Below, piece after piece: positions 1 to 64,000 of a DNA stretch of 64,000 bases; position 1 is the first letter of the stretch; each line of letters starts with the position of its first letter. This DNA is from Carcharhinus amblyrhynchos (Eukaryota). A program made the position numbers and the translations under genes. The notes below the pieces were generated by a model, which had not been told where the DNA came from, made no database searches, and saw only the letters and a program-made list of their open reading frames with translations. The stretch spans positions 44,392,001 to 44,456,000 of the forward strand of contig OZ336889.1 of the NCBI GenBank assembly GCA_965287045.1, given 5' to 3'.

Positions 1-231
1 TAGGCGGCTTTAATGTTAGGAAAAGGTGTGATACGGTAACACAGAGAAAGATTCCCAAGTGTGAGTTAGTCTGAAACAGTGAGACAGAAAAGAGACGCAG
101 CGACTGAACGATGAAATAATTTATTTGAATGTATAGGTCGGGAATTTGCTGTGGGCAGGAGAAAGTACAAGGATTTGCTCTCTGATTGGCTGAATAAGAC
201 AATATAGATTCCTGAGGATCATTTATCACAT

Positions 232-410
232 CACGGAAACCCTACAGCACAGAAAGAGGCCATTCCGCCTATCGAGTCTGCACCAACCGCAATCCCACCC
301 AGACCCTACCCCTATATCCCTACATATTTTACCCACTGGTCTCTCTAACCTACCCATCCCAGGACACAAAGAGGCTATTTTAAGCATGGCCAATGGAACT
401 AACCGCATTG
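232..410 (-). mobile_element. 3' part of a shark HE1-like SINE
   Basis: Reverse strand reads ggttggtgcagactcgataggcggaatggcctctttctgtgctgtaggg, a CR1-type 3' tail; paralogues at ~17857, ~35330, ~52183. Family name from recognition, not a search. Confidence 0.65.
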
Positions 411-411
411 G

Positions 412-985
412 GTTTAAAAATGGGTAAGTCACGTTGCGGCTTTATAGAACCTTAGTTCGGCCACACTTGAAATATCGTGTTCAATTCTGGTCGCCACACT
501 ACCAGAAGGACATGGAGGATTTGGAGAGGGTACAATAAAATTCCCAAGATGTTGCCTGGTATGGAGGGCATGAGCTTTGAGGAGAGCTTGGAGAACCTTG
601 GTTTGTTCTCACTGGATAGACGGAGGTTGAGGGATGACCTGATAGAAGAGTACGAGGGGCATGGACTGCGGGGACCATCAGATGCCTTTTCCCAGGGTGG
701 AAGAGTCAATTACTAGAAGACACATGTTTAACATTCAACGGGCAAGGTTTAACGGAGATGTACGAGGCAGAATTTTCACACAGAGGGTGATGGGTGCTTG
801 GAACTCGTTGTTCCGGGAGGTAGGGGAAGCAGATACGATAGTAACTTTTACGAAGCGTCTTGTCAAACACATGCATAGAACGGGATTAGAGGGATAATGT
901 CCCTGGAGGGTAGAGAGCTTTAGATAAGTCGAGTAGCGTGGTCGGTGCAGGCTTGGAGGGCCGAAGGACTATTCCTATGAGGCAA
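412..985 (+). mobile_element. CR1-clade LINE 3' end (ORF2 C-terminus plus tail), decayed
   Basis: LYRTLVRPHL..VQFWSPHY.KD, LGLFSL.RRRLR.DL, FTQRV..AWNSL split by frameshifts. Confidence 0.85.
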
Positions 986-1619
986 TTTTCTTTGTTTTTT
1001 GCTCCAATAATACAATCCAGAAAAAAATAGGGAATACACTTTTCATCGAGGGAAGTTATTTCGGAGTGAAATGAAGAAACACTGCTTCGCATGCATCATA
1101 GTTGACTCAGATGTTTTTCTCATATATCCCCTCATTTCGGTCATAACTCATTTTATTCATTAGACCCATGTTGACCATGTTTCCACTAAATTACTGACCA
1201 TCGAACTTTGCTTTTTTCCCCCCACTTTCGTTGATGTCACGAACTGTATCTCTCCTCAGATACTGTTCTTACTTTCACACCGATTACAATCAAACTTCTC
1301 CTTGAAAGCAGCCTTGTTCCTCTTCCCTTGTAAGCTGCTACCGATGTTCAGTTAACATTTCCTCTCTAAACTACTTGAAGATATTACCAACCCCAAATCC
1401 ATAATATTGTTCCAACAATTCCAGCATTGAATCCCCACAATCGCGTTTCTGCTTCTGCCACAATACTGATATGTCCCTTATCAAAGTTACATTGTATTCA
1501 ACTGTATCGATAGCGAACTGTTACTGTTGTTCTCAGTTTTAAAGGTTTTTTTGCAGTTTCTTTATTATTGTCACAAGTAAACTTACAGCTATCGGTTGTA
1601 ATACAAACTGCAATTACTG

Positions 1620-1855
1620 CAATGAAGGTACTGTGAACATTTCCGAGTCGCCACACCCCGGCACCTGTACGGGTGCAATGAGAGAGAATTTAGCATCGCC
1701 AAAGCACCTAATCAGCCCATCTTTCGGACTGTGGGAGGCAAGGAGCACCCACACAGATATGGGAAGAATGTACAGTCTGTGACCCAAGCCGGGCATCGAA
1801 ACCGGGTTCTTGGCGCTGTGAGGCAGAAGTTCTAACAACCTGACGCCCTACTGCT
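1620..1855 (-). mobile_element. tRNA-derived (V-SINE/HE1-like) SINE
   Basis: Reverse strand ...gcctcacagcgccaagaacccggtttcgatgcccggc has a Pol III B-box-like head; paralogues at ~19250, ~36722, ~53580. Confidence 0.75.
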
Positions 1856-2769
1856 TGTTCTTTTTGCATTGGCGTCGGTCTTTGACACGATTCCACACAC
1901 GATCCAACAATTCTCCATCTTTAATCAGTTGCTTGGACCTCTGCTCATGATCTGGTTCCATTATTATTTATCAGATAATATCCACAGATTGTCTACAATA
2001 GCTTCTCTTCCTGCTCCCATGCCAGCAACTCAACAATATGTCCCTGGCCCCATTCTTTTTCCCATCCACATGCTCCCCCTTGTCGGCGTCATCTGAAAGC
2101 ACATCAGACTTTTTATGCACTCTGAAAGCACGTAGCTCTATCTCACCATCGCCTCACTGAACATTTCTATTGTGATGATCAGAAACCTCCTCCAACTATT
2201 GGGAAGAATAAATTCGTTGCGCGGCGAGGGCACCTTTGAGCCTATTGAGCCTCTTAAGTGACCTATTATGAATCAGTCAAGTGCTTCACCCTGTCCGCAC
2301 TGCAATTATTGAAAGAGATATCCAAGTAATCGCGCTCCAGAGCTCGATTAGCATTTCATGCAGGCATCGGTTTCATTAATCTATCCGATCTTCATCCTGA
2401 AGTTATAATTGGATCGGTTTCCTGTGCTCTTCCAGTGAAATTCAGATCAACAAAACTCATTGCATATATTTTCATCCGGCACCTTTGGAGACGCAATTTT
2501 CACTCTGTTTCTGTCTCCACATGTGCTTCCAGGCCAGCTGATTTGTTTCCCGAATATTCTGGGGGGCTTTAGTTACTTCTTGCCTTTGGCAATTTGACAC
2601 AGTGCTTACCATTGCGAATTCTCCCTTAGTGTACCCAAACAGATGCCGGAGTATAGCGAGTTGGGGATTTGACAATAATTTTATTGCGGTGTTAATGTAC
2701 GCCTACTCGTGCCACTAACACATCAATTTCAAACTGTAAAGTTAAATGATAAAAAAAACTTCAAAGAGA

Positions 2770-3562
2770 GGGCGACAGTTCGATAGAAATTGAGTCTGGG
2801 GAATCTGTGGCGAACAAAAAGATTGCAGATGAAGAGAACAGGCATTTTGCTTTAGTCTTCATTATAGAGGATACAAGTTGTCCCATAGAACTAGCTGTAG
2901 AGCAGGAAATTAGAATGACATTAAGAACGTTGTTGAAGATGTCGGTTGCTAAGTCCTCAGATCCTGATGGCTTTCACCGAAGGTCTTTAAAGAAGTGACA
3001 AATGAGACGATTGATAGGCTGGTTGTAATGTTCCAAAATTCCCCAGATTCTGGGAAGTGTTCGTTAGATTGGGAAAAGCGACGGTAGCACCTTAATGCAA
3101 TAGGAAAGAACGACCTATAGCAGGAAACAACATATGTTAGCTGAACAACACCAGTTAGCTGAACATATGACAGACAAGGAAAATGTTAGGAGCGGTTATT
3201 AAGATTTGATAGCAGGGCACATAAGTAAAACACAATAATCAGATAGGGCCAACACAGTCTTGTCAAAGGGAAGTCATGTTCAATCAATTTACTGGAGTGA
3301 TTTGAAGAAGTGAGGTGCTGTGGATAAAGGGGAGCGGGTGGATGTACTGTGTTTTCCAGTAAGGATTTGATAAGATGTCACAGCAAAGACTGTTGCGGAA
3401 AATGAGAGTTTATCGTGTGGGAGCATGGACAGAAAATTTGCGAGCGAATAGGAAGCATAGAGTAGGGAAAAGGGACAATTTTGTGATTCGCACGATGTCT
3501 GGAGTGATGTGCTACACTGATCAGTGCTGTGGCCTCAACTCTTTACAATATATATAAATAAT
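2770..3562 (+). mobile_element. CR1-clade reverse-transcriptase fragment, decayed
   Basis: KSSDPDGFH..FKEV..EI, FQNSPDSG, KG.SC.INLLE and FDK remnants. Confidence 0.75.
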
Positions 3563-3889
3563 GGTATGTTTTCAGTATGGTACCAGGTATGTTCTTGCTT
3601 TCTACTACGTTTTACATACGCTCTGATATTCGCCTCTTCTTCCCCCAAATTCCTTCACTCCTGGCCTCTAATTCTCATCCGTAAATACCTCCGTAAATGA
3701 AAACAAATCTTGCGCCACTACCGCTTTGGCCTTACTTCACTGTTGTTTTTGGAACGAGTTCAGGTGAACGGCCTTTTCTGTAACACGTTAACCAATCTGG
3801 TCAGGAAGTTCATCATCAATAACACTGCTAACAGCGTGTCACCAATATGGCTGGTCATGTATTGTGCATATGTTTCCTAATAGCACAAA

Positions 3890-4170
3890 TGTTTTTGATT
3901 TGATTTGATTTGATTTCTCACTGTTTTATATAATAGTATACAGTGACAAGTATTCTTTCTTACACGTTTTACCGAGAAAGCATACCGTTCATAGAGAAGG
4001 AAAGGAGAGAGTGCTGAATGTAGTGTAACAGTCACATCTAGGGTGTGGAGAAACATCAACTTAATGCGAGTTAGGTCCATTCAAAAGTCCGAGGGCAGCA
4101 GGGAAGAAGGTGTTCTTAACTTGGTTGGTACGTGTCCTCAGACTTTATCTTTTTCGCGATGGAGTCACAT
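3890..4170 (-). mobile_element. Rex1/Babar-like LINE 3' end with (TCAAA)n tail
   Basis: The paralogue at 22507-22746 reads RYRSLRTRTNQVKNSFFPAALRLLN; (gattt)n tail. Confidence 0.6.
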
Positions 4171-5404
4171 ATGTACTGAGTAAGGATGCCAGATTTCCTG
4201 CCGGGAATGATGTTAATGAAGCGAATGTTTTTTTTCAGCAATTCAGTAGTTTCATGGTTAACATGATAATAACTGATTTTGTTCAAGATTTATTGCCAGA
4301 TACCACGATGGGATTTAGTATCATTGCTTGTTCCAGGACTCTGCAACACTAATCCGGCAATTAGTCGCCAGTCTTTGGCGTCCGGTACGCTTTACAATGT
4401 TAGTTCCTGCTCCCTTGTTTGAGGCTACGCCTGCATCTGTCTTCGAAGCGTTTGAAATGCATCATAAACGTACGGATCGGATTTAAGCTTAATTTACTAG
4501 AGACTGAACACTGTTTCGCCGAACACAACAGTGCGAATAACCCTTCTACAGAAATTGTGTTTCTCTCTTCCCAAGTACTACCAGATCTCCCGAATTTATC
4601 TTCAATTTTATGTTATAATTGTCATTTTATTCTTCCTGCTTTCTATTGGACTTTGCACAATTGAAGAAAGAAGTCTAAAAGGAATCCCAACGAACCTTAT
4701 GCAGAAATTGTGTTTCTCTCTTCAAAAGTGCTATCAGATCTCCCGAATTTATCCTAACTTTTGTGTTATAATTGTCATTTCATTCTCCCTGCTTTCTATT
4801 GGACTATGCACAATAGATGAAAGAAGTCGAAACCGAATTCGAATGAACCTGTGCGCGTTTTGCGGCTGAACCGGCAGATGGCAATATTGCAGTTGATATC
4901 CCAAGGACCGTGTTATTACATGAAGTGTAGATGGGGCAAGAAATATCTCAAAATGTCAATTCCTGGCAAAATATGTGGACACTTGGAAAATAGGGATTCG
5001 GACATGAAAGTCGTTTGCAGAATATTCTCATTGGGTGTTGTCAATTAATTTGGATGTTTCATGAGTTCCCCTTTTTAATGGTGAATGTCCATAATATCAG
5101 AAAATCCGAATGATTAGAAGCAGTAAGAACCCAGTGCCACTAAATGTGTTACTATCACTTCCTTTCCTGCGTCATTCACTAAAGATAATGCTGCCAGCGC
5201 CACATTAATGGTCCGAACGTTCAGAAATTTGATAGGATAAAAATAGACAAAAAGGCGCGAACACGTTTCATACCATCACATGAACTGAAACGAAGATCAG
5301 GCCGAAGGTCGTGGCTGATGAGATCGTGGGGTCCACCCCACATTCGGTCCAGCCCTGTGCTCTTTGGGTCCCTTTTCAATCAGAAATCTATCGAATTCAG
5401 CATT

Positions 5405-7030
5405 TTTTAATGGGATATGGGCATCGCTGGCAAGACCAGCATTTATTCCTCACCGCTAATGGCCCTCAAGATGATGGTGGTGAATTGCTTTGTTGAATCA
5501 GCGCAGTCCCTGTGGTCCAAGTAAGCGATATATCCCCAGGTCAGATTGCGAATGACTTGGAGGAGAGAGCTAAGGTGGTGGTGCTCCCATGTGTCTGCTC
5601 CCCTTGTACTTCTCGACGGTAGAGGTGTGATTTTGTAAGATGTTGCCTTTGGATATTGGATGGGTTTTTGCAGTGCATCCTGCAGATGGTACCCACTGCT
5701 GCCACTGTTCATCGTGGCGGAGGCAGTTTGTGGAAGAGGTGCCAGTCAAGTTTTCTCCTGGATGGTGTGAGCTTCTTGAAAGTTATAGAAGTTGCACTCT
5801 CCTGGCTAGTGCAAATATTCCATCACACTCCTGACTTGTGCCTCGCAGATGGTGCACAGGCTTGGGAGTAAGGAAGTGAGACACTTGCCACAGGATTCAT
5901 GCCCTCTGACCTGCTCTTGTAGCCACCATATTTAAATGTCAAGACCAGTTCAGTTTCTGGTCAATGGTCGGCCTTAGGAAGTCGACAGTGACGGCATTAC
6001 CGTTGAATGTCAAGAGACAATGATTAGTTGTTGGAGGTGGTCATTTCCTGGCACTACTTTGTCACGAAGGATACTTGCCACTTGCCAACCCAAGCTTGGA
6101 TATTGCCCTGGACGAACTGCATTTGGACATGGACGGCTTCAGTCTCTGAGGATGCGGGAATGGTATTGCACAGCATGTGAACGTTACTGATCGAGCAGCT
6201 GAAGATAGTTGGGCCGAGGATACCATCTTGAGAAACTCCAAGGATACCATCTTGAGAAGTATGCAAATTAGAGGATGGAACTCCAACCACAGCAAGACTC
6301 TTCCTCTGTGCCAGGTATGACACCAGCCAGCGTAGAAATTTCCCTCTGATTCCAATTGCCTCCATTATTCCTCGAGCTCCTTAATTCCACCCGTGCTGAC
6401 TTGACGTCAAAGGCAGTCACTTCACATCTGACATTCAATTACTCTTGTCCATGTTTGACTCAAGGCTGTAATGAAGTCAGGCGCCGAGTGTCCAGCGGAA
6501 TCCAAACTGTGTGTCAGTGAGTAGGTTCCTGCTCAGTTCCTGCAGTTTGATTGCGCTGTTCATCACCCCTTCCATCAACTTGCTGATGATCTGGAGTGGC
6601 CTGATGGCTGATGAATAAGGTTGGAGATGCCCTTCTTTTTGCATAGAGGACATAACTGGGCAATTTTCTGCAACGACGGGTCGATGCCAGTGTTGTAGAT
6701 GTACTGAAACAACTTGACTGGCGGGGCCGCATGGTCTGGAGCACAATCTTCAGGATTGTCGACAGAATATTGTTAGGCCCCAAAGCCTTTGCAATTTCCA
6801 AAGCGTTCGGACATTTCTCGTATCACGTGGAGAGAATTGAATTGGCTGAAGCTTGAAATCCGCGATGTTGCCCATTTCTTTAGAAGGCCAAGATGGATCA
6901 TTCACTTCGCACATGTGACAAAAGATTGTTGCGAAGGCTTTAGCTTTATCTTTTTCACTGATCATTGAGGATGGGCACACTTGTGATGTCTTCTCCTCCA
7001 GTGAGTTGTTTAATTATCCATTACCATTCA
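5405..7030 (-). mobile_element. L2/CR1-group LINE ORF2 relic
   Basis: KAKAFATIF, KALGPNNI..LKT, IISKLMEGV.N, TQFGFR, GVSQDGILGPTIFSC (GVPQGSVLGP-like). Confidence 0.8.
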
Positions 7031-7039
7031 CGATGGGAT

Positions 7040-8770
7040 ATTCCTGGTAAAGAGGGTTCCACAGGCTGATGTCTCCCACGGAAAATGAAATTCTCTTTAT
7101 CTCCATCTCAATTGGAAAACCTCCTGTTTTAATTCATGTCCCCTCCTTCTAGTCTCCTTGGAGGGGAGGCACTTCTTCAGCATTCACTATCTCAACTCCC
7201 CTCACGATAGTAGATGTTTCAGCAGGATTACCTCGAATTCTTCGAAACTCTAATGGGTACAAGACCTAACTCTCCAACCGTTCCCTACATGATATCCCTT
7301 TCACCTGACAGGGACCCGTTTCTCCGAATGTTGCTGGTGCTATTGTATTCATTCTGAGGCACCCGGGCCAACAGGAAAGTACTTGAGATGTGCTCGCGAC
7401 AAAGCACGACAAATTTGTAGCGAATCTTCCCTACTTTTATATTCCATCACACTTGCAATAGGTGACAGCATTGCATTTGCTTTCCTCATCACTTACAGCT
7501 TCATGCTCAAGTTTTGTGAATCACGTTCCGGGGCACCCAGATCCCCCAGTGCTGCAGATCTTTGCACTCTCATCTCCGTGTGAATAATTTGCTGCTTTCC
7601 ATTCTTCCTGCCAAAATGGACCAATTCGCTTTTCGCCACATTGCACTCCACCTGTTTCTTTTTACCACTCACGTAGCCTATCTAAATCCTTCTGGATACC
7701 ATTTATCCAAACCTCACAATTTACTTTCCCTCCTGTATTAAAGTCGTGAGAAAAAGTTGCAATCAATCCTTCCCATCATGCATGTCATTTCCATAAATTG
7801 ATAACAGCTGAGGCCCCAGATGTAATCCTGTGATACACTGCCGGCTACAGTTCCGCCCCCCCCCCACCACCCCCAACAAAAAATGGCTCAGTCACCCCAC
7901 CTCTCTGTTTCTATAAGGCAACCAGTCCTCGATTCGTGATGAATATTATCCCATTCATGATGACCACCCATTTGGCATTTCATAATGTATCTTTGAAACT
8001 GTTTCTTATTAAATACCTTTTGGAAATCCAAGTCTACAGGTTCCGCTTTATTCACGTTACCAATAAGTTGCTCCAGTAAGTATAAGAAATTATTAAAGTA
8101 TGGCTTCATTCATTTAAAACCATGTTGGCTCTACATAACTGCAAGTGCCATGTCATAACCTTCTAATAATAGATTTCGCATTTAACTTTTGACAGATGTT
8201 GGGCTAATTGGCTTGTAATTACATGTTTTCAGTTTCTTTCTTCTCTTGAATACAGGAGATAGATATGCTATTTCCCCATCTCGTGGAGTAATAAACTAAC
8301 AACAATGCAGACGGAGACCAATCGGCCCTTCGCGTCTCTATCCACTCTCCCGATGGGTATCTTACCCAGCTCTATCATGTCCTAATGACTTGACAGCCTT
8401 TAGTTCTGACCGCTTTCTCAGTAGCATTCACCTGGTGGTTGTAATTGCTTTATGTTCCTCGTTCCCTTCTCCCTCTACACCTATAAGTATTTCTGGGACA
8501 TTATTTGTATATTCTACAGCAAGGCAGAGAAAATATGTCAATCCTTCTGCCATTTCCTCATTTCGTATAATGATGTTTCGACGTTCCTTTTCCAGAATAA
8601 CAACACTTATTTTAGTGAGCATTTTCCTTTTTAAAGCATGTAGACATTCTTACATTCATTTAATATGTCCAGCTAACATTCTCTCATACTCTAAGTTCTA
8701 CTTTGTCATTACTTTATTTGTCAATCTTTGTCGATTTTTATATTCTTCCCAATCTTTAGCTCTGCCACTA
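7040..8770 (-). mobile_element. CR1-clade LINE fragments, decayed
   Basis: GISYRERL, NEEMAE.L..F, YKPISLTSV and DFQKVFNK remnants in this or paralogous copies. Confidence 0.7.
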
Positions 8771-9379
8771 ATCGCAAAGTTTTCCTCTTTTTCTCCCACT
8801 CGGGTGCAATCATTGGAGATGTTGGGACTTTAACATCTCCATGAAGTAGGCCCGCTTTCTGTCTGTTATTTCAGCTGCATACCGTCTTCAGTCAACTTTA
8901 ACCTGTATTCCTGGCCCTCTGCCAATCATTTTCCGATTCGACTCACACGCCATGACGGTGGTTCTTCTCTCGCTGCTCCTGTCTTGTTGCATTAAACTGA
9001 ACTGGTGTCTGTCTGTCTCCCTCTCTCAACACTGCAGATGTCAACTCTGTGCATTCCACCCACAGGCAAGGCCTTAAGCCTCTCACTCCCTGGGTACTGA
9101 CTGCACTGCATGACGTGGACCTGAGACATATCCTTTCAGTGAATACCCTGCGATCTCTTTCAGCCTAACAACTTTACCTGTTCCTGATTCCTCTACCTGA
9201 CCACCGCATGGAAATTTTCCCACTGATGGTAAAATTTTAATATTCCTTCCCCACCCTTCATTCTGTCCACACGGGGGTCAGTAAAATTCCAACAACCGAG
9301 TCCAAATGCCAGCAAATATGTGAACCCTTTTATCTTTGTTCGACCCCAGCTAGAGTATTAGTCCAATTCTTGACAATGT

Positions 9380-9845
9380 TCTTCCAAAGTATTTCAGAGC
9401 TTTGGAGAGTGTGCAGGATGGTGTATTAGCATGTTTCCAGGATAAAAGTCCTCAGTTAGATGTAAGGACGAGAAACGTGGAGTTGTTCTCCTTAGAGCCG
9501 CACAGTAGATTTGATAAAGGTGTTCTTAAAGGTGTTGGATAAAGAAAGTAGGAGCTGCTTCAAATGTCGGGAAGTTTGATCACCAGAAGGGAAACATTTG
9601 AAATAACCTTTGAACAGCAACAGGAACAGAAGAGGGCTGGTGGTGGGTAAATATGTTCCGACTCTTAATGATCTGGAGACAACTGGATCAAGGGCTATTG
9701 GAAGAGGATTTAACAATCCCTGTCAAAAAGGTGGAAAATATGTGGAAGGCTGGAGTAAGATCAAGACAGAAATTCCAGTTCTATCGCTCCTTTACAGAAC
9801 CGACATGGATGCGATGGGCTGACTGCCCTCTTTCTGCGATCAACC
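9380..9845 (+). mobile_element. Highly decayed CR1 3' end
   Basis: ALESV..., ELFSLE and a tail-like gatgggctgactgccctctttctg; paralogues at ~27040, ~44285, ~62050. Confidence 0.55.
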
Positions 9846-10456
9846 TTCTCGAATTCTTTATACTGACACAGCTGCATCTGCACCGCGATCGGCAGCTCTC
9901 CAGGCGAAGTCATTAATTCATTTCTTCTCGTTCTCCTCTGTGCGCCTCAGCTGCATAACCAAAATGTTACTTCTCCCAATTGTTCAAGGACACATGGGGT
10001 GAAGGTGTGTGACAAGCTAACGTTATCAACATTTAAAGGGCTTGCTTGATTTTGTTTAATTTTTCAAATGAGGGAGCAATAGAACATTGTGCGATGGCTT
10101 CTGCAATACTGTCGTCCGGCGGGAGGAGAGGGTGGTGTTGAGGGGAGGGTAACCGGTCATCAGAAATCTGATTTTAAAAACTGCTATTTTCAGCTCATTC
10201 CGACGTCGGTAAATGCATTGACATTCTCAAACTCATTGTTTCCTATGACAGCAAATGTACCCCTCAAATCAAACAACGAAAGTCATGCGAAAGCTGTTTC
10301 CTACAGCATTTCACTTTGCCGAGGCTTAACTCACTGTGTATGCCCTGGGTTTCCAACACTTGAATAAAGCTGAGTGGGCAGTCCTGGCACTTAATCACAT
10401 TCTAGATTGGTAATAAAATGTTTCTCCTGGATTGTCTGTCATTCAAACACTTCAGA

Positions 10457-10893
10457 TAGCTATCCATCTATCTGTCTATCTATCTACCTGACTACCTCTG
10501 TCTATCTATCTGTCTGACTGTCTTTCTAGCTATCCATCTGTCTGTCTTTCTGTTTATCCATCCATCCATCCATTTTTCTATCTCTCTATCTATCTTTCCA
10601 TGTACCTATCTTTCTACCTACCTATCTATCTGACTATCTATCTCTATCCATCTCTCTTCCTGTCTGTCTATCTATCTATCTATCTATCTATCTATCCATC
10701 CATCTATCGATCTATCTGTCTATCTATCTATCTATTTCTCTGTCTATCTGTCTGTCTATCAGTCGATCGATCTTTTTATCTCTTTCTCTATCTATCTTTC
10801 GATCCATCTATCTTTCTATCTATCTATCTGTCTGTCTATCTATCTATCTATTTCTCTGTCTATCTGTCTGTACATCTACCTATTTATCCATCA
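10457..10893. repeat. Degenerate (TATC/TGTC)n microsatellite
   Basis: Read directly. Confidence 0.95.
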
Positions 10894-11253
10894 ATCGCGA
10901 AAAGCCAGTACGGAGTATGGCCTTACGCCTCACTGTGTGCACATGAAATCTCAACTCACACTTTTCGTCTCTAATTTATTCACCAAGGACGTTACGCCTA
11001 TTGAGCAGCTTACGGTCCCCAACATTTATTTATTGTAATCTGCAAGCTTCCAGAGATCAAGCCACGATTAATTTAATCTGTTTTATGTTTCACCGCACCG
11101 TTTGTTTTTTTTTGTTGGGGGAGGGGTGGGTATTGAGCCATTTTACATGCTATTCTGTGCCTTGGGAGATTTATATTTCTTATTTCCAAAATGGCTGACG
11201 TGCTCATTCTGCAAATATCAGACAATACCGAAATGGAGAGCTTTGGCCTAATA

Positions 11254-11320
11254 TCACGTGACAGGAAATTTGCATACCTAATTCATATTCATTCGCCTTG
11301 CGGTGTTTGAATCTTTTTAA
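11254..11320 (+). promoter_or_regulatory. IgL promoter 1: E-box CACGTG (11255-11260), GGAA, octamer ATTTGCAT (11268-11275), TATA-like TTTTTAA
   Basis: Perfect octamer in the light-chain orientation ~120 bp before the ATG, as in other vertebrate VL promoters. Confidence 0.85.
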
Positions 11321-11396
11321 GGGGAGGTTGGAATGGACTCAGAAGCGCGTTCGTGTCAGGATTTATTTTCTTTCTTCCTCTCCCCAAACCTTCACC

Positions 11397-11445
11397 ATGA
11401 CACAATCGATTGGAGTTCTCGCCGCACTGATACTTTGTTTCCACA
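11397..11445 (+). CDS. Leader exon, gene 1 (MTQSIGVLAALILCFH)
   Basis: Kozak-like caccATG, hydrophobic signal peptide, donor A|gtaagt. Confidence 0.92.
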
Positions 11446-14400
11446 GTAAGTACGGACGTCAACATGAAGTAACGCTTATTTTTTTCACATTATCTGCTTT
11501 TGCGCTTGTGTTTTAACGAACCTGAATTGTAAGCTATATTCAACATTTCACAGTGTGTGACTGACAATACTTTGCATTTCACCAGGTTCAATTGCGGATC
11601 CTGTCCTGACCCAAACAGGATCCATTTCGTCCTCACCGGGAAAGACCGTCACCATCACTTGCACCCTGTCCGGAGGCACCATTGGCAGCAACTGGGCGAG
11701 CTGGTACTGGCAGAAACCCGACAGCGCCCCTGCGCATGTTTGGTCCGAGTACAGTAGTCTGGCTTCGGGTATTCCGAATCGATTCGCCGGGTCTGTGGAC
11801 TCATCAAGAACGAAGATGCATTTAACCATCACCAACGTTCAAACGGAGGACGCTGCAGATTATTACTGTGGTGCTTGGCCCAGCGGTGTAAATAGATTCA
11901 TTTTCGGGAGTGGAACGAAGTTGAATCTGGGCAGTAAGTAAATCACTTAACTCTCCTCTAGCATTTGTGACGCTTTCTAATTAACAAAATGGACTTGGAA
12001 ACGGTCGGATAGGTGGACTGAATTCGTGCAAATCAAAATGATTGCTTCTAAAGTATTGTTATGGGGGATCTTTGATTCAGCAAGAATTGATACTGCAGTG
12101 ATTGCTGGGCTCAGAACTTCGGCGATTTTCTGGAATGTGTGCTGTTGTGTGATAGGGTAAAGGGGCATTTAATTACGAGTGAAACTCATTTCACTGGAAG
12201 CTTCCGGTCTGATCTGCTGGGACTGTGCAGAATTTTGAACCATCTGATCCAGCCGGCAGTGCGAGGAGATGATTGAGAATGCGATTGCTAGAAAGATGGA
12301 ATGTTTCCCTTCGCTTAGCCAGTGTTCGGAGTGGAGTGCCCCAGCTGTATGAACACTGCGAGCGGAACTATAATTAGCAAGACGATAAACATTTCCAAAG
12401 TGAAAAAACAGTCATGCAAATGAGCTAAATGCGGAAGTGTGTACAAGCTACAATCGGCCACTTAGTGGGGTCTATAATTCCATGATTGTATGAAGGGACA
12501 CAGTGATTCAGGTTCTTTCATACTCTGCCCCTGTAGTCTGGTTTAAAGGGTTAGAATTGCATTCAAAGCGTCCACATCAGGCTGTTTCATTCCATTTAAA
12601 GCAAAATTGCATTATATCTGCGGAATGATAGTGTGGTGACTGGGTGCGACTGACTCCCACTGGTCCCCAAACTCACTGAAAATCGTTCAGTACAAGATTC
12701 TGAGCCTAATATTTTGCATTAATCCCGCGTGTGCAAAATAACCATATTGTTGCCGGAATTCCGCCCGTAATAACCGACCCTGATTGTTACTGGATCACAC
12801 AGTAACAAACATCAATGATGTGCGGAATATTTGCTTTCTTCGGAAATTACGGTTCATTTTCTTCCCATCCAATCACTTGTTTTGGAATGTCTCGGAAAAG
12901 GTTGTCAGGTTTTTGAGTATTGTTGTGGACTCGTTCAGATTGTTGTTGGTTCTGTGACTGTCAGTTAGTAGTAATAGAACAAAAGATGGAGATTACCGCC
13001 AATATGATTGATTCATGGGATCTGATCAGAAAGGTAACATTCATTTCACCACCTCCATCTCCCCCGCATAATATCCACGGATAAAGTGACGGTGAGCCGC
13101 ATTATCAAACCGATGTTGCCCATGTGTCATAGGTACACCGCAGAGCTGTTAGGAAGGGGGTTAAGAGATTTTGGCCAGGCGACAGTGAAGGAAAGGCGGC
13201 ACAGTTCTACTTTTGTATGCTATGTGGCTTGTTGGGGATTTACCATTTGGTGTTGCAGCCGTGCATCTGGTGCCCGTGTGTTGGTCAAGTGGAAGACATG
13301 GCTGGTTTGGAAGCTGTTGTCGGAGTTCCGGCAGTGTGCCTTATAGATATCCACACTGTAGCTCCTGTGCGTCAATGAGGGAGAAAAGCAATATCATATA
13401 TTCGCAGAATCATACAATGGTATATCTTTGCAAAACTGTTGCAATCTGCTTGGCCAATCGTGTCTGCACTGGTTCACCAGGAACAATCTAACATTTATTC
13501 ATTAGCCTTTAAATTACACATTCTATGTTCGTTTAAGTGACCATTAATTTGCCAATAACAGCCTCTCCGGCAGTAGGTTCCCCATCCCCTAAACCCTCTG
13601 GGTGAAACTATTCCCTTCCAATCTCCGCTAAACCTTCTACTTCTAACGACAAATCCAAGTCCTGTTCTCATCGACCCCTCAACCATTGGCAATACTGTTT
13701 TCCGATCCATTCTGCCCAGACACCTCAGAATATTATGCCTTCAAATGGATTTACTTTCAGCCTCGTCTGTTCCGAAGAAAAGGGACAATTCAATACTCAC
13801 TTATAACTAAATATTCCATTCCAGCCGACATCCCTCTAGATCTCCCTGTACTCGTTCTCGTACAATTACATTTTTCCTATGCATCTTTCCAGCAGTTTCA
13901 GCATAACCTCAAAGTTCTAACAATCTCAACCTCAGCTTATAAATGTAAATGCCTCCTATGCCTTCTTTGCTACTATATCCAGTTACTCAGCCGCCTTCAG
14001 AATCTGTGGACCTGCGTTTTCTGTTCACTAATTTTCTCTACATTTCTCGGCATTTTCCCATCTGTACAGTGTACTCGCTTGTCTTGTTGGTCTTCCTGAA
14101 GTGCAGTTCCTCACACTGTTCGGCATTTAATTCCATTTGTCGCCGGTGCACTAATCTAACTAGTCCATTGTCTTCCTGCATTATCCAGCTTTCTTGTTCG
14201 CAACCACACTGCCAAATTTGTATCACCGAACATCAATCATGCAGGCATTCATTGATATACGGACCCTTTGTTCCCTGCCTCTGAGCCAATTTCGGATTCA
14301 ACCTGTTCATCCTATGTGTGAACTTAACAAGGGCCTTGCTAAAACCCATGTAGACTATGCCAAAAATATTGCCATCATTCACCGCTCCATGCTGCCTGCT

Positions 14401-16538
14401 CAAAAATACCAATTAACGCTATGGGGTGAGATTTTCCGGCAGCAAAGCCGTGATCGCTATATTTGATTATGCCGCGTTTATTCCATTAGTTCTCCCTTCA
14501 GTGAGGTTAGGTTCACTGGTCTATAATTATGCCACCCGCCTTTCGCCCTTTGACAATTTCATCTCTCTTCCTGCCTCCGAGAGTCAAACCTGCTCCGGGC
14601 CCGTCTGGAAAACTGTGGTCAGGGTCTCTTCCCTTCTCAATCTTACTTTCCCTTTTTTATTACTTGCTTCTTCAAGTCAATTGTTTACTGGGCTATACTA
14701 CGGTGAATTGGACAAGCATGAGGCAAAAAGGGAAAAAATGCTTTTGAATATTTGAGTCATTACTTTAAGAAATTAGATCTGGTGAAAATGCCGGTGTAAA
14801 AATAATTCACTTAAGTCCACTAAATAGAAGTCGATCTTCACACTTGCTCATCGGTGCCAACATTTGAGATGATCCAGCGAAACTCTCGGGGGCGCAGGAA
14901 GAAGATACCAGTTTTGAACTAAGGGCTTGCGGCATTTGTCTGCCGACTCAGTTTCAACATCCAAATTACCGACAGCGACAAAACCCATATTGCTGTTGCA
15001 GCCGACATGATACCTCAATGTCAGGGCGAAGTGTAAAAGGTTCGCCTGATACTTTTAGTTTGAAATGGATATTTATGTCTGAACCCTTTCTTCGAAGCCT
15101 TACAATATATTAACGTATTTACTGAGCGTTTCCCCATTGACTGTGATAGATGGTAACTTAAGCGGTAAACGGTCACTTGAAGAGACAAGATTCTGATACA
15201 ACGCCCTTTCAGCTTTGCGAATATCGACTAATGTCAAAGGAACGAAAATGCAAACCTGCATTGACTTAGCGCCGACCACGGCCTCAGAACATCCTCACAA
15301 TTAAGTGTTTGTGAAGTAGAATCATTCTTCCAATGTAAGAATCATGGCTCCCTACCTTAGCACAGAAAGATCTCACAGTCCATCTGCTTTGACGACAAGG
15401 TGTGAGGGATAAATAATTATGAGGACATGTTTGATTTATTACTGGCCTTTTGAGGGTGTCATTAAGTTATGTTGTTATATATTAGTATTGTTTACAATAT
15501 TTATTAGAAACTCTTCCTCTTAGCTGCAACAAATCGTTTGTGACACTCCACTCCGAAAAGATGTCTCCAAACATTTCCATTGCGACAGGGAGATATTTGT
15601 TAAGATTTACGCTGCATCGTTACTGTTGGTCTGGGCGGGACACGGGGTGAAGCCGTGGCGAAGAATGTTCACAAACCCAAATATCAGTCCAGTATGGAGG
15701 ACTTGCGTCAGAGAAATAAATGGTGACCGAAGCAAACAATCGATTTCATTGTTTAGAATCGAGGTTTTGGAGTTGCAAACTACAGAAATGTAGCCGTCAG
15801 CATAGGTTCCAATATTGACCCCAAATTCTGAGTGATTAGTGTTATTCTGAAATTCTCAGTGTTCGCGACATTGGCTCGGGCTGCGTTGCCTCAGGTCACA
15901 AGTGGATGCATTGAATCTTCCTTCCTATTTTTCTCTTAAATATTTCAAACTCCACTATTTCCTTTAGATCAGATTTTACTTGTATGTTCCTGTCCTTTCA
16001 GGGAAAAAAGGAAAACCATCTCAGGTTGTGTATGTTCTAGAAACAGAATCCCGGCCTTCTTGCATTTGGCATCAATAAGATTCCAATGTACAAAATCTAT
16101 ACATTCTTGTAGAATAATGCCGACTTAAAAAAAACAATTTGAAGAAGGTGGAACAATGACTCAGTCATTTATGCTGATTTTTAATGGATGTGCGATCCTT
16201 GTCTCTACTTTCCAGGTCCACGGAGCCCCACTGTGTCTCTCCTTCCGCCTTCATCGGATCAAATCACAGCGAAGAACATGGCGACCCTGGTGTGTTTGGT
16301 GAGCGGTTTTAACCCGGGAGCTGCGGAGATTGAATGGACTGTCGATGGCAGCGTCAGAGGGAATGGGATTGAGACCAGTCGGATCCAGCAGGAGGCGGAC
16401 AACACGTTCAGTGTGAGCAGTTATCTGACTCTGTCAGCCTCAGACTGGAACTCACACGAGCTTTACTCCTGTGTGGTTAAACACGAGACTCAAGCAAACC
16501 CGCTTCAAACAAGCATCTCCAGATCCAGCTGTACCTGA
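11397..16538 (+). CDS. IGL: Ig lambda-type (type II) light chain gene 1, germline-joined; join(11397..11445,11586..11933,16216..16538), 239 aa
   Basis: Three exons with GT-AG phase-1 introns total 720 nt in one open frame: signal peptide, V domain (C...WYWQ...YYC), J motif FGSGTKL, and a C1 domain with penultimate Cys. Confidence 0.95.
11586..11933 (+). CDS. Fused VJ exon, gene 1 (DPVLTQTGSISSSPGKTVTITC...YYC-GAWPSGVNRFI-FGSGTKLNLG); missed by the ORF track
   Basis: Translated by hand from acceptor ttcaccag| to donor A|gtaagt: no stops, both Cys and the Trp present, no RSS between V and J. Confidence 0.95.
12340..12440 (+). promoter_or_regulatory. Candidate J-C intronic enhancer: CAGCTG, AAAGTGAAA, octamer ATGCAAAT (12414-12421), GCGGAAGTG
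   Basis: Cluster of B-cell factor motifs ~0.45 kb after J; function inferred only. Confidence 0.5.
13470..14470 (-). mobile_element. CR1 relic inside the J-C intron of gene 1
   Basis: RQMELNAE.CEELHF (WQMEFN.EKC-like), MDFSKAL. Confidence 0.7.
16216..16538 (+). CDS. Light-chain constant exon, gene 1
   Basis: PRSPTVSLLPPS...ATLVCLVSGFNPG...W...FSVSSYLTL...YSCVVKHE...SSCT; acceptor tttccag|. Confidence 0.96.
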
Positions 16539-16591
16539 TCCATGCATCGAAAGTGTTTTTGTACTTTGCCGTTAGTAAAGTTTTATTTCTA

Positions 16592-16738
16592 AATAAATTC
16601 GGCAAATAGTGGAACATTTCAAACAGTTCATCACAGTTTGTAGCAGATCGGCTGATTCCCTTAATTTCAATTTAACTGTGTTCACTCTGAATGGATCAAA
16701 GCTTCAGTGTGATGTCACTGATACCGCTGCGTAATAAA
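16592..16738 (+). terminator. Two AATAAA polyadenylation signals, gene 1 (16592-16597, 16733-16738)
   Basis: Both are conserved in all three genes; the second is followed by a T-rich stretch. Confidence 0.7.
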
Positions 16739-18039
16739 ATCATTCTACCGTTATCGCGACTAATGTTCTGTTATTCTCTCTCTTCCCCTGAAAAACAATT
16801 AATGGTAACATTCTAAAAGGAATTAAATAGTGAGATTATATCATTGTGATATTCTGCACATTTTATTTAAAGTCAGTGACATCCAGGCGCAGCAAGGAGA
16901 CGATGGATGACATTAAATTGAAGTAATATTGCAATATTTTTTAATGGACTGAGTTACATTCTGGTATTGTGATGAAAGGGCAGAACTGCGAGTACAGATT
17001 ACAAAAATACATTAAAGGGCAGACAGTTCTTCACCTCCTGGTTCCAAAAATTCAGGACAAACTCTGTCACTGCCCCATTTTTTAATACACCAGATGCAAT
17101 GCAAGTTCTGGTACTGCCAGTCATTTTTTAGTAAGCTCACCGATTATTTTAATTGGCCTATAATGATTATACTGAAGCAGGCGCTTTACTAACAAGTCAC
17201 CCAAATGCATTTTCAGTGACTCAAACCAGTTCAGGACCAAGTCTGTTTTTTTCATATAATTCCTCTTCATACGAATAACAAAGTCGATAGGACACCCCTT
17301 TGATACATCGTTGTTTTATTTCTTCAGTTATATTTGGGCTTGCAAGACATAAATTGTTAAAAGTAGCAAGAAGTTGTGCAGTTGGTAACAAGTTCAAAAA
17401 ACGGTTCTGGTGCACTTACAGATGAACAAGATAAAACATTCGGGAATTTATTAGACTTTTATAGAATTGTACTCATCTATGGTCTACATACTTCAAAAAT
17501 GATCTTGTAGGATATGAGAAAGTGGAGAAATTATTTGCCAGATTTTTACTAGAATTGGGGCTATGTACCTATTAGGGAAACGAATGTGTTGAGCTGATTT
17601 CGCTGAGAAGAGGATGCGGGGGTGTAATAGGCGGCTTTAATGTCAGGAAAAGGTGTGATACGGTAACACAGAGAAAGATTTCCAAGTGTGAGTTAGTCTG
17701 AAACAGTGAGACATAAAAGAGACGCAGCGACAGAACAAATCAATAATTTATTTGAATGTATAGGTCGGGAATTTGCTGTGGGCAGGAGAAAGTACAAGGT
17801 TTTGTGCTCTGATTGGCTGAATAAGACAATATAGATTCCTGAGGATCATTTATCACATCACGGAAACCCTACAGCACAGAAGGAGGCCATTCCGACCATG
17901 GAGTCTGCATCAACCGCAATCCCACCCAGGCCCTACCCCTATATCCCAACATATTTTACCCACTAGTCCCTCTAACCTACCCATCCCAGTACACTAAGAC
18001 GCAATTTTAAGCATGGCCAATGGAACTAACTCGCACTGG

Positions 18040-18612
18040 GTTTAGAAATGGGCAAGTCACGTTGCGGATTAATAGAACCTTAGTTAGGCCACACTTGAAA
18101 TATCGTGTCCAATTCTGGTCGCCACACTACCAGAAGGACATGGAGGATTTGGAGAGGGTACAAAAAATTTCCCAGGATGTTGCCTGCGATGGAGGGCATC
18201 TGCTATGAACAGAGTTGGAGAAACTTGTTTTGTTCTCACTGGAAAGACGGAGGTTGAGGGATGACCTGACAGAAGAGTACGAGGGGCATGGACTGCGCGG
18301 ATCATCAGATGCCTTTTCCCAGGGTGGAAGAGTCAATTACTAGAGGACACATGTTTAAGATTCGACGGGCAAGGTTTAAAGGAGATGTACGAGGCAGAGT
18401 TTTCACACAGAGGGTGATGGGTGCCTGGAACTAGTTGTTCCGGGAGGTAGTGGAAGCAGATACGGTAGTGACTTTTACGAAGCGTCTTGTCAAACACATG
18501 GATAGAACGGGAGTAGAGGGATATGGTCCCTGGGGGGTAGGGGGTTTTAGAGAAGTCGAGTAGCATGGTTGGTGCAGACTTGGAGGGCCGAAGGACTGTT
18601 CCTATAAGGCAA
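18040..18612 (+). mobile_element. CR1 3' end, unit 2
   Basis: Paralogue of 412-985. Confidence 0.8.
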
Positions 18613-21214
18613 TTTTCTTTCTTTTTTGCTCTCATAATACAATCGAGAAAAAATAGGGAATACAGTTTTTATCGAGGGAAGTTATTTCGGAGTGAAATGA
18701 AGAAACACTGCTTCGCATGCATCATAGTTGACTCGGATGTTTTTCTCATATATCCCCTCATTTCGGTCATAACTCATTTTATTCATTAGACCCATGTTGA
18801 CCATGTTTCCACTAAATTACTGACCATCGAACTCTTTTTTTTTGCCCCTACTTTGGTTGATGTCACTAACTGCTATCTCTCCTCAGATACTGTTCTTACT
18901 TTCACACCGATTACAATCAAACTTCTCCTTGAAACCAGACTTGTTCCTCTTTCCATGTGAGCTGCTACCGATTTTCAGTTAACATTTCCTCTCTAAACTA
19001 CTTGAAGATATTACCGATCCCAAATCCATAATATTGTTCCATCAATTCCAGCATTGAATCCCCACAATCGCGTTTCTGCTTCTGCCACAATACTGATATG
19101 TCCCTTATCAAAGTTACATTCTATTCAACTGCAACGACAGCAAACTGTTACTGTTTTTTCCAGTTTTAAAGGTTTTTTTGCAGTTTCTTTATTATTGTCA
19201 CAAGTAGACTTACAGCTATCGGTTGCAATCCAAACTGCAATTACTGTAATGAAGTTACTGTGAACATTTCCTAGTCGCCACACCCCGGCACCTGTACGGG
19301 TACAATGAGAGAGAATTTAGCGTCGCAAAAGCACCTAATCAGCCCATCTTTCGGACTGTGGGAGGCAACGGAGCACCCACACAGATATGGGAAGAACGTG
19401 CAGACTATGACCCAAGCCGGGCATTGAAACCGGGTTCTTGGCGCTGTGAGGCCGAATTTCTAACCACCGTGACGCCCTACTGCTTCTTCTTTTTGCATTG
19501 GCGTCGCTCTTTGACACGATTCCACACACGATCCAACAATTCTCCATCGTTAATCAGTTGCTTGGACCTATTGTCATGATCTGGTTCCATTGTTATTTAT
19601 CAGATAATATCCACAGAATTGTCTGCAATGGCTTCTCTTCCTGCTCCCATGCCAGCAACTCAACAGTATGTCCCTGGCCCCATTCTTTTTCCCATCCACA
19701 TGCTTCCCCTTGTCGGCATCATCTGAAAGCACATCAGACTTTTTATGCACTCTGAAAGCACGTAGCTCTATCTCACCATCGTGTCACAAACAATTCTACT
19801 GTGATGATCAGAAATCTCCTCCAACTATTGAGAGGAATAAATTCGTTGCGCGGCGAGGGTCACTTTGATCCTATTGAGGCTCTTAAGTGACCTATTACGA
19901 ATCAGTCAAGTGCTTCGTCCTGTCCGCACTATAATTATTCTCCTGGCTGGGACCGGACTATGTCAAGACAATAATCTAACAGACGGAGCTTAGTGTTGGT
20001 GCCCGGCAAGGGGAACCCCACCAATTCCCTCAGTGGGATTTGCAAATCGGCTGCACCAAAGCCCCAAAAACCTCTGTTATTTGGCCTACATCAGGTTTCA
20101 TCTTTCGAGACCAGTTGTAATCCGAACTGTCGCCACCGCTCCAACCTACAGTGTTGCTGCACTAACGGTTGGCCGTCAGTCCTCTGAGGTGGTAACTCCT
20201 CCGCAGAAGGGTGTGCATGTCTTGCCCATGGCTGATTTCTGCCCCCACCATATATCCAATGACTGCGGAGCACACAGAATGAGCGGGGAAGTGAGTTGGC
20301 GGAGCAGACAAACCGACTCTCCCAAAGACCCTGCCCTTGCAACTGGAGGCTCCAGCCGGATGTTTGCCCTGGCGGTGAAATCCAGATTCGACTCAGGATC
20401 TGTCGACAATTGTTTAGGATAGAACAAAGAGAAGTGACGATGGCCAGTTAATCCAAGGCATTCTCTCGCCATAATCTTTCAATTGTTCTTAGCTTCAAAC
20501 GTAATTTCTAATGACATTTAGAAGAGACTTCTGAATATTTTCCGTCATCATTTAAACTTTTGCATTCCTAATCATAAAAACTGGCTATGTAGCTTTATGT
20601 CCCCAAAATATGTGTACATAGAAAGGATAAACAGCTGGTTCGCTCCAAAGGGAAACACAATTGATAAATGACTTCGTAACCTTATATTGAGCTCAGTTCC
20701 CAAACATTTCACAGAAGAATACAACACAAAAATACCATTGACCCAGTGTACTCTTTGAAAGAGCTATCCAAGTCATCGCACTCCAGAGCTCGATTAGCAT
20801 TTCATGGAGACATCGGTTTCATTAATCTATCCCATCTTCATCCTGAAGTTATAATTGGATTTGTTTCCTATGCTCTTCCAGTGACATTCAGATCAACAAA
20901 ACTCATTGCATACATTTTCATCCGGCACCTTTGGAGGCGCAATTTTCATTCTGTTTCTGTCTCCACAGATGCTTCCAGACCAGTTGATTTGTTTCCCGAA
21001 TACTCTGGGGTTTTTTAGTTACTTCTTGCCTTTGGCACTTTGACACAGTGCTTAGCATTGCGAATTCTCCCTTCGTGTACCCAAACAGTTGCCGGAGTGT
21101 CGCGGCTGGGGGATTTCACAATAATTTTATTGCGGTGTTAATGTACGCCGACTCGTGACACGAATACATCAATTTCAAATTGTAAAGTTAAACGATAAAA
21201 AAAATTCAAAGAGT

Positions 21215-22008
21215 GGGCGACATCCGATAGAAATTGAGTCTGGGGAATTTGTGGCGAACAAAAGGATTGCAGGTGAAGAGAACAGGCATTTTGCTTTAGT
21301 CTTCATTGTAGAGGAGACAACTTGCATGTAGAAATAGCTGTAGAGCAGGAAATTCGAATGACATTAAGAACGTTGTTGAAGATGTCGGTTGCTAAGTCTT
21401 CAGATCCTGATGGCTTTCACCCAAAGGTCTTCAAAGAAGTGACAAATGAGATAATTGAAAAATTCGTTTTAATGTTCCAAAATTCCCCAGATTCTGGGAA
21501 GCCTTCGTCAGATTGCAAAAAGCGACCATAGTACCTTAATACAATAGGAAGAAACGACCTATAGCAGGAAACAGCATATGTTAACTGAACAACGCCAGTT
21601 AGCTGAACATGTGACATATAAGGAAAATGTTAGCAGCGGTTATTAAGGTTTGATAGCAGGGCACATAAGTAAAATCACGGTTATCAGATAGAGCCAACAC
21701 AGTTTTGTCAAACGGAAGTCATGTTCAATCAATTTACTGGAGTGATCTGAAGAAGTAGCAAGCTGTGGATAAAGGGGAGCAACTGGATGTACTGTGTTTT
21801 CCAGTAAGCATTTAATAAGATGTCACAGCAAAGGCTATTGCGGAAAATGAGAGTTTATCGTGTGGGGTCATGGACAGAAAATTTGCGAGCGAACACGAAA
21901 CAGAGAGTAGGCAAAAGAGACAATTTTCTGATTGGCAAGATGTAAGGGATGGTGAGCTACGCTGATCAGTGCTGTGGCCTCAACTCTTTACAATTTATAT
22001 AAATAATG
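21215..22008 (+). mobile_element. CR1 RT fragment, unit 2
   Basis: Paralogue of 2770-3562. Confidence 0.7.
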
Positions 22009-23694
22009 GTATATTTTCAGTATGGTACCAGGTATGTTCTAACTGTCTGCTATGTTTTACATGCGCTCTGATATTCGCCTCTTCTTCCCCCAAATTCCTT
22101 CACTCCTGGCCTCTAATTCTCATCTCTTCATACCTCCGTAAATGAAAAGAAAACTTGCGCCACTGCCGCTTTGGCCTTTCTTCGTTGTTATTTTTGGAAC
22201 CATTTCAGGTGAACAGGCTTTTTCCGTGACACGTAAACCAATCTGGAATGGAGATTCATTATCAATAGAACTGCTAACAGCGTGTCACCAATATGGCCGG
22301 TCATGTATTATGCATATGTTTCCCTAATAGCACAAATGTCTTTGATTTGATTTAGTTTGATTTATTACTATTTTATATAATAGCATAGATTGACAAGTAT
22401 TCTTTCTTACATGCATTTCCGACAAAGCATACCGTTCATAGTGAAGGAAAGGAGAGAGTGCAGAATGTAGTGTAACAGTCATAGCTAGGGGTAGAGAAAC
22501 ATCAACTTAATGCGAGTTCGGCGCATTCAGAAGTCTGAGGGCAGCAGGGAAGAAGCTGTTCTTAACTTGGTTGGTACGTGTCCTCAGACTTCTGTATCTT
22601 TTTCGCGATGGAAAACGTGGAGTCACAATTGTACTCAGTAAAGATGCCAGATTTCCTGTCGGGAATGATTTTAATAAAGCGAATGTTTTTTTTTTCAGCA
22701 ATTCAGTAGTTTCATGGTTAACATTATTATAACTGGTTTTGTTCAAGATTTATTGCCAGATACCATGATGGGATTTAGAATCATTGCTTGTTCCAGGATT
22801 CTGCAAAACTAATCCGGCAATTAGTCGCCGGTCTACATCTTCCGACACGCTTTACAGTGTTAGTTCCTGCTCCCTTGTTTGAGGCTGCGCCTGCGCCTGC
22901 CTTTGAAGCATTTGAAATGCATCATAACAGTACGGATCGGATTTACGCTTAATTTACTAGAGACTGAACACTGCTTCACCCAACACAGCAGTGCGGATAA
23001 CCCTTATGTAGGAATGGTGTTTTCTTTCTTCAAAATTGCTACCAGAACTCCCGAATTTGTCCTGAATTTTGTGTTATAATTATCATTTCATTCTCCCTGT
23101 TTTCTCCTGGACTATGCACAATAGATGAAAGAAGTCGAAACTGAATTCCAATGATCCTGTGCGCGTGTTGCGGCTGAACCAGCAGATGGCAATATTGTAC
23201 TTGGTATACCAAGGACCGTGTTATTCCATGAGGTGTATTCAAAATATCAATTCCTGGCAAAATACGTGGACACTTGGAAAATAGGGATTTGGACATGAAA
23301 GTCGTTTTCAGAATATTCTCATTAGGTATTGTCAATTAATTTGGATGTTTCATGAGTTCCCCTTTTTAATGGTGAATGTCCATAATATCAGATAATCCGA
23401 ATGATTAGAAACAGTAAGAAACCAGTGTCACTAAATGTGTTACTATCACTTCCTTTCCTGCGTCATTCACTAAAGATAATGCTGACAGCGCCACATTAAT
23501 GGATCCGAAGGTTCAGAAATTTGGTAGGATAAAAATAGACAAAAAGGGCGCAAGTACGAATCATACGATCATATGAATTGGAACGAAATTCAGGCCGAAG
23601 ATCGTGACTCATGAGACCGTGGGCTCGACCCCACATTCGGTCTGCCCCTATGGTCTTTGGGTCCCTTTTCAATCAGAAATCTATCGAATTCTGC

Positions 23695-26440
23695 ATTTTT
23701 TAATGGGATGTGGGCATCGCTGGTTCGACCAGCATTAATTCCTCACCTCGAATTACCCTCGAGATGATGGTGCTGAACTGCTTTGTTGAATTAGCGCAGT
23801 CCCTGTGGTCTAAGTAAGCAATATATCCCCAGGTCAGATTGCGAATGAGTTGGAGGAGAGCGCTAAAGTGATAGTGTTCCCATGTGTCTACTGCCTTTGT
23901 CCTTCTGGACGGTAGAGGTGTGATTTTGTAAGATGTTGCCCATGGATGTTGGATGGGTTTTTGCAGAGCATCATGCCGATGATACCAACTGCTGCCACTG
24001 TTCATCGTGACGGAGGCAGTTTGTCGAACAGGTGCCAGTCAAGATTTGTCGTGTATAGTGTGAGCTTCTAGAAAGTTACAGAAGCTGCACTCTCCTGGCT
24101 AGTGCAAATATTCCATCACACTCCTGACTTGTGCCTCGCAGATGGTGGACAGGTTTGGCGAGTAAGGAAGTGAGACACATGCCACAGGGTTCATGAATTC
24201 TGACCTGCTCTTGTAGCCACCATATTTAAATATCAAGACCAGTTCAGTTTCTGGTCAATGGTCGGCCTTAGGAAGTCGATAGTGACGGCATTACCGTTGA
24301 ATGTCAAGGGATAATGATTAGTTGTTGGAGATGGTCATTTCTTGGCACTACTTTGTCCCGAAGGATACTTGCCACTTGCCAACTCAAGCTTGGATATTGC
24401 CCTGGACTTACTGAATTTGGGCATGGACGGGTTTCAGTCTCTGAGGATGCGGGATGGTATTGTACGGCATGTGATCATCCCTATTGCTGGCATTATGATG
24501 CAAGGAACGTTACTGATAGAGCAGCTGAAGATAGTTGGGCCGAGGATACCATCTTGAGAAACTCCGAGGATTCCATCTTGAGAAGTGTGCAAATTAGAGG
24601 ATTGAACTCTAACCACAGCAAGACTCTTCCTCTGTGCCAGGTATGACTGCAGCTAGCGTAGAATTTTCCCTCTGAATCTCATTGACTCCATTATTCGTCG
24701 AGCTCCTTAATTCCACCCGTGCTGCTTCGACGTCAAAGGCAGTCACTTCACATCTGACATTCAATTACTCTTGTCCATGTTTGACCCAAGGCTGTAATGA
24801 AGTCAGGCGCTGACTGAGTAACGCGATCCAAACTATGTGTCAGTGAGTAGGTTCCTGCTAAATTCCTGCCGTTTGATTGCGCTGTTAATGACCCCTTCCA
24901 TCAACTTGCTGATGATCTGGAGTGGCCTGACGGCTGATGAATAAGGTTGGAGATGCCCTTCTTTTTGCATAGAGGACATAACTGGGCAATTTTCTGCAAT
25001 GACGGGTAGATGCCAATGTTGTAGATGCACTGAAACAAACTGAGTGGCGGGGCCGCATGGTTTGGAGCAGAAGTCTTCAGGACTGTGGACAGAATATTGT
25101 TAGGGCCCAAAGCCTTTGCAATTTCCAACGCGATTGGACATTTCTTGGTATCACGTGGAGTGAATTGAATTGGCTGAAGCTTGACATCCGCGATGTTGAC
25201 CATTTCTTTAGAAGGCCAAGATGGATCATTCACTTCGCACATGTGGCAAAAGATTGTTGCGAAGGCTTTAGCCTTATCTTTTTCACTGATCATTGAGGAT
25301 GTGCACATTTGTGATGTCTTCTCCTCCAGTGAGTTGTTTAATTATCCAATACCATTCACAATGGGATATTCCTGGTAAAGAGAGTTCCACAAGCTTATGT
25401 CTCCCACGGAAAATGAAATTCTCTTTATCTCCATTTCAACTGGAAAACCTCCTAATTTAGTTCATGTCCCCTCCTTCTAGTCTCCTTGGAGGGGAGGCAC
25501 TTCCTCAGCATTCACCATCTCAACTTCCCTCAGGATAGTAGATGTTTCGGCAGGATCACCTCGAATTCTTCTAGATTCTAATGGGTACGAGACCCAGCTG
25601 TCCAATCGTTCCCTATATGATATCCCTTTCATCTGATGGGCAAACCTTTCTCCGAATGTTGCAGGTGCTATTGTATCCATTCTGAGGTACGCGGGCTAAG
25701 AGGAAAGTACTTTAGATGTGCTCGCGACAAAGCACGACAAATTTGTAGCGAATCTTCCCTACTTTTATATTCCATTCCACTTGCAATAGGTGACAACATT
25801 GCATTTGCTTTCCTAATCACTTACAGCTTCATGCTCAAGTTTTGTGAATCACGTTCCAGGGCACCCAGATCCCGCAGTGCTGCAGACCTTTGCACTCTCA
25901 TCTACGTGTGAATAATTTGCTGCTTTCCATTCTTCCTGTCAAAGTGGACCAATTCGCATTTCACCACATTGTACTCCACCTGTTTCTTTTTACCACTCAC
26001 GTAGCCTATCTCAATCCCTTTCTATGCCAATTATGATAACTTCACAATTTTCTTTCCCTCCTGTACTAAAGTCGTGAGAAAAAGTTGCAATCAATCCGTC
26101 CCATCATTCATGTCATTTCTATAAATTGCTAATAGTTGAGCCTCCAGATGTAATCCTCCGACACACCGCCCACTCCCCCCTCAACAGAAAAATGGCTCAG
26201 TTACCCCACCTCTCATTTCGCATAATGGATTTTTCGACGTTCCTTTTCCAGAGTAACCACACTTATTTTAGTGAGCATTTTCCTTTTTAAACGCATGTTG
26301 ATACTCTTACATTCTTTTAATATATCCAGCTAACATTCTCTCATACTCTAAGTTCTCCTTTGTCATTACTTTATTTGTCAATCTTTGTCGGTTTTTATAT
26401 TCTTCCCAATCTTTAGCTCTGCCACTAATCGCAAACTTTT
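23695..26440 (-). mobile_element. L2/CR1 relics, unit 2
   Basis: Paralogue of 5405-8770 with an internal deletion. Confidence 0.75.
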
Positions 26441-28124
26441 ACTCTTTTGCTTCCACTCGGGCTCAATCATTGGAGATGTTGGGACTTTAACATCTCCATG
26501 AAGTAGGCCCGCTTTCTGTCTGTTATTTCAGCTGCATACCGTCTTCAGTCAACTTTAACCTGTATTCCTGGCCCTATGCCAATCATTTTCCGATTCGACT
26601 CACAGGCCATGAGGGTGGTTCCTCTCTCGCTGCTCCTGTCTTGTTGTATTTAACTGAACTAGTGTCTGTCTCCCTTCCTCTCTCCACTCTGCAGATGTCA
26701 ACTCTGTGCATTCCACCCACAGGCAAGGCCTTAAACCTCTCAATCTCTGGGTACTGACTGCACTGCATGACGTGGACCTGAGACATATCGTTTCAGTAAA
26801 TGCCCTGCGATCTTTTTCAGCCTAACAACTTTAATGATCTGTTCCTGATCCCCCTGCCTGACCGCCGCATGGAAATTTTCCCACTAATGGAAAAATTTTA
26901 ATATTCCTTCTCCACTCTTCATTCTGTCGACACGGGGGGTCAGTAAAATTCCAACAACCGAGTCCAAATGCAAGCAAATATGTTTACCCTTTTATCTTTG
27001 TTAGACCCCAGATACAGTATTAGTCCAATTCTTGACAATGTTCTTCCAAAGTATTTCAGAGCTTTGGAGAGTGTGGAGGAAGGTGTATTAGCATGTTTCC
27101 AGGATAAAAGTCCTCAGTTAGATGTAAGGACGAGAAACGTGGAGTTGTTCTCCTTAGAGCCGCACAGTAGATTTGATAAAGATGTTCTTAAAGGTGTTGG
27201 ATAAAGAAAGTAGGAGCTGCTTCAAATGTCGGGAAGTTTGATCACCAGAAGGCAAACATCTGAAATAACCTGTGAACAGCAACAGGAACAGAAGAGGGCT
27301 GGTGGTGGGTAAATATGTTCCGACTCTTAATGATCTGGAGACAACTGGATCAAGGGCTATTGGAAGAGGATTTAACAATCCCTGTCAAAAAGGTGGAAAA
27401 TATGTGGAAGGCTGGAGTAAGATCAAGACAGAAATTCCAGTTCTATCGCTCCTTTACAGAACCGACATGGATGCGATGGGCTGATTGCCCTCTTTCTGTG
27501 ATCAACCTTCTCGAATTCTTTATACTGACACAACTGCCTCTGCACCGCGATCGGCAGCTCTCCAGGCGAAGGAATCAATTCATTTCTTCTCGTTCTCCTC
27601 TGTGCGCCTCAGCTGCATAACCAAAATGTTACTTCTCACAATTGTTCAAGGACACACGGGGTGAAGGTGTGTGACAAGCTAATGTTATCAACATTGAAAG
27701 GGCTTGCCAGATTTTGTTTAATTTTTCAAATGAGGGAGCAATAGGACATTGTTCGATGGCTTCTGCAATACTGTCGTGCGGCGGGAGGAGAGGGTGGTGT
27801 TGAGGGGGAGGGTCACCGGTCATCAGAAATCTGATTTTAAAAACTGCTATTTTCAGCTCATTCCGACGTCGGCAAATGCATTGACATTCTCAAACTCATT
27901 GTTTCCTATGACAGCAAATATGCCCCTCAAATCAAACAACGAAAGTCATGCGAAAGCTCTGTTTCCGAGAGCATTTCACTTTGCCAAGGCTTAACTCACT
28001 GTGTATGCCCTGGGTTTCCAACACTTGAATAAAGCTGAGTGGGCAGTCTTGGCACTTAATCACATTCTAGGTAGGTAATAAAATGTTCTTCGGGACTTGT
28101 CTATCATTCACTCACTTAGCATAG

Positions 28125-28254
28125 CCATCTATATATGTATCTATCTACCTATCTGACTATCTATCTCCATCCCTGTCTATCTATCTGTCTGCCTGTCCAT
28201 CTATCCATCCATTCATCTATCTATCTACCTGTCATCCATCTATCTGTTTCTCTG

Positions 28255-28304
<50 letters not shown>

Positions 28305-28308
28305 CATC
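28125..28308. repeat. (TATC)n microsatellite
   Basis: Read directly. Confidence 0.95.
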
Positions 28309-28673
28309 AATCGCGAAAAGCCAATAAGGAGCGTGGGCTTACGCCTCTCTGTGTGCACATGAAATCTCAACTCACAGTTTTCGTCTTTAATTTATTCACC
28401 AAGGACGTTACGCCTATTAAACAGCTCACTGCCCGCAACATTTATTTATTGTAATCTGCAGTTTCCAGAGATCAAGCCACGATTCATTTAATCTTTTTTA
28501 TGTTTCACCGCACCGTTTGTTTTTTTTTGGTGGGGGGAGGGATGTTGGGTATTGAGCCATTTTACATGCTGTTCTGTGCCTCGGGAGATTTATATTTCTT
28601 CGTTTCCAAAATGGCTGGCATGCTCATTCTGCAAATATCAGACAATACCGAAATGGAGATCTTCGGCCTAATA

Positions 28674-28740
28674 TCACGTGACAGGAAATTTGCATATCTA
28701 ATTCATATTCATTCGCCTTGCGGTGTTTGAGTCTTTTTAA
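28674..28740 (+). promoter_or_regulatory. IgL promoter 2: CACGTG (28675-28680), octamer (28688-28695), TTTTTAA
   Basis: Same arrangement as promoter 1. Confidence 0.85.
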
Positions 28741-28814
28741 GGAGGTTGCAATGGACTCAGAAGCGCGTTCGTGTCAGGATTTATTTTCCTTCTTCCTGTC
28801 CCCAAACCTTCACC

Positions 28815-28863
28815 ATGACACAATCGATTGGAGTTCTCGCCGCACTGATGCTCTGTTTCCACA
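28815..28863 (+). CDS. Leader exon, gene 2 (MTQSIGVLAALMLCFH)
   Basis: caccATG ... A|gtaagt. Confidence 0.92.
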
Positions 28864-31800
28864 GTAAGTACGGGCGTCGGCCTGAAGTAATGCTCATTTT
28901 TTCACATTATCTGCTTTTGAGTTTGTGTTTTAACGAACATGAATTGTGAGCTATATTGAACATTTCACAGTGTGTGACTGACAATACTTTGCATTTCACC
29001 AGGTACAACTGCAGATCCTGTCCTGACCCAACCAGGATCCATTTCGTCCTCACCGGGAAAGACCGTCACCATCACTTGCACCATGTCCGGAGGCACCATT
29101 AGCAGCTACTACGCGAGCTGGTACTGGCAGAAACCCGACAGCGCCCCTGTGCTTGTTTGGTCCGAGTACTCTGGTCTGGCTTCGGGTATTCCGAATCGAT
29201 TCGCCGGGTCTGTGGACTCATCGAGTAACAAGATGCATTTAACCATCACCAACGTGCAATCGGAGGACGCTGCAGGTTATTACTGTGCTGCTGCTACGAG
29301 CAGCAGTCCATATAGAAGCATTTTCGGGAGTGGAACGAAGTTGAATCTGGGCAGTAAGTAAATCACTTAACTCTCCTCTAACATTTGTGATGCTTTCTAA
29401 ATGACAAAATGTACTTGGAAACGGTCGGATAGGTGGACTGAATTAGTGCAAACCAAAATGATTGCTCCTAAAATATTGTTATGGGGGATCTTTGATTCAG
29501 CAGGAAATGATATTGCAGTGATAGCTGGACTCAGAACTTCGGCGATTTTCTGGAGTGTGTGCTGTTATGTGATAGGGTAAAGGGGCATTTTAATTACGAG
29601 TGAAACTCATTTCACTGGAAGCTTAGGGTCTGATTTGCTGGGACTGTGCAGAATTTTGAACCATCTGATCCAGCCGGCAGTGCGAGGAGATGATTGAGAA
29701 TGCGGTTGCTAGGAAGATGGAGTGTTTCCCTTCGCTTAGCCAGTGTTAGGAGTGGAGTGCCCCAGCTGTATGAACACTGCGAGCGGAACTATAATTAGCA
29801 AGACGATAAACATTTCAAAAGTGAAAAAACAGACATGCAAATGAGCTAAATGGGGAAGTTTGTACAAGCTACAATCGGCCACCTAGTGTGGCCTATAATT
29901 CCATGATTGTATGAAGGGACACAGTGGTTCAGGTTCTTTCATACTCTGCCCCTGTAGTCTGGTTTCAAGGGTTAGAATTGCATTCAAAGCGTTCACATCA
30001 GGCTGTTTCATTCCATTTAAAGCAAGATTGCATTATGTCTGCGGAATGATACTGTGGGTGACTGGGTGCGACTCACTCCCACTGGTCCCCAAACTCACTG
30101 AAAACAGTTCAGTACAAGATTCTGAGCCTAATATTTTGCATTAATCCCGGGTGTGCAAAATAACAATATTGTTGCCGGAATTCCGCTAGTAATAATCGAC
30201 CCTGATTGTTACTGGATCACACAGTAACAAACATCAATGACGTGCCGAATATTTGCTTTCTTCGGAAATTACGGTTCATTTTCTTCCCATCCAATCAGTT
30301 GTTTTGGAATGTCTCGGAATAAGGTTGTCAGGTTTTTGAGTATTGTTGTGGACTCGTTCAGATTGTTGTTGGTTCTCTGAGTGTCAGTTCGTAGTAATAG
30401 AACAAAAGATGGAGATTACTGCCAATACTGATTCATGGGATGTGATCAGAAAGGTAACATTCATTTCACCACCCCCATCTCCCCCGCCAAACATCCACGG
30501 ATACAGTGACGGTGAGCCGCATTATCAAACCGATGTCGTCCATGTGTCATAGGTACACCGCAGAGCTGTTAGGAAGGGAGTTAAGAGGTTTTGGCCAGGC
30601 GACAGTGAAGGAAAGGCGGTACAGTTCTACTTTGGTATGCTGTGTGGCTTGTTGGGGATTTACCATTTGGTGTTGTAGCCGTGCATCTGGTGCCCGTGTG
30701 TTGGTCAAGTGGAAGACATGGCTGGTTTGGAAGCTGTTGTCGGAGTTCCGGCAGTGTGCCTTATAGATATCCAAACTGTAGCTCCTGTGCGTGAATGAGG
30801 GAGAAAAGCAATATAATACATTCGCAAAATCATAGAATGGTATATCTTTGGAAAATTCTTGCAATCTACTGGGCCAATCGTGTCTGCACTGGTTCACCAG
30901 GAACAATCTAACATTTATTCATTAGCCTTTAAATTACACATTCTATGTTCGTTTAAGTGTCCATTAATTTGCCAATAACAGCCTCTCCGGCAGTAGGTTC
31001 CACATCCCCTAAACCCTCTGGGTGAAACTATTCCCTTCCAATCCCCGCGAAACCTTCTACTTCTAACGACAAATCCAAGTCCTGTTCTTATCGACCCCTC
31101 AACCATTGGCAATACCGTTTTCCGATCCATTCTGCCCAAACACCTCAGCATATTATGCCTTCAAATGGATTTACTTTCAGCCTCGTCTGTTCCGAAGAAA
31201 AGGGACAATTCAATACTTACTTATAACTAAATATTCCATTCCAGCCGACATCCCTCTAGATCTCCCTGTACTCGTTCTCGTACAATTACATTTTTCCTAT
31301 GCATCTTTCCAGCAGTTTCAGCATAACCTCAAAGTTCTAACAATCTCTACCTCAGCTTATAAATGTAAATGCCTCCTATGCCTTCTTTACTACTGTATCC
31401 AGCTGCTCAGCCGCCTTCAGAATCTGTGGACCTGCGTTTTCTGTTCACTAATTTTCTCTACATTTCTCGGCATTTTCCCATCTGTACAGTGTACTCGCTT
31501 GTCTTGTTGGTCTTCCTCAAGTGCAGCTCCTCACACTTTTCGGCATTTAATTCCATTTGTCGCCGGTGCACTAATCTAACTAGTCCATTGTCTTCCTGAA
31601 TTATCCAGCTTTCTTGTTCGCAATCACACTGCCAAATTTGTATAATCGAACAACAATCATACAGGCACTCATTGATATACGGACCCTTTGTTCCGTGCCT
31701 CTGAGCCAATTTTGGATCCAACCTGTTCATTCCGTGTGTGAACTTAACAAGGGCCTTGCTAAAATCCATGTGGACTATATCAAAAATATTGCCATCATTC

Positions 31801-34009
31801 ACCGCTTCATGCTGCCTGCTCAAAAATACCAATTAACGCTATGGGGTGAGATTTTCCGGCAGCAAAGCCGTGATCTCTATATTTGATTATGCCGCGTTTA
31901 TTCCATTAGGTCTCCCTTCAGTGAGGTTAAGTTCACTGGCCTATACTTATGCCACCCGCCTTTCGCCCTTTGACAATTTCATCTCTCTTCCTGCCTCCGA
32001 GAGTCAAACCTGCTCCGGGCCCGATTGGAAAACTGTGGTCAGGGTCTCTTCCCTTCTCAATCTTACTTTCCCTTTTTTATTACTTGCTTCTTCAAGTCAT
32101 TTGTTTACTGGGCGATACTACGGTGAAATGAACCAGCATGAGGCAAAAAGGGACAAAATGCTTTTGAATATTTGAGTTGTTACTTTAAGAAATCAGATCT
32201 GGTGAAAATGCCGGTGTAAAAATAATTCACTTAAGTCCACTAAATAGAAGTCGATCTTCACACTTGCTCATCGGTGCAAACATTTGAGATGATCCAGCGA
32301 AACTCTCGGGGGCGCAGGAAGAAGATACCAGTTTTGAAATAAGTGGTTGCGGCATTTGTCTGCCGACTCAGTTTCAACATCCAAATTACATTCCAACAAA
32401 AATATAAGACCAATTTCTAGCTCCAAAGACAATTGATTTTTTACCGACAGCGACAAAACCCATATTGCTGTTGGAGCCGACATGATACCTCAATGTCAGG
32501 GCGAATTGTAAAAGGTTAGCCTGATACTTTTAGTTTGAAATGGATATTCATATTTGAACCCTTTCTTCGAAACCTTACAATATATTAACGTATTTACTGA
32601 GCGTTTCCCCATTGACTGTGATAGATGGTAACTTAAGCGGTAAATGGTCACTTAAAGAGACAAGATTCTGATACAACGCCCTTTCAGCTTTGCGAATATC
32701 GACTAATGTCAAAGGAACGAAAATGCAAATCTGCATTGACTTAGCGCCGACCACGGCCTCAGAACATCCTCACAATTAAGTGTGAAGTAGAATCATTCTT
32801 CCAATGTCAGAATCATGGCTCCCTACCTAAGCACATAAAGATCTCACAGTCCATCTGCTTTGACGACAAGGTGTGTGAGATAAATAATTATGAGGACATG
32901 TTTGATTTATTACTGGCCTTTTGAGGGTGTCATTAAGTTATGTTGTTATATATTAGAATTGTTTACAATATTTATTAGAAACTCTTCCTCTCAGCTACAA
33001 CAAATCGTTTGTGACACTCCACTCCGAAAAAATGTCTCCAAACATTTCCATTGCGACCGGGAGATATTTGTTAAGATTTACGCTGCATCGTCGCTGTTGG
33101 TCTGGGCGGGACACGGTGTAAAGCCGTAGCAAAGAATGTTCACAAACCCAAATATCAGTCCAGTATGTAGGACTTGCGTCAGAGAAGTAACTGGTGACAG
33201 AAGCAAACAATCGATTCCATTGTTTAGAATCGAGGTTTTGGAGTTGCAAACTCCAGAAATGTAGCCGTCAGCATAGGTTCCAATATTGACTCCAAATTCT
33301 GAGTGATTAGTGTTATTCTGAAATTCTCGGTGTTCGCGATATTGGCTCGGACTGCGTTGCCTCAGATCACAAGTGGATGTATTGAAACTCCCTTCCTATT
33401 TTTCTCTTTAATATTTCAAACTCCACTATTTCCTTTAGATCAGATTTTATTTGTATGTTCCTGTCCTTTCAGGGAAAAAAGAATAACCTTCTCAGGTTGT
33501 ACATGTTCTAGAAACAGAGTCCCGGCCTTTTTGCATTTGGCATCAATAAGACTCCAATGTATAAAATCTATACATTCTTGTAGAATAATACCGACTTAAA
33601 AAAAAAAATTTGAAGCAGGTGGAACAATGACTCAGTCATTTATGCTGATTTTTAATGGATGTGCGATCCTTGTCTCTACTTTCCAGGTCCACGGAGCCCC
33701 ACTGTGTCTCTCCTTCCGCCTTCATCGGATCAAATCACAGCGAAGAACATGGCGACCCTGGTGTGTTTGGTGAGCGGTTTTAACCCGGGAGCTGCGGAGA
33801 TTGAATGGACTGTCGATGGCAGCGTCAGAGGGAATGGGGTTGAGACCAGTCGGATCCAGCAGGAGGCGGACAACACGTTCAGTGTGAGCAGTTATCTGAC
33901 TCTGTCAGCCTCAGAGTGGAACTCACACGAGCTTTACTCCTGTGTGGTTAAACACGAGACTCAAGCAAACCCGCTTCGAACAAGCATCTCCAGATCCAGC
34001 TGTATGTGA
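28815..34009 (+). CDS. IGL: Ig lambda-type light chain gene 2, germline-joined; join(28815..28863,29003..29353,33687..34009), 240 aa
   Basis: Same exon structure, 723 nt open frame. Confidence 0.95.
29003..29353 (+). CDS. Fused VJ exon, gene 2 (CDR3 AAATSSSPYRSI)
   Basis: ORF 29083..29361 covers most of it; intact splice sites; YYC...FGSGTKL in frame. Confidence 0.95.
29760..29860 (+). promoter_or_regulatory. Candidate J-C intronic enhancer, gene 2 (octamer 29835-29842, GGGGAAGT)
   Basis: Paralogue of 12340-12440. Confidence 0.5.
30890..31890 (-). mobile_element. Intronic CR1 relic, gene 2
   Basis: Paralogue of 13470-14470. Confidence 0.7.
33687..34009 (+). CDS. Light-chain constant exon, gene 2
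   Basis: C1-set domain ending SSCM. Confidence 0.96.
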
Positions 34010-34062
34010 TACATGCATCGAAAGCGTTTTTGTATTTTGCCGTTAGTAAAGTTTTATTTCGA

Positions 34063-34209
34063 AATAAATTCGGCAAATAGTGGAACATTTCAAACAGTTC
34101 ATCACAGTTTGTAGCAGATCGGCTGATTCCCTTAATTTCAATTTAACTGTGTTCACTCTGAATGGATCAAAGCTTCAGTGTAATGTCATTGATACCGCTG
34201 TGTAATAAA
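34063..34209 (+). terminator. Two AATAAA signals, gene 2 (34063-34068, 34204-34209)
   Basis: Positional paralogues of those in gene 1. Confidence 0.7.
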
Positions 34210-35514
34210 ATCATTATCCCGTTATCGCGTCTCATGTTCTGTTATTCTCTCTCTTCCCCTTAAAAACAATTAATGACAACATTCTAAAAGGAATTAAATA
34301 GTGAGATTATATCATTGTGATATTCTGCACATTTTATTTAAAGTCAGTGACATCCAGGCGCAACAAGGAGACGGTCGATGACATTAAATTGAAGTAATAT
34401 TGCAATTTTTTTAAATGGACTGAGTTACATTCTGGTATTGTGATGAAAGGGCAGAACTGCGAGTACAGATTACAAAAATACATTAAAGGGCAGACAGTTC
34501 TTAACCTCCTGGTTCCAAAAATTCAGGGCAAACTCTGTCACTGCCTCATTTCTTAATACACCAGATGCAATGCAAGTTCTGGTAGTGCCAGTCATTTTTT
34601 AGTAAGCTGACCGATTATTTTAATAGGACTATAATGATTATACTGAAGCAGGCGCTTTACTAACAAGTCACCCAAATGCATTTTCAGTGACTCAAACCAG
34701 TTCAGGACCAAGTTTGCTATTTTTTACTCCTTCATCTTAATACGAATAACAAAGCCGATAGGACGCCCCTTTGATACATCGTTGTTTTACTTCTTAGTTA
34801 GATTTGGGCTTGCAAGACATAAATTGTTAAAAGTAGCAAGAAGTTGCGCAGTTGGTGAAAAGTGCAAAAAAATGGTGCCGGCGTACTTACACAAGAACAA
34901 ACCAAAACATTCGTGGATTTATTAGACCTTTACAGAATTGTACTCATCTATGGTCTACATGCTTCAAAAATGATCTTGTAGGATATGAGAAAGTGGAGAA
35001 ACTATTTGCCAGATTTTTACTAGAATTGGGACTATGTACCTATCAGGGAAATGAATATGTTGGGCTGGTTTCGCTGAGGAGAGGATGCGGAGGTGTAATA
35101 GGCGGCTTTAATGTTAGGAAAAGATGTGTTAAGGTAACACAGAGAAAGATTTTCAACTGTGAGTTAGTCTGAAACAGTGAGACGTAAAAGAGATGCAGCG
35201 ACAGAACGAATAAATAATTTCTTTGAATGTATAGGTCGGGAATTTGGTGTGGGCAGGAGAGAGAAAGTACAAGGTTTTGTTCTCTGATTGGCTGAGTACA
35301 ACAATATAGATTCCTGAGGATCATTTATCACATCATAGAAACCCTACAGCTCAGAAAGAGGCCATTCCGCCCATCGAGTCTGCACCAACCGCAATCCCAC
35401 CAAGGCCCTACCCCTATATCCCTACATATTTTACCCACTAGTCCCTCTAACCTACCCATCCCAGGACACTAAGAGGCAATTTTAAGCATGGCCAATCAAC
35501 CTAACTCGCATTGG

Positions 35515-36090
35515 GTTTAAAAAGGGGCAAGTCACGTTGCGGCTGTATAGAACCTTAGTTCGGCCACACTTGAAATATAGTGTTCAAATCCGGTCGCCAC
35601 ACTACCAGAAGGACATGGAGGATTTGGAGAGGATACAAAAAAGTTCCCAGGATGTTGCCTGGTATGGAGGGCATCGGCTATGCGGAGTGCTTGGAGAAAC
35701 GTGGCTTGTTCTCACTGGAAAGACGGAGGTTGAGGGGTGAACTGACAGAAGAGTATGAGAGGCACGGACAGCGCGGATAATTAGATGCCTTTTCCCAGGG
35801 TGGAAGAGTCAATTACTAGAGGACACATGTTTAAGATTCGACGGGCAAGGTTTAAAGGAGATGTACGAGGCAGAATTTTCACGCAGAGGGTGATGGGTGC
35901 CTGGAACTCGTTGCTCCGGGAGTTAGTGGAAGCAGATACGATAGCGGCTTTTAAGGAGCGTCTTGTCAAACACATGGATAGAACGGGATTAGAGGGATAT
36001 GGTCCCTGGAAGGGTAGGGGGTTTTAGATAAGTCGAGTAGCATGGTCGCTGCAGGCTTGGAGGGCCGAAGGACTGTTCCTATGCTGCAAT
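35515..36090 (+). mobile_element. CR1 3' end, unit 3
   Basis: Paralogue of 412-985. Confidence 0.8.
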
Positions 36091-38089
36091 TTCCTTTGTT
36101 CTTTGCTCCAATAATATAATCCAGAAAAAATAGAGCATACACTTTTCTTAGAGTGAAGCTATTTTGGAGTGAAATAGAGAAACACTGCTTCGCATGCATC
36201 AGAGTTGACTCGGATGTTTTCCTCATATATCCCCTCATTTCGGTCACAACTCATTTTCTCCATTAGACCCGTGTTGACCATGTTTCCACTAAATTACTGA
36301 CCATCGAACTTTGTTTTTTTGCCCCCACTTTCGGTGATGTCACGAACTGCTATCTCTCCTCAGATACTGTTCTTACTTTCGATTACAGTCAAACTTCTCC
36401 TTGAAACCAGACTTGTTCCTCTTTCCTTGTAAGCTTCTACCGATGTTCAGTTAACATTTCCTCTCTAAACTACTTGAAGATATTTCCAACCCCAAATCCA
36501 TAATATTGTTCCAACAATTCCAGCATTGAATCCCCACAATCGCGTTTCTGCTTCTGCCACAATACTGATATGTCCCTTATCAAAGTTACATTCTATTCAA
36601 CTGTAACGATAGCAAACTGTTACTGTCAGTTTTCAGTTTTCAAGTTTTTTTTCGCAGTTTCTTTATTATTGTCACAAGTAGACTTACAGCTATCGGTTGA
36701 AATCCAAACTGCAATTAGTGCAATGAAGTTACTGTGAAAATTTCCTAGTTGCCACACCCCGGCACCTGGACGGGTACAATGAGAGAGAATTTAGCATCGC
36801 CAAAGCACCTAATCAGCCCATCTTTCGGACTGTGGGAGGCAACGGAGCACCCACACAGACACTGGAAGAACGTGTAGACTGTGCACAGACTGTGACCCAA
36901 GCCGGAAAGTGAAACCAGGTTCATGGCGATGTGAGGCAGCAGTGCTAACCACTGTGCGGCCCTACTGCTCATACTTTTTGGATTGGCGTTGGTCCTTGAC
37001 ACGATTCTACACACGGTCCAACAGTTCTCCATTGCTAATCAGTTCCTTGGGCCTATTCACATGATCTGGTTCCATTATTATTTATCAGATAATATCCACA
37101 GATTTGTCTGCAATGGCTTCTCTTCCTGCTCCCATGCCACCAACTCAACAATATGGGAAGTGAGGAAGTGAGTTGGCGGAGCAGACAAACCGACTCTCCC
37201 AAAGACCCTGCCCTTGCAACTGGAGGCTCCAGCCCGATGTTTGCCCTGGCTGTGAAATCCAGATTAGAGTCAGGATCAGTGGACAATTGTTTAGGATAGA
37301 ACAAAGAGAAGTGACGATGGCCTGTTAATCCAAGGCATTCTCTCGCCAAAATCTTTCAATTGTTCCTCGCTTCACATGTAATTTCTATTGACATTTAGAA
37401 GAGACTTCCGAATCTTTTCCGTCATCATTTAAACTTTCGCATTCCTGATCACAAAAACTGGCTTTGTAACTTTATGTTCCCAGCTAAAGGAAAAGATGTG
37501 TACACAGAATGGATAAACAGCTGGTTCCCTCCAAAGGGAAACACAATTGAAAACTAACTTCGGAACATTATATTGAGCTCAGTTCCCAAACATTTCACAG
37601 AAGAATAGAACACAAAAATGCTACTGACCCAGTGTGCTCTTTGAAAGATCTATCCATGGAACCGCGCTCCAGAGCTCGATCAGCATTTCATGCAGACATC
37701 GGTGTCATTAATCTATCCGATCTTCATCCTGAAGTTAGAATTGGATCGGTTTCCTGTGCTCTTCCAGAGAAATTCAGATCAACAAAACTCATTGCATATA
37801 TTTTCATCTGGCGCCTTTGGAGACGCAATTTTCACTCTGTTTCTGTCTGCACAGATGCTTCCAGACCAGTTGAATGCTTCCCCGAATACTCTGGGGTTTT
37901 TAGTTACTTTGGCACTGTGGCACAGTGCTTAGCATTGCTAATTCTCCCTCAGTGTACCCAGACAGGTGCCGGAGTGTAGCAACTAGGGGATTTGACAATA
38001 ATTTTATTGCGGTGTTAATGTGCGACTACTCGTGACACTAATACATCAATTTCAAATTGTAAAGTTAAACGATAAAAAAACGTTCAACG

Positions 38090-38886
38090 AGTGGGCGACA
38101 GTTCGATGGAAATTGAGTCTGGGGGACTTGTGGCGAACGAAAAGATTGCAGATGAAGAGAACAGGCATTTGGCTTTAGTCTTCATTGTAGAGGATACAAG
38201 TTGTACCGTAGAAGTAGCTGTAGAGCAGGAAATCAGAATGACATTAAGAACGGTGTTCAAGATGTCGGCTGCTGAGTCCTCACATCCTGATGGCTTTCAC
38301 CGAAGGTCTTATAAGAAGTGACAAATGAGGCAATTGATAGGCTGGTTGTAATGTTCCAAAATTCCCCAGATTCTGGGAAGTGTTCGTTAGATTGGGAAGA
38401 GCGACCGCAGTACCTTAATGCAATAGGCAAAAACGACCTATAGCAGGAAACAATATATTTTCGAAGAACAACACCAGTTAGCTGAACGTGTGACATATAA
38501 GGAAAATGTTAGCAGCGGTTATTAAGATTTGATAGCAGGGCACATAAGTAAAATCACGATAATCAGATAGAACCAACACAGTTTTGTCAAAGGGAAGTCA
38601 TGTTCAATCAATTTACTGGAATGATTTGAAGAAGTAACAAGCTGTGGATAAAGGGGAGCAAGTGGATTTACTGTACTTTACAGTGAGCATTTGATCAGAT
38701 GTCACTGCAAAGGGCATTGCGGAAAATAAGAGTTTATCGTGTGGGAGCATGGACAGAAAATTTGCGAGCGAATAGAAAACAGAGAGTAGACAAGAGACAA
38801 TTTTGTGATTCGCAAGATGTCGGGAGTGGTGTGCTACAGTGATCAGTGCTGTGGCCTCAACTCTTTACAATTTATATAAATAATGG
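38090..38886 (+). mobile_element. CR1 RT fragment, unit 3
   Basis: Paralogue of 2770-3562. Confidence 0.7.
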
Positions 38887-40561
38887 TATATTTTCGGTAT
38901 GGTACCCGTTATGTTCTAGCTGTCTGCTAGGTTTTACATACGCTCCGATAGTCGCCTCTTCTTCCCCCAAACTCCTTCACTCCTGGCCTCTAATTCTCAT
39001 CTGTAAATACCTCCGTAAATGAAAACAAAACTTGGGCCAGTGCCGCTTTGGCCTTACTTCGCAGTTATTTTTGGAACGATTTCAGGTGAACGGGCTTTTT
39101 CTGTAACACGTAAACCAGTCTGGAATAGAGATTCATTATCAATAGAGCTGCTAACAACGTGTCACCAATATGGCTGGTCATGTATTGTGCACGTTTCCCT
39201 AATAAACAAATGTTTTTTGATTTGATTTGATTTATTACTGTTTTATATAATAGTACACAGTGATAAGTATTCTTTCTTACATGCTTACCGACAAAGCATA
39301 CCGTTCATAGAGAAGGAAAGGAGAGAGTGCAGAATGTAGTGTAACAGTCATAGCTAGGGTGAAGAGAAACATCAACTTAATGCGAGATAGGTCCATTCAA
39401 AAATCTGAGGGCAGCAGGGAAGAAGCTGTTCTTAACTTGGTTGGTGCGTGTCTTCAGAGTTCTGCATCTTTTTGGCGATGGAAAACGTGGAAACGCAAAT
39501 GTACTCAGTAAGGATGCCAGATTTCCTGCCGGGAATGATGATAATTAAGCGAATGTTTTTTTTCAGCAATTCAGTAGTTTCATGATTAACATTATTATAA
39601 CTGGTTTTGTTCAAGATTTATTGCCAGATACCATGATGGGATTTACAATCATTGCTTGTTCCTGGACTCTGCAGAACTAATCCGGCAATTAGTCGCCGGC
39701 CTACACTTTCCGGCATGCTTTAGGTGTTGGTTCCTGCTCTCTTGTTTGAGACTGCGCCTGCACCTGTCTTCGCAGCGTTTGAAATGCATCATAAAAGTAC
39801 GGATCGGATTTACGCTTAATTTACTAGAGACTGAACACTGCTTCACCCAACACAGCAGTGAGAATAACCCTTATGCAGGAATGGTGTTTTCTTTCTTCAA
39901 AATTGCTGCCAGATCTCCCGAATTTATCCTGAATTTTGTGTTATAATTATCATTTCATTCTCCCTGTTTTCTACTGGACTATGCACAATAGATGAAAGAA
40001 GTCGAACCCGAATTTCAATGAACCTGTGCGCGTGTTGCTGCTGAACCAGCAGATGGCAATATTGTACTTGGTATACCAAGGACCGTGTTATTCCATGAAG
40101 TGTATACAAAATATCAATTCCTGGCAAAATACCTGGACTCTTGGAAAATAGGGATTTGGACATGAAAGTCGTTTTCAGAATATTCTCATTAGGTATTGTC
40201 AATTAATTTGGATGTTTCATGAGTTCCCCTTTTTAATGGTGAATGCCCATAATATCAGATAATCCGAATGATTAGAAACAGGAAGAAACCAGTGTCACTA
40301 AATGTGTTACTATCACTTCCTTTCCTGCGTCATTCACTAAAGATAATGCTGACAGCGCCACATTAATGGATCCGAAGATTCAGAAATTTGGTAGGATAAA
40401 AATAGACAAAAAGGGCACAAATACGAATCATACGATCATATGAATTGGAACGAAGATCAGGCCGAAGATCATGACTCATGAGACCATGGGCTCGACCCCA
40501 CATTCGATCCACCCCTATGGTCTTTGGGTCCCTTTTCAGTCAGAAATCTATCGAATTCTGC

Positions 40562-43500
40562 ATTTTTTAATGGGATGTGGGCATCGCTGGTTCGACCAGC
40601 ATTTATTCCTCACCGCTAATTCCCCTGGAGATGATGGTGCTGAACCGCTTTGTTGAATCAGCGCAGTCCCTGTGGTCTAAGTAAGCAATATATCCCCAGG
40701 TCAGATTGCGAATGAGTTGGAGGAGAGCGCTGAGGTGGTGGTGTTCCCATGTGTCTGCTGCCTTTGTTCTTCTGGGCGGTAGAGGTGTGATTTTGTAAGG
40801 TGTTACCCATGGATATTGGATGGGTTTTTGCAGTGCATCGTGCCGATGGTGCTCACTCCTGCCACTGTTCATCGTGACGGGGCAGTTTGTCGAACAGGTG
40901 CCAGTCAAGATTTCTCGTGGATAGTGTGAATTTCTAGAAAGTTATAGAAGTTGCACTCTCCTGGCTAGTGCAAATATTCCATCACGATCCTGACTTGTGC
41001 TTCGCAAACGGTGGACAGGTTTGGCGAGTAAGGAAGTGAGATACATGCCACAGGTTTCATGAATTCTGACCTGCTCTTGTAGCCACCATATTTAAATGTC
41101 AAGACCTGTTCAGTTTCTGGTCAATGGTCGGCCTTAGGAAATCGATAGTGACGGCATTACCGTTGAATGTCAAGGGATAATAATTAGTTGTTGGAGGTGG
41201 TCATTTCTTGGCACTACTTTGTCACGAAGGATACTTGCCACTTGCCAACCCAAGCTTGGATGTTGCCCTGGACTTGCTGCATTTGGACATTCACGGTTTT
41301 CAGCCTCTGAGGATGCGGGATGGTATTGTACGGCATGTGATCATCCCCATTGCTGACATTATGATGCAAGGAACGTTACGGATAGAGCAGCTGAAGATAG
41401 TTGGGCCGAGGATACCATCTTGAGAAACTCCTAGGATTCCATCTTGAGAAGTGTGCAAATTAGAGGATTGAACTCCAACCACAGCAAAACCCTTCTTCTG
41501 TGCCAGGTATGACTGCAGCTAGCGTAGAATTTTCCCTCTGAATCTAATTGACTCCATTATTCCTCGAGCTCCTTAATTCCACCCGTGCTGCCTTGACGTC
41601 AAAGGCACTCACTTCACATCTGACATTCAATTACTCTTGTCCATGTTTGACTCAAGGATGTAATGAAGTCAGGCGCTGAGTGACTAACGGAATCCAAACT
41701 ATGTGTCAGTGAGTAGGTTCCTGCTAAGTTCCTGCCGTTTGATTGCGCTGTTAATGACCTCTTCCATCAACTTGCTGATGATCTGGAGTGGCCTGATGGC
41801 TGATGAATAAGGTTGGAGATGCCCTTCTTTTTGCATAGAGGACATAACTGGGCAATTTTCTGCAATGACGGGTAGATGCCAATGTTGTAGATGCACTGAA
41901 ACAAATTGACTGGCAGGGCCGCATGGTTTGGAGCAGAAGTCTTCAGGACAGTGGACAGAATATTGTTAGGGCCCAAAGCCTTTGCAATTTCCAACGCGTT
42001 TGGACATTTCTTGGTATCACGTGGAGTGAATTGAATTGGCTGAAGCTTGACATCCGCGATGTTGACCATTTCTTTAGAAGGCCAAGATGGATCATTCACT
42101 TCGCACATGGGACAAAAGATTGTTGCGAATGCTTTAGCCTTATCTTTTTCACTGATCATTGAGGATGGGCACATTTGTGATGTCTTCTCCTCCAGTGAGT
42201 TGTTTAATTATCCACTACCATTCACAATGGGATATTCCTGGTAAAGAGGGTTCCACAGGCTAATGGTTCTCACGGAAAATGAAATTCTCTTTATCTCCAT
42301 CTCAACTGGAAAACCTTCTATTTTAGTTCATGTCCCCTCCTTCTAGTCTCCTTGGAGGGGAGGCACTTCCTCAGCATTCACCATCTCAACTTCTCTCAGG
42401 ATAGTAGATGTTTCGGCAGGATCACCTCGAATTCTTCTAGATTCTAATGGGTACGAGACCCAACTGTCCAACCGTTCCCTATATGATATCCCTTTCATCT
42501 GATGGGCAAACCTTTCTCCGAATGTTGCTGGTGCGTATCCATTCTGAGGTACGCGGGCTAACAGGAAAGTACTTTAGATGTGCTCGCGACAAAGCACGAC
42601 AAATTCTATGCCAATTATGATAACTTCACAATTTACTTTCCCTCCTGTACTAAAGTCGTGAGAAAAAGTTGCAATCAATCCGTCCCATCATTCATGTCAT
42701 TTCTATAAATTGAGAATAGTTGAGGCCCCAGCTGTAATCCTCCGATACACCGCCCATTCCCCCCTCAACAGAAAAATGGCTCAGTTACCCCACCTCTCTG
42801 TTTCTGTAAGGCAACCAGTCTTCGATTCCTGATGAATATTATCCCACATATGATGATCTCCTATTTGGCATTTCATAATGTATCTTTGAAACTGTTTCTT
42901 ATTAAATACGTTTTGGAAATCCATGTCTACTGGTTCCTCTTTATTCACGTTACTAATAAGTTGCTCCAGTCTGTATAGGAAATTAGTACAGTATGGCTTC
43001 ATTTATACAAATATATATGTTGGCTCTGCACAATTGCAAGTGCCGTGCGATAACCTTCTAATAATAGATTTGAGCATATAACTTTTGACAGATGTTAGGC
43101 TAATTGGCTTGCAGTTACATGTTTTCAGTTTCTTTCTTCTCTTGAGTAGAGGAGTTAGATATGCTATTTCCCAACCTCTTGGAGTAATAAAATAACTACA
43201 ATGCAGACGGAGGCCAATCGGCCCTTCGCGTCTGCATCTACTCTCCCTAAGGGTATCTTACCCAGCTCTATCATGCCCTAATGACTTGACAGCCTTTAGT
43301 TCTGACCGCTTTCTCAGTAGCATTGACCTGGTGGTTGTAATTGTTTTATGTTCCTCGCTCCCTTCTCCCTCTTCACCTGCAAGTATTTCTGGGACATTAT
43401 TTCCTTATTCTTCAGCAAGGCAGAGAAAATATATCAATTCTTCTGCCATTTCCTCATTTCGCATACTGGATTTTCGACGTTCCTTTTCCAGAGTAACCAC

Positions 43501-43670
43501 TCTTATTTCAGTGAGCATTTTCCTTTTTAAAAGCATGTTGCTATTCTTACATTCTTTTAATATATCCAGCTAACATTCTCTCATACTCTAAGTTCTCCTT
43601 TGTCATTACTTTATTTGTCAATCTTTGTCGGTTTTTATATTCTTCCCAATCTTTAGCTCTGCCACTAATC
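40562..43670 (-). mobile_element. L2/CR1 relics, unit 3
   Basis: Paralogue of 5405-8770. Confidence 0.75.
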
Positions 43671-45359
43671 GCAAACTTTTACTCTTTTGCTTCCACTCGG
43701 GCTCAATCATTGGAGATGTTGGGACTTTAACATCTCCATGAAGTAGGCACGCTTTCTGTCTGATATTTCAGCTGCATACCGTCTTCAGTCAACTTTAACC
43801 TGTATTCCTGGCCCTATGCCAATCATTTTCCGATTCGACTCACAGGCCAAGAGGGTGGTACCTCTCTCGCTGCTCCTGTCTTGTTGTATTAAACTGAACT
43901 AGTGTCTGTCTCCCTTCCTCTCTCCACTCTGCAGATGTCAACTCTGTGCATTCCACCCACAGGCAAGGGCTTAAACCTCTCACTCTCTGGGTACTGACTG
44001 CACTGCATGACGTGGACCTGAGACATATCCTTTCAGTTAATGCCCTGCGATCTTTTTCAGCCTAACAACTTTAATGATCTGTTCCTGATCCCCCTGCCTG
44101 ACCGCCGCATGGAAATTTTCCCACTAATGGTAAAATTTTAATATCCCTTCCCCACCCTTCATTCTGTCGACACGGGGTGTCAGTAAAATTCCAACAACCG
44201 AGTCCAAATGCAAGCAAATATGTTTACCCTTTTATCTTTGTTAGACCCCAGCTACAGTATTAGTCCAATTCTTGACAATGTTCTTCCAAAGTATTTCAGA
44301 GCTTTGAGTGTGCAGGAAGGTGTATTAGCATGTTTCCAGCGATAAAATTCCTCAGTTAGATGTAAGGACGAGAAAGGTGGAGCTGTTCTCCTTCGAGCCG
44401 CACAGTAGATTTGATAAAGGTGTTCTTAAAGGTGTTGGATAAAGAAAGTCGGAGCTGCTTCAAATGTCGGGAAGTTTGATCACCAGAAGGCAAACATCTG
44501 AAATAACCTGTGAACAGCAACAGGAACAGAAGAGGGCTGGTGGTGGGTTAATATGTTCCGACTCTTAATGATCTGGAGGCAACTGGATCAAGGGCTATTG
44601 GAAGAGGATTTAACAATCCCTGTCAAAAAGGTGGAAAATATGTGGAAGGCTGGAGTAAGATCGAAACAGAAATTCCAGTTCTATCGCTCCTTTACAGAAC
44701 CGACATGGATGCGATGGGCTGACTGCCCTCTTTCTGCGATCAACCTTCTCGAATTCTTTATACTGACGCAACTGCCTCTGCACCGCGATCGGCAGCTCCC
44801 CAGGCGAAGGAATTAATTCATTTCTTCTCGTTCTCCTCTGTGCGCCTCAGCTGCATAACCAAAATGTTACTTCTCACAATTGCTCAAGGACACATGGGGT
44901 GAAGGTGTGTGACAAGCTAAGGGTATCAACATTGAAAGGGCTTGCCAGATTTTGTTTAAGTTTTCAAATGAGGGAGCAATAGAACATTGTTCGATGGCTT
45001 CTGCAATACTGTCGTCCGGTGGGAGGAGAGGGTGGTGTTGAGGGGGAGGGTCACCGGTCATCAGAAATCTGATTTTTAAAACTGCTATTTTCAGCTCATT
45101 CCGATGTCGGCAAATGCATTGACATTCTCAAACTCATTGTTTCCTATGACAGCAAATATGCCCCTCAAATCAAACAACGAAAGTCATGCGAAAGCTCTGT
45201 TTCCGAGAGCATTTCACTTTGCCGAGGCTTAACTCACTGTGTATGCCGTGGGTTTCCAACACTTGATAAAGCTGAGTGGGCAGTCTTGGCAGTTAGTCAC
45301 ATTCTAGGTAGGTAATAAAATGTTCTTCGGGACTTGTCTATCATTCACTCACTTAGCAT

Positions 45360-45540
45360 AGCCATCTATATATGTATCTATCGACCTATCTGACTATCTA
45401 TCTCCATCCCTCTGTCTATCTATCTGTCTGCCTGTCCATCTATCCAACCATTCATCTATCTATCTACCTGTCGATCCATCTATCTGTTTCTCTGTCTATC
45501 AATCTATCTGTCTATCTATCTATCTATCTATCCATCAATC
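45360..45540. repeat. (TATC)n microsatellite
   Basis: Read directly. Confidence 0.95.
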
Positions 45541-45906
45541 CCGAAAAGCCAATAAGGAGCGTGGGCTTACGCCTCTCTGTGTGCACATGAAATCTCAACT
45601 CACAGTTTTCGTCTTTAATTTATTCACCAAGGACGTTACGCCTATTAAACAGCTCACTGCCCGCAACATTTATTTATTGTAATCTGCAGGTTCCAGAGAT
45701 CAAGCCACGATTCATTTAATCCGTTTTATGTTTCACTGCACCGTTTGTTTTTTTTGGGGGGGCGGGGGGAGGGGTAGCTGGGTATTGAGCCATTTTACAT
45801 GCTGTTCTGTGCCTTGGGAGATTTATATTTCTTCTTTTCCAAAATGGCTGGCATGCTCATTCTGCAAATATCAGACAATACCGAAATGGAGATCTTCGGC
45901 CTAATA

Positions 45907-45973
45907 TCAGGTGACAGGAAATTTGCATACCTAATTCATATTCATTCGCCCTGCGGTGTTTGTGTCTTTTTAA
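45907..45973 (+). promoter_or_regulatory. IgL promoter 3: E-box variant CAGGTG (45908-45913), octamer (45921-45928), TTTTTAA
   Basis: Same arrangement, with a changed E-box core. Confidence 0.85.
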
Positions 45974-46042
45974 GGAGAGGTTGGAATGGACTCAGAAGCG
46001 CGTTCGTGTCAGGATTTATTTTCCTGTCCCCAAACCTTCACC

Positions 46043-46091
46043 ATGACACAATCGATTGGAGTTCTCGCCGCACTGATACTCTGTTTCCACA
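46043..46091 (+). CDS. Leader exon, gene 3
   Basis: caccATG ... A|gtaagt. Confidence 0.92.
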
Positions 46092-49000
46092 GTAAGTACG
46101 GGCGTCGGCCTGAAGTCACGCTCATTTTTTTCACATTATCTGCTTCTGCGCTTGTGTTTTAACGAACCTGAATTGTGAGCTATATTCAACATTTCACAGT
46201 GTGTGACTGACAATACTTTGCATTTCACCAGGTACAATTGCGGATCCTGTCCTGACCCAACCAGGATCCATTTCGTCCTCACCGGGAAAGACCGTCACCA
46301 TCACTTGCACCATGTCCGGAGGCACCATTGGCAGCAACTACGCGAGCTGGTACTGGCAGAAACCCGACAGCGCCCCTGTGCTTGTTTGGTCCGAGTACTC
46401 TGGTCTGGCTTCGGGTATTCCGAATCGATTCGCCGGGTCTGTGGACTCATCAAGAACGAAGATGCATTTTACCATCACCAACGTGCAATCGGAGGACGCT
46501 GCAGATTATTACTGTGGTGCTTGGTTCAGCAGTCCAAATAGCATCATTTTCGGGAGCGGAACGAAGTTGAATCTGGGCAGTAAGTAAATCACTTAACTCT
46601 CCTCTAACATTTGTGACGCTTTCTAAATAACAAAATGGACTTGGAAACGGTCGGTTAGGTGGACTGAATTCGAGCAAATCAAAATGATTGCTCCTAAAAT
46701 ATTGTTATGGGGGATCTTTGATTCAGCAGGAAATGATATTGCAGTGATAGCTGGGCTCAGAACTTCGGCGATTTTCTGGAGTTTGTGCTGTTATGTGATC
46801 GGGTAAAGGGGCATTTTAATTACGAGTGAAACTGTTTCAAAGCGTTCACATCAGGCTGTTTCATTCCATTTAATGCAAGATTGCATTATATCTGCGGAAT
46901 GATGGTGTGGTGACTTGGTGCGACTCACTCCCAGTGGTCCCCAAACTCACTAAAAACCGTTCAGTTCAAGATTCTCAGCCTAATATGTTGCATTAATCCC
47001 GGGTGTCCAAAATAACCATTTTGTTGACCGGAATTCCGCCCGTAATAACTGACCCTGATTGTTACTGGATCACATAGTAACAAACATCAATGATGTGCGG
47101 AATGTTTGCTTTCTTCGGAAATTACGGCTCATTTTCTTCCGATCCAATCTGTTGTTTTGGAATGTCTCGGAATAAGGTGGTCAGGTTTTTGAGTATTGTT
47201 GTGGACTCGTTCAGATTGTTGTTGGTTCTGCGACTGTCAGTTAGTAGTAATAGAACAAGAGATGGAGATTACTACCAATATGATTGATTCATGGAATGTG
47301 ATCAGAAAGGTAACACTCCTTGCACCTTCCCCCATCACCCCCGCCTAATATCCACGGATAAAGTGACGGTGAACCGCATTCTCAAACCGATGTTGTCCAT
47401 GTGTCATAGGTACACCGCAGAGCTGTTAGGGAGGGAGTTAAGAGATTTTGGCCAGGCGACAGTGAAGGAAAGGCGGTACAGTTCTACTTTGGTATGCTGT
47501 GTGGCTTGTTGGGGATTTACCATCTGGTGTTGTAGCCGTGCATCTGGTGCCGGTGTTCTCGTCCAGTGGAAGACATGGCTGGTTTGGAAGCTGTTGTCGG
47601 AGTTCCGGCAGTGTACCTTATAGATATCCACACTGTAGCTCCTGTGCGTGAATGAGGGAGAAAAGCAATATAAGATATTTGCAAAATCATAGAATGGTAT
47701 ATCTTTGGAAAATTGTTGCAATCTCCTTGGCCAATCGTGTCTGCACTGGTTCACAAGTAACAATCTAACATTTATTCATTAGCCTTTAAATTACACATTC
47801 TATGTTTGTTTAAGTGACCATTAATTTGCCAATAACAGACCCTCCGGCAGTAGGTTCCACATCCCCTAAACCCTCTGGGTGAAACTATTCCCTTCCAGTC
47901 TCCGCGAAACCTTCAACTTCTAACGACAAATCCAAGTCCTGTTCTTATCGACCCCTCAACCATTGGCAATACTGTTTTCCGATCCATTCTGCCCAGACAC
48001 CTCAGAATATTATGCCTTCAAATGGATTTACTTTCAGCCTTGTCTGTTCCGAAGAAAAGGGACAATTCAATACTTACTTGTAACTAAATATTCCATTCCA
48101 GCCGACATCCCTCTAGATCTCCCTGTACTCGTTCTCGTACAATTACATTTTTCCTATGCATCTTTCCAGCAGTTTCAGCATAACCTCAAAGTTCTAACAA
48201 TCTCTACCTCAGCTTATAAATGTAAATGCCTCCTATGCCTTCTTTACTACTGTATCCAGCTGCTCAGCCGCCTTCAGAATCTGTGGACCTGCGTTTTCTG
48301 TTCACTAATTTTCTCTACATTTCTCGGCATTTTCCCATCTGTACAGTGTACTCGCTTGTCTTGTTGGTCTTCCTGAAGTGCAGTTCCTCACACTTTTCGG
48401 CATTTAATTCCATTTGTCGCGGCGCACTAATCTAACCAGTCCATTGTCTTCCTACATTATCCAGCTTTCTTGTTCGCAACCACACTGCCAAATTTGTATC
48501 ATCGATCAACAATCATATAGGCACTCATTGATATACGGACCCTTTGTTCCCTGCCTCTGAGCCAATTTCGGATCCAACCTGTTCATCCTATGTGTGAACT
48601 TAACAAGGGCCTTGCTCAAATCCGTGTAGGCTATACCAAAAATATTGCCATCATTCACCGCTTCATGCTACCTGCTCAAAAATACCAATTAACGCTATGG
48701 GGTGAGATTTTCCGGCAACGAAGCCGTGATCGCCATATTTGATTATGCCGCTTTATTCCATTAGTTCTCCCTTCAGTGAGGTTAGGTTCACTGGTCCATA
48801 ATTATGCCACCCGCCTTTCGCCCTTTGACAATTTCATCTCTCTTCCTGCCTCCGAGAGTCAAACCTGCTCCGGTCCCGATTGGAAAGCTGTGGTCAGGGT
48901 CTCTTCCCTTCTCAATCTTACTTTCCCTTTTTTATTACATGCTTCTTCAAGTCATTTGCTTACTGGGCGATATTACGGTTAAATGGACCAGCATGAGGCA

Positions 49001-50862
49001 GAAAGGGAAAAAATGCTTTTGAATATTGAGTTATTACTTTAAGAAATCAGATCTGGTGAAAATGCCGGTGTAAAAATAATTCACTTAAGTCCACTAACTA
49101 GAAGTCGATCTTCACACTTGCTCATCGGTGCAAACATTTGAGATGATCCAGCGAAACTCTCGGGGGCGCAGGAAGAAGATGCCAGTTTTGAAATAAGGGC
49201 TTGCGGCATTTGTCTGCCGACTCAGTTTCAACATCCAAATTACATTCCAACAAAAATATAAGACCAATTTCTAGCTCCAAAGACAATCGATTTTTTACCG
49301 ACAGCGACAAAACCCATATTGCTGTTGTAGCCGACATGATACCTCAATGTCAGGGCGAATTGTAAAAGGTTAGCCTGATACTTTTAGTTTGAAATGGATA
49401 TTTATATCTGAACCCTTTCTTCGAAGCCTTACAATATATTAACGTATTTACTGAGCGTTTCCCCATTGACTGTGATAGATGGTAACTTAAGCGGTAAATG
49501 GTCACTTAAAGAGACAAGATTCTGATACAACGCCCTTTCAGCTTTGCGAATATCGACTAATGTCAAAGGAACGAAAATGCAAATCTGCATTGACTTAGCG
49601 CCGACCACGGCCTCAGAAATCCTCACAATTAAGTGTGAAGTAGAATCATTCTTCCGATGTCAGAATCATGGCTCCCTACCTAAGCACATAAAGATCTCAC
49701 AGTCCATCTGCTTTGACGACAAGGTGTGTGAGATAAATAATTATGAGGACATGTTTGATTTATTACTGGCCTTTTGAGGGTGTCATTAAGTTATGTTGTT
49801 ATATATTAGAATTGTTTACAATATTTATTAGAAACTCTTCCTCTCAGCTGCAACAAATCGTTTGTGACACTCCACTCCGAAAAAATGTCTCCAAACATTT
49901 CCATTGCGACCGGGAGATATTTGTTAAGATTTACGCTGCATCGTCACTGTTGGTGTGGGCGGGACACGGTGTAAAGCCGTCGCAAAGAATGTTCACAAAC
50001 CCAAATATCAGTCCAGTCTGTAGGACTTGCGTCAGGGAAGTAACTGGTGACAGAAGCAAACAATCGATTTCATTGTTTAGAATCGAGGTTTTGGAGTTGC
50101 AAACTCCAGAAATGTAGCCGTCAGCATAGGTTCCAATATTGACTCCAAATTCTGAGTGATTAGTGTTATTCTGAAATTCTCGGTGTTCGCGACATTGGCT
50201 CGGGCTGCGTTGCCTCAGATCACACGTGGATGTATTGAAACTCCCTTCCTATTTTTCTCTTAAATATTTCAAACTCCACTATTTCCTTTCGATCAGATTT
50301 TATTTGTATGTTCCTGTCCTTTCAGGGAAAAAAGAATAACCTTCTCAGGTTGTGTATGTTCTAGAAACAGAGTCCCGGCCTTTTTGCATTTGGCATCAAT
50401 AAGACTCCAATGTATAAAATCTATACATTCTTGTAGAATAATACCGACTTAAAAAAAACAATTTGAAGCAGGTGGAACAATGACTCGGTCATTTATGCTG
50501 ATTTTTAATGGATGTGCGATCCTTGTCTCTACTTTCCAGGTCCACGGAGCCCCACTGTGTCTCTCCTTCCGCCTTCATCGGATCAAATCACAGCGAAGAA
50601 CATGGCGACCCTGGTGTGTTTGGTGAGCGGTTTTAACCCGGGAGCTGCGGAGATTGAATGGACTGTCGATGGCAGCGTCAGAGGGAATGGGGTTGAGACC
50701 AGTCGGATCCAGCAGGAGGCGGACAACACGTTCAGTGTGAGCAGTTATCTGACTCTGTCAGCCTCAGACTGGAACTCACACGAGCTTTACTCCTGTGTGG
50801 TTAAACACGAGACTCAAGCAAACCCGCTTCAAACAAGCATCTCCAGATCCAGCTGTACCTGA
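46043..50862 (+). CDS. IGL: Ig lambda-type light chain gene 3, germline-joined; join(46043..46091,46232..46579,50540..50862), 239 aa
   Basis: Same exon structure, 720 nt open frame. Confidence 0.95.
46232..46579 (+). CDS. Fused VJ exon, gene 3 (CDR3 GAWFSSPNSII)
   Basis: ORF 46312..46587 covers most of it; intact splice sites. Confidence 0.95.
47750..48750 (-). mobile_element. Intronic CR1 relic, gene 3
   Basis: Paralogue of 13470-14470. Confidence 0.7.
50540..50862 (+). CDS. Light-chain constant exon, gene 3
   Basis: C1-set domain ending SSCT. Confidence 0.96.
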
Positions 50863-50915
50863 TCCATGCATCGAAAGCGTTTTTGTATTTTGCCGTTAGT
50901 AAAGTTTTATTTCTG

Positions 50916-51062
50916 AATAAATTCGGCAAATAGTGGAACATTTCAAACAGTTCATCACAGTTTGTAGCAGATCGGCTGATTCCCTTAATTTCAATTTAAC
51001 TGTGTTCACTCTGAATGGATCAAAGCTTCAGTGTAATGTCATTGATACCGCTGTGTAATAAA
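50916..51062 (+). terminator. Two AATAAA signals, gene 3 (50916-50921, 51057-51062)
   Basis: Positional paralogues of those in gene 1. Confidence 0.7.
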
Positions 51063-52369
51063 ATCATTATACCATCATCGCGACTAATGTTCTGTTATTC
51101 TCTCTCTTCCCCTGAAAAACAATTAATGGTAACATTCTAAAAGGAATTAAATAGTGAGATTATATCATTGTGATATTCTGCACATTTTATTTAAAGTCAG
51201 TGACATCCAGGCGCAACAAGGAGACGATGGATGACATTAAATGGAGTAATATTGCAATATTTTTTAATGGACTGAGTTACATTCTGGTATTGCGATGAAA
51301 GGGCAGAACTGCGAATACAGATTACAAAAATACATTAAAGGGCAGACAGTTCTTAACCTCCTGGTTCCAAAATTTCAGGACAAACGCTGTCACTGTCCCA
51401 ATTTTTAATACACTAGATGCAATGCAAGTTCTGGTACAGCTGGTCATTTTTTAGTAAGCTCACCGATTATTTTAATTGGCCTATAATGATTATACTGAAG
51501 CAGGCGCTTTACTAACAAGTCACCCAAATGCATTTTCAGTGACTCAAACCAGTTCAGGACCAAGTCTGTTTTTTTTATATAATTCCTCTTCACACGAATA
51601 ACAAAGTCGATAGGTCACCCCTTTGATGCGTCGTTGTTTTATTTCTTCAGTTAGATATGGGCTTGCAAGACATAAATTGTTAAAAGTAGCAAGAAGTTGC
51701 GCAGTTGATAAAAAGTGCAAAAACAAAGGTGCTGGTGCACTTACAGAAGAACAAAACAAAACATTGGGGGATTTCTGAGACTTTTTTAGAATTACACTCA
51801 TCTATGGTCTACATACTTCAAAACTGTTCTTGTAGGATATGAGAAAGTGTAGAAACTATTTACCAGATTTTTACTCGAATTGGGACTATGTAACTATCAG
51901 GAAAATGAATTTGTTGGGTTGTTTTCGCTGAGAAGAGGATGCGGAGGTGTAATAGGCGGGTTTAATGTTAGGAAAAGGTGTGATATGTTAACACACAGAA
52001 AGATTTTCAACTGTGAGTTAGTGTGAAACAGTGAGACATAAAAGAGAAGCGGAGACAGGACGAATATATCATTTATTTGAATGTATAAGTCGGGAATTTG
52101 CTGTGGGCAGGAGAGAGAAAGTGCAAGGTTTTGTTCTCTGATTGGTTGAATAAGACAATATAGATACCTGAGGATCATTCATCACATCATAGAAGCCCTA
52201 CAGCACTGAAAGAGGCCATTCCGCCCATCGAGTCTGCACCAACCGCAATCCCACCCAGGCCCTACCCCTATATCCCTGCATATTTTACCCACTAGTCCCT
52301 CTACACTACCCATCCTAGGACACTAAGAGGCTATTTTAAGCATGGCCAATCGACGTAACCCGCACTGGG

Positions 52370-52945
52370 CTTAAAAATGGGCAAGTCCCCTTGCGGCTTT
52401 ATAGAAGCTTAGTTCGGCCAAACTTGAGGTATAGTGTTCAATGCTGGTCGTCACACTACCAGAAGGACATGGAGGCTTTGGAGAGGGTACAAAAAAATTC
52501 CCAGGATGTTGCCTGGTATGGAGGGCATCAGCAATGAGAAGGGCTTGGAGAAACTTGGATTGTTCCCACTGGAAAGACGGAGGTCGAGGGGTGACCTGAT
52601 AGAAGAGTGTGAGAGACATGGACAGCGCGGATAACCAGATGCCTTTTCCAGGGTGGAAGAGTCAATTACTAGAGGACACATGTTTAAGATTCGACGGGCA
52701 AAGTTTAGAGGAGATGTTGGAGGCAGAATTTTCACACAGAGGGTGATGGGTGCCTGGAACTCGCCGTTCCGGGAGGTAGTGGAAGCAGATACGATAGTGA
52801 CTTTTAAGGAGCGTCTTGTCAAACACATGGATACAACGGGATTAGAAGGATATGGTCCCTGGAGGGTAGGGGGTATTAGTAAAGTCGAGTAGCATGGTCG
52901 GTGCAGGCTTGGACGGCCGAAGGACTGTTCCTACGCTGCAATTTC
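52370..52945 (+). mobile_element. CR1 3' end, unit 4
   Basis: Paralogue of 412-985. Confidence 0.8.
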
Positions 52946-55551
52946 CTTGTTCTTTGCTCCAATAATATAATCCAGAAAAAAATAGAGCATACACTTTTCT
53001 TAGAGTCAAGCTATTTTGGAGTGAAATGAAGAAACACTGCTTCGCGCGCATCATAGTTGACTCGGATGTTTTTCTCATATATCCCCTCATTTCGGTCACA
53101 ACTCATTTTCTCCATTAGACCCATGTTGACCATGTTTCCACTAAATTACTGACCATCGAACTTTGTTTTTTTTGCCCCCACTTTGGTTGATGTCACTACC
53201 TGCTATCTCTCCTCAGATACTGTTCTTACTTTCACACCGATTACAATCAAACTTCTCCTTGAAACCAGCCTTGTTCCTCTTTCCTTGTAAGCTACTACCG
53301 ATGTTCAGATAACATTTCCTCTCTAAGCTACTTGAAGATATTACCAACCCCAAATCCATAATATTGTTCCAACAATTCCAGCATTGAATCCCCACAATCG
53401 CATTTCTGCTTCTGCCACAGTACTGATATGTCCCTTATCAAAGTTACATTCTATTCAACTGTAACGACAGCAAACTATTACAGTTTTTTTTTCAGTTTTT
53501 AAGTTTTTTTTGGCAGATTCCTTATCATTGTCAGACGTAGACTTACAGCTATCGGTTGTAATCCAAACTGCAATTACTGCAATGAAGTTATTGTGAAAGT
53601 TTCCTAGTCGCCACACACCGGCACCTGTACGGGTACAATGAGAGAGAATTTAGCATCGCCAAAGCACCTAATCAGCCCATCTTTCGGACTGTGGGAGGCA
53701 ACGGAGCACCCACACAGATATGGGAAGAACGTGCAGACTGTGACCCAAGCCGGGCATCGAAACCGGGTTCTTGGCGCTGTGAGGCAGAAGTTCTAACCGC
53801 CGTGACGCCCTACTGCTTGTTCTTTTTGCATGGGCGTCGGTCTTTGACACGATTCCACACACGATCCAACAAGTCTCCATCGTTCGTCAGTTGCTTGGAC
53901 ATATTCACATGACCTGGTTCTTTAATTATTTATCAGAGAATATCCACAGATTTGTCTGCAATGTCTTCTTTTCCTTCTTCCATGCCAGCAAATCAACGAT
54001 ATGTCCCTGGCTCCATTCTTTTTCCCATCCACATGTTCCCCTTGTCGGCATCATCTCAAAGCACATCAGACTTTTTATGCACTCTGAAAGCACGAAGCTC
54101 TATCTCACCATCGTGTCACAAAGAATTCTACTGTGATGATCAGAAATCTCCTCCAACTATTGGGAAGAACAAATTCGTTGTGCGGCGAGGGCCTCTTTGA
54201 GCCTATTGAGGCCTTTAAGTGACCTATTAAGAATCAGTCAAGTGCATCATCCTGTCCGCACTACAATTATTCGCCTGGTTGGGACCGGACTATGTCAAGA
54301 CAATAATCTAACAGGCGGAGCTCAGTGTTGGTGCCCGGCAAGGGGAACCCCACCAATTCACTCTGTGGGATTTGGAAATCGGCTGCACCAAAGCCCCAAG
54401 AACCTCTGTTATTTGGCCTACATCAGGTCTCATCTTTCGAGACCAGTTGTAATCCGAACTGTCGCCACCGCTCTAACCTACAGAATTGCTGCACCTACGG
54501 TTGGCCGTCAGTCCCCTGAGGTGGTTACTCCTCCGCAGAAGGGTGTGCATGTCTTGCTTATGGCTGATTTCTGCCCCCACCATATATCCAGTGACCGCGG
54601 AGCGCACAGAATGAGCGGGGAAGTGAGTTGGCGGAGCAGACAAACCGACTCTCCCAGAGACCCTGCCCTTGCAACTGGAGGCTCCAGAGAATGTTTGCCT
54701 TGGCTGTAAAGTCCAGATTAGACTCAGTATCAGTGGACAATCGTTTAGGATAGAACAAAGAGAAGTGACGATGGCCAGTTAATCCAAGGCATTCTCTCGC
54801 AATAATCTTTCAATTGTTCTTCGCTTCACATGTAATTTCTATTAATATTTAGAAGAGACTTCCGAATCTTTTCGTCATCATTTAAACTTTTGCATTCCTG
54901 ATCATAAAAAACTGGCTTTGTAACTTTGTGTCCCCAGCTAAAGAAAAACATGTGAACATAGAAAGGATAAACACCTGGTTCCCTCCAAAGGGAAAAACAA
55001 TTGATAAATGACTTAGGAACTTTATATTGAGCTCAGTGCCCAAACATTTCACTGAAGAATACAACACAAAAATACCATTGACCCAGTGTGCTCTTTGAAA
55101 GATCTATCCAAGTAATCGCACTCCAGTGCTCGATTAGCATTTCATGCAAACACCGGTGTCATTAATCTATCCGGTCTTCATCCTGAAGTTATAATTGGAT
55201 CGATTTCCTATGTTCTTCCAGTGAAATTCAGGTCAACAAAGCTCATTGAATATATTTTCATCTGGCACCTTTGGAGGCTCAATTTTCACCCTGTTTCTGT
55301 CTCCACAGATGCTTCCAGACCAGCTGATTTGTTTCCCAAATACTCTGGGGGGTTTTAGTTACTTCTTGCCTTTGGCACTGTGGCACAGTGCTGAACATTG
55401 CTAATTCTCCCTCAGTGTACCCAAACAGGTGCCGGAGTATAACGACTGGGGGATTTCACGATAACTTTATTGCGCTGTTAATGTACGCCTACTCATGACA
55501 CTAATGCACCAATTTGAAATTGTAAAGTTAAACCATAAAAAAACGTACAAA

Positions 55552-56372
55552 GAGTGGGCGACAGTCCGATAGAAATTGAGTCTGGGGAATTTGTCGCAAA
55601 TAAAATGATTGCAGATGAAGAGGACAGGCATTTTGCTTTAGTCTTCATTGTAGAGGATACAAATTGCACCGTAGAAATAGTTGTAGAGCAGGAAATGGAA
55701 GAGAAGGACTCAAGAAAATTATAATGTCATCAAGGACGTTTTTGAAGATGTCGGTTGCTAAGTCCTCAGATCCTGATAGCTTTCACCGAAGGTCTTAAAA
55801 GGAGTGACAAGTGAGACAATTGATAAGTTGGTTTTAATGTTCCAAAATTCCCCAGATTCTGCGGAATTCGTTTGATTGGGAAAAGCGACCGTAATACCTT
55901 AATGCAATAGGAAAAAACGACCTATAACGGTAAATAACACATGTTAGCTGAACAACACCAGTTAGCTGGACATGTGATATATCAGGAAAACGTTAGCAGC
56001 GGTTATTAAGGTTTGATAGCAGGGCACAGGAGTAAACTCACGGTAAGCAGATAGAGCCAATACAGTTTTGTCAAAGGGAAGTCATGTTCAATCAATTTAC
56101 TGGAGTGATTTGAAGAAGTAACAAGCTATGGATAAAGGGGAGCAGGTGGATGTACTGTGTTTTCCAGTAAGCATTTGTTAAGATGTCACAACAAAGACTA
56201 TTGCGGAAAATAAGAGTTTATCGCGTGGGAGCATGGACAGAAAATTTGCGAGCGAATAGGAAACAGAGAGTAGGCAAAAAAGACAATCTTGTGATTCGCA
56301 AGGTGTAAGGGATGGTGTGCTACAGTGATCCGTGCTGTGGCCTCAACTCTTTATAATTTATATAAATAATGG
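55552..56372 (+). mobile_element. CR1 RT fragment, unit 4
   Basis: Paralogue of 2770-3562. Confidence 0.7.
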
Positions 56373-58051
56373 TATGTTTTCAATATGGTACCAGGTATGT
56401 TCTTGCTTTCTGCTACGTTTTACATACGCTCTGATATTCGCCTCTTCTTCCCCCAAATTCCTTCACTCCTGGCCTCTAATTCTCATCTGTAAATATCTCC
56501 GTAAGTGAAAACAAAACTTCTGCCACTGTCGCTTTGGCCTTACTTCACTGTTGTTTTTGGAACCATTCCAGGTGAACGGGCTTTTCTGTAACACGTAAAC
56601 CAATCTGGTCAGGAGGTTCATCATCAATACCACTGCTAACAGCGTGTCACCAATATGGCTGGTCATGTATTGTGCACATGTTTCCCTAATAGCACAAATG
56701 TTTTTGATTTGATTTATTACTATTTTATGTAATACTATACAGCGACAAGTATTCTTTCTTACATGCTTTACCGACAAAGCATACCGTTCATAGAGAAGGA
56801 AAGGAGACAGTGCAGAATGTAGTGCAACAGTCACCGCGAGGGTGTGGAGAAATATCAACTTAATGCGAGTTAGGTCCATTCAAAAGTCTGAGGGCAGCAG
56901 GGAAGAAGCCGTTCTTAACTTGGTTGGTACGTGTCCTCAGACTTCTGTATTTGTACCCGATGGAAAACATGGAGTCACAAATGTATTCAGTAAGGATGGC
57001 AGATTTCCTGCCGGGAATGATGTTAATGAAGCGAATGTTTTTTTTCAGCAATTCAGTAGTTTCATGGTTAACATTAGTATAACTGGTTTTGTTCAAGATT
57101 TATTGCCAGATACCATGATGGGATTTAGAATCATTGCTTGTTCCCGGACTCTGCAATACTAATCCGGCAATTAGTCGCCGGTCTTTGGCGTCCGGCATGC
57201 TTTACAGTGTTGGTTCCTGCTCCCTTGTTTGTGCCTACGCGTGCACCTGTCTTCGAAACGTTTGAAATGCATCATAAAAGTAGGGATCGGATTTACGCTT
57301 AATTTACTAGAGACTGAACACCGAACACAGCAGTGCGGATAACCCTTTGCAGAAATTGTGTTTCTCACTTCAAAAGTGCTGCCAGATCTCCCGAATTTAT
57401 CCTGAATTTTATGTTATAATTGTCATTTCATTCTCCATGCTTGCTATTGGACTATGCACAAGAGATGAAAGAAACCTAAAACGAATTCGAATGAACCTGG
57501 GCGCGTTTTGCGGCTGAACCAGCAGGTGGCAATACTGCAGTTGATATGCCAAGCACAGTATTATTACATGAAGTGGATATGCGGCGAAAAATATCTGAAA
57601 ATATCAATTCCTGGCAAAATACGTGGACACTTGGAAAATAGGGATTCGGACATGAAAGTCGTTTTCAGAATATTCCCATTAGGTATTGTCAATTAATTTG
57701 GATGTTTAATGTGTTCCCATTTTTCATGGTGAATATCCACAATATCAGAAAATCCGAATGATGAGAAGCAGTAAGAATCTAGTGTCACTAAATGTTATAC
57801 TATCACTTCCTTTCCTGCGTCATTCACTAAAGATAATGCTGCCAGCGCCACATTAATGGATCCGAAGTTTCAGAAATTTGATAGGATAAAAATAGACAAA
57901 AAGGGCGCAAATACGAATCATACTATCATATGAATTGGAATGAAGATCATGTCTAAGATCGTGGCTGATGAGATCGTGGGCTCCACCCGACATTCGGTCC
58001 ACCCCTATGCTCTTTGGGTCCCTTTTCAATCAGAAATCTATCGAATTCTGC

Positions 58052-61000
58052 ATTTTTAATGGGATGTGGGCATCGCTGGTGAGACCAGCATTTATTCCTC
58101 ACCGCTAATTACCCTTGAAAAGATGGTGATGAACTGCTTTGTTGAATCAGCGCCGTCCCTGTGGTCTAAGTAAACAATATATCCCCAGGTCAATTTGCGA
58201 ATGACTTGGAGGAGAGTGCTAAGGTGGTGGTGTTCCCACGTGTCTGCTGCCCTTGTCCTTCTGGACGGGAGTGGTGAGATTTTGTAAGGTATGGCCCATG
58301 GACATTGAATGGGTTTTTGCAATGCATCGTGAAGATGGTACTCACTGCTGCCACTGTTCATCGTGAAGGGGGCAGTTTGTGGAAGAGGTGCCAGTCAAGT
58401 TTTGTCCTGGATGATGTGAGCTTCTTGAAAGTTATAGAAGCTGCACTCTCCTGGCGAGTGCAAATATTCCATCACAATACTGACTTGTGCCTCGCAGATG
58501 GTGGACAGGCTTGGGAGTCAGGAAGTGAGACACTTGCAACAGGATTCATGTCCTCTGACCTGCTCTTGGAGCCACCATATTTAAATCTCAAGACAAGTTC
58601 AGTTTCTGGTCAATGGTCGGCCTTAGGAAGTCGACAGTGGCGGCATTACCGTTGAATGTCAAAGGACAATGATTAGTTGTTGATTGGTCATTTCCTGGCA
58701 CTACTTTGTCCCGAAGGATACTTGCCACTTGCCAACCCAAGCTTGGATATTGTCCTGGACTTCCTGCATTTGGACATGGACGGCTGCATTCTCTGAGGGT
58801 GCAGGAATGGTACTGTACACTATGCGATCATCCTCATTGCTGACATTATGATGCAAGGAACGTTATTGATAGAGCAGCTGAAGATAGTTGGGCCTAGGAT
58901 AGCATCTTGGGAAACTCTTGCAGAGAAGTATGCAAATTAGAGGATTGAACTCCAACCACAGCAAGACTCTTCCCCTGTGCCAGGTATGACCCCAGCCAGC
59001 GTAGAAATTTCCCTCTGAATCTAATTGACTCCATTATTCCTCGAGCTCCTTAATTCCACCCGTGCTGCCTTGACGTCAAAGACAGTCACTTCACATCTGA
59101 CATTCAATTACACTTGTCCATGTTTGACTCAAAGTTGTACTGAAGTCAGGCGCTGAGTGACTAACGGAATCCAAACTATGTGTCAGTGAGTAGGTTCCTG
59201 CTAAATTCCTGCCGTTTGATTGCGCTGTTAATGACCCCTTCCATCAACTTGCTGATGATCTGGAGTGGCCTGATGGTTGATGAATAAGGTTAGAAATGCC
59301 CTTCTTTTTGCATAGAGGACATAACTGGGCAATTTTCTGCAATGACGGGTAGATGCCAGTGTAGTAGACGCCCTGAAACAACTTGACAGGCGGGGCGGCA
59401 TGGTCTGGAGCTCAAGTCTTCAGAACTGTGGACAGAATATTTTTAGGGCCCAAAGCCTTTGCAGTGTCCAACAGCGTTCGGGCATTTCTTGGTATCACGT
59501 GGAGCGCATTGTATTGGCTGAAGCTTGAAATCCGCGATGTTGACCATTTCTTTAGAAGGCCAAGATGGATCATCCACTCGGCAGATGTGACAGGAGATTG
59601 TTGCGAAGGCTTTAGCCTTATCTTTTTCACTGATCATTGAGGATAGGCACATCTGTGATGTCTTCTCTTCCAGTGAGTTGTTTAATTATCCACTACCATT
59701 CACGATGGGGTATTCCTGGTAAACAGAGTTCCACAGACTAATGTCTTTTACGGAAAGTGAAATTCTCTTAATCCCCATCTCAACTGGAAAACCTCCTATT
59801 TTAATTCATGTCCCCTCCTTCTAGTCTACTTGGAGGGGAGGCACTTCCTCAGCATTCGCCGTCTCAACTTCCCTCGGGATAGTAGGTGTTTCAGCAGGAT
59901 CACATTGAATTCTCCTAAACTCTAATGGGTACAAGACACAACTCTCCAACCGTTCCCAATATGATATCCCTTTCATCTGAAGGGGGCACCTTTCTCCGAA
60001 TGTTGCTGGTGCTATTGTATCCGTTCTGAGGTACCCGGGCTAACAGGAAAGTACTTTAGATGTGCTCGCGACAAAGCACGACAAATTTGTAGCGAATCTT
60101 CCCTACTTTTATATTCCATCCCACATGCAATAGGTGACAACATTGCATTTGCTTTCCTCATCACTTACAGCTTCATGCTAAAGTTTTGTGAATCACGTTC
60201 CGGAGCACCCAGATCCCCCAGTGCTGCAGACCTTTGCACTCTCATGTCCGTATGAATAATTTGCAGCTTTCCATTCTTCCTGCCAAAGTGGACCAATTCG
60301 CATTTCACCACATTATACTCCACCTGTTTCTTTTTACCACTCACGTAGCCTACCTAAATCCTTTTGGATACCATTAATGCTAACCCCACAATTTACTTTT
60401 CCTCCTGTATTAAAGTCGTGAGAAAAAGTTGCAAACAATTCGTCCCATCATTCATGTCATTTCTATAAATTGATAACAGTTTAGGCCCCAGATGTAATCC
60501 TGTGATACACCGCCGGCTACAGTTTGCCCCTCCCCCCAACAAACAAATGGCTCAGTTACCCCACCTGTCTGTTTCTGTGAGGCAACCAGTCCTCGATTCG
60601 TGATGAACATTATCCCATACATGATGACCTCCTATTTGGCATTTCATAATGTATCTTTGAAACTGTTTCTTATTAAATACGTTTTGGAAATCCAAGTCTA
60701 CAGGTTCCTCTTTATTCACGTTACTGATAAGTTGCTCCAGTAACTATATGAAATTAGCACCGTATGGCTTCATTTATACAAAACCATGTTGGCTCTACAT
60801 AATTGCAAGTGCCATGCCATAACCTTCTCATAGTAGATTTGAGCATTTGACTTTTGACAGATGTTAGGCTAATTGGCTTGTAGTTACATGTTTCAGTTTC
60901 TTTCCTTTCTTGAATAGAGGAGTTCGGTCTGCTATTTCCCGATCTCATAGAATTATAAAATCACTACAATGGAGAAGAACGCCAATCGGCCCTTCGCGTC

Positions 61001-61440
61001 TGCATTTACTCTCCCGAAGGGTATCTTACCCAGCTCTATCATGTCCTAGTGATTTGACAGCCTTTAGTTCTGACCGCTTTCTCAGTAGCATTGACCTGGT
61101 GGTTCTAATTGCTTTATGTTCCTCGCTCCCTTCTCCCTCTTCACCTGTAAGTATTTCTGGGACATTATTTACGTATTCTACAGCCGAGGAAGAGAAAATA
61201 TATCAATTCTTCTGCCATTTCCTCAGTTCGCATAATGGGTTTTCGACGTTCCTTTTCCAGAGTAAGCACACTTATTTTAGTGAGCATTTTCCTTTTTAAA
61301 AGCATGTAGAAATTCTTACATTCTTTTAATATGTCCAGCTAAAATTCTTGCATATTCTTAACTCTCTTTTCTTGTTATTTTCTTGGTCATTTTTCTTCGG
61401 TTTTTATATTCTTCCCAATCTTCAGCTCTGTCACGAGTGG
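58052..61440 (-). mobile_element. L2/CR1 relics, unit 4
   Basis: Paralogue of 5405-8770. Confidence 0.75.
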
Positions 61441-63129
61441 TAAAGTTTTAAACTTTTTCTCCCGCTCGGGCGCAATCATTGGAGATGTTGGGACTTTAAC
61501 ATCTCCATGAAGCAGGCCGGCTTTCTGTCTGATATTTCAGCTGCATACCGTCTTCAGTCAACTTTAACCTAAATTCCTGGCCCTATGCCAATCGTTCTCC
61601 GATTCGGCTCACACACCATGAGGGTGGTTCTTCTCTCGCTCCTGCCGACTCCTTGCGTTAAACTGAAGTCGTGTCTGTCTGTCCCCCTCTCTCCACTCTG
61701 CAGATGTCAAGTCTGTGCATTCCACCCACAGGCAAGGCCTTAAACCTCTCACTCCCTGGGTACTGACTGCACTGCATGATGTGAATCTGAGACATATCCT
61801 TTCAGTAAATACCCTGCGATCTCTTTCAGCCTAACAACTTTAATTACATGCTCCTGATCCCTCTACCTGACCGCCGTTTGGAAATTTTCCCACTGATGGT
61901 AAAAATTTAATATTCCTTCCCCACCCTTCATTCTGTCCACACGGGAGTCAGTAAAATTCCAACAACCGAGTCCAAATGCAAGCAAATATGTTAACCCTTT
62001 TATCTTTGTTAGACCCAACCTCGAGTATTAGTCCAATTCTTGACAATATTCTTCCAAAGTATTTCAGAGCTTTGGAGAGTGTGCAGGAAGGTGTATTAGC
62101 ATGTTTCCAGGATAAAAGTCCTCAGTTAGATGTAAGGACGAGAAACGTGGAGTTGTTCTCCTTAGAGCCGCACAGTAGATTTGATAAAGATGTTCTTAAA
62201 GGTGTTGGATAAAGAAAGTAGGAGCTGCTTCAAATGTCGGGAAGTTTGATCACCAGAAGGCAAACATTTGAAATAACCTGTGAACAGCAACAGGAACAGA
62301 AGAGGGCTGGTGGTGGGTAAATATGTTCCGACTCTTAATGAGCTGGAGACAATTGGATCAAGGGCTCGTGGAAGAGGATTTAACAATCCCTGTCAAAAAG
62401 GCGGAAAGAATGTTGAAAACTGAAGTAAGAGCAAGACAGAAATTCCAGTTCTATCGCTCCTTTACAGAACCGACATGGATGCGATGGGCTGATTGCCCTC
62501 TTTCTGCGATCAACCTTCTCGAATTCTTTATACTGACACAACTGCCTCTGCACCGCGATCGGCAGCTCTCCAGGCGAAGGAATTAATTCATTTCTTCTCG
62601 TTCTCCTCTGTGCGCCTCAGCTGCATAACCAAAATGTTACTTCTCCCAATTGTTCAAGGACACATGGGGTGAAGGTGTCTGACAAGCTGACGTTATCAAC
62701 ATTGAAAGGGCTTGCTTGATTTTGTTTAATTTTTCAAGTGAGGGAGCAATAGAACATTGTACGATGGCTTCTGCAATACTGCCGGGAGGCGGGAGGAGAG
62801 GGTGGTGTTGGGGGGGAGGGTAACCGGTCATCAGAAATCTGATTTTAAAAAACTGCTATTTTCAGCTCATTCCGACGTCGGCAAATGCTTTGAGATTCTC
62901 AAAGTATTGTTTCCTATGACAGAAAATATACCCCTCAAATCAAACAACGAAAGTCATGCGAAAGCTCTGTTCCCTCGAGCATTTCATTTTGCCAAGGCTT
63001 AACTCACTGTGTATGCCGTGGGTTTCCAACACTTGAATAAAGCTGAGTGGGCAGTCTTGGCACCTCAATCACATTCTAGATAGGTCATAAAATGTTTCTC
63101 CAGAATTGTCCATCATTCACTCACTTCAG

Positions 63130-63328
63130 ATAGCTATCTATCTATCTATCTGACTATCTATCTCTATCCATCTGTTTGCCTGTCTATCTATCTATCCATC
63201 TATCGGTCTGTCTGTTTATCCATCCATTCATCCATCTATCTATCTCGCTATTTATCTATCCATCTATCTATCTTTCTTTCTACCTATCTATCTGACTACC
63301 TATCTCTATCCATCTCTCTGCCTGTCTG

Positions 63329-63386
<58 letters not shown>

Positions 63387-63673
63387 GATCTATTTATNNN
63401 NNNNNNNNNNNNNNNNNNNNNNNNNNNNNNNNNNNNNNNNNNNNNNNNNNNNNNNNNNNNNNNNNNNNNNNNNNNNNNNNNNNNNNNNNNNNNNNNNNNN
63501 NNNNNNNNNNNNNNNNNNNNNNNNNNNNNNNNNNNNNNNNTCAATCGATCTATGTATCTATTTCTCTATCTATCTTTCTATCTATCTTTCTGTCTGTCTA
63601 TCTATCTATCTATTTCTCTATCTGTCTATCTATCTATCTATCTGTCTGTCTGTCTACCTATCTATCCATCAAT
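63130..63673. repeat. (TATC)n microsatellite spanning an assembly gap
   Basis: Read directly; the repeat continues on both sides of the Ns. Confidence 0.93.
63398..63540. other. Assembly gap (143 N)
   Basis: Run of n. Confidence 0.99.
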
Positions 63674-64000
63674 CGCGAAAAGCCAAGAAGGAGTATGGCC
63701 TTAGGCCTCTCTGTGCGCACATGACATCTCAACTCACACTTTTCGTCTCTAATTTATTCGCCAAGGACGTTACGTCTATTAAACAGCTTACTGTCCCCAA
63801 CATTTATTTATTGTAATCTGCAGGTTCCAGAGATCAAGACACGATTCATTTAATCTGTTTTATGTTTCACCGCACCGTTTGTTTTTTTGGGGTGGGTATT
63901 GAGGCATCTTACATGCTGTTCTGTAGATTGGGAGATTTATATTTCTTATTTTCCAAAATGGCTGACGTGTTCATTCTGCAAATATCAGACAATACCGAAA

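What the first reader, a model, noticed from the sequence alone, without database searches (positions are those of the whole stretch)
1..64000. Dense ~17 kb head-to-tail array of intact, pre-rearranged antibody light-chain genes
Seen: three complete L-VJ-C genes with ATGs 17418 and 17228 bp apart, plus flanks implying copies on both sides (at least 5 units). Established: cartilaginous-fish Ig genes form multiple clusters and lambda/type II genes are germline-joined, so the join itself is not new. Inference: this is a hard-wired, RAG-independent repertoire built by tandem amplification. All copies are open and have an octamer promoter, so one-chain-per-cell expression cannot come from rearrangement and would need a transcriptional gene-choice mechanism.
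Basis: partly seen in the sequence, partly recalled or inferred. Interest (0 to 1): 0.8.

Follow-up and report, generated by a model that had tools for sequence, protein, structure and literature searches.

The report
Tandem shark lambda light-chain genes
This is a run of ready-joined antibody lambda light-chain genes from a requiem-type shark, repeated head to tail about every 17 kb; the gene type and the puzzle of expressing one copy per cell are long known, and only the tight spacing and copy history are modest additions.

Summary
Three open L-VJ-C genes start at 11397, 28815 and 46043 (gaps 17418 and 17228 bp), each with an octamer and no recombination signal, and 99.8% of the window is direct repeat. 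The window spans 3.7 periods, so the firm minimum is four units, not five. The genes are cartilaginous-fish lambda (type II/NS3) chains, with C domains 93-98% identical to sandbar shark lambda. That isotype is germline-joined in all species studied. Copies are true paralogues: spacers differ by 6-9%, carry private indels and are mosaic; CDR3s are diversified and C exons nearly identical. Linked lambda genes appear in other shark and ray genomes too. 'Hard-wired, RAG-independent repertoire' overstates it: the join is attributed to germline RAG, hypermutation is expected, and heavy chains still rearrange. Olfactory-type gene choice was already proposed in 2004. I found no paper giving this 17-kb spacing, against 82 to >200 kb for shark heavy-chain clusters. 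Expression was untestable here. Verdict: new member of a known kind, modest interest.

The parts
11397..16538 (+). Lambda light-chain gene copy 1: leader 11397-11445, fused VJ 11586-11933, C 16216-16538; polyA signals 16592, 16733
   Evidence: 239-aa open spliced protein
28815..34009 (+). Lambda light-chain gene copy 2: leader 28815-28863, fused VJ 29003-29353 (CDR3 one codon longer), C 33687-34009; polyA signals 34063, 34204
   Evidence: 240-aa open spliced protein
46043..50862 (+). Lambda light-chain gene copy 3: leader 46043-46091, fused VJ 46232-46579, C 50540-50862; 373-bp deletion in the J-C intron after 46833; polyA signals 50916, 51057
   Evidence: 239-aa open spliced protein
11268..11275 (+). 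Promoter octamer ATTTGCAT of copy 1, preceded by a CACGTG E-box
28688..28695 (+). Promoter octamer of copy 2, preceded by a CACGTG E-box
45921..45928 (+). Promoter octamer of copy 3; the upstream E-box reads CAGGTG here
1..11396 (+). Spacer S0, homologous to the other spacers from about 1.09 kb past the C stop codon; the gene that may precede it is outside the window
16539..28814 (+). Spacer S1 (copy 1 to 2); change of phylogenetic signal near 22013; private 658-bp deletion after 26211
34010..46042 (+). Spacer S2 (copy 2 to 3); private deletions of 609 bp (after 37155) and 278 bp (after 42606)
50863..64000 (+). Spacer S3, complete up to the promoter-proximal region of a predicted fourth gene (ATG expected near 64164); holds the 143-N gap 63398-63540
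9354..9956 (.). About 600-bp non-coding block 1.2-2.0 kb upstream of each ATG (copies 27016-27618, 44256-44856, 62024-62626), more conserved than the rest of the spacer; candidate enhancer or conversion tract
   Evidence: 37 changes against 96 expected per 600 columns, permutation p<=0.002; 96-98% identity
10460..10896 (.). (ATCT)n microsatellite upstream of each promoter, length differing by copy (also 28127-28312, 45364-45540, 63134-63674)

Best explanation
This is part of the immunoglobulin lambda (type II/NS3) light-chain complex of a carcharhinid-like shark. Shown: three intact germline-joined L-VJ-C miniclusters in a direct tandem array of about 17.4 kb period. Inferred history: one ancestral joined gene, whose join is attributed in the literature to RAG acting in germ cells, was multiplied as a whole spacer-plus-gene unit by unequal crossing-over. 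Later crossing-over or gene conversion made the units mosaic. CDR3 diversified by amino-acid-changing substitutions and a one-codon indel, while the C exon stayed nearly fixed. Inferred function: each unit is transcribed from its own octamer promoter in B cells without V-J recombination and is then diversified by AID hypermutation. Near-single expression most likely arises from low-probability, stochastic activation of one or a few units, followed by feedback once a light chain pairs with the cell's rearranged heavy chain, with some leak at the RNA level. I put identity and duplication history at about 0.9 and the expression step at about 0.5.
For: Gene anatomy. Sandbar shark lambda chains are the top hits, 83-92% identical overall and 93-98% in C; the three copies nest with two of them at support 98/81. 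Spacers differ by 6.2-9.4% with private indels up to 827 bp, and the longest exact repeat is 294 bp. Of 253 informative spacer sites, the S1+S2 grouping holds 9 of 70 left of a breakpoint and 160 of 183 right of it; clustering permutation p about 1e-4. Changes number 22 in 93 CDR sites, 12 in 243 framework sites, 5 in 321 C sites and 252 in 3796 intron sites; CDR vs framework p=2e-6, C vs intron p=6e-5. 13 of 14 variable CDR codons change the residue. Serine AGY:TCN is 5:2, 7:3, 5:3 in CDRs against 2:8, 3:9, 2:9 in frameworks. Literature: all lambda genes are joined in the species studied and lambda is the main isotype in sandbar shark (PMC5192425); skate joined genes vary in CDRs with replacement excess and are expressed (PMC2192082 abstract); limiting-factor and pairing model (PMC2435157 Discussion).
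Against: There are no expression data; that all three copies are used is not shown. CDR1+2 alone are not significantly more variable than the intron (8 of 60, p=0.06), so the diversification signal is mostly CDR3, where I placed the gap and set the CDR limits myself. With three genes the tests have little power and the pairs are not independent. C-exon homogenisation beyond purifying selection is weak (at most 1 silent change against about 5 expected, p about 0.04). The pairing-feedback model was proposed for heavy chains and is extrapolated here. The mosaic pattern could partly come from chimeric assembly.
Confidence: 0.7

Rival explanations
1. Dedicated singular gene choice, as for olfactory receptors or clustered protocadherins: all units are silenced and one promoter is switched on and locked through a cis element, for example the conserved 600-bp upstream block or a distant enhancer.
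For: Promoters are near-identical and in one orientation. A conserved non-coding block sits upstream in 4 of 4 spacers. The idea was proposed by Eason 2004, as cited in PMC2435157 (the 2004 paper itself was not seen).
Against: No match to my two CTCF core patterns in the window (a crude scan). The block may be a conversion tract. Malecek 2008 thought a mechanistic link unlikely and found one to three heavy-chain rearrangements per cell. From memory only, Iacoangeli 2017 found lambda mRNA in kappa-positive nurse shark cells; the paper was not held and one search gave only a citing paper.
Confidence: 0.15
2. No exclusion at the level of transcription: several neighbouring copies are co-transcribed from one open domain, and one receptor dominates only through heavy-chain pairing preference, or cells tolerate more than one lambda chain.
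For: The tight spacing, each unit's own octamer and the lack of any rearrangement bottleneck make joint opening plausible. Pairing preference is invoked for sharks in PMC2435157.
Against: Clonal receptor expression is reported for nurse shark IgM. The V frameworks of the copies are very alike (6-10 differences in 213 nt), so pairing could discriminate them only weakly.
Confidence: 0.25
3. AID-driven somatic exchange among the direct repeats (conversion between VJ exons, or deletion or switch between units) contributes to diversity or to exclusion in B cells.
For: Units are 90-96% identical direct repeats 17 kb apart. Switch-like exchange between shark heavy-chain clusters more than 120 kb apart is reported (PMC4279169 passage). 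The germline units are themselves mosaic.
Against: Germline mosaicism says nothing about somatic events. Tandem mutations in shark V regions are described as non-templated (PMC4279169 passage). There are no pseudogene donors in the window.
Confidence: 0.1
4. Assembly artefact: alleles or distant paralogous clusters were stitched into a false tandem array.
For: A sized 143-N gap shows scaffolding. 140 exact repeats of 60 bp or more, up to 294 bp, could mislead a short-read assembler. The signal switches in mid-spacer.
Against: Four spacers, all 6-9% apart with private indels, cannot be two alleles. Bases 1-63397 have no gap. Three lambda genes with consecutive locus tags share one 202,435-bp scaffold in Scyliorhinus torazame.
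Confidence: 0.07

Closest known systems
Sandbar shark (Carcharhinus plumbeus) germline-joined lambda / type II light-chain clusters (e.g. AAC59643.1; Hohman et al. 1993, seen only as a reference title)
   Same: L-VJ-C layout with fused VJ; protein 83-92% identical, C domain 93-98%; copies nest among the sandbar sequences.
   Different: The window shows the physical linkage (direct repeats, about 17.4 kb period, mosaic spacers), which none of the passages I read gives.
Nurse shark NS3 (lambda), six joined loci (PMC5192425 passage)
   Same: Same isotype by the published synonymy (PMC5985310 Table 2); all joined.
   Different: No nurse shark NS3 sequence came up among the listed hits, so there was no direct comparison; a minor isotype there, spacing not given.
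Little skate type I (sigma-2) joined clusters, at least 89 (PMC2192082, abstract only)
   Same: All joined, expressed, CDR-focused replacement changes, possibly hypermutated; raised the same no-rearrangement paradox in 1995.
   Different: A different isotype.
Shark IgH miniclusters (PMC5192425 section 6.1; PMC2435157)
   Same: Self-contained cluster units; the exclusion problem among many loci.
   Different: They rearrange somatically and lie 82 to >200 kb apart, about five to twelve times wider than here.
Linked lambda genes in other elasmobranch assemblies
   Same: In 15 of 15 species with two or more listed entries on records of 30 Mb or more, all entries share one contig length (counted by eye among the 120 of 138 rows shown). 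Consecutive tags scyTo_0012496-8 and chiPu_0007090-1.
   Different: Coordinates and orientation were not available, so the spacing there is unknown (three genes within 202 kb at most in S. torazame). Those paralogues are more diverged than the window's copies.

Membership tests
Cartilaginous-fish Ig lambda (type II/NS3) light-chain cluster | One V-set VJ domain plus one C1-set domain, split leader, C-terminal cysteine | tested here: met
   3 of 3 copies
Cartilaginous-fish Ig lambda (type II/NS3) light-chain cluster | C and V sequences closest to author-named lambda chains | tested here: met
   C 93-98% to three named sandbar shark lambda chains; nested with two at 98/81. The tree had no kappa, sigma or sigma-2 outgroup.
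Cartilaginous-fish Ig lambda (type II/NS3) light-chain cluster | V and J fused in frame with no intervening RSS | tested here: met
   Single VJ exon; no RSS-like match near it
Cartilaginous-fish Ig lambda (type II/NS3) light-chain cluster | Cluster organisation: one V, one J, one C per unit, same orientation | tested here: met
Cartilaginous-fish Ig lambda (type II/NS3) light-chain cluster | The join is germline rather than somatic | tested here: inconclusive
   Strongly implied by three joined copies sharing flanks and a CDR3 core; source tissue unknown
Cartilaginous-fish Ig lambda (type II/NS3) light-chain cluster | Expression in B cells, hypermutation, pairing with IgM or IgW heavy chain | not testable with these tools
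   Only indirect: octamer, polyA signals, AGY/WRC bias
Rearranging light-chain clusters (kappa/NS4, sigma, split sigma-2) | Separate V and J flanked by 12/23 RSS | tested here: not met
Olfactory-receptor or protocadherin-type singular gene choice | One promoter and one allele active per cell | not testable with these tools
   Needs single-cell data
Olfactory-receptor or protocadherin-type singular gene choice | Shared enhancer, or CTCF site per promoter | tested here: inconclusive
   No match to two CTCF core patterns; one conserved upstream block per unit of unknown role; array ends not in the window

The most novel reading that the evidence does not exclude
The array works as a recombination-free antibody gene selector: one of many near-identical tandem lambda promoters is chosen and locked on per B cell through the conserved upstream block of each unit, while unequal crossing-over and selection on CDR3 keep rebuilding a germline repertoire. 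It would be a protocadherin-like choice locus inside the antibody system, readable copy by copy from the CDR3 tags.
Probability: 0.15. Interest if true: 0.7.

Novelty: new member of a known kind. Interest (0 to 1): 0.3.

Why it matters
How a shark B cell limits itself to one light chain when the genes are already joined has been asked since at least 1995 and 2004 and is unsettled in what I could read. A 2025 paper says the genomic distribution of these miniclusters is not well known (PMC12227049 Introduction). A resolved array with distinct CDR3s gives the tags needed for a single-cell test, and shows lambda units five to twelve times closer than heavy-chain clusters. But other public shark and ray assemblies already hold linked lambda genes, so this window offers one more usable case rather than a unique one.

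Tried and rejected
RSS scan of both strands: 5 weak matches, all in spacers. Extra V, J or C pieces: none by tblastn. Rfam: 0 matches. tRNA: 0. Other genes in spacers and introns: Pfam on 18 of the 94 listed ORFs gave one sub-threshold chance hit; 7 read-through frames gave none. I took several spacer stretches for decayed LINE reverse-transcriptase by eye (recalled motifs). A homologue search found 0 of 292 candidates, and the atlas gave only a lead (hypothetical clusters 0.96; an RVT_1 cluster at 0.92 with 19% of members), so this is unconfirmed. The 100-aa ORF in the conserved block was rejected as a gene: no atlas support (best 0.76) and 14 of 22 variable codons change the residue. The idea that germline copies carry hypermutation-type tandem changes was not supported firmly: CDR pairs show 12 of 19, 10 of 13 and 4 of 10 adjacent differences, but selection on codons gives the same and spacers also exceed chance. 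The pathway count of 'zero silent CDR changes' was corrected, since one CDR2 serine switch is silent. The PDB search returned generic antibody chains and no isotype information. Accession numbers and positions of homologues could not be looked up, so spacing in other species stays open. Literature: 9 searches and passages of 15 papers gave no statement of lambda cluster spacing. The key J Immunol, PNAS, Immunity and Eur J Immunol papers were not read (two look-ups failed). Table S1 of PMC12227049 lists only sigma-type light genes in the rows matched, the elephant shark supplement search showed nothing relevant in 2 of 3 places, and bioRxiv supplements, including the VGP locus table, were not seen and may bear on novelty.
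Full report
Observation. Self-comparison shows the window is one direct repeat: long diagonals of 88-96% identity at offsets near 17, 35 and 52 kb, with 99.8% of bases covered by a direct homologue more than 10 kb away and only the 143-N gap left out. Three genes lie on the + strand with ATGs at 11397, 28815 and 46043, which gives the stated 17418 and 17228 bp. Each has a split leader, one fused VJ exon, a 4.0-4.3-kb intron and a C exon, with in-phase GT/AG sites, an open 239-240-aa product, an octamer 122-129 bp upstream and two polyA signals. Pfam calls V-set and C1-set in 3 of 3. No RSS-like site lies near a VJ exon and there is no other V or C piece. The flanks are spacer homologues. The right one runs to about 164 bp before a predicted fourth ATG; the left one starts about 1.09 kb past where a preceding stop codon would be. 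The window holds 3.7 periods, so four whole units suffice; five is possible but not shown.

Identity. The VJ query returned 36 proteins of 1290 candidates, led by Carcharhinus plumbeus lambda chains. The C query returned 138 of 325, 120 listed, again led by these at 97-98%. In a 39-row tree the copies nest with two sandbar shark chains (98/81) next to Mustelus; no other isotype was included as outgroup. The source is thus a carcharhinid-like shark (inference) and the genes are lambda, type II/NS3. [quoted passage not shown]

How the array arose. The four spacers differ by 6.2-9.4% and carry private indels of 152-827 bp. J-C introns differ by 3.9-4.8% and C exons by 1-5 of 321 nt. The longest exact repeat is 294 bp. 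These are paralogues, not alleles. Informative sites switch grouping in mid-spacer: S1+S2 is supported by 9 of 70 sites left of about 22013 and 160 of 183 to the right (best breakpoint, uncorrected p 2e-29; adjacency permutation p about 1e-4). That fits repeated unequal crossing-over or conversion (inference), though a chimeric assembly could add to it. The three CDR3s share a core and identical J start, and differ by point changes and one codon, which fits a single ancestral join. Change is concentrated in CDRs: 22 in 93 sites against 12 in 243 framework and 252 in 3796 intron sites, with 13 of 14 variable CDR codons changing the residue. CDR1+2 alone are not significant (p=0.06), CDR limits are my own Kabat-like ones, and three genes give little power. 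CDR serines favour AGY codons and WRC/GYW density is 0.16-0.26 against 0.11-0.12 in frameworks, the usual set-up for hypermutation (established knowledge). The same pattern, CDR replacement excess in joined genes, was reported for skate in 1995 (PMC2192082, abstract).

Is the layout unusual? Published spacings are for heavy-chain clusters, 82 to >200 kb (PMC5192425 section 6.1); shark light-chain clusters were thought farther apart than teleost ones (PMC3014032 passage); and a 2025 paper says their distribution is not well known (PMC12227049 passages). Nine searches found no statement of lambda spacing, but most of the primary shark immunology papers are not in the library. Public annotations suggest linkage is common. 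In 15 of 15 species with two or more listed entries on chromosome-scale records, all entries share one contig length (counted by eye). Scyliorhinus torazame has three consecutive lambda locus tags on a 202,435-bp scaffold, plus one on another scaffold, and Chiloscyllium punctatum has two consecutive tags. I could not obtain coordinates. The VGP preprint surveys cartilaginous-fish light-chain loci without separating types (PMC13320880 passages; supplements not seen).

How it most likely works. Shown: each unit has what it needs to be transcribed and spliced without recombination. Inferred: diversity comes from the germline copies plus AID hypermutation, on top of a RAG-rearranged heavy chain. 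But the question is old. Malecek 2008 cites Eason 2004 for olfactory-like single activation, doubts a mechanistic link, and proposes limiting factors, rare activation and feedback from the first good H-L pair (PMC2435157, Discussion read whole). I adopt that, extended to lambda, at about 0.5; co-transcription with selection by pairing gets 0.25, strict singular choice 0.15 and somatic exchange among repeats 0.1. From memory, not from a call, a 2017 nurse shark study found lambda RNA in kappa-bearing cells, which would favour leaky transcription. The sequence offers one lead: a 600-bp block upstream of every promoter with 37 changes against 96 expected (p<=0.002). It may be an enhancer or a conversion tract; it is not a gene.

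What I saw of each paper. Abstract only: PMC2192082. Passages plus a named section: PMC2435157 (Discussion), PMC5192425 (6.1). Passages: PMC2193156, PMC4279169, PMC12227049 (plus matched rows of Table S1), PMC5985310, PMC3014032, PMC3308330, PMC13320880. Passages with nothing used: PMC10529500, PMC13433984, PMC5931798, PMC3964593 (plus one supplement search), PMC8692893. Reference titles only: Hohman 1993, Lee 2002, Eason 2004. Recalled only: Iacoangeli 2017.

Verdict. The feature is real and correctly described, apart from the unit count. It is a new member of a known kind: germline-joined shark lambda clusters. The tight 17-kb mosaic array is a useful detail that I did not find in print, but linked lambda genes are evident in other assemblies and the gene-choice hypothesis predates this finding. 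Interest 0.3; the singular-choice reading has probability about 0.15 and would merit 0.7.

Noticed in passing
window 9354-9956, 27016-27618, 44256-44856, 62024-62626: Non-coding block upstream of each promoter, 96-98% identical against 91-94% for the spacer overall; holds a 100-codon open frame in 4 of 4 copies that does not behave like a gene.
   Followed up: partly
window 12187-12559 and 29608-29980; deleted after 46833: A 373-bp J-C intron stretch with an octamer (12414, 29835) and single NF-kB-like and MEF2-like matches is present in copies 1 and 2 and missing in copy 3; a second intronic octamer (32723, 49577) is exact only in copies 2 and 3. Could make the copies unequal in activity.
   Followed up: no
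window about 11256, 28676, 45909: The E-box just 5' of the promoter octamer is CACGTG in copies 1 and 2 and CAGGTG in copy 3.
   Followed up: no
window 11586-11933: Copy 1 has framework substitutions not found in copies 2 and 3 (P to T in FR1, V to A and L to H in FR2) that might affect folding or heavy-chain pairing.
   Followed up: no
window about 11753 versus copies 2 and 3: A CDR2 serine is AGT in copy 1 and TCT in the others, a silent two-base change.
   Followed up: partly
window 4542-4850: A 153-bp tandem duplication private to spacer S0.
   Followed up: no
window about 23600-25350 (-), 31400-31900 (-), 17500-18800 (+) and homologous places: Stretches that look by eye like decayed LINE reverse-transcriptase sequence, shared by the units and so older than the amplification; Pfam and the homologue search did not confirm it, the atlas gave a weak RVT_1 lead.
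   Followed up: partly
window 63398-63540: The only gap, 143 N, sits inside the ATCT microsatellite upstream of the predicted fourth gene.
   Followed up: yes
homologous proteins P0009, P0021, P0022, P0033, P0038, P0118 and others: Lambda CDR3 length classes of 5, 9 and 11 residues recur across sharks and rays, suggesting old joined subfamilies; the window's copies belong to the 11-12 class.
   Followed up: no
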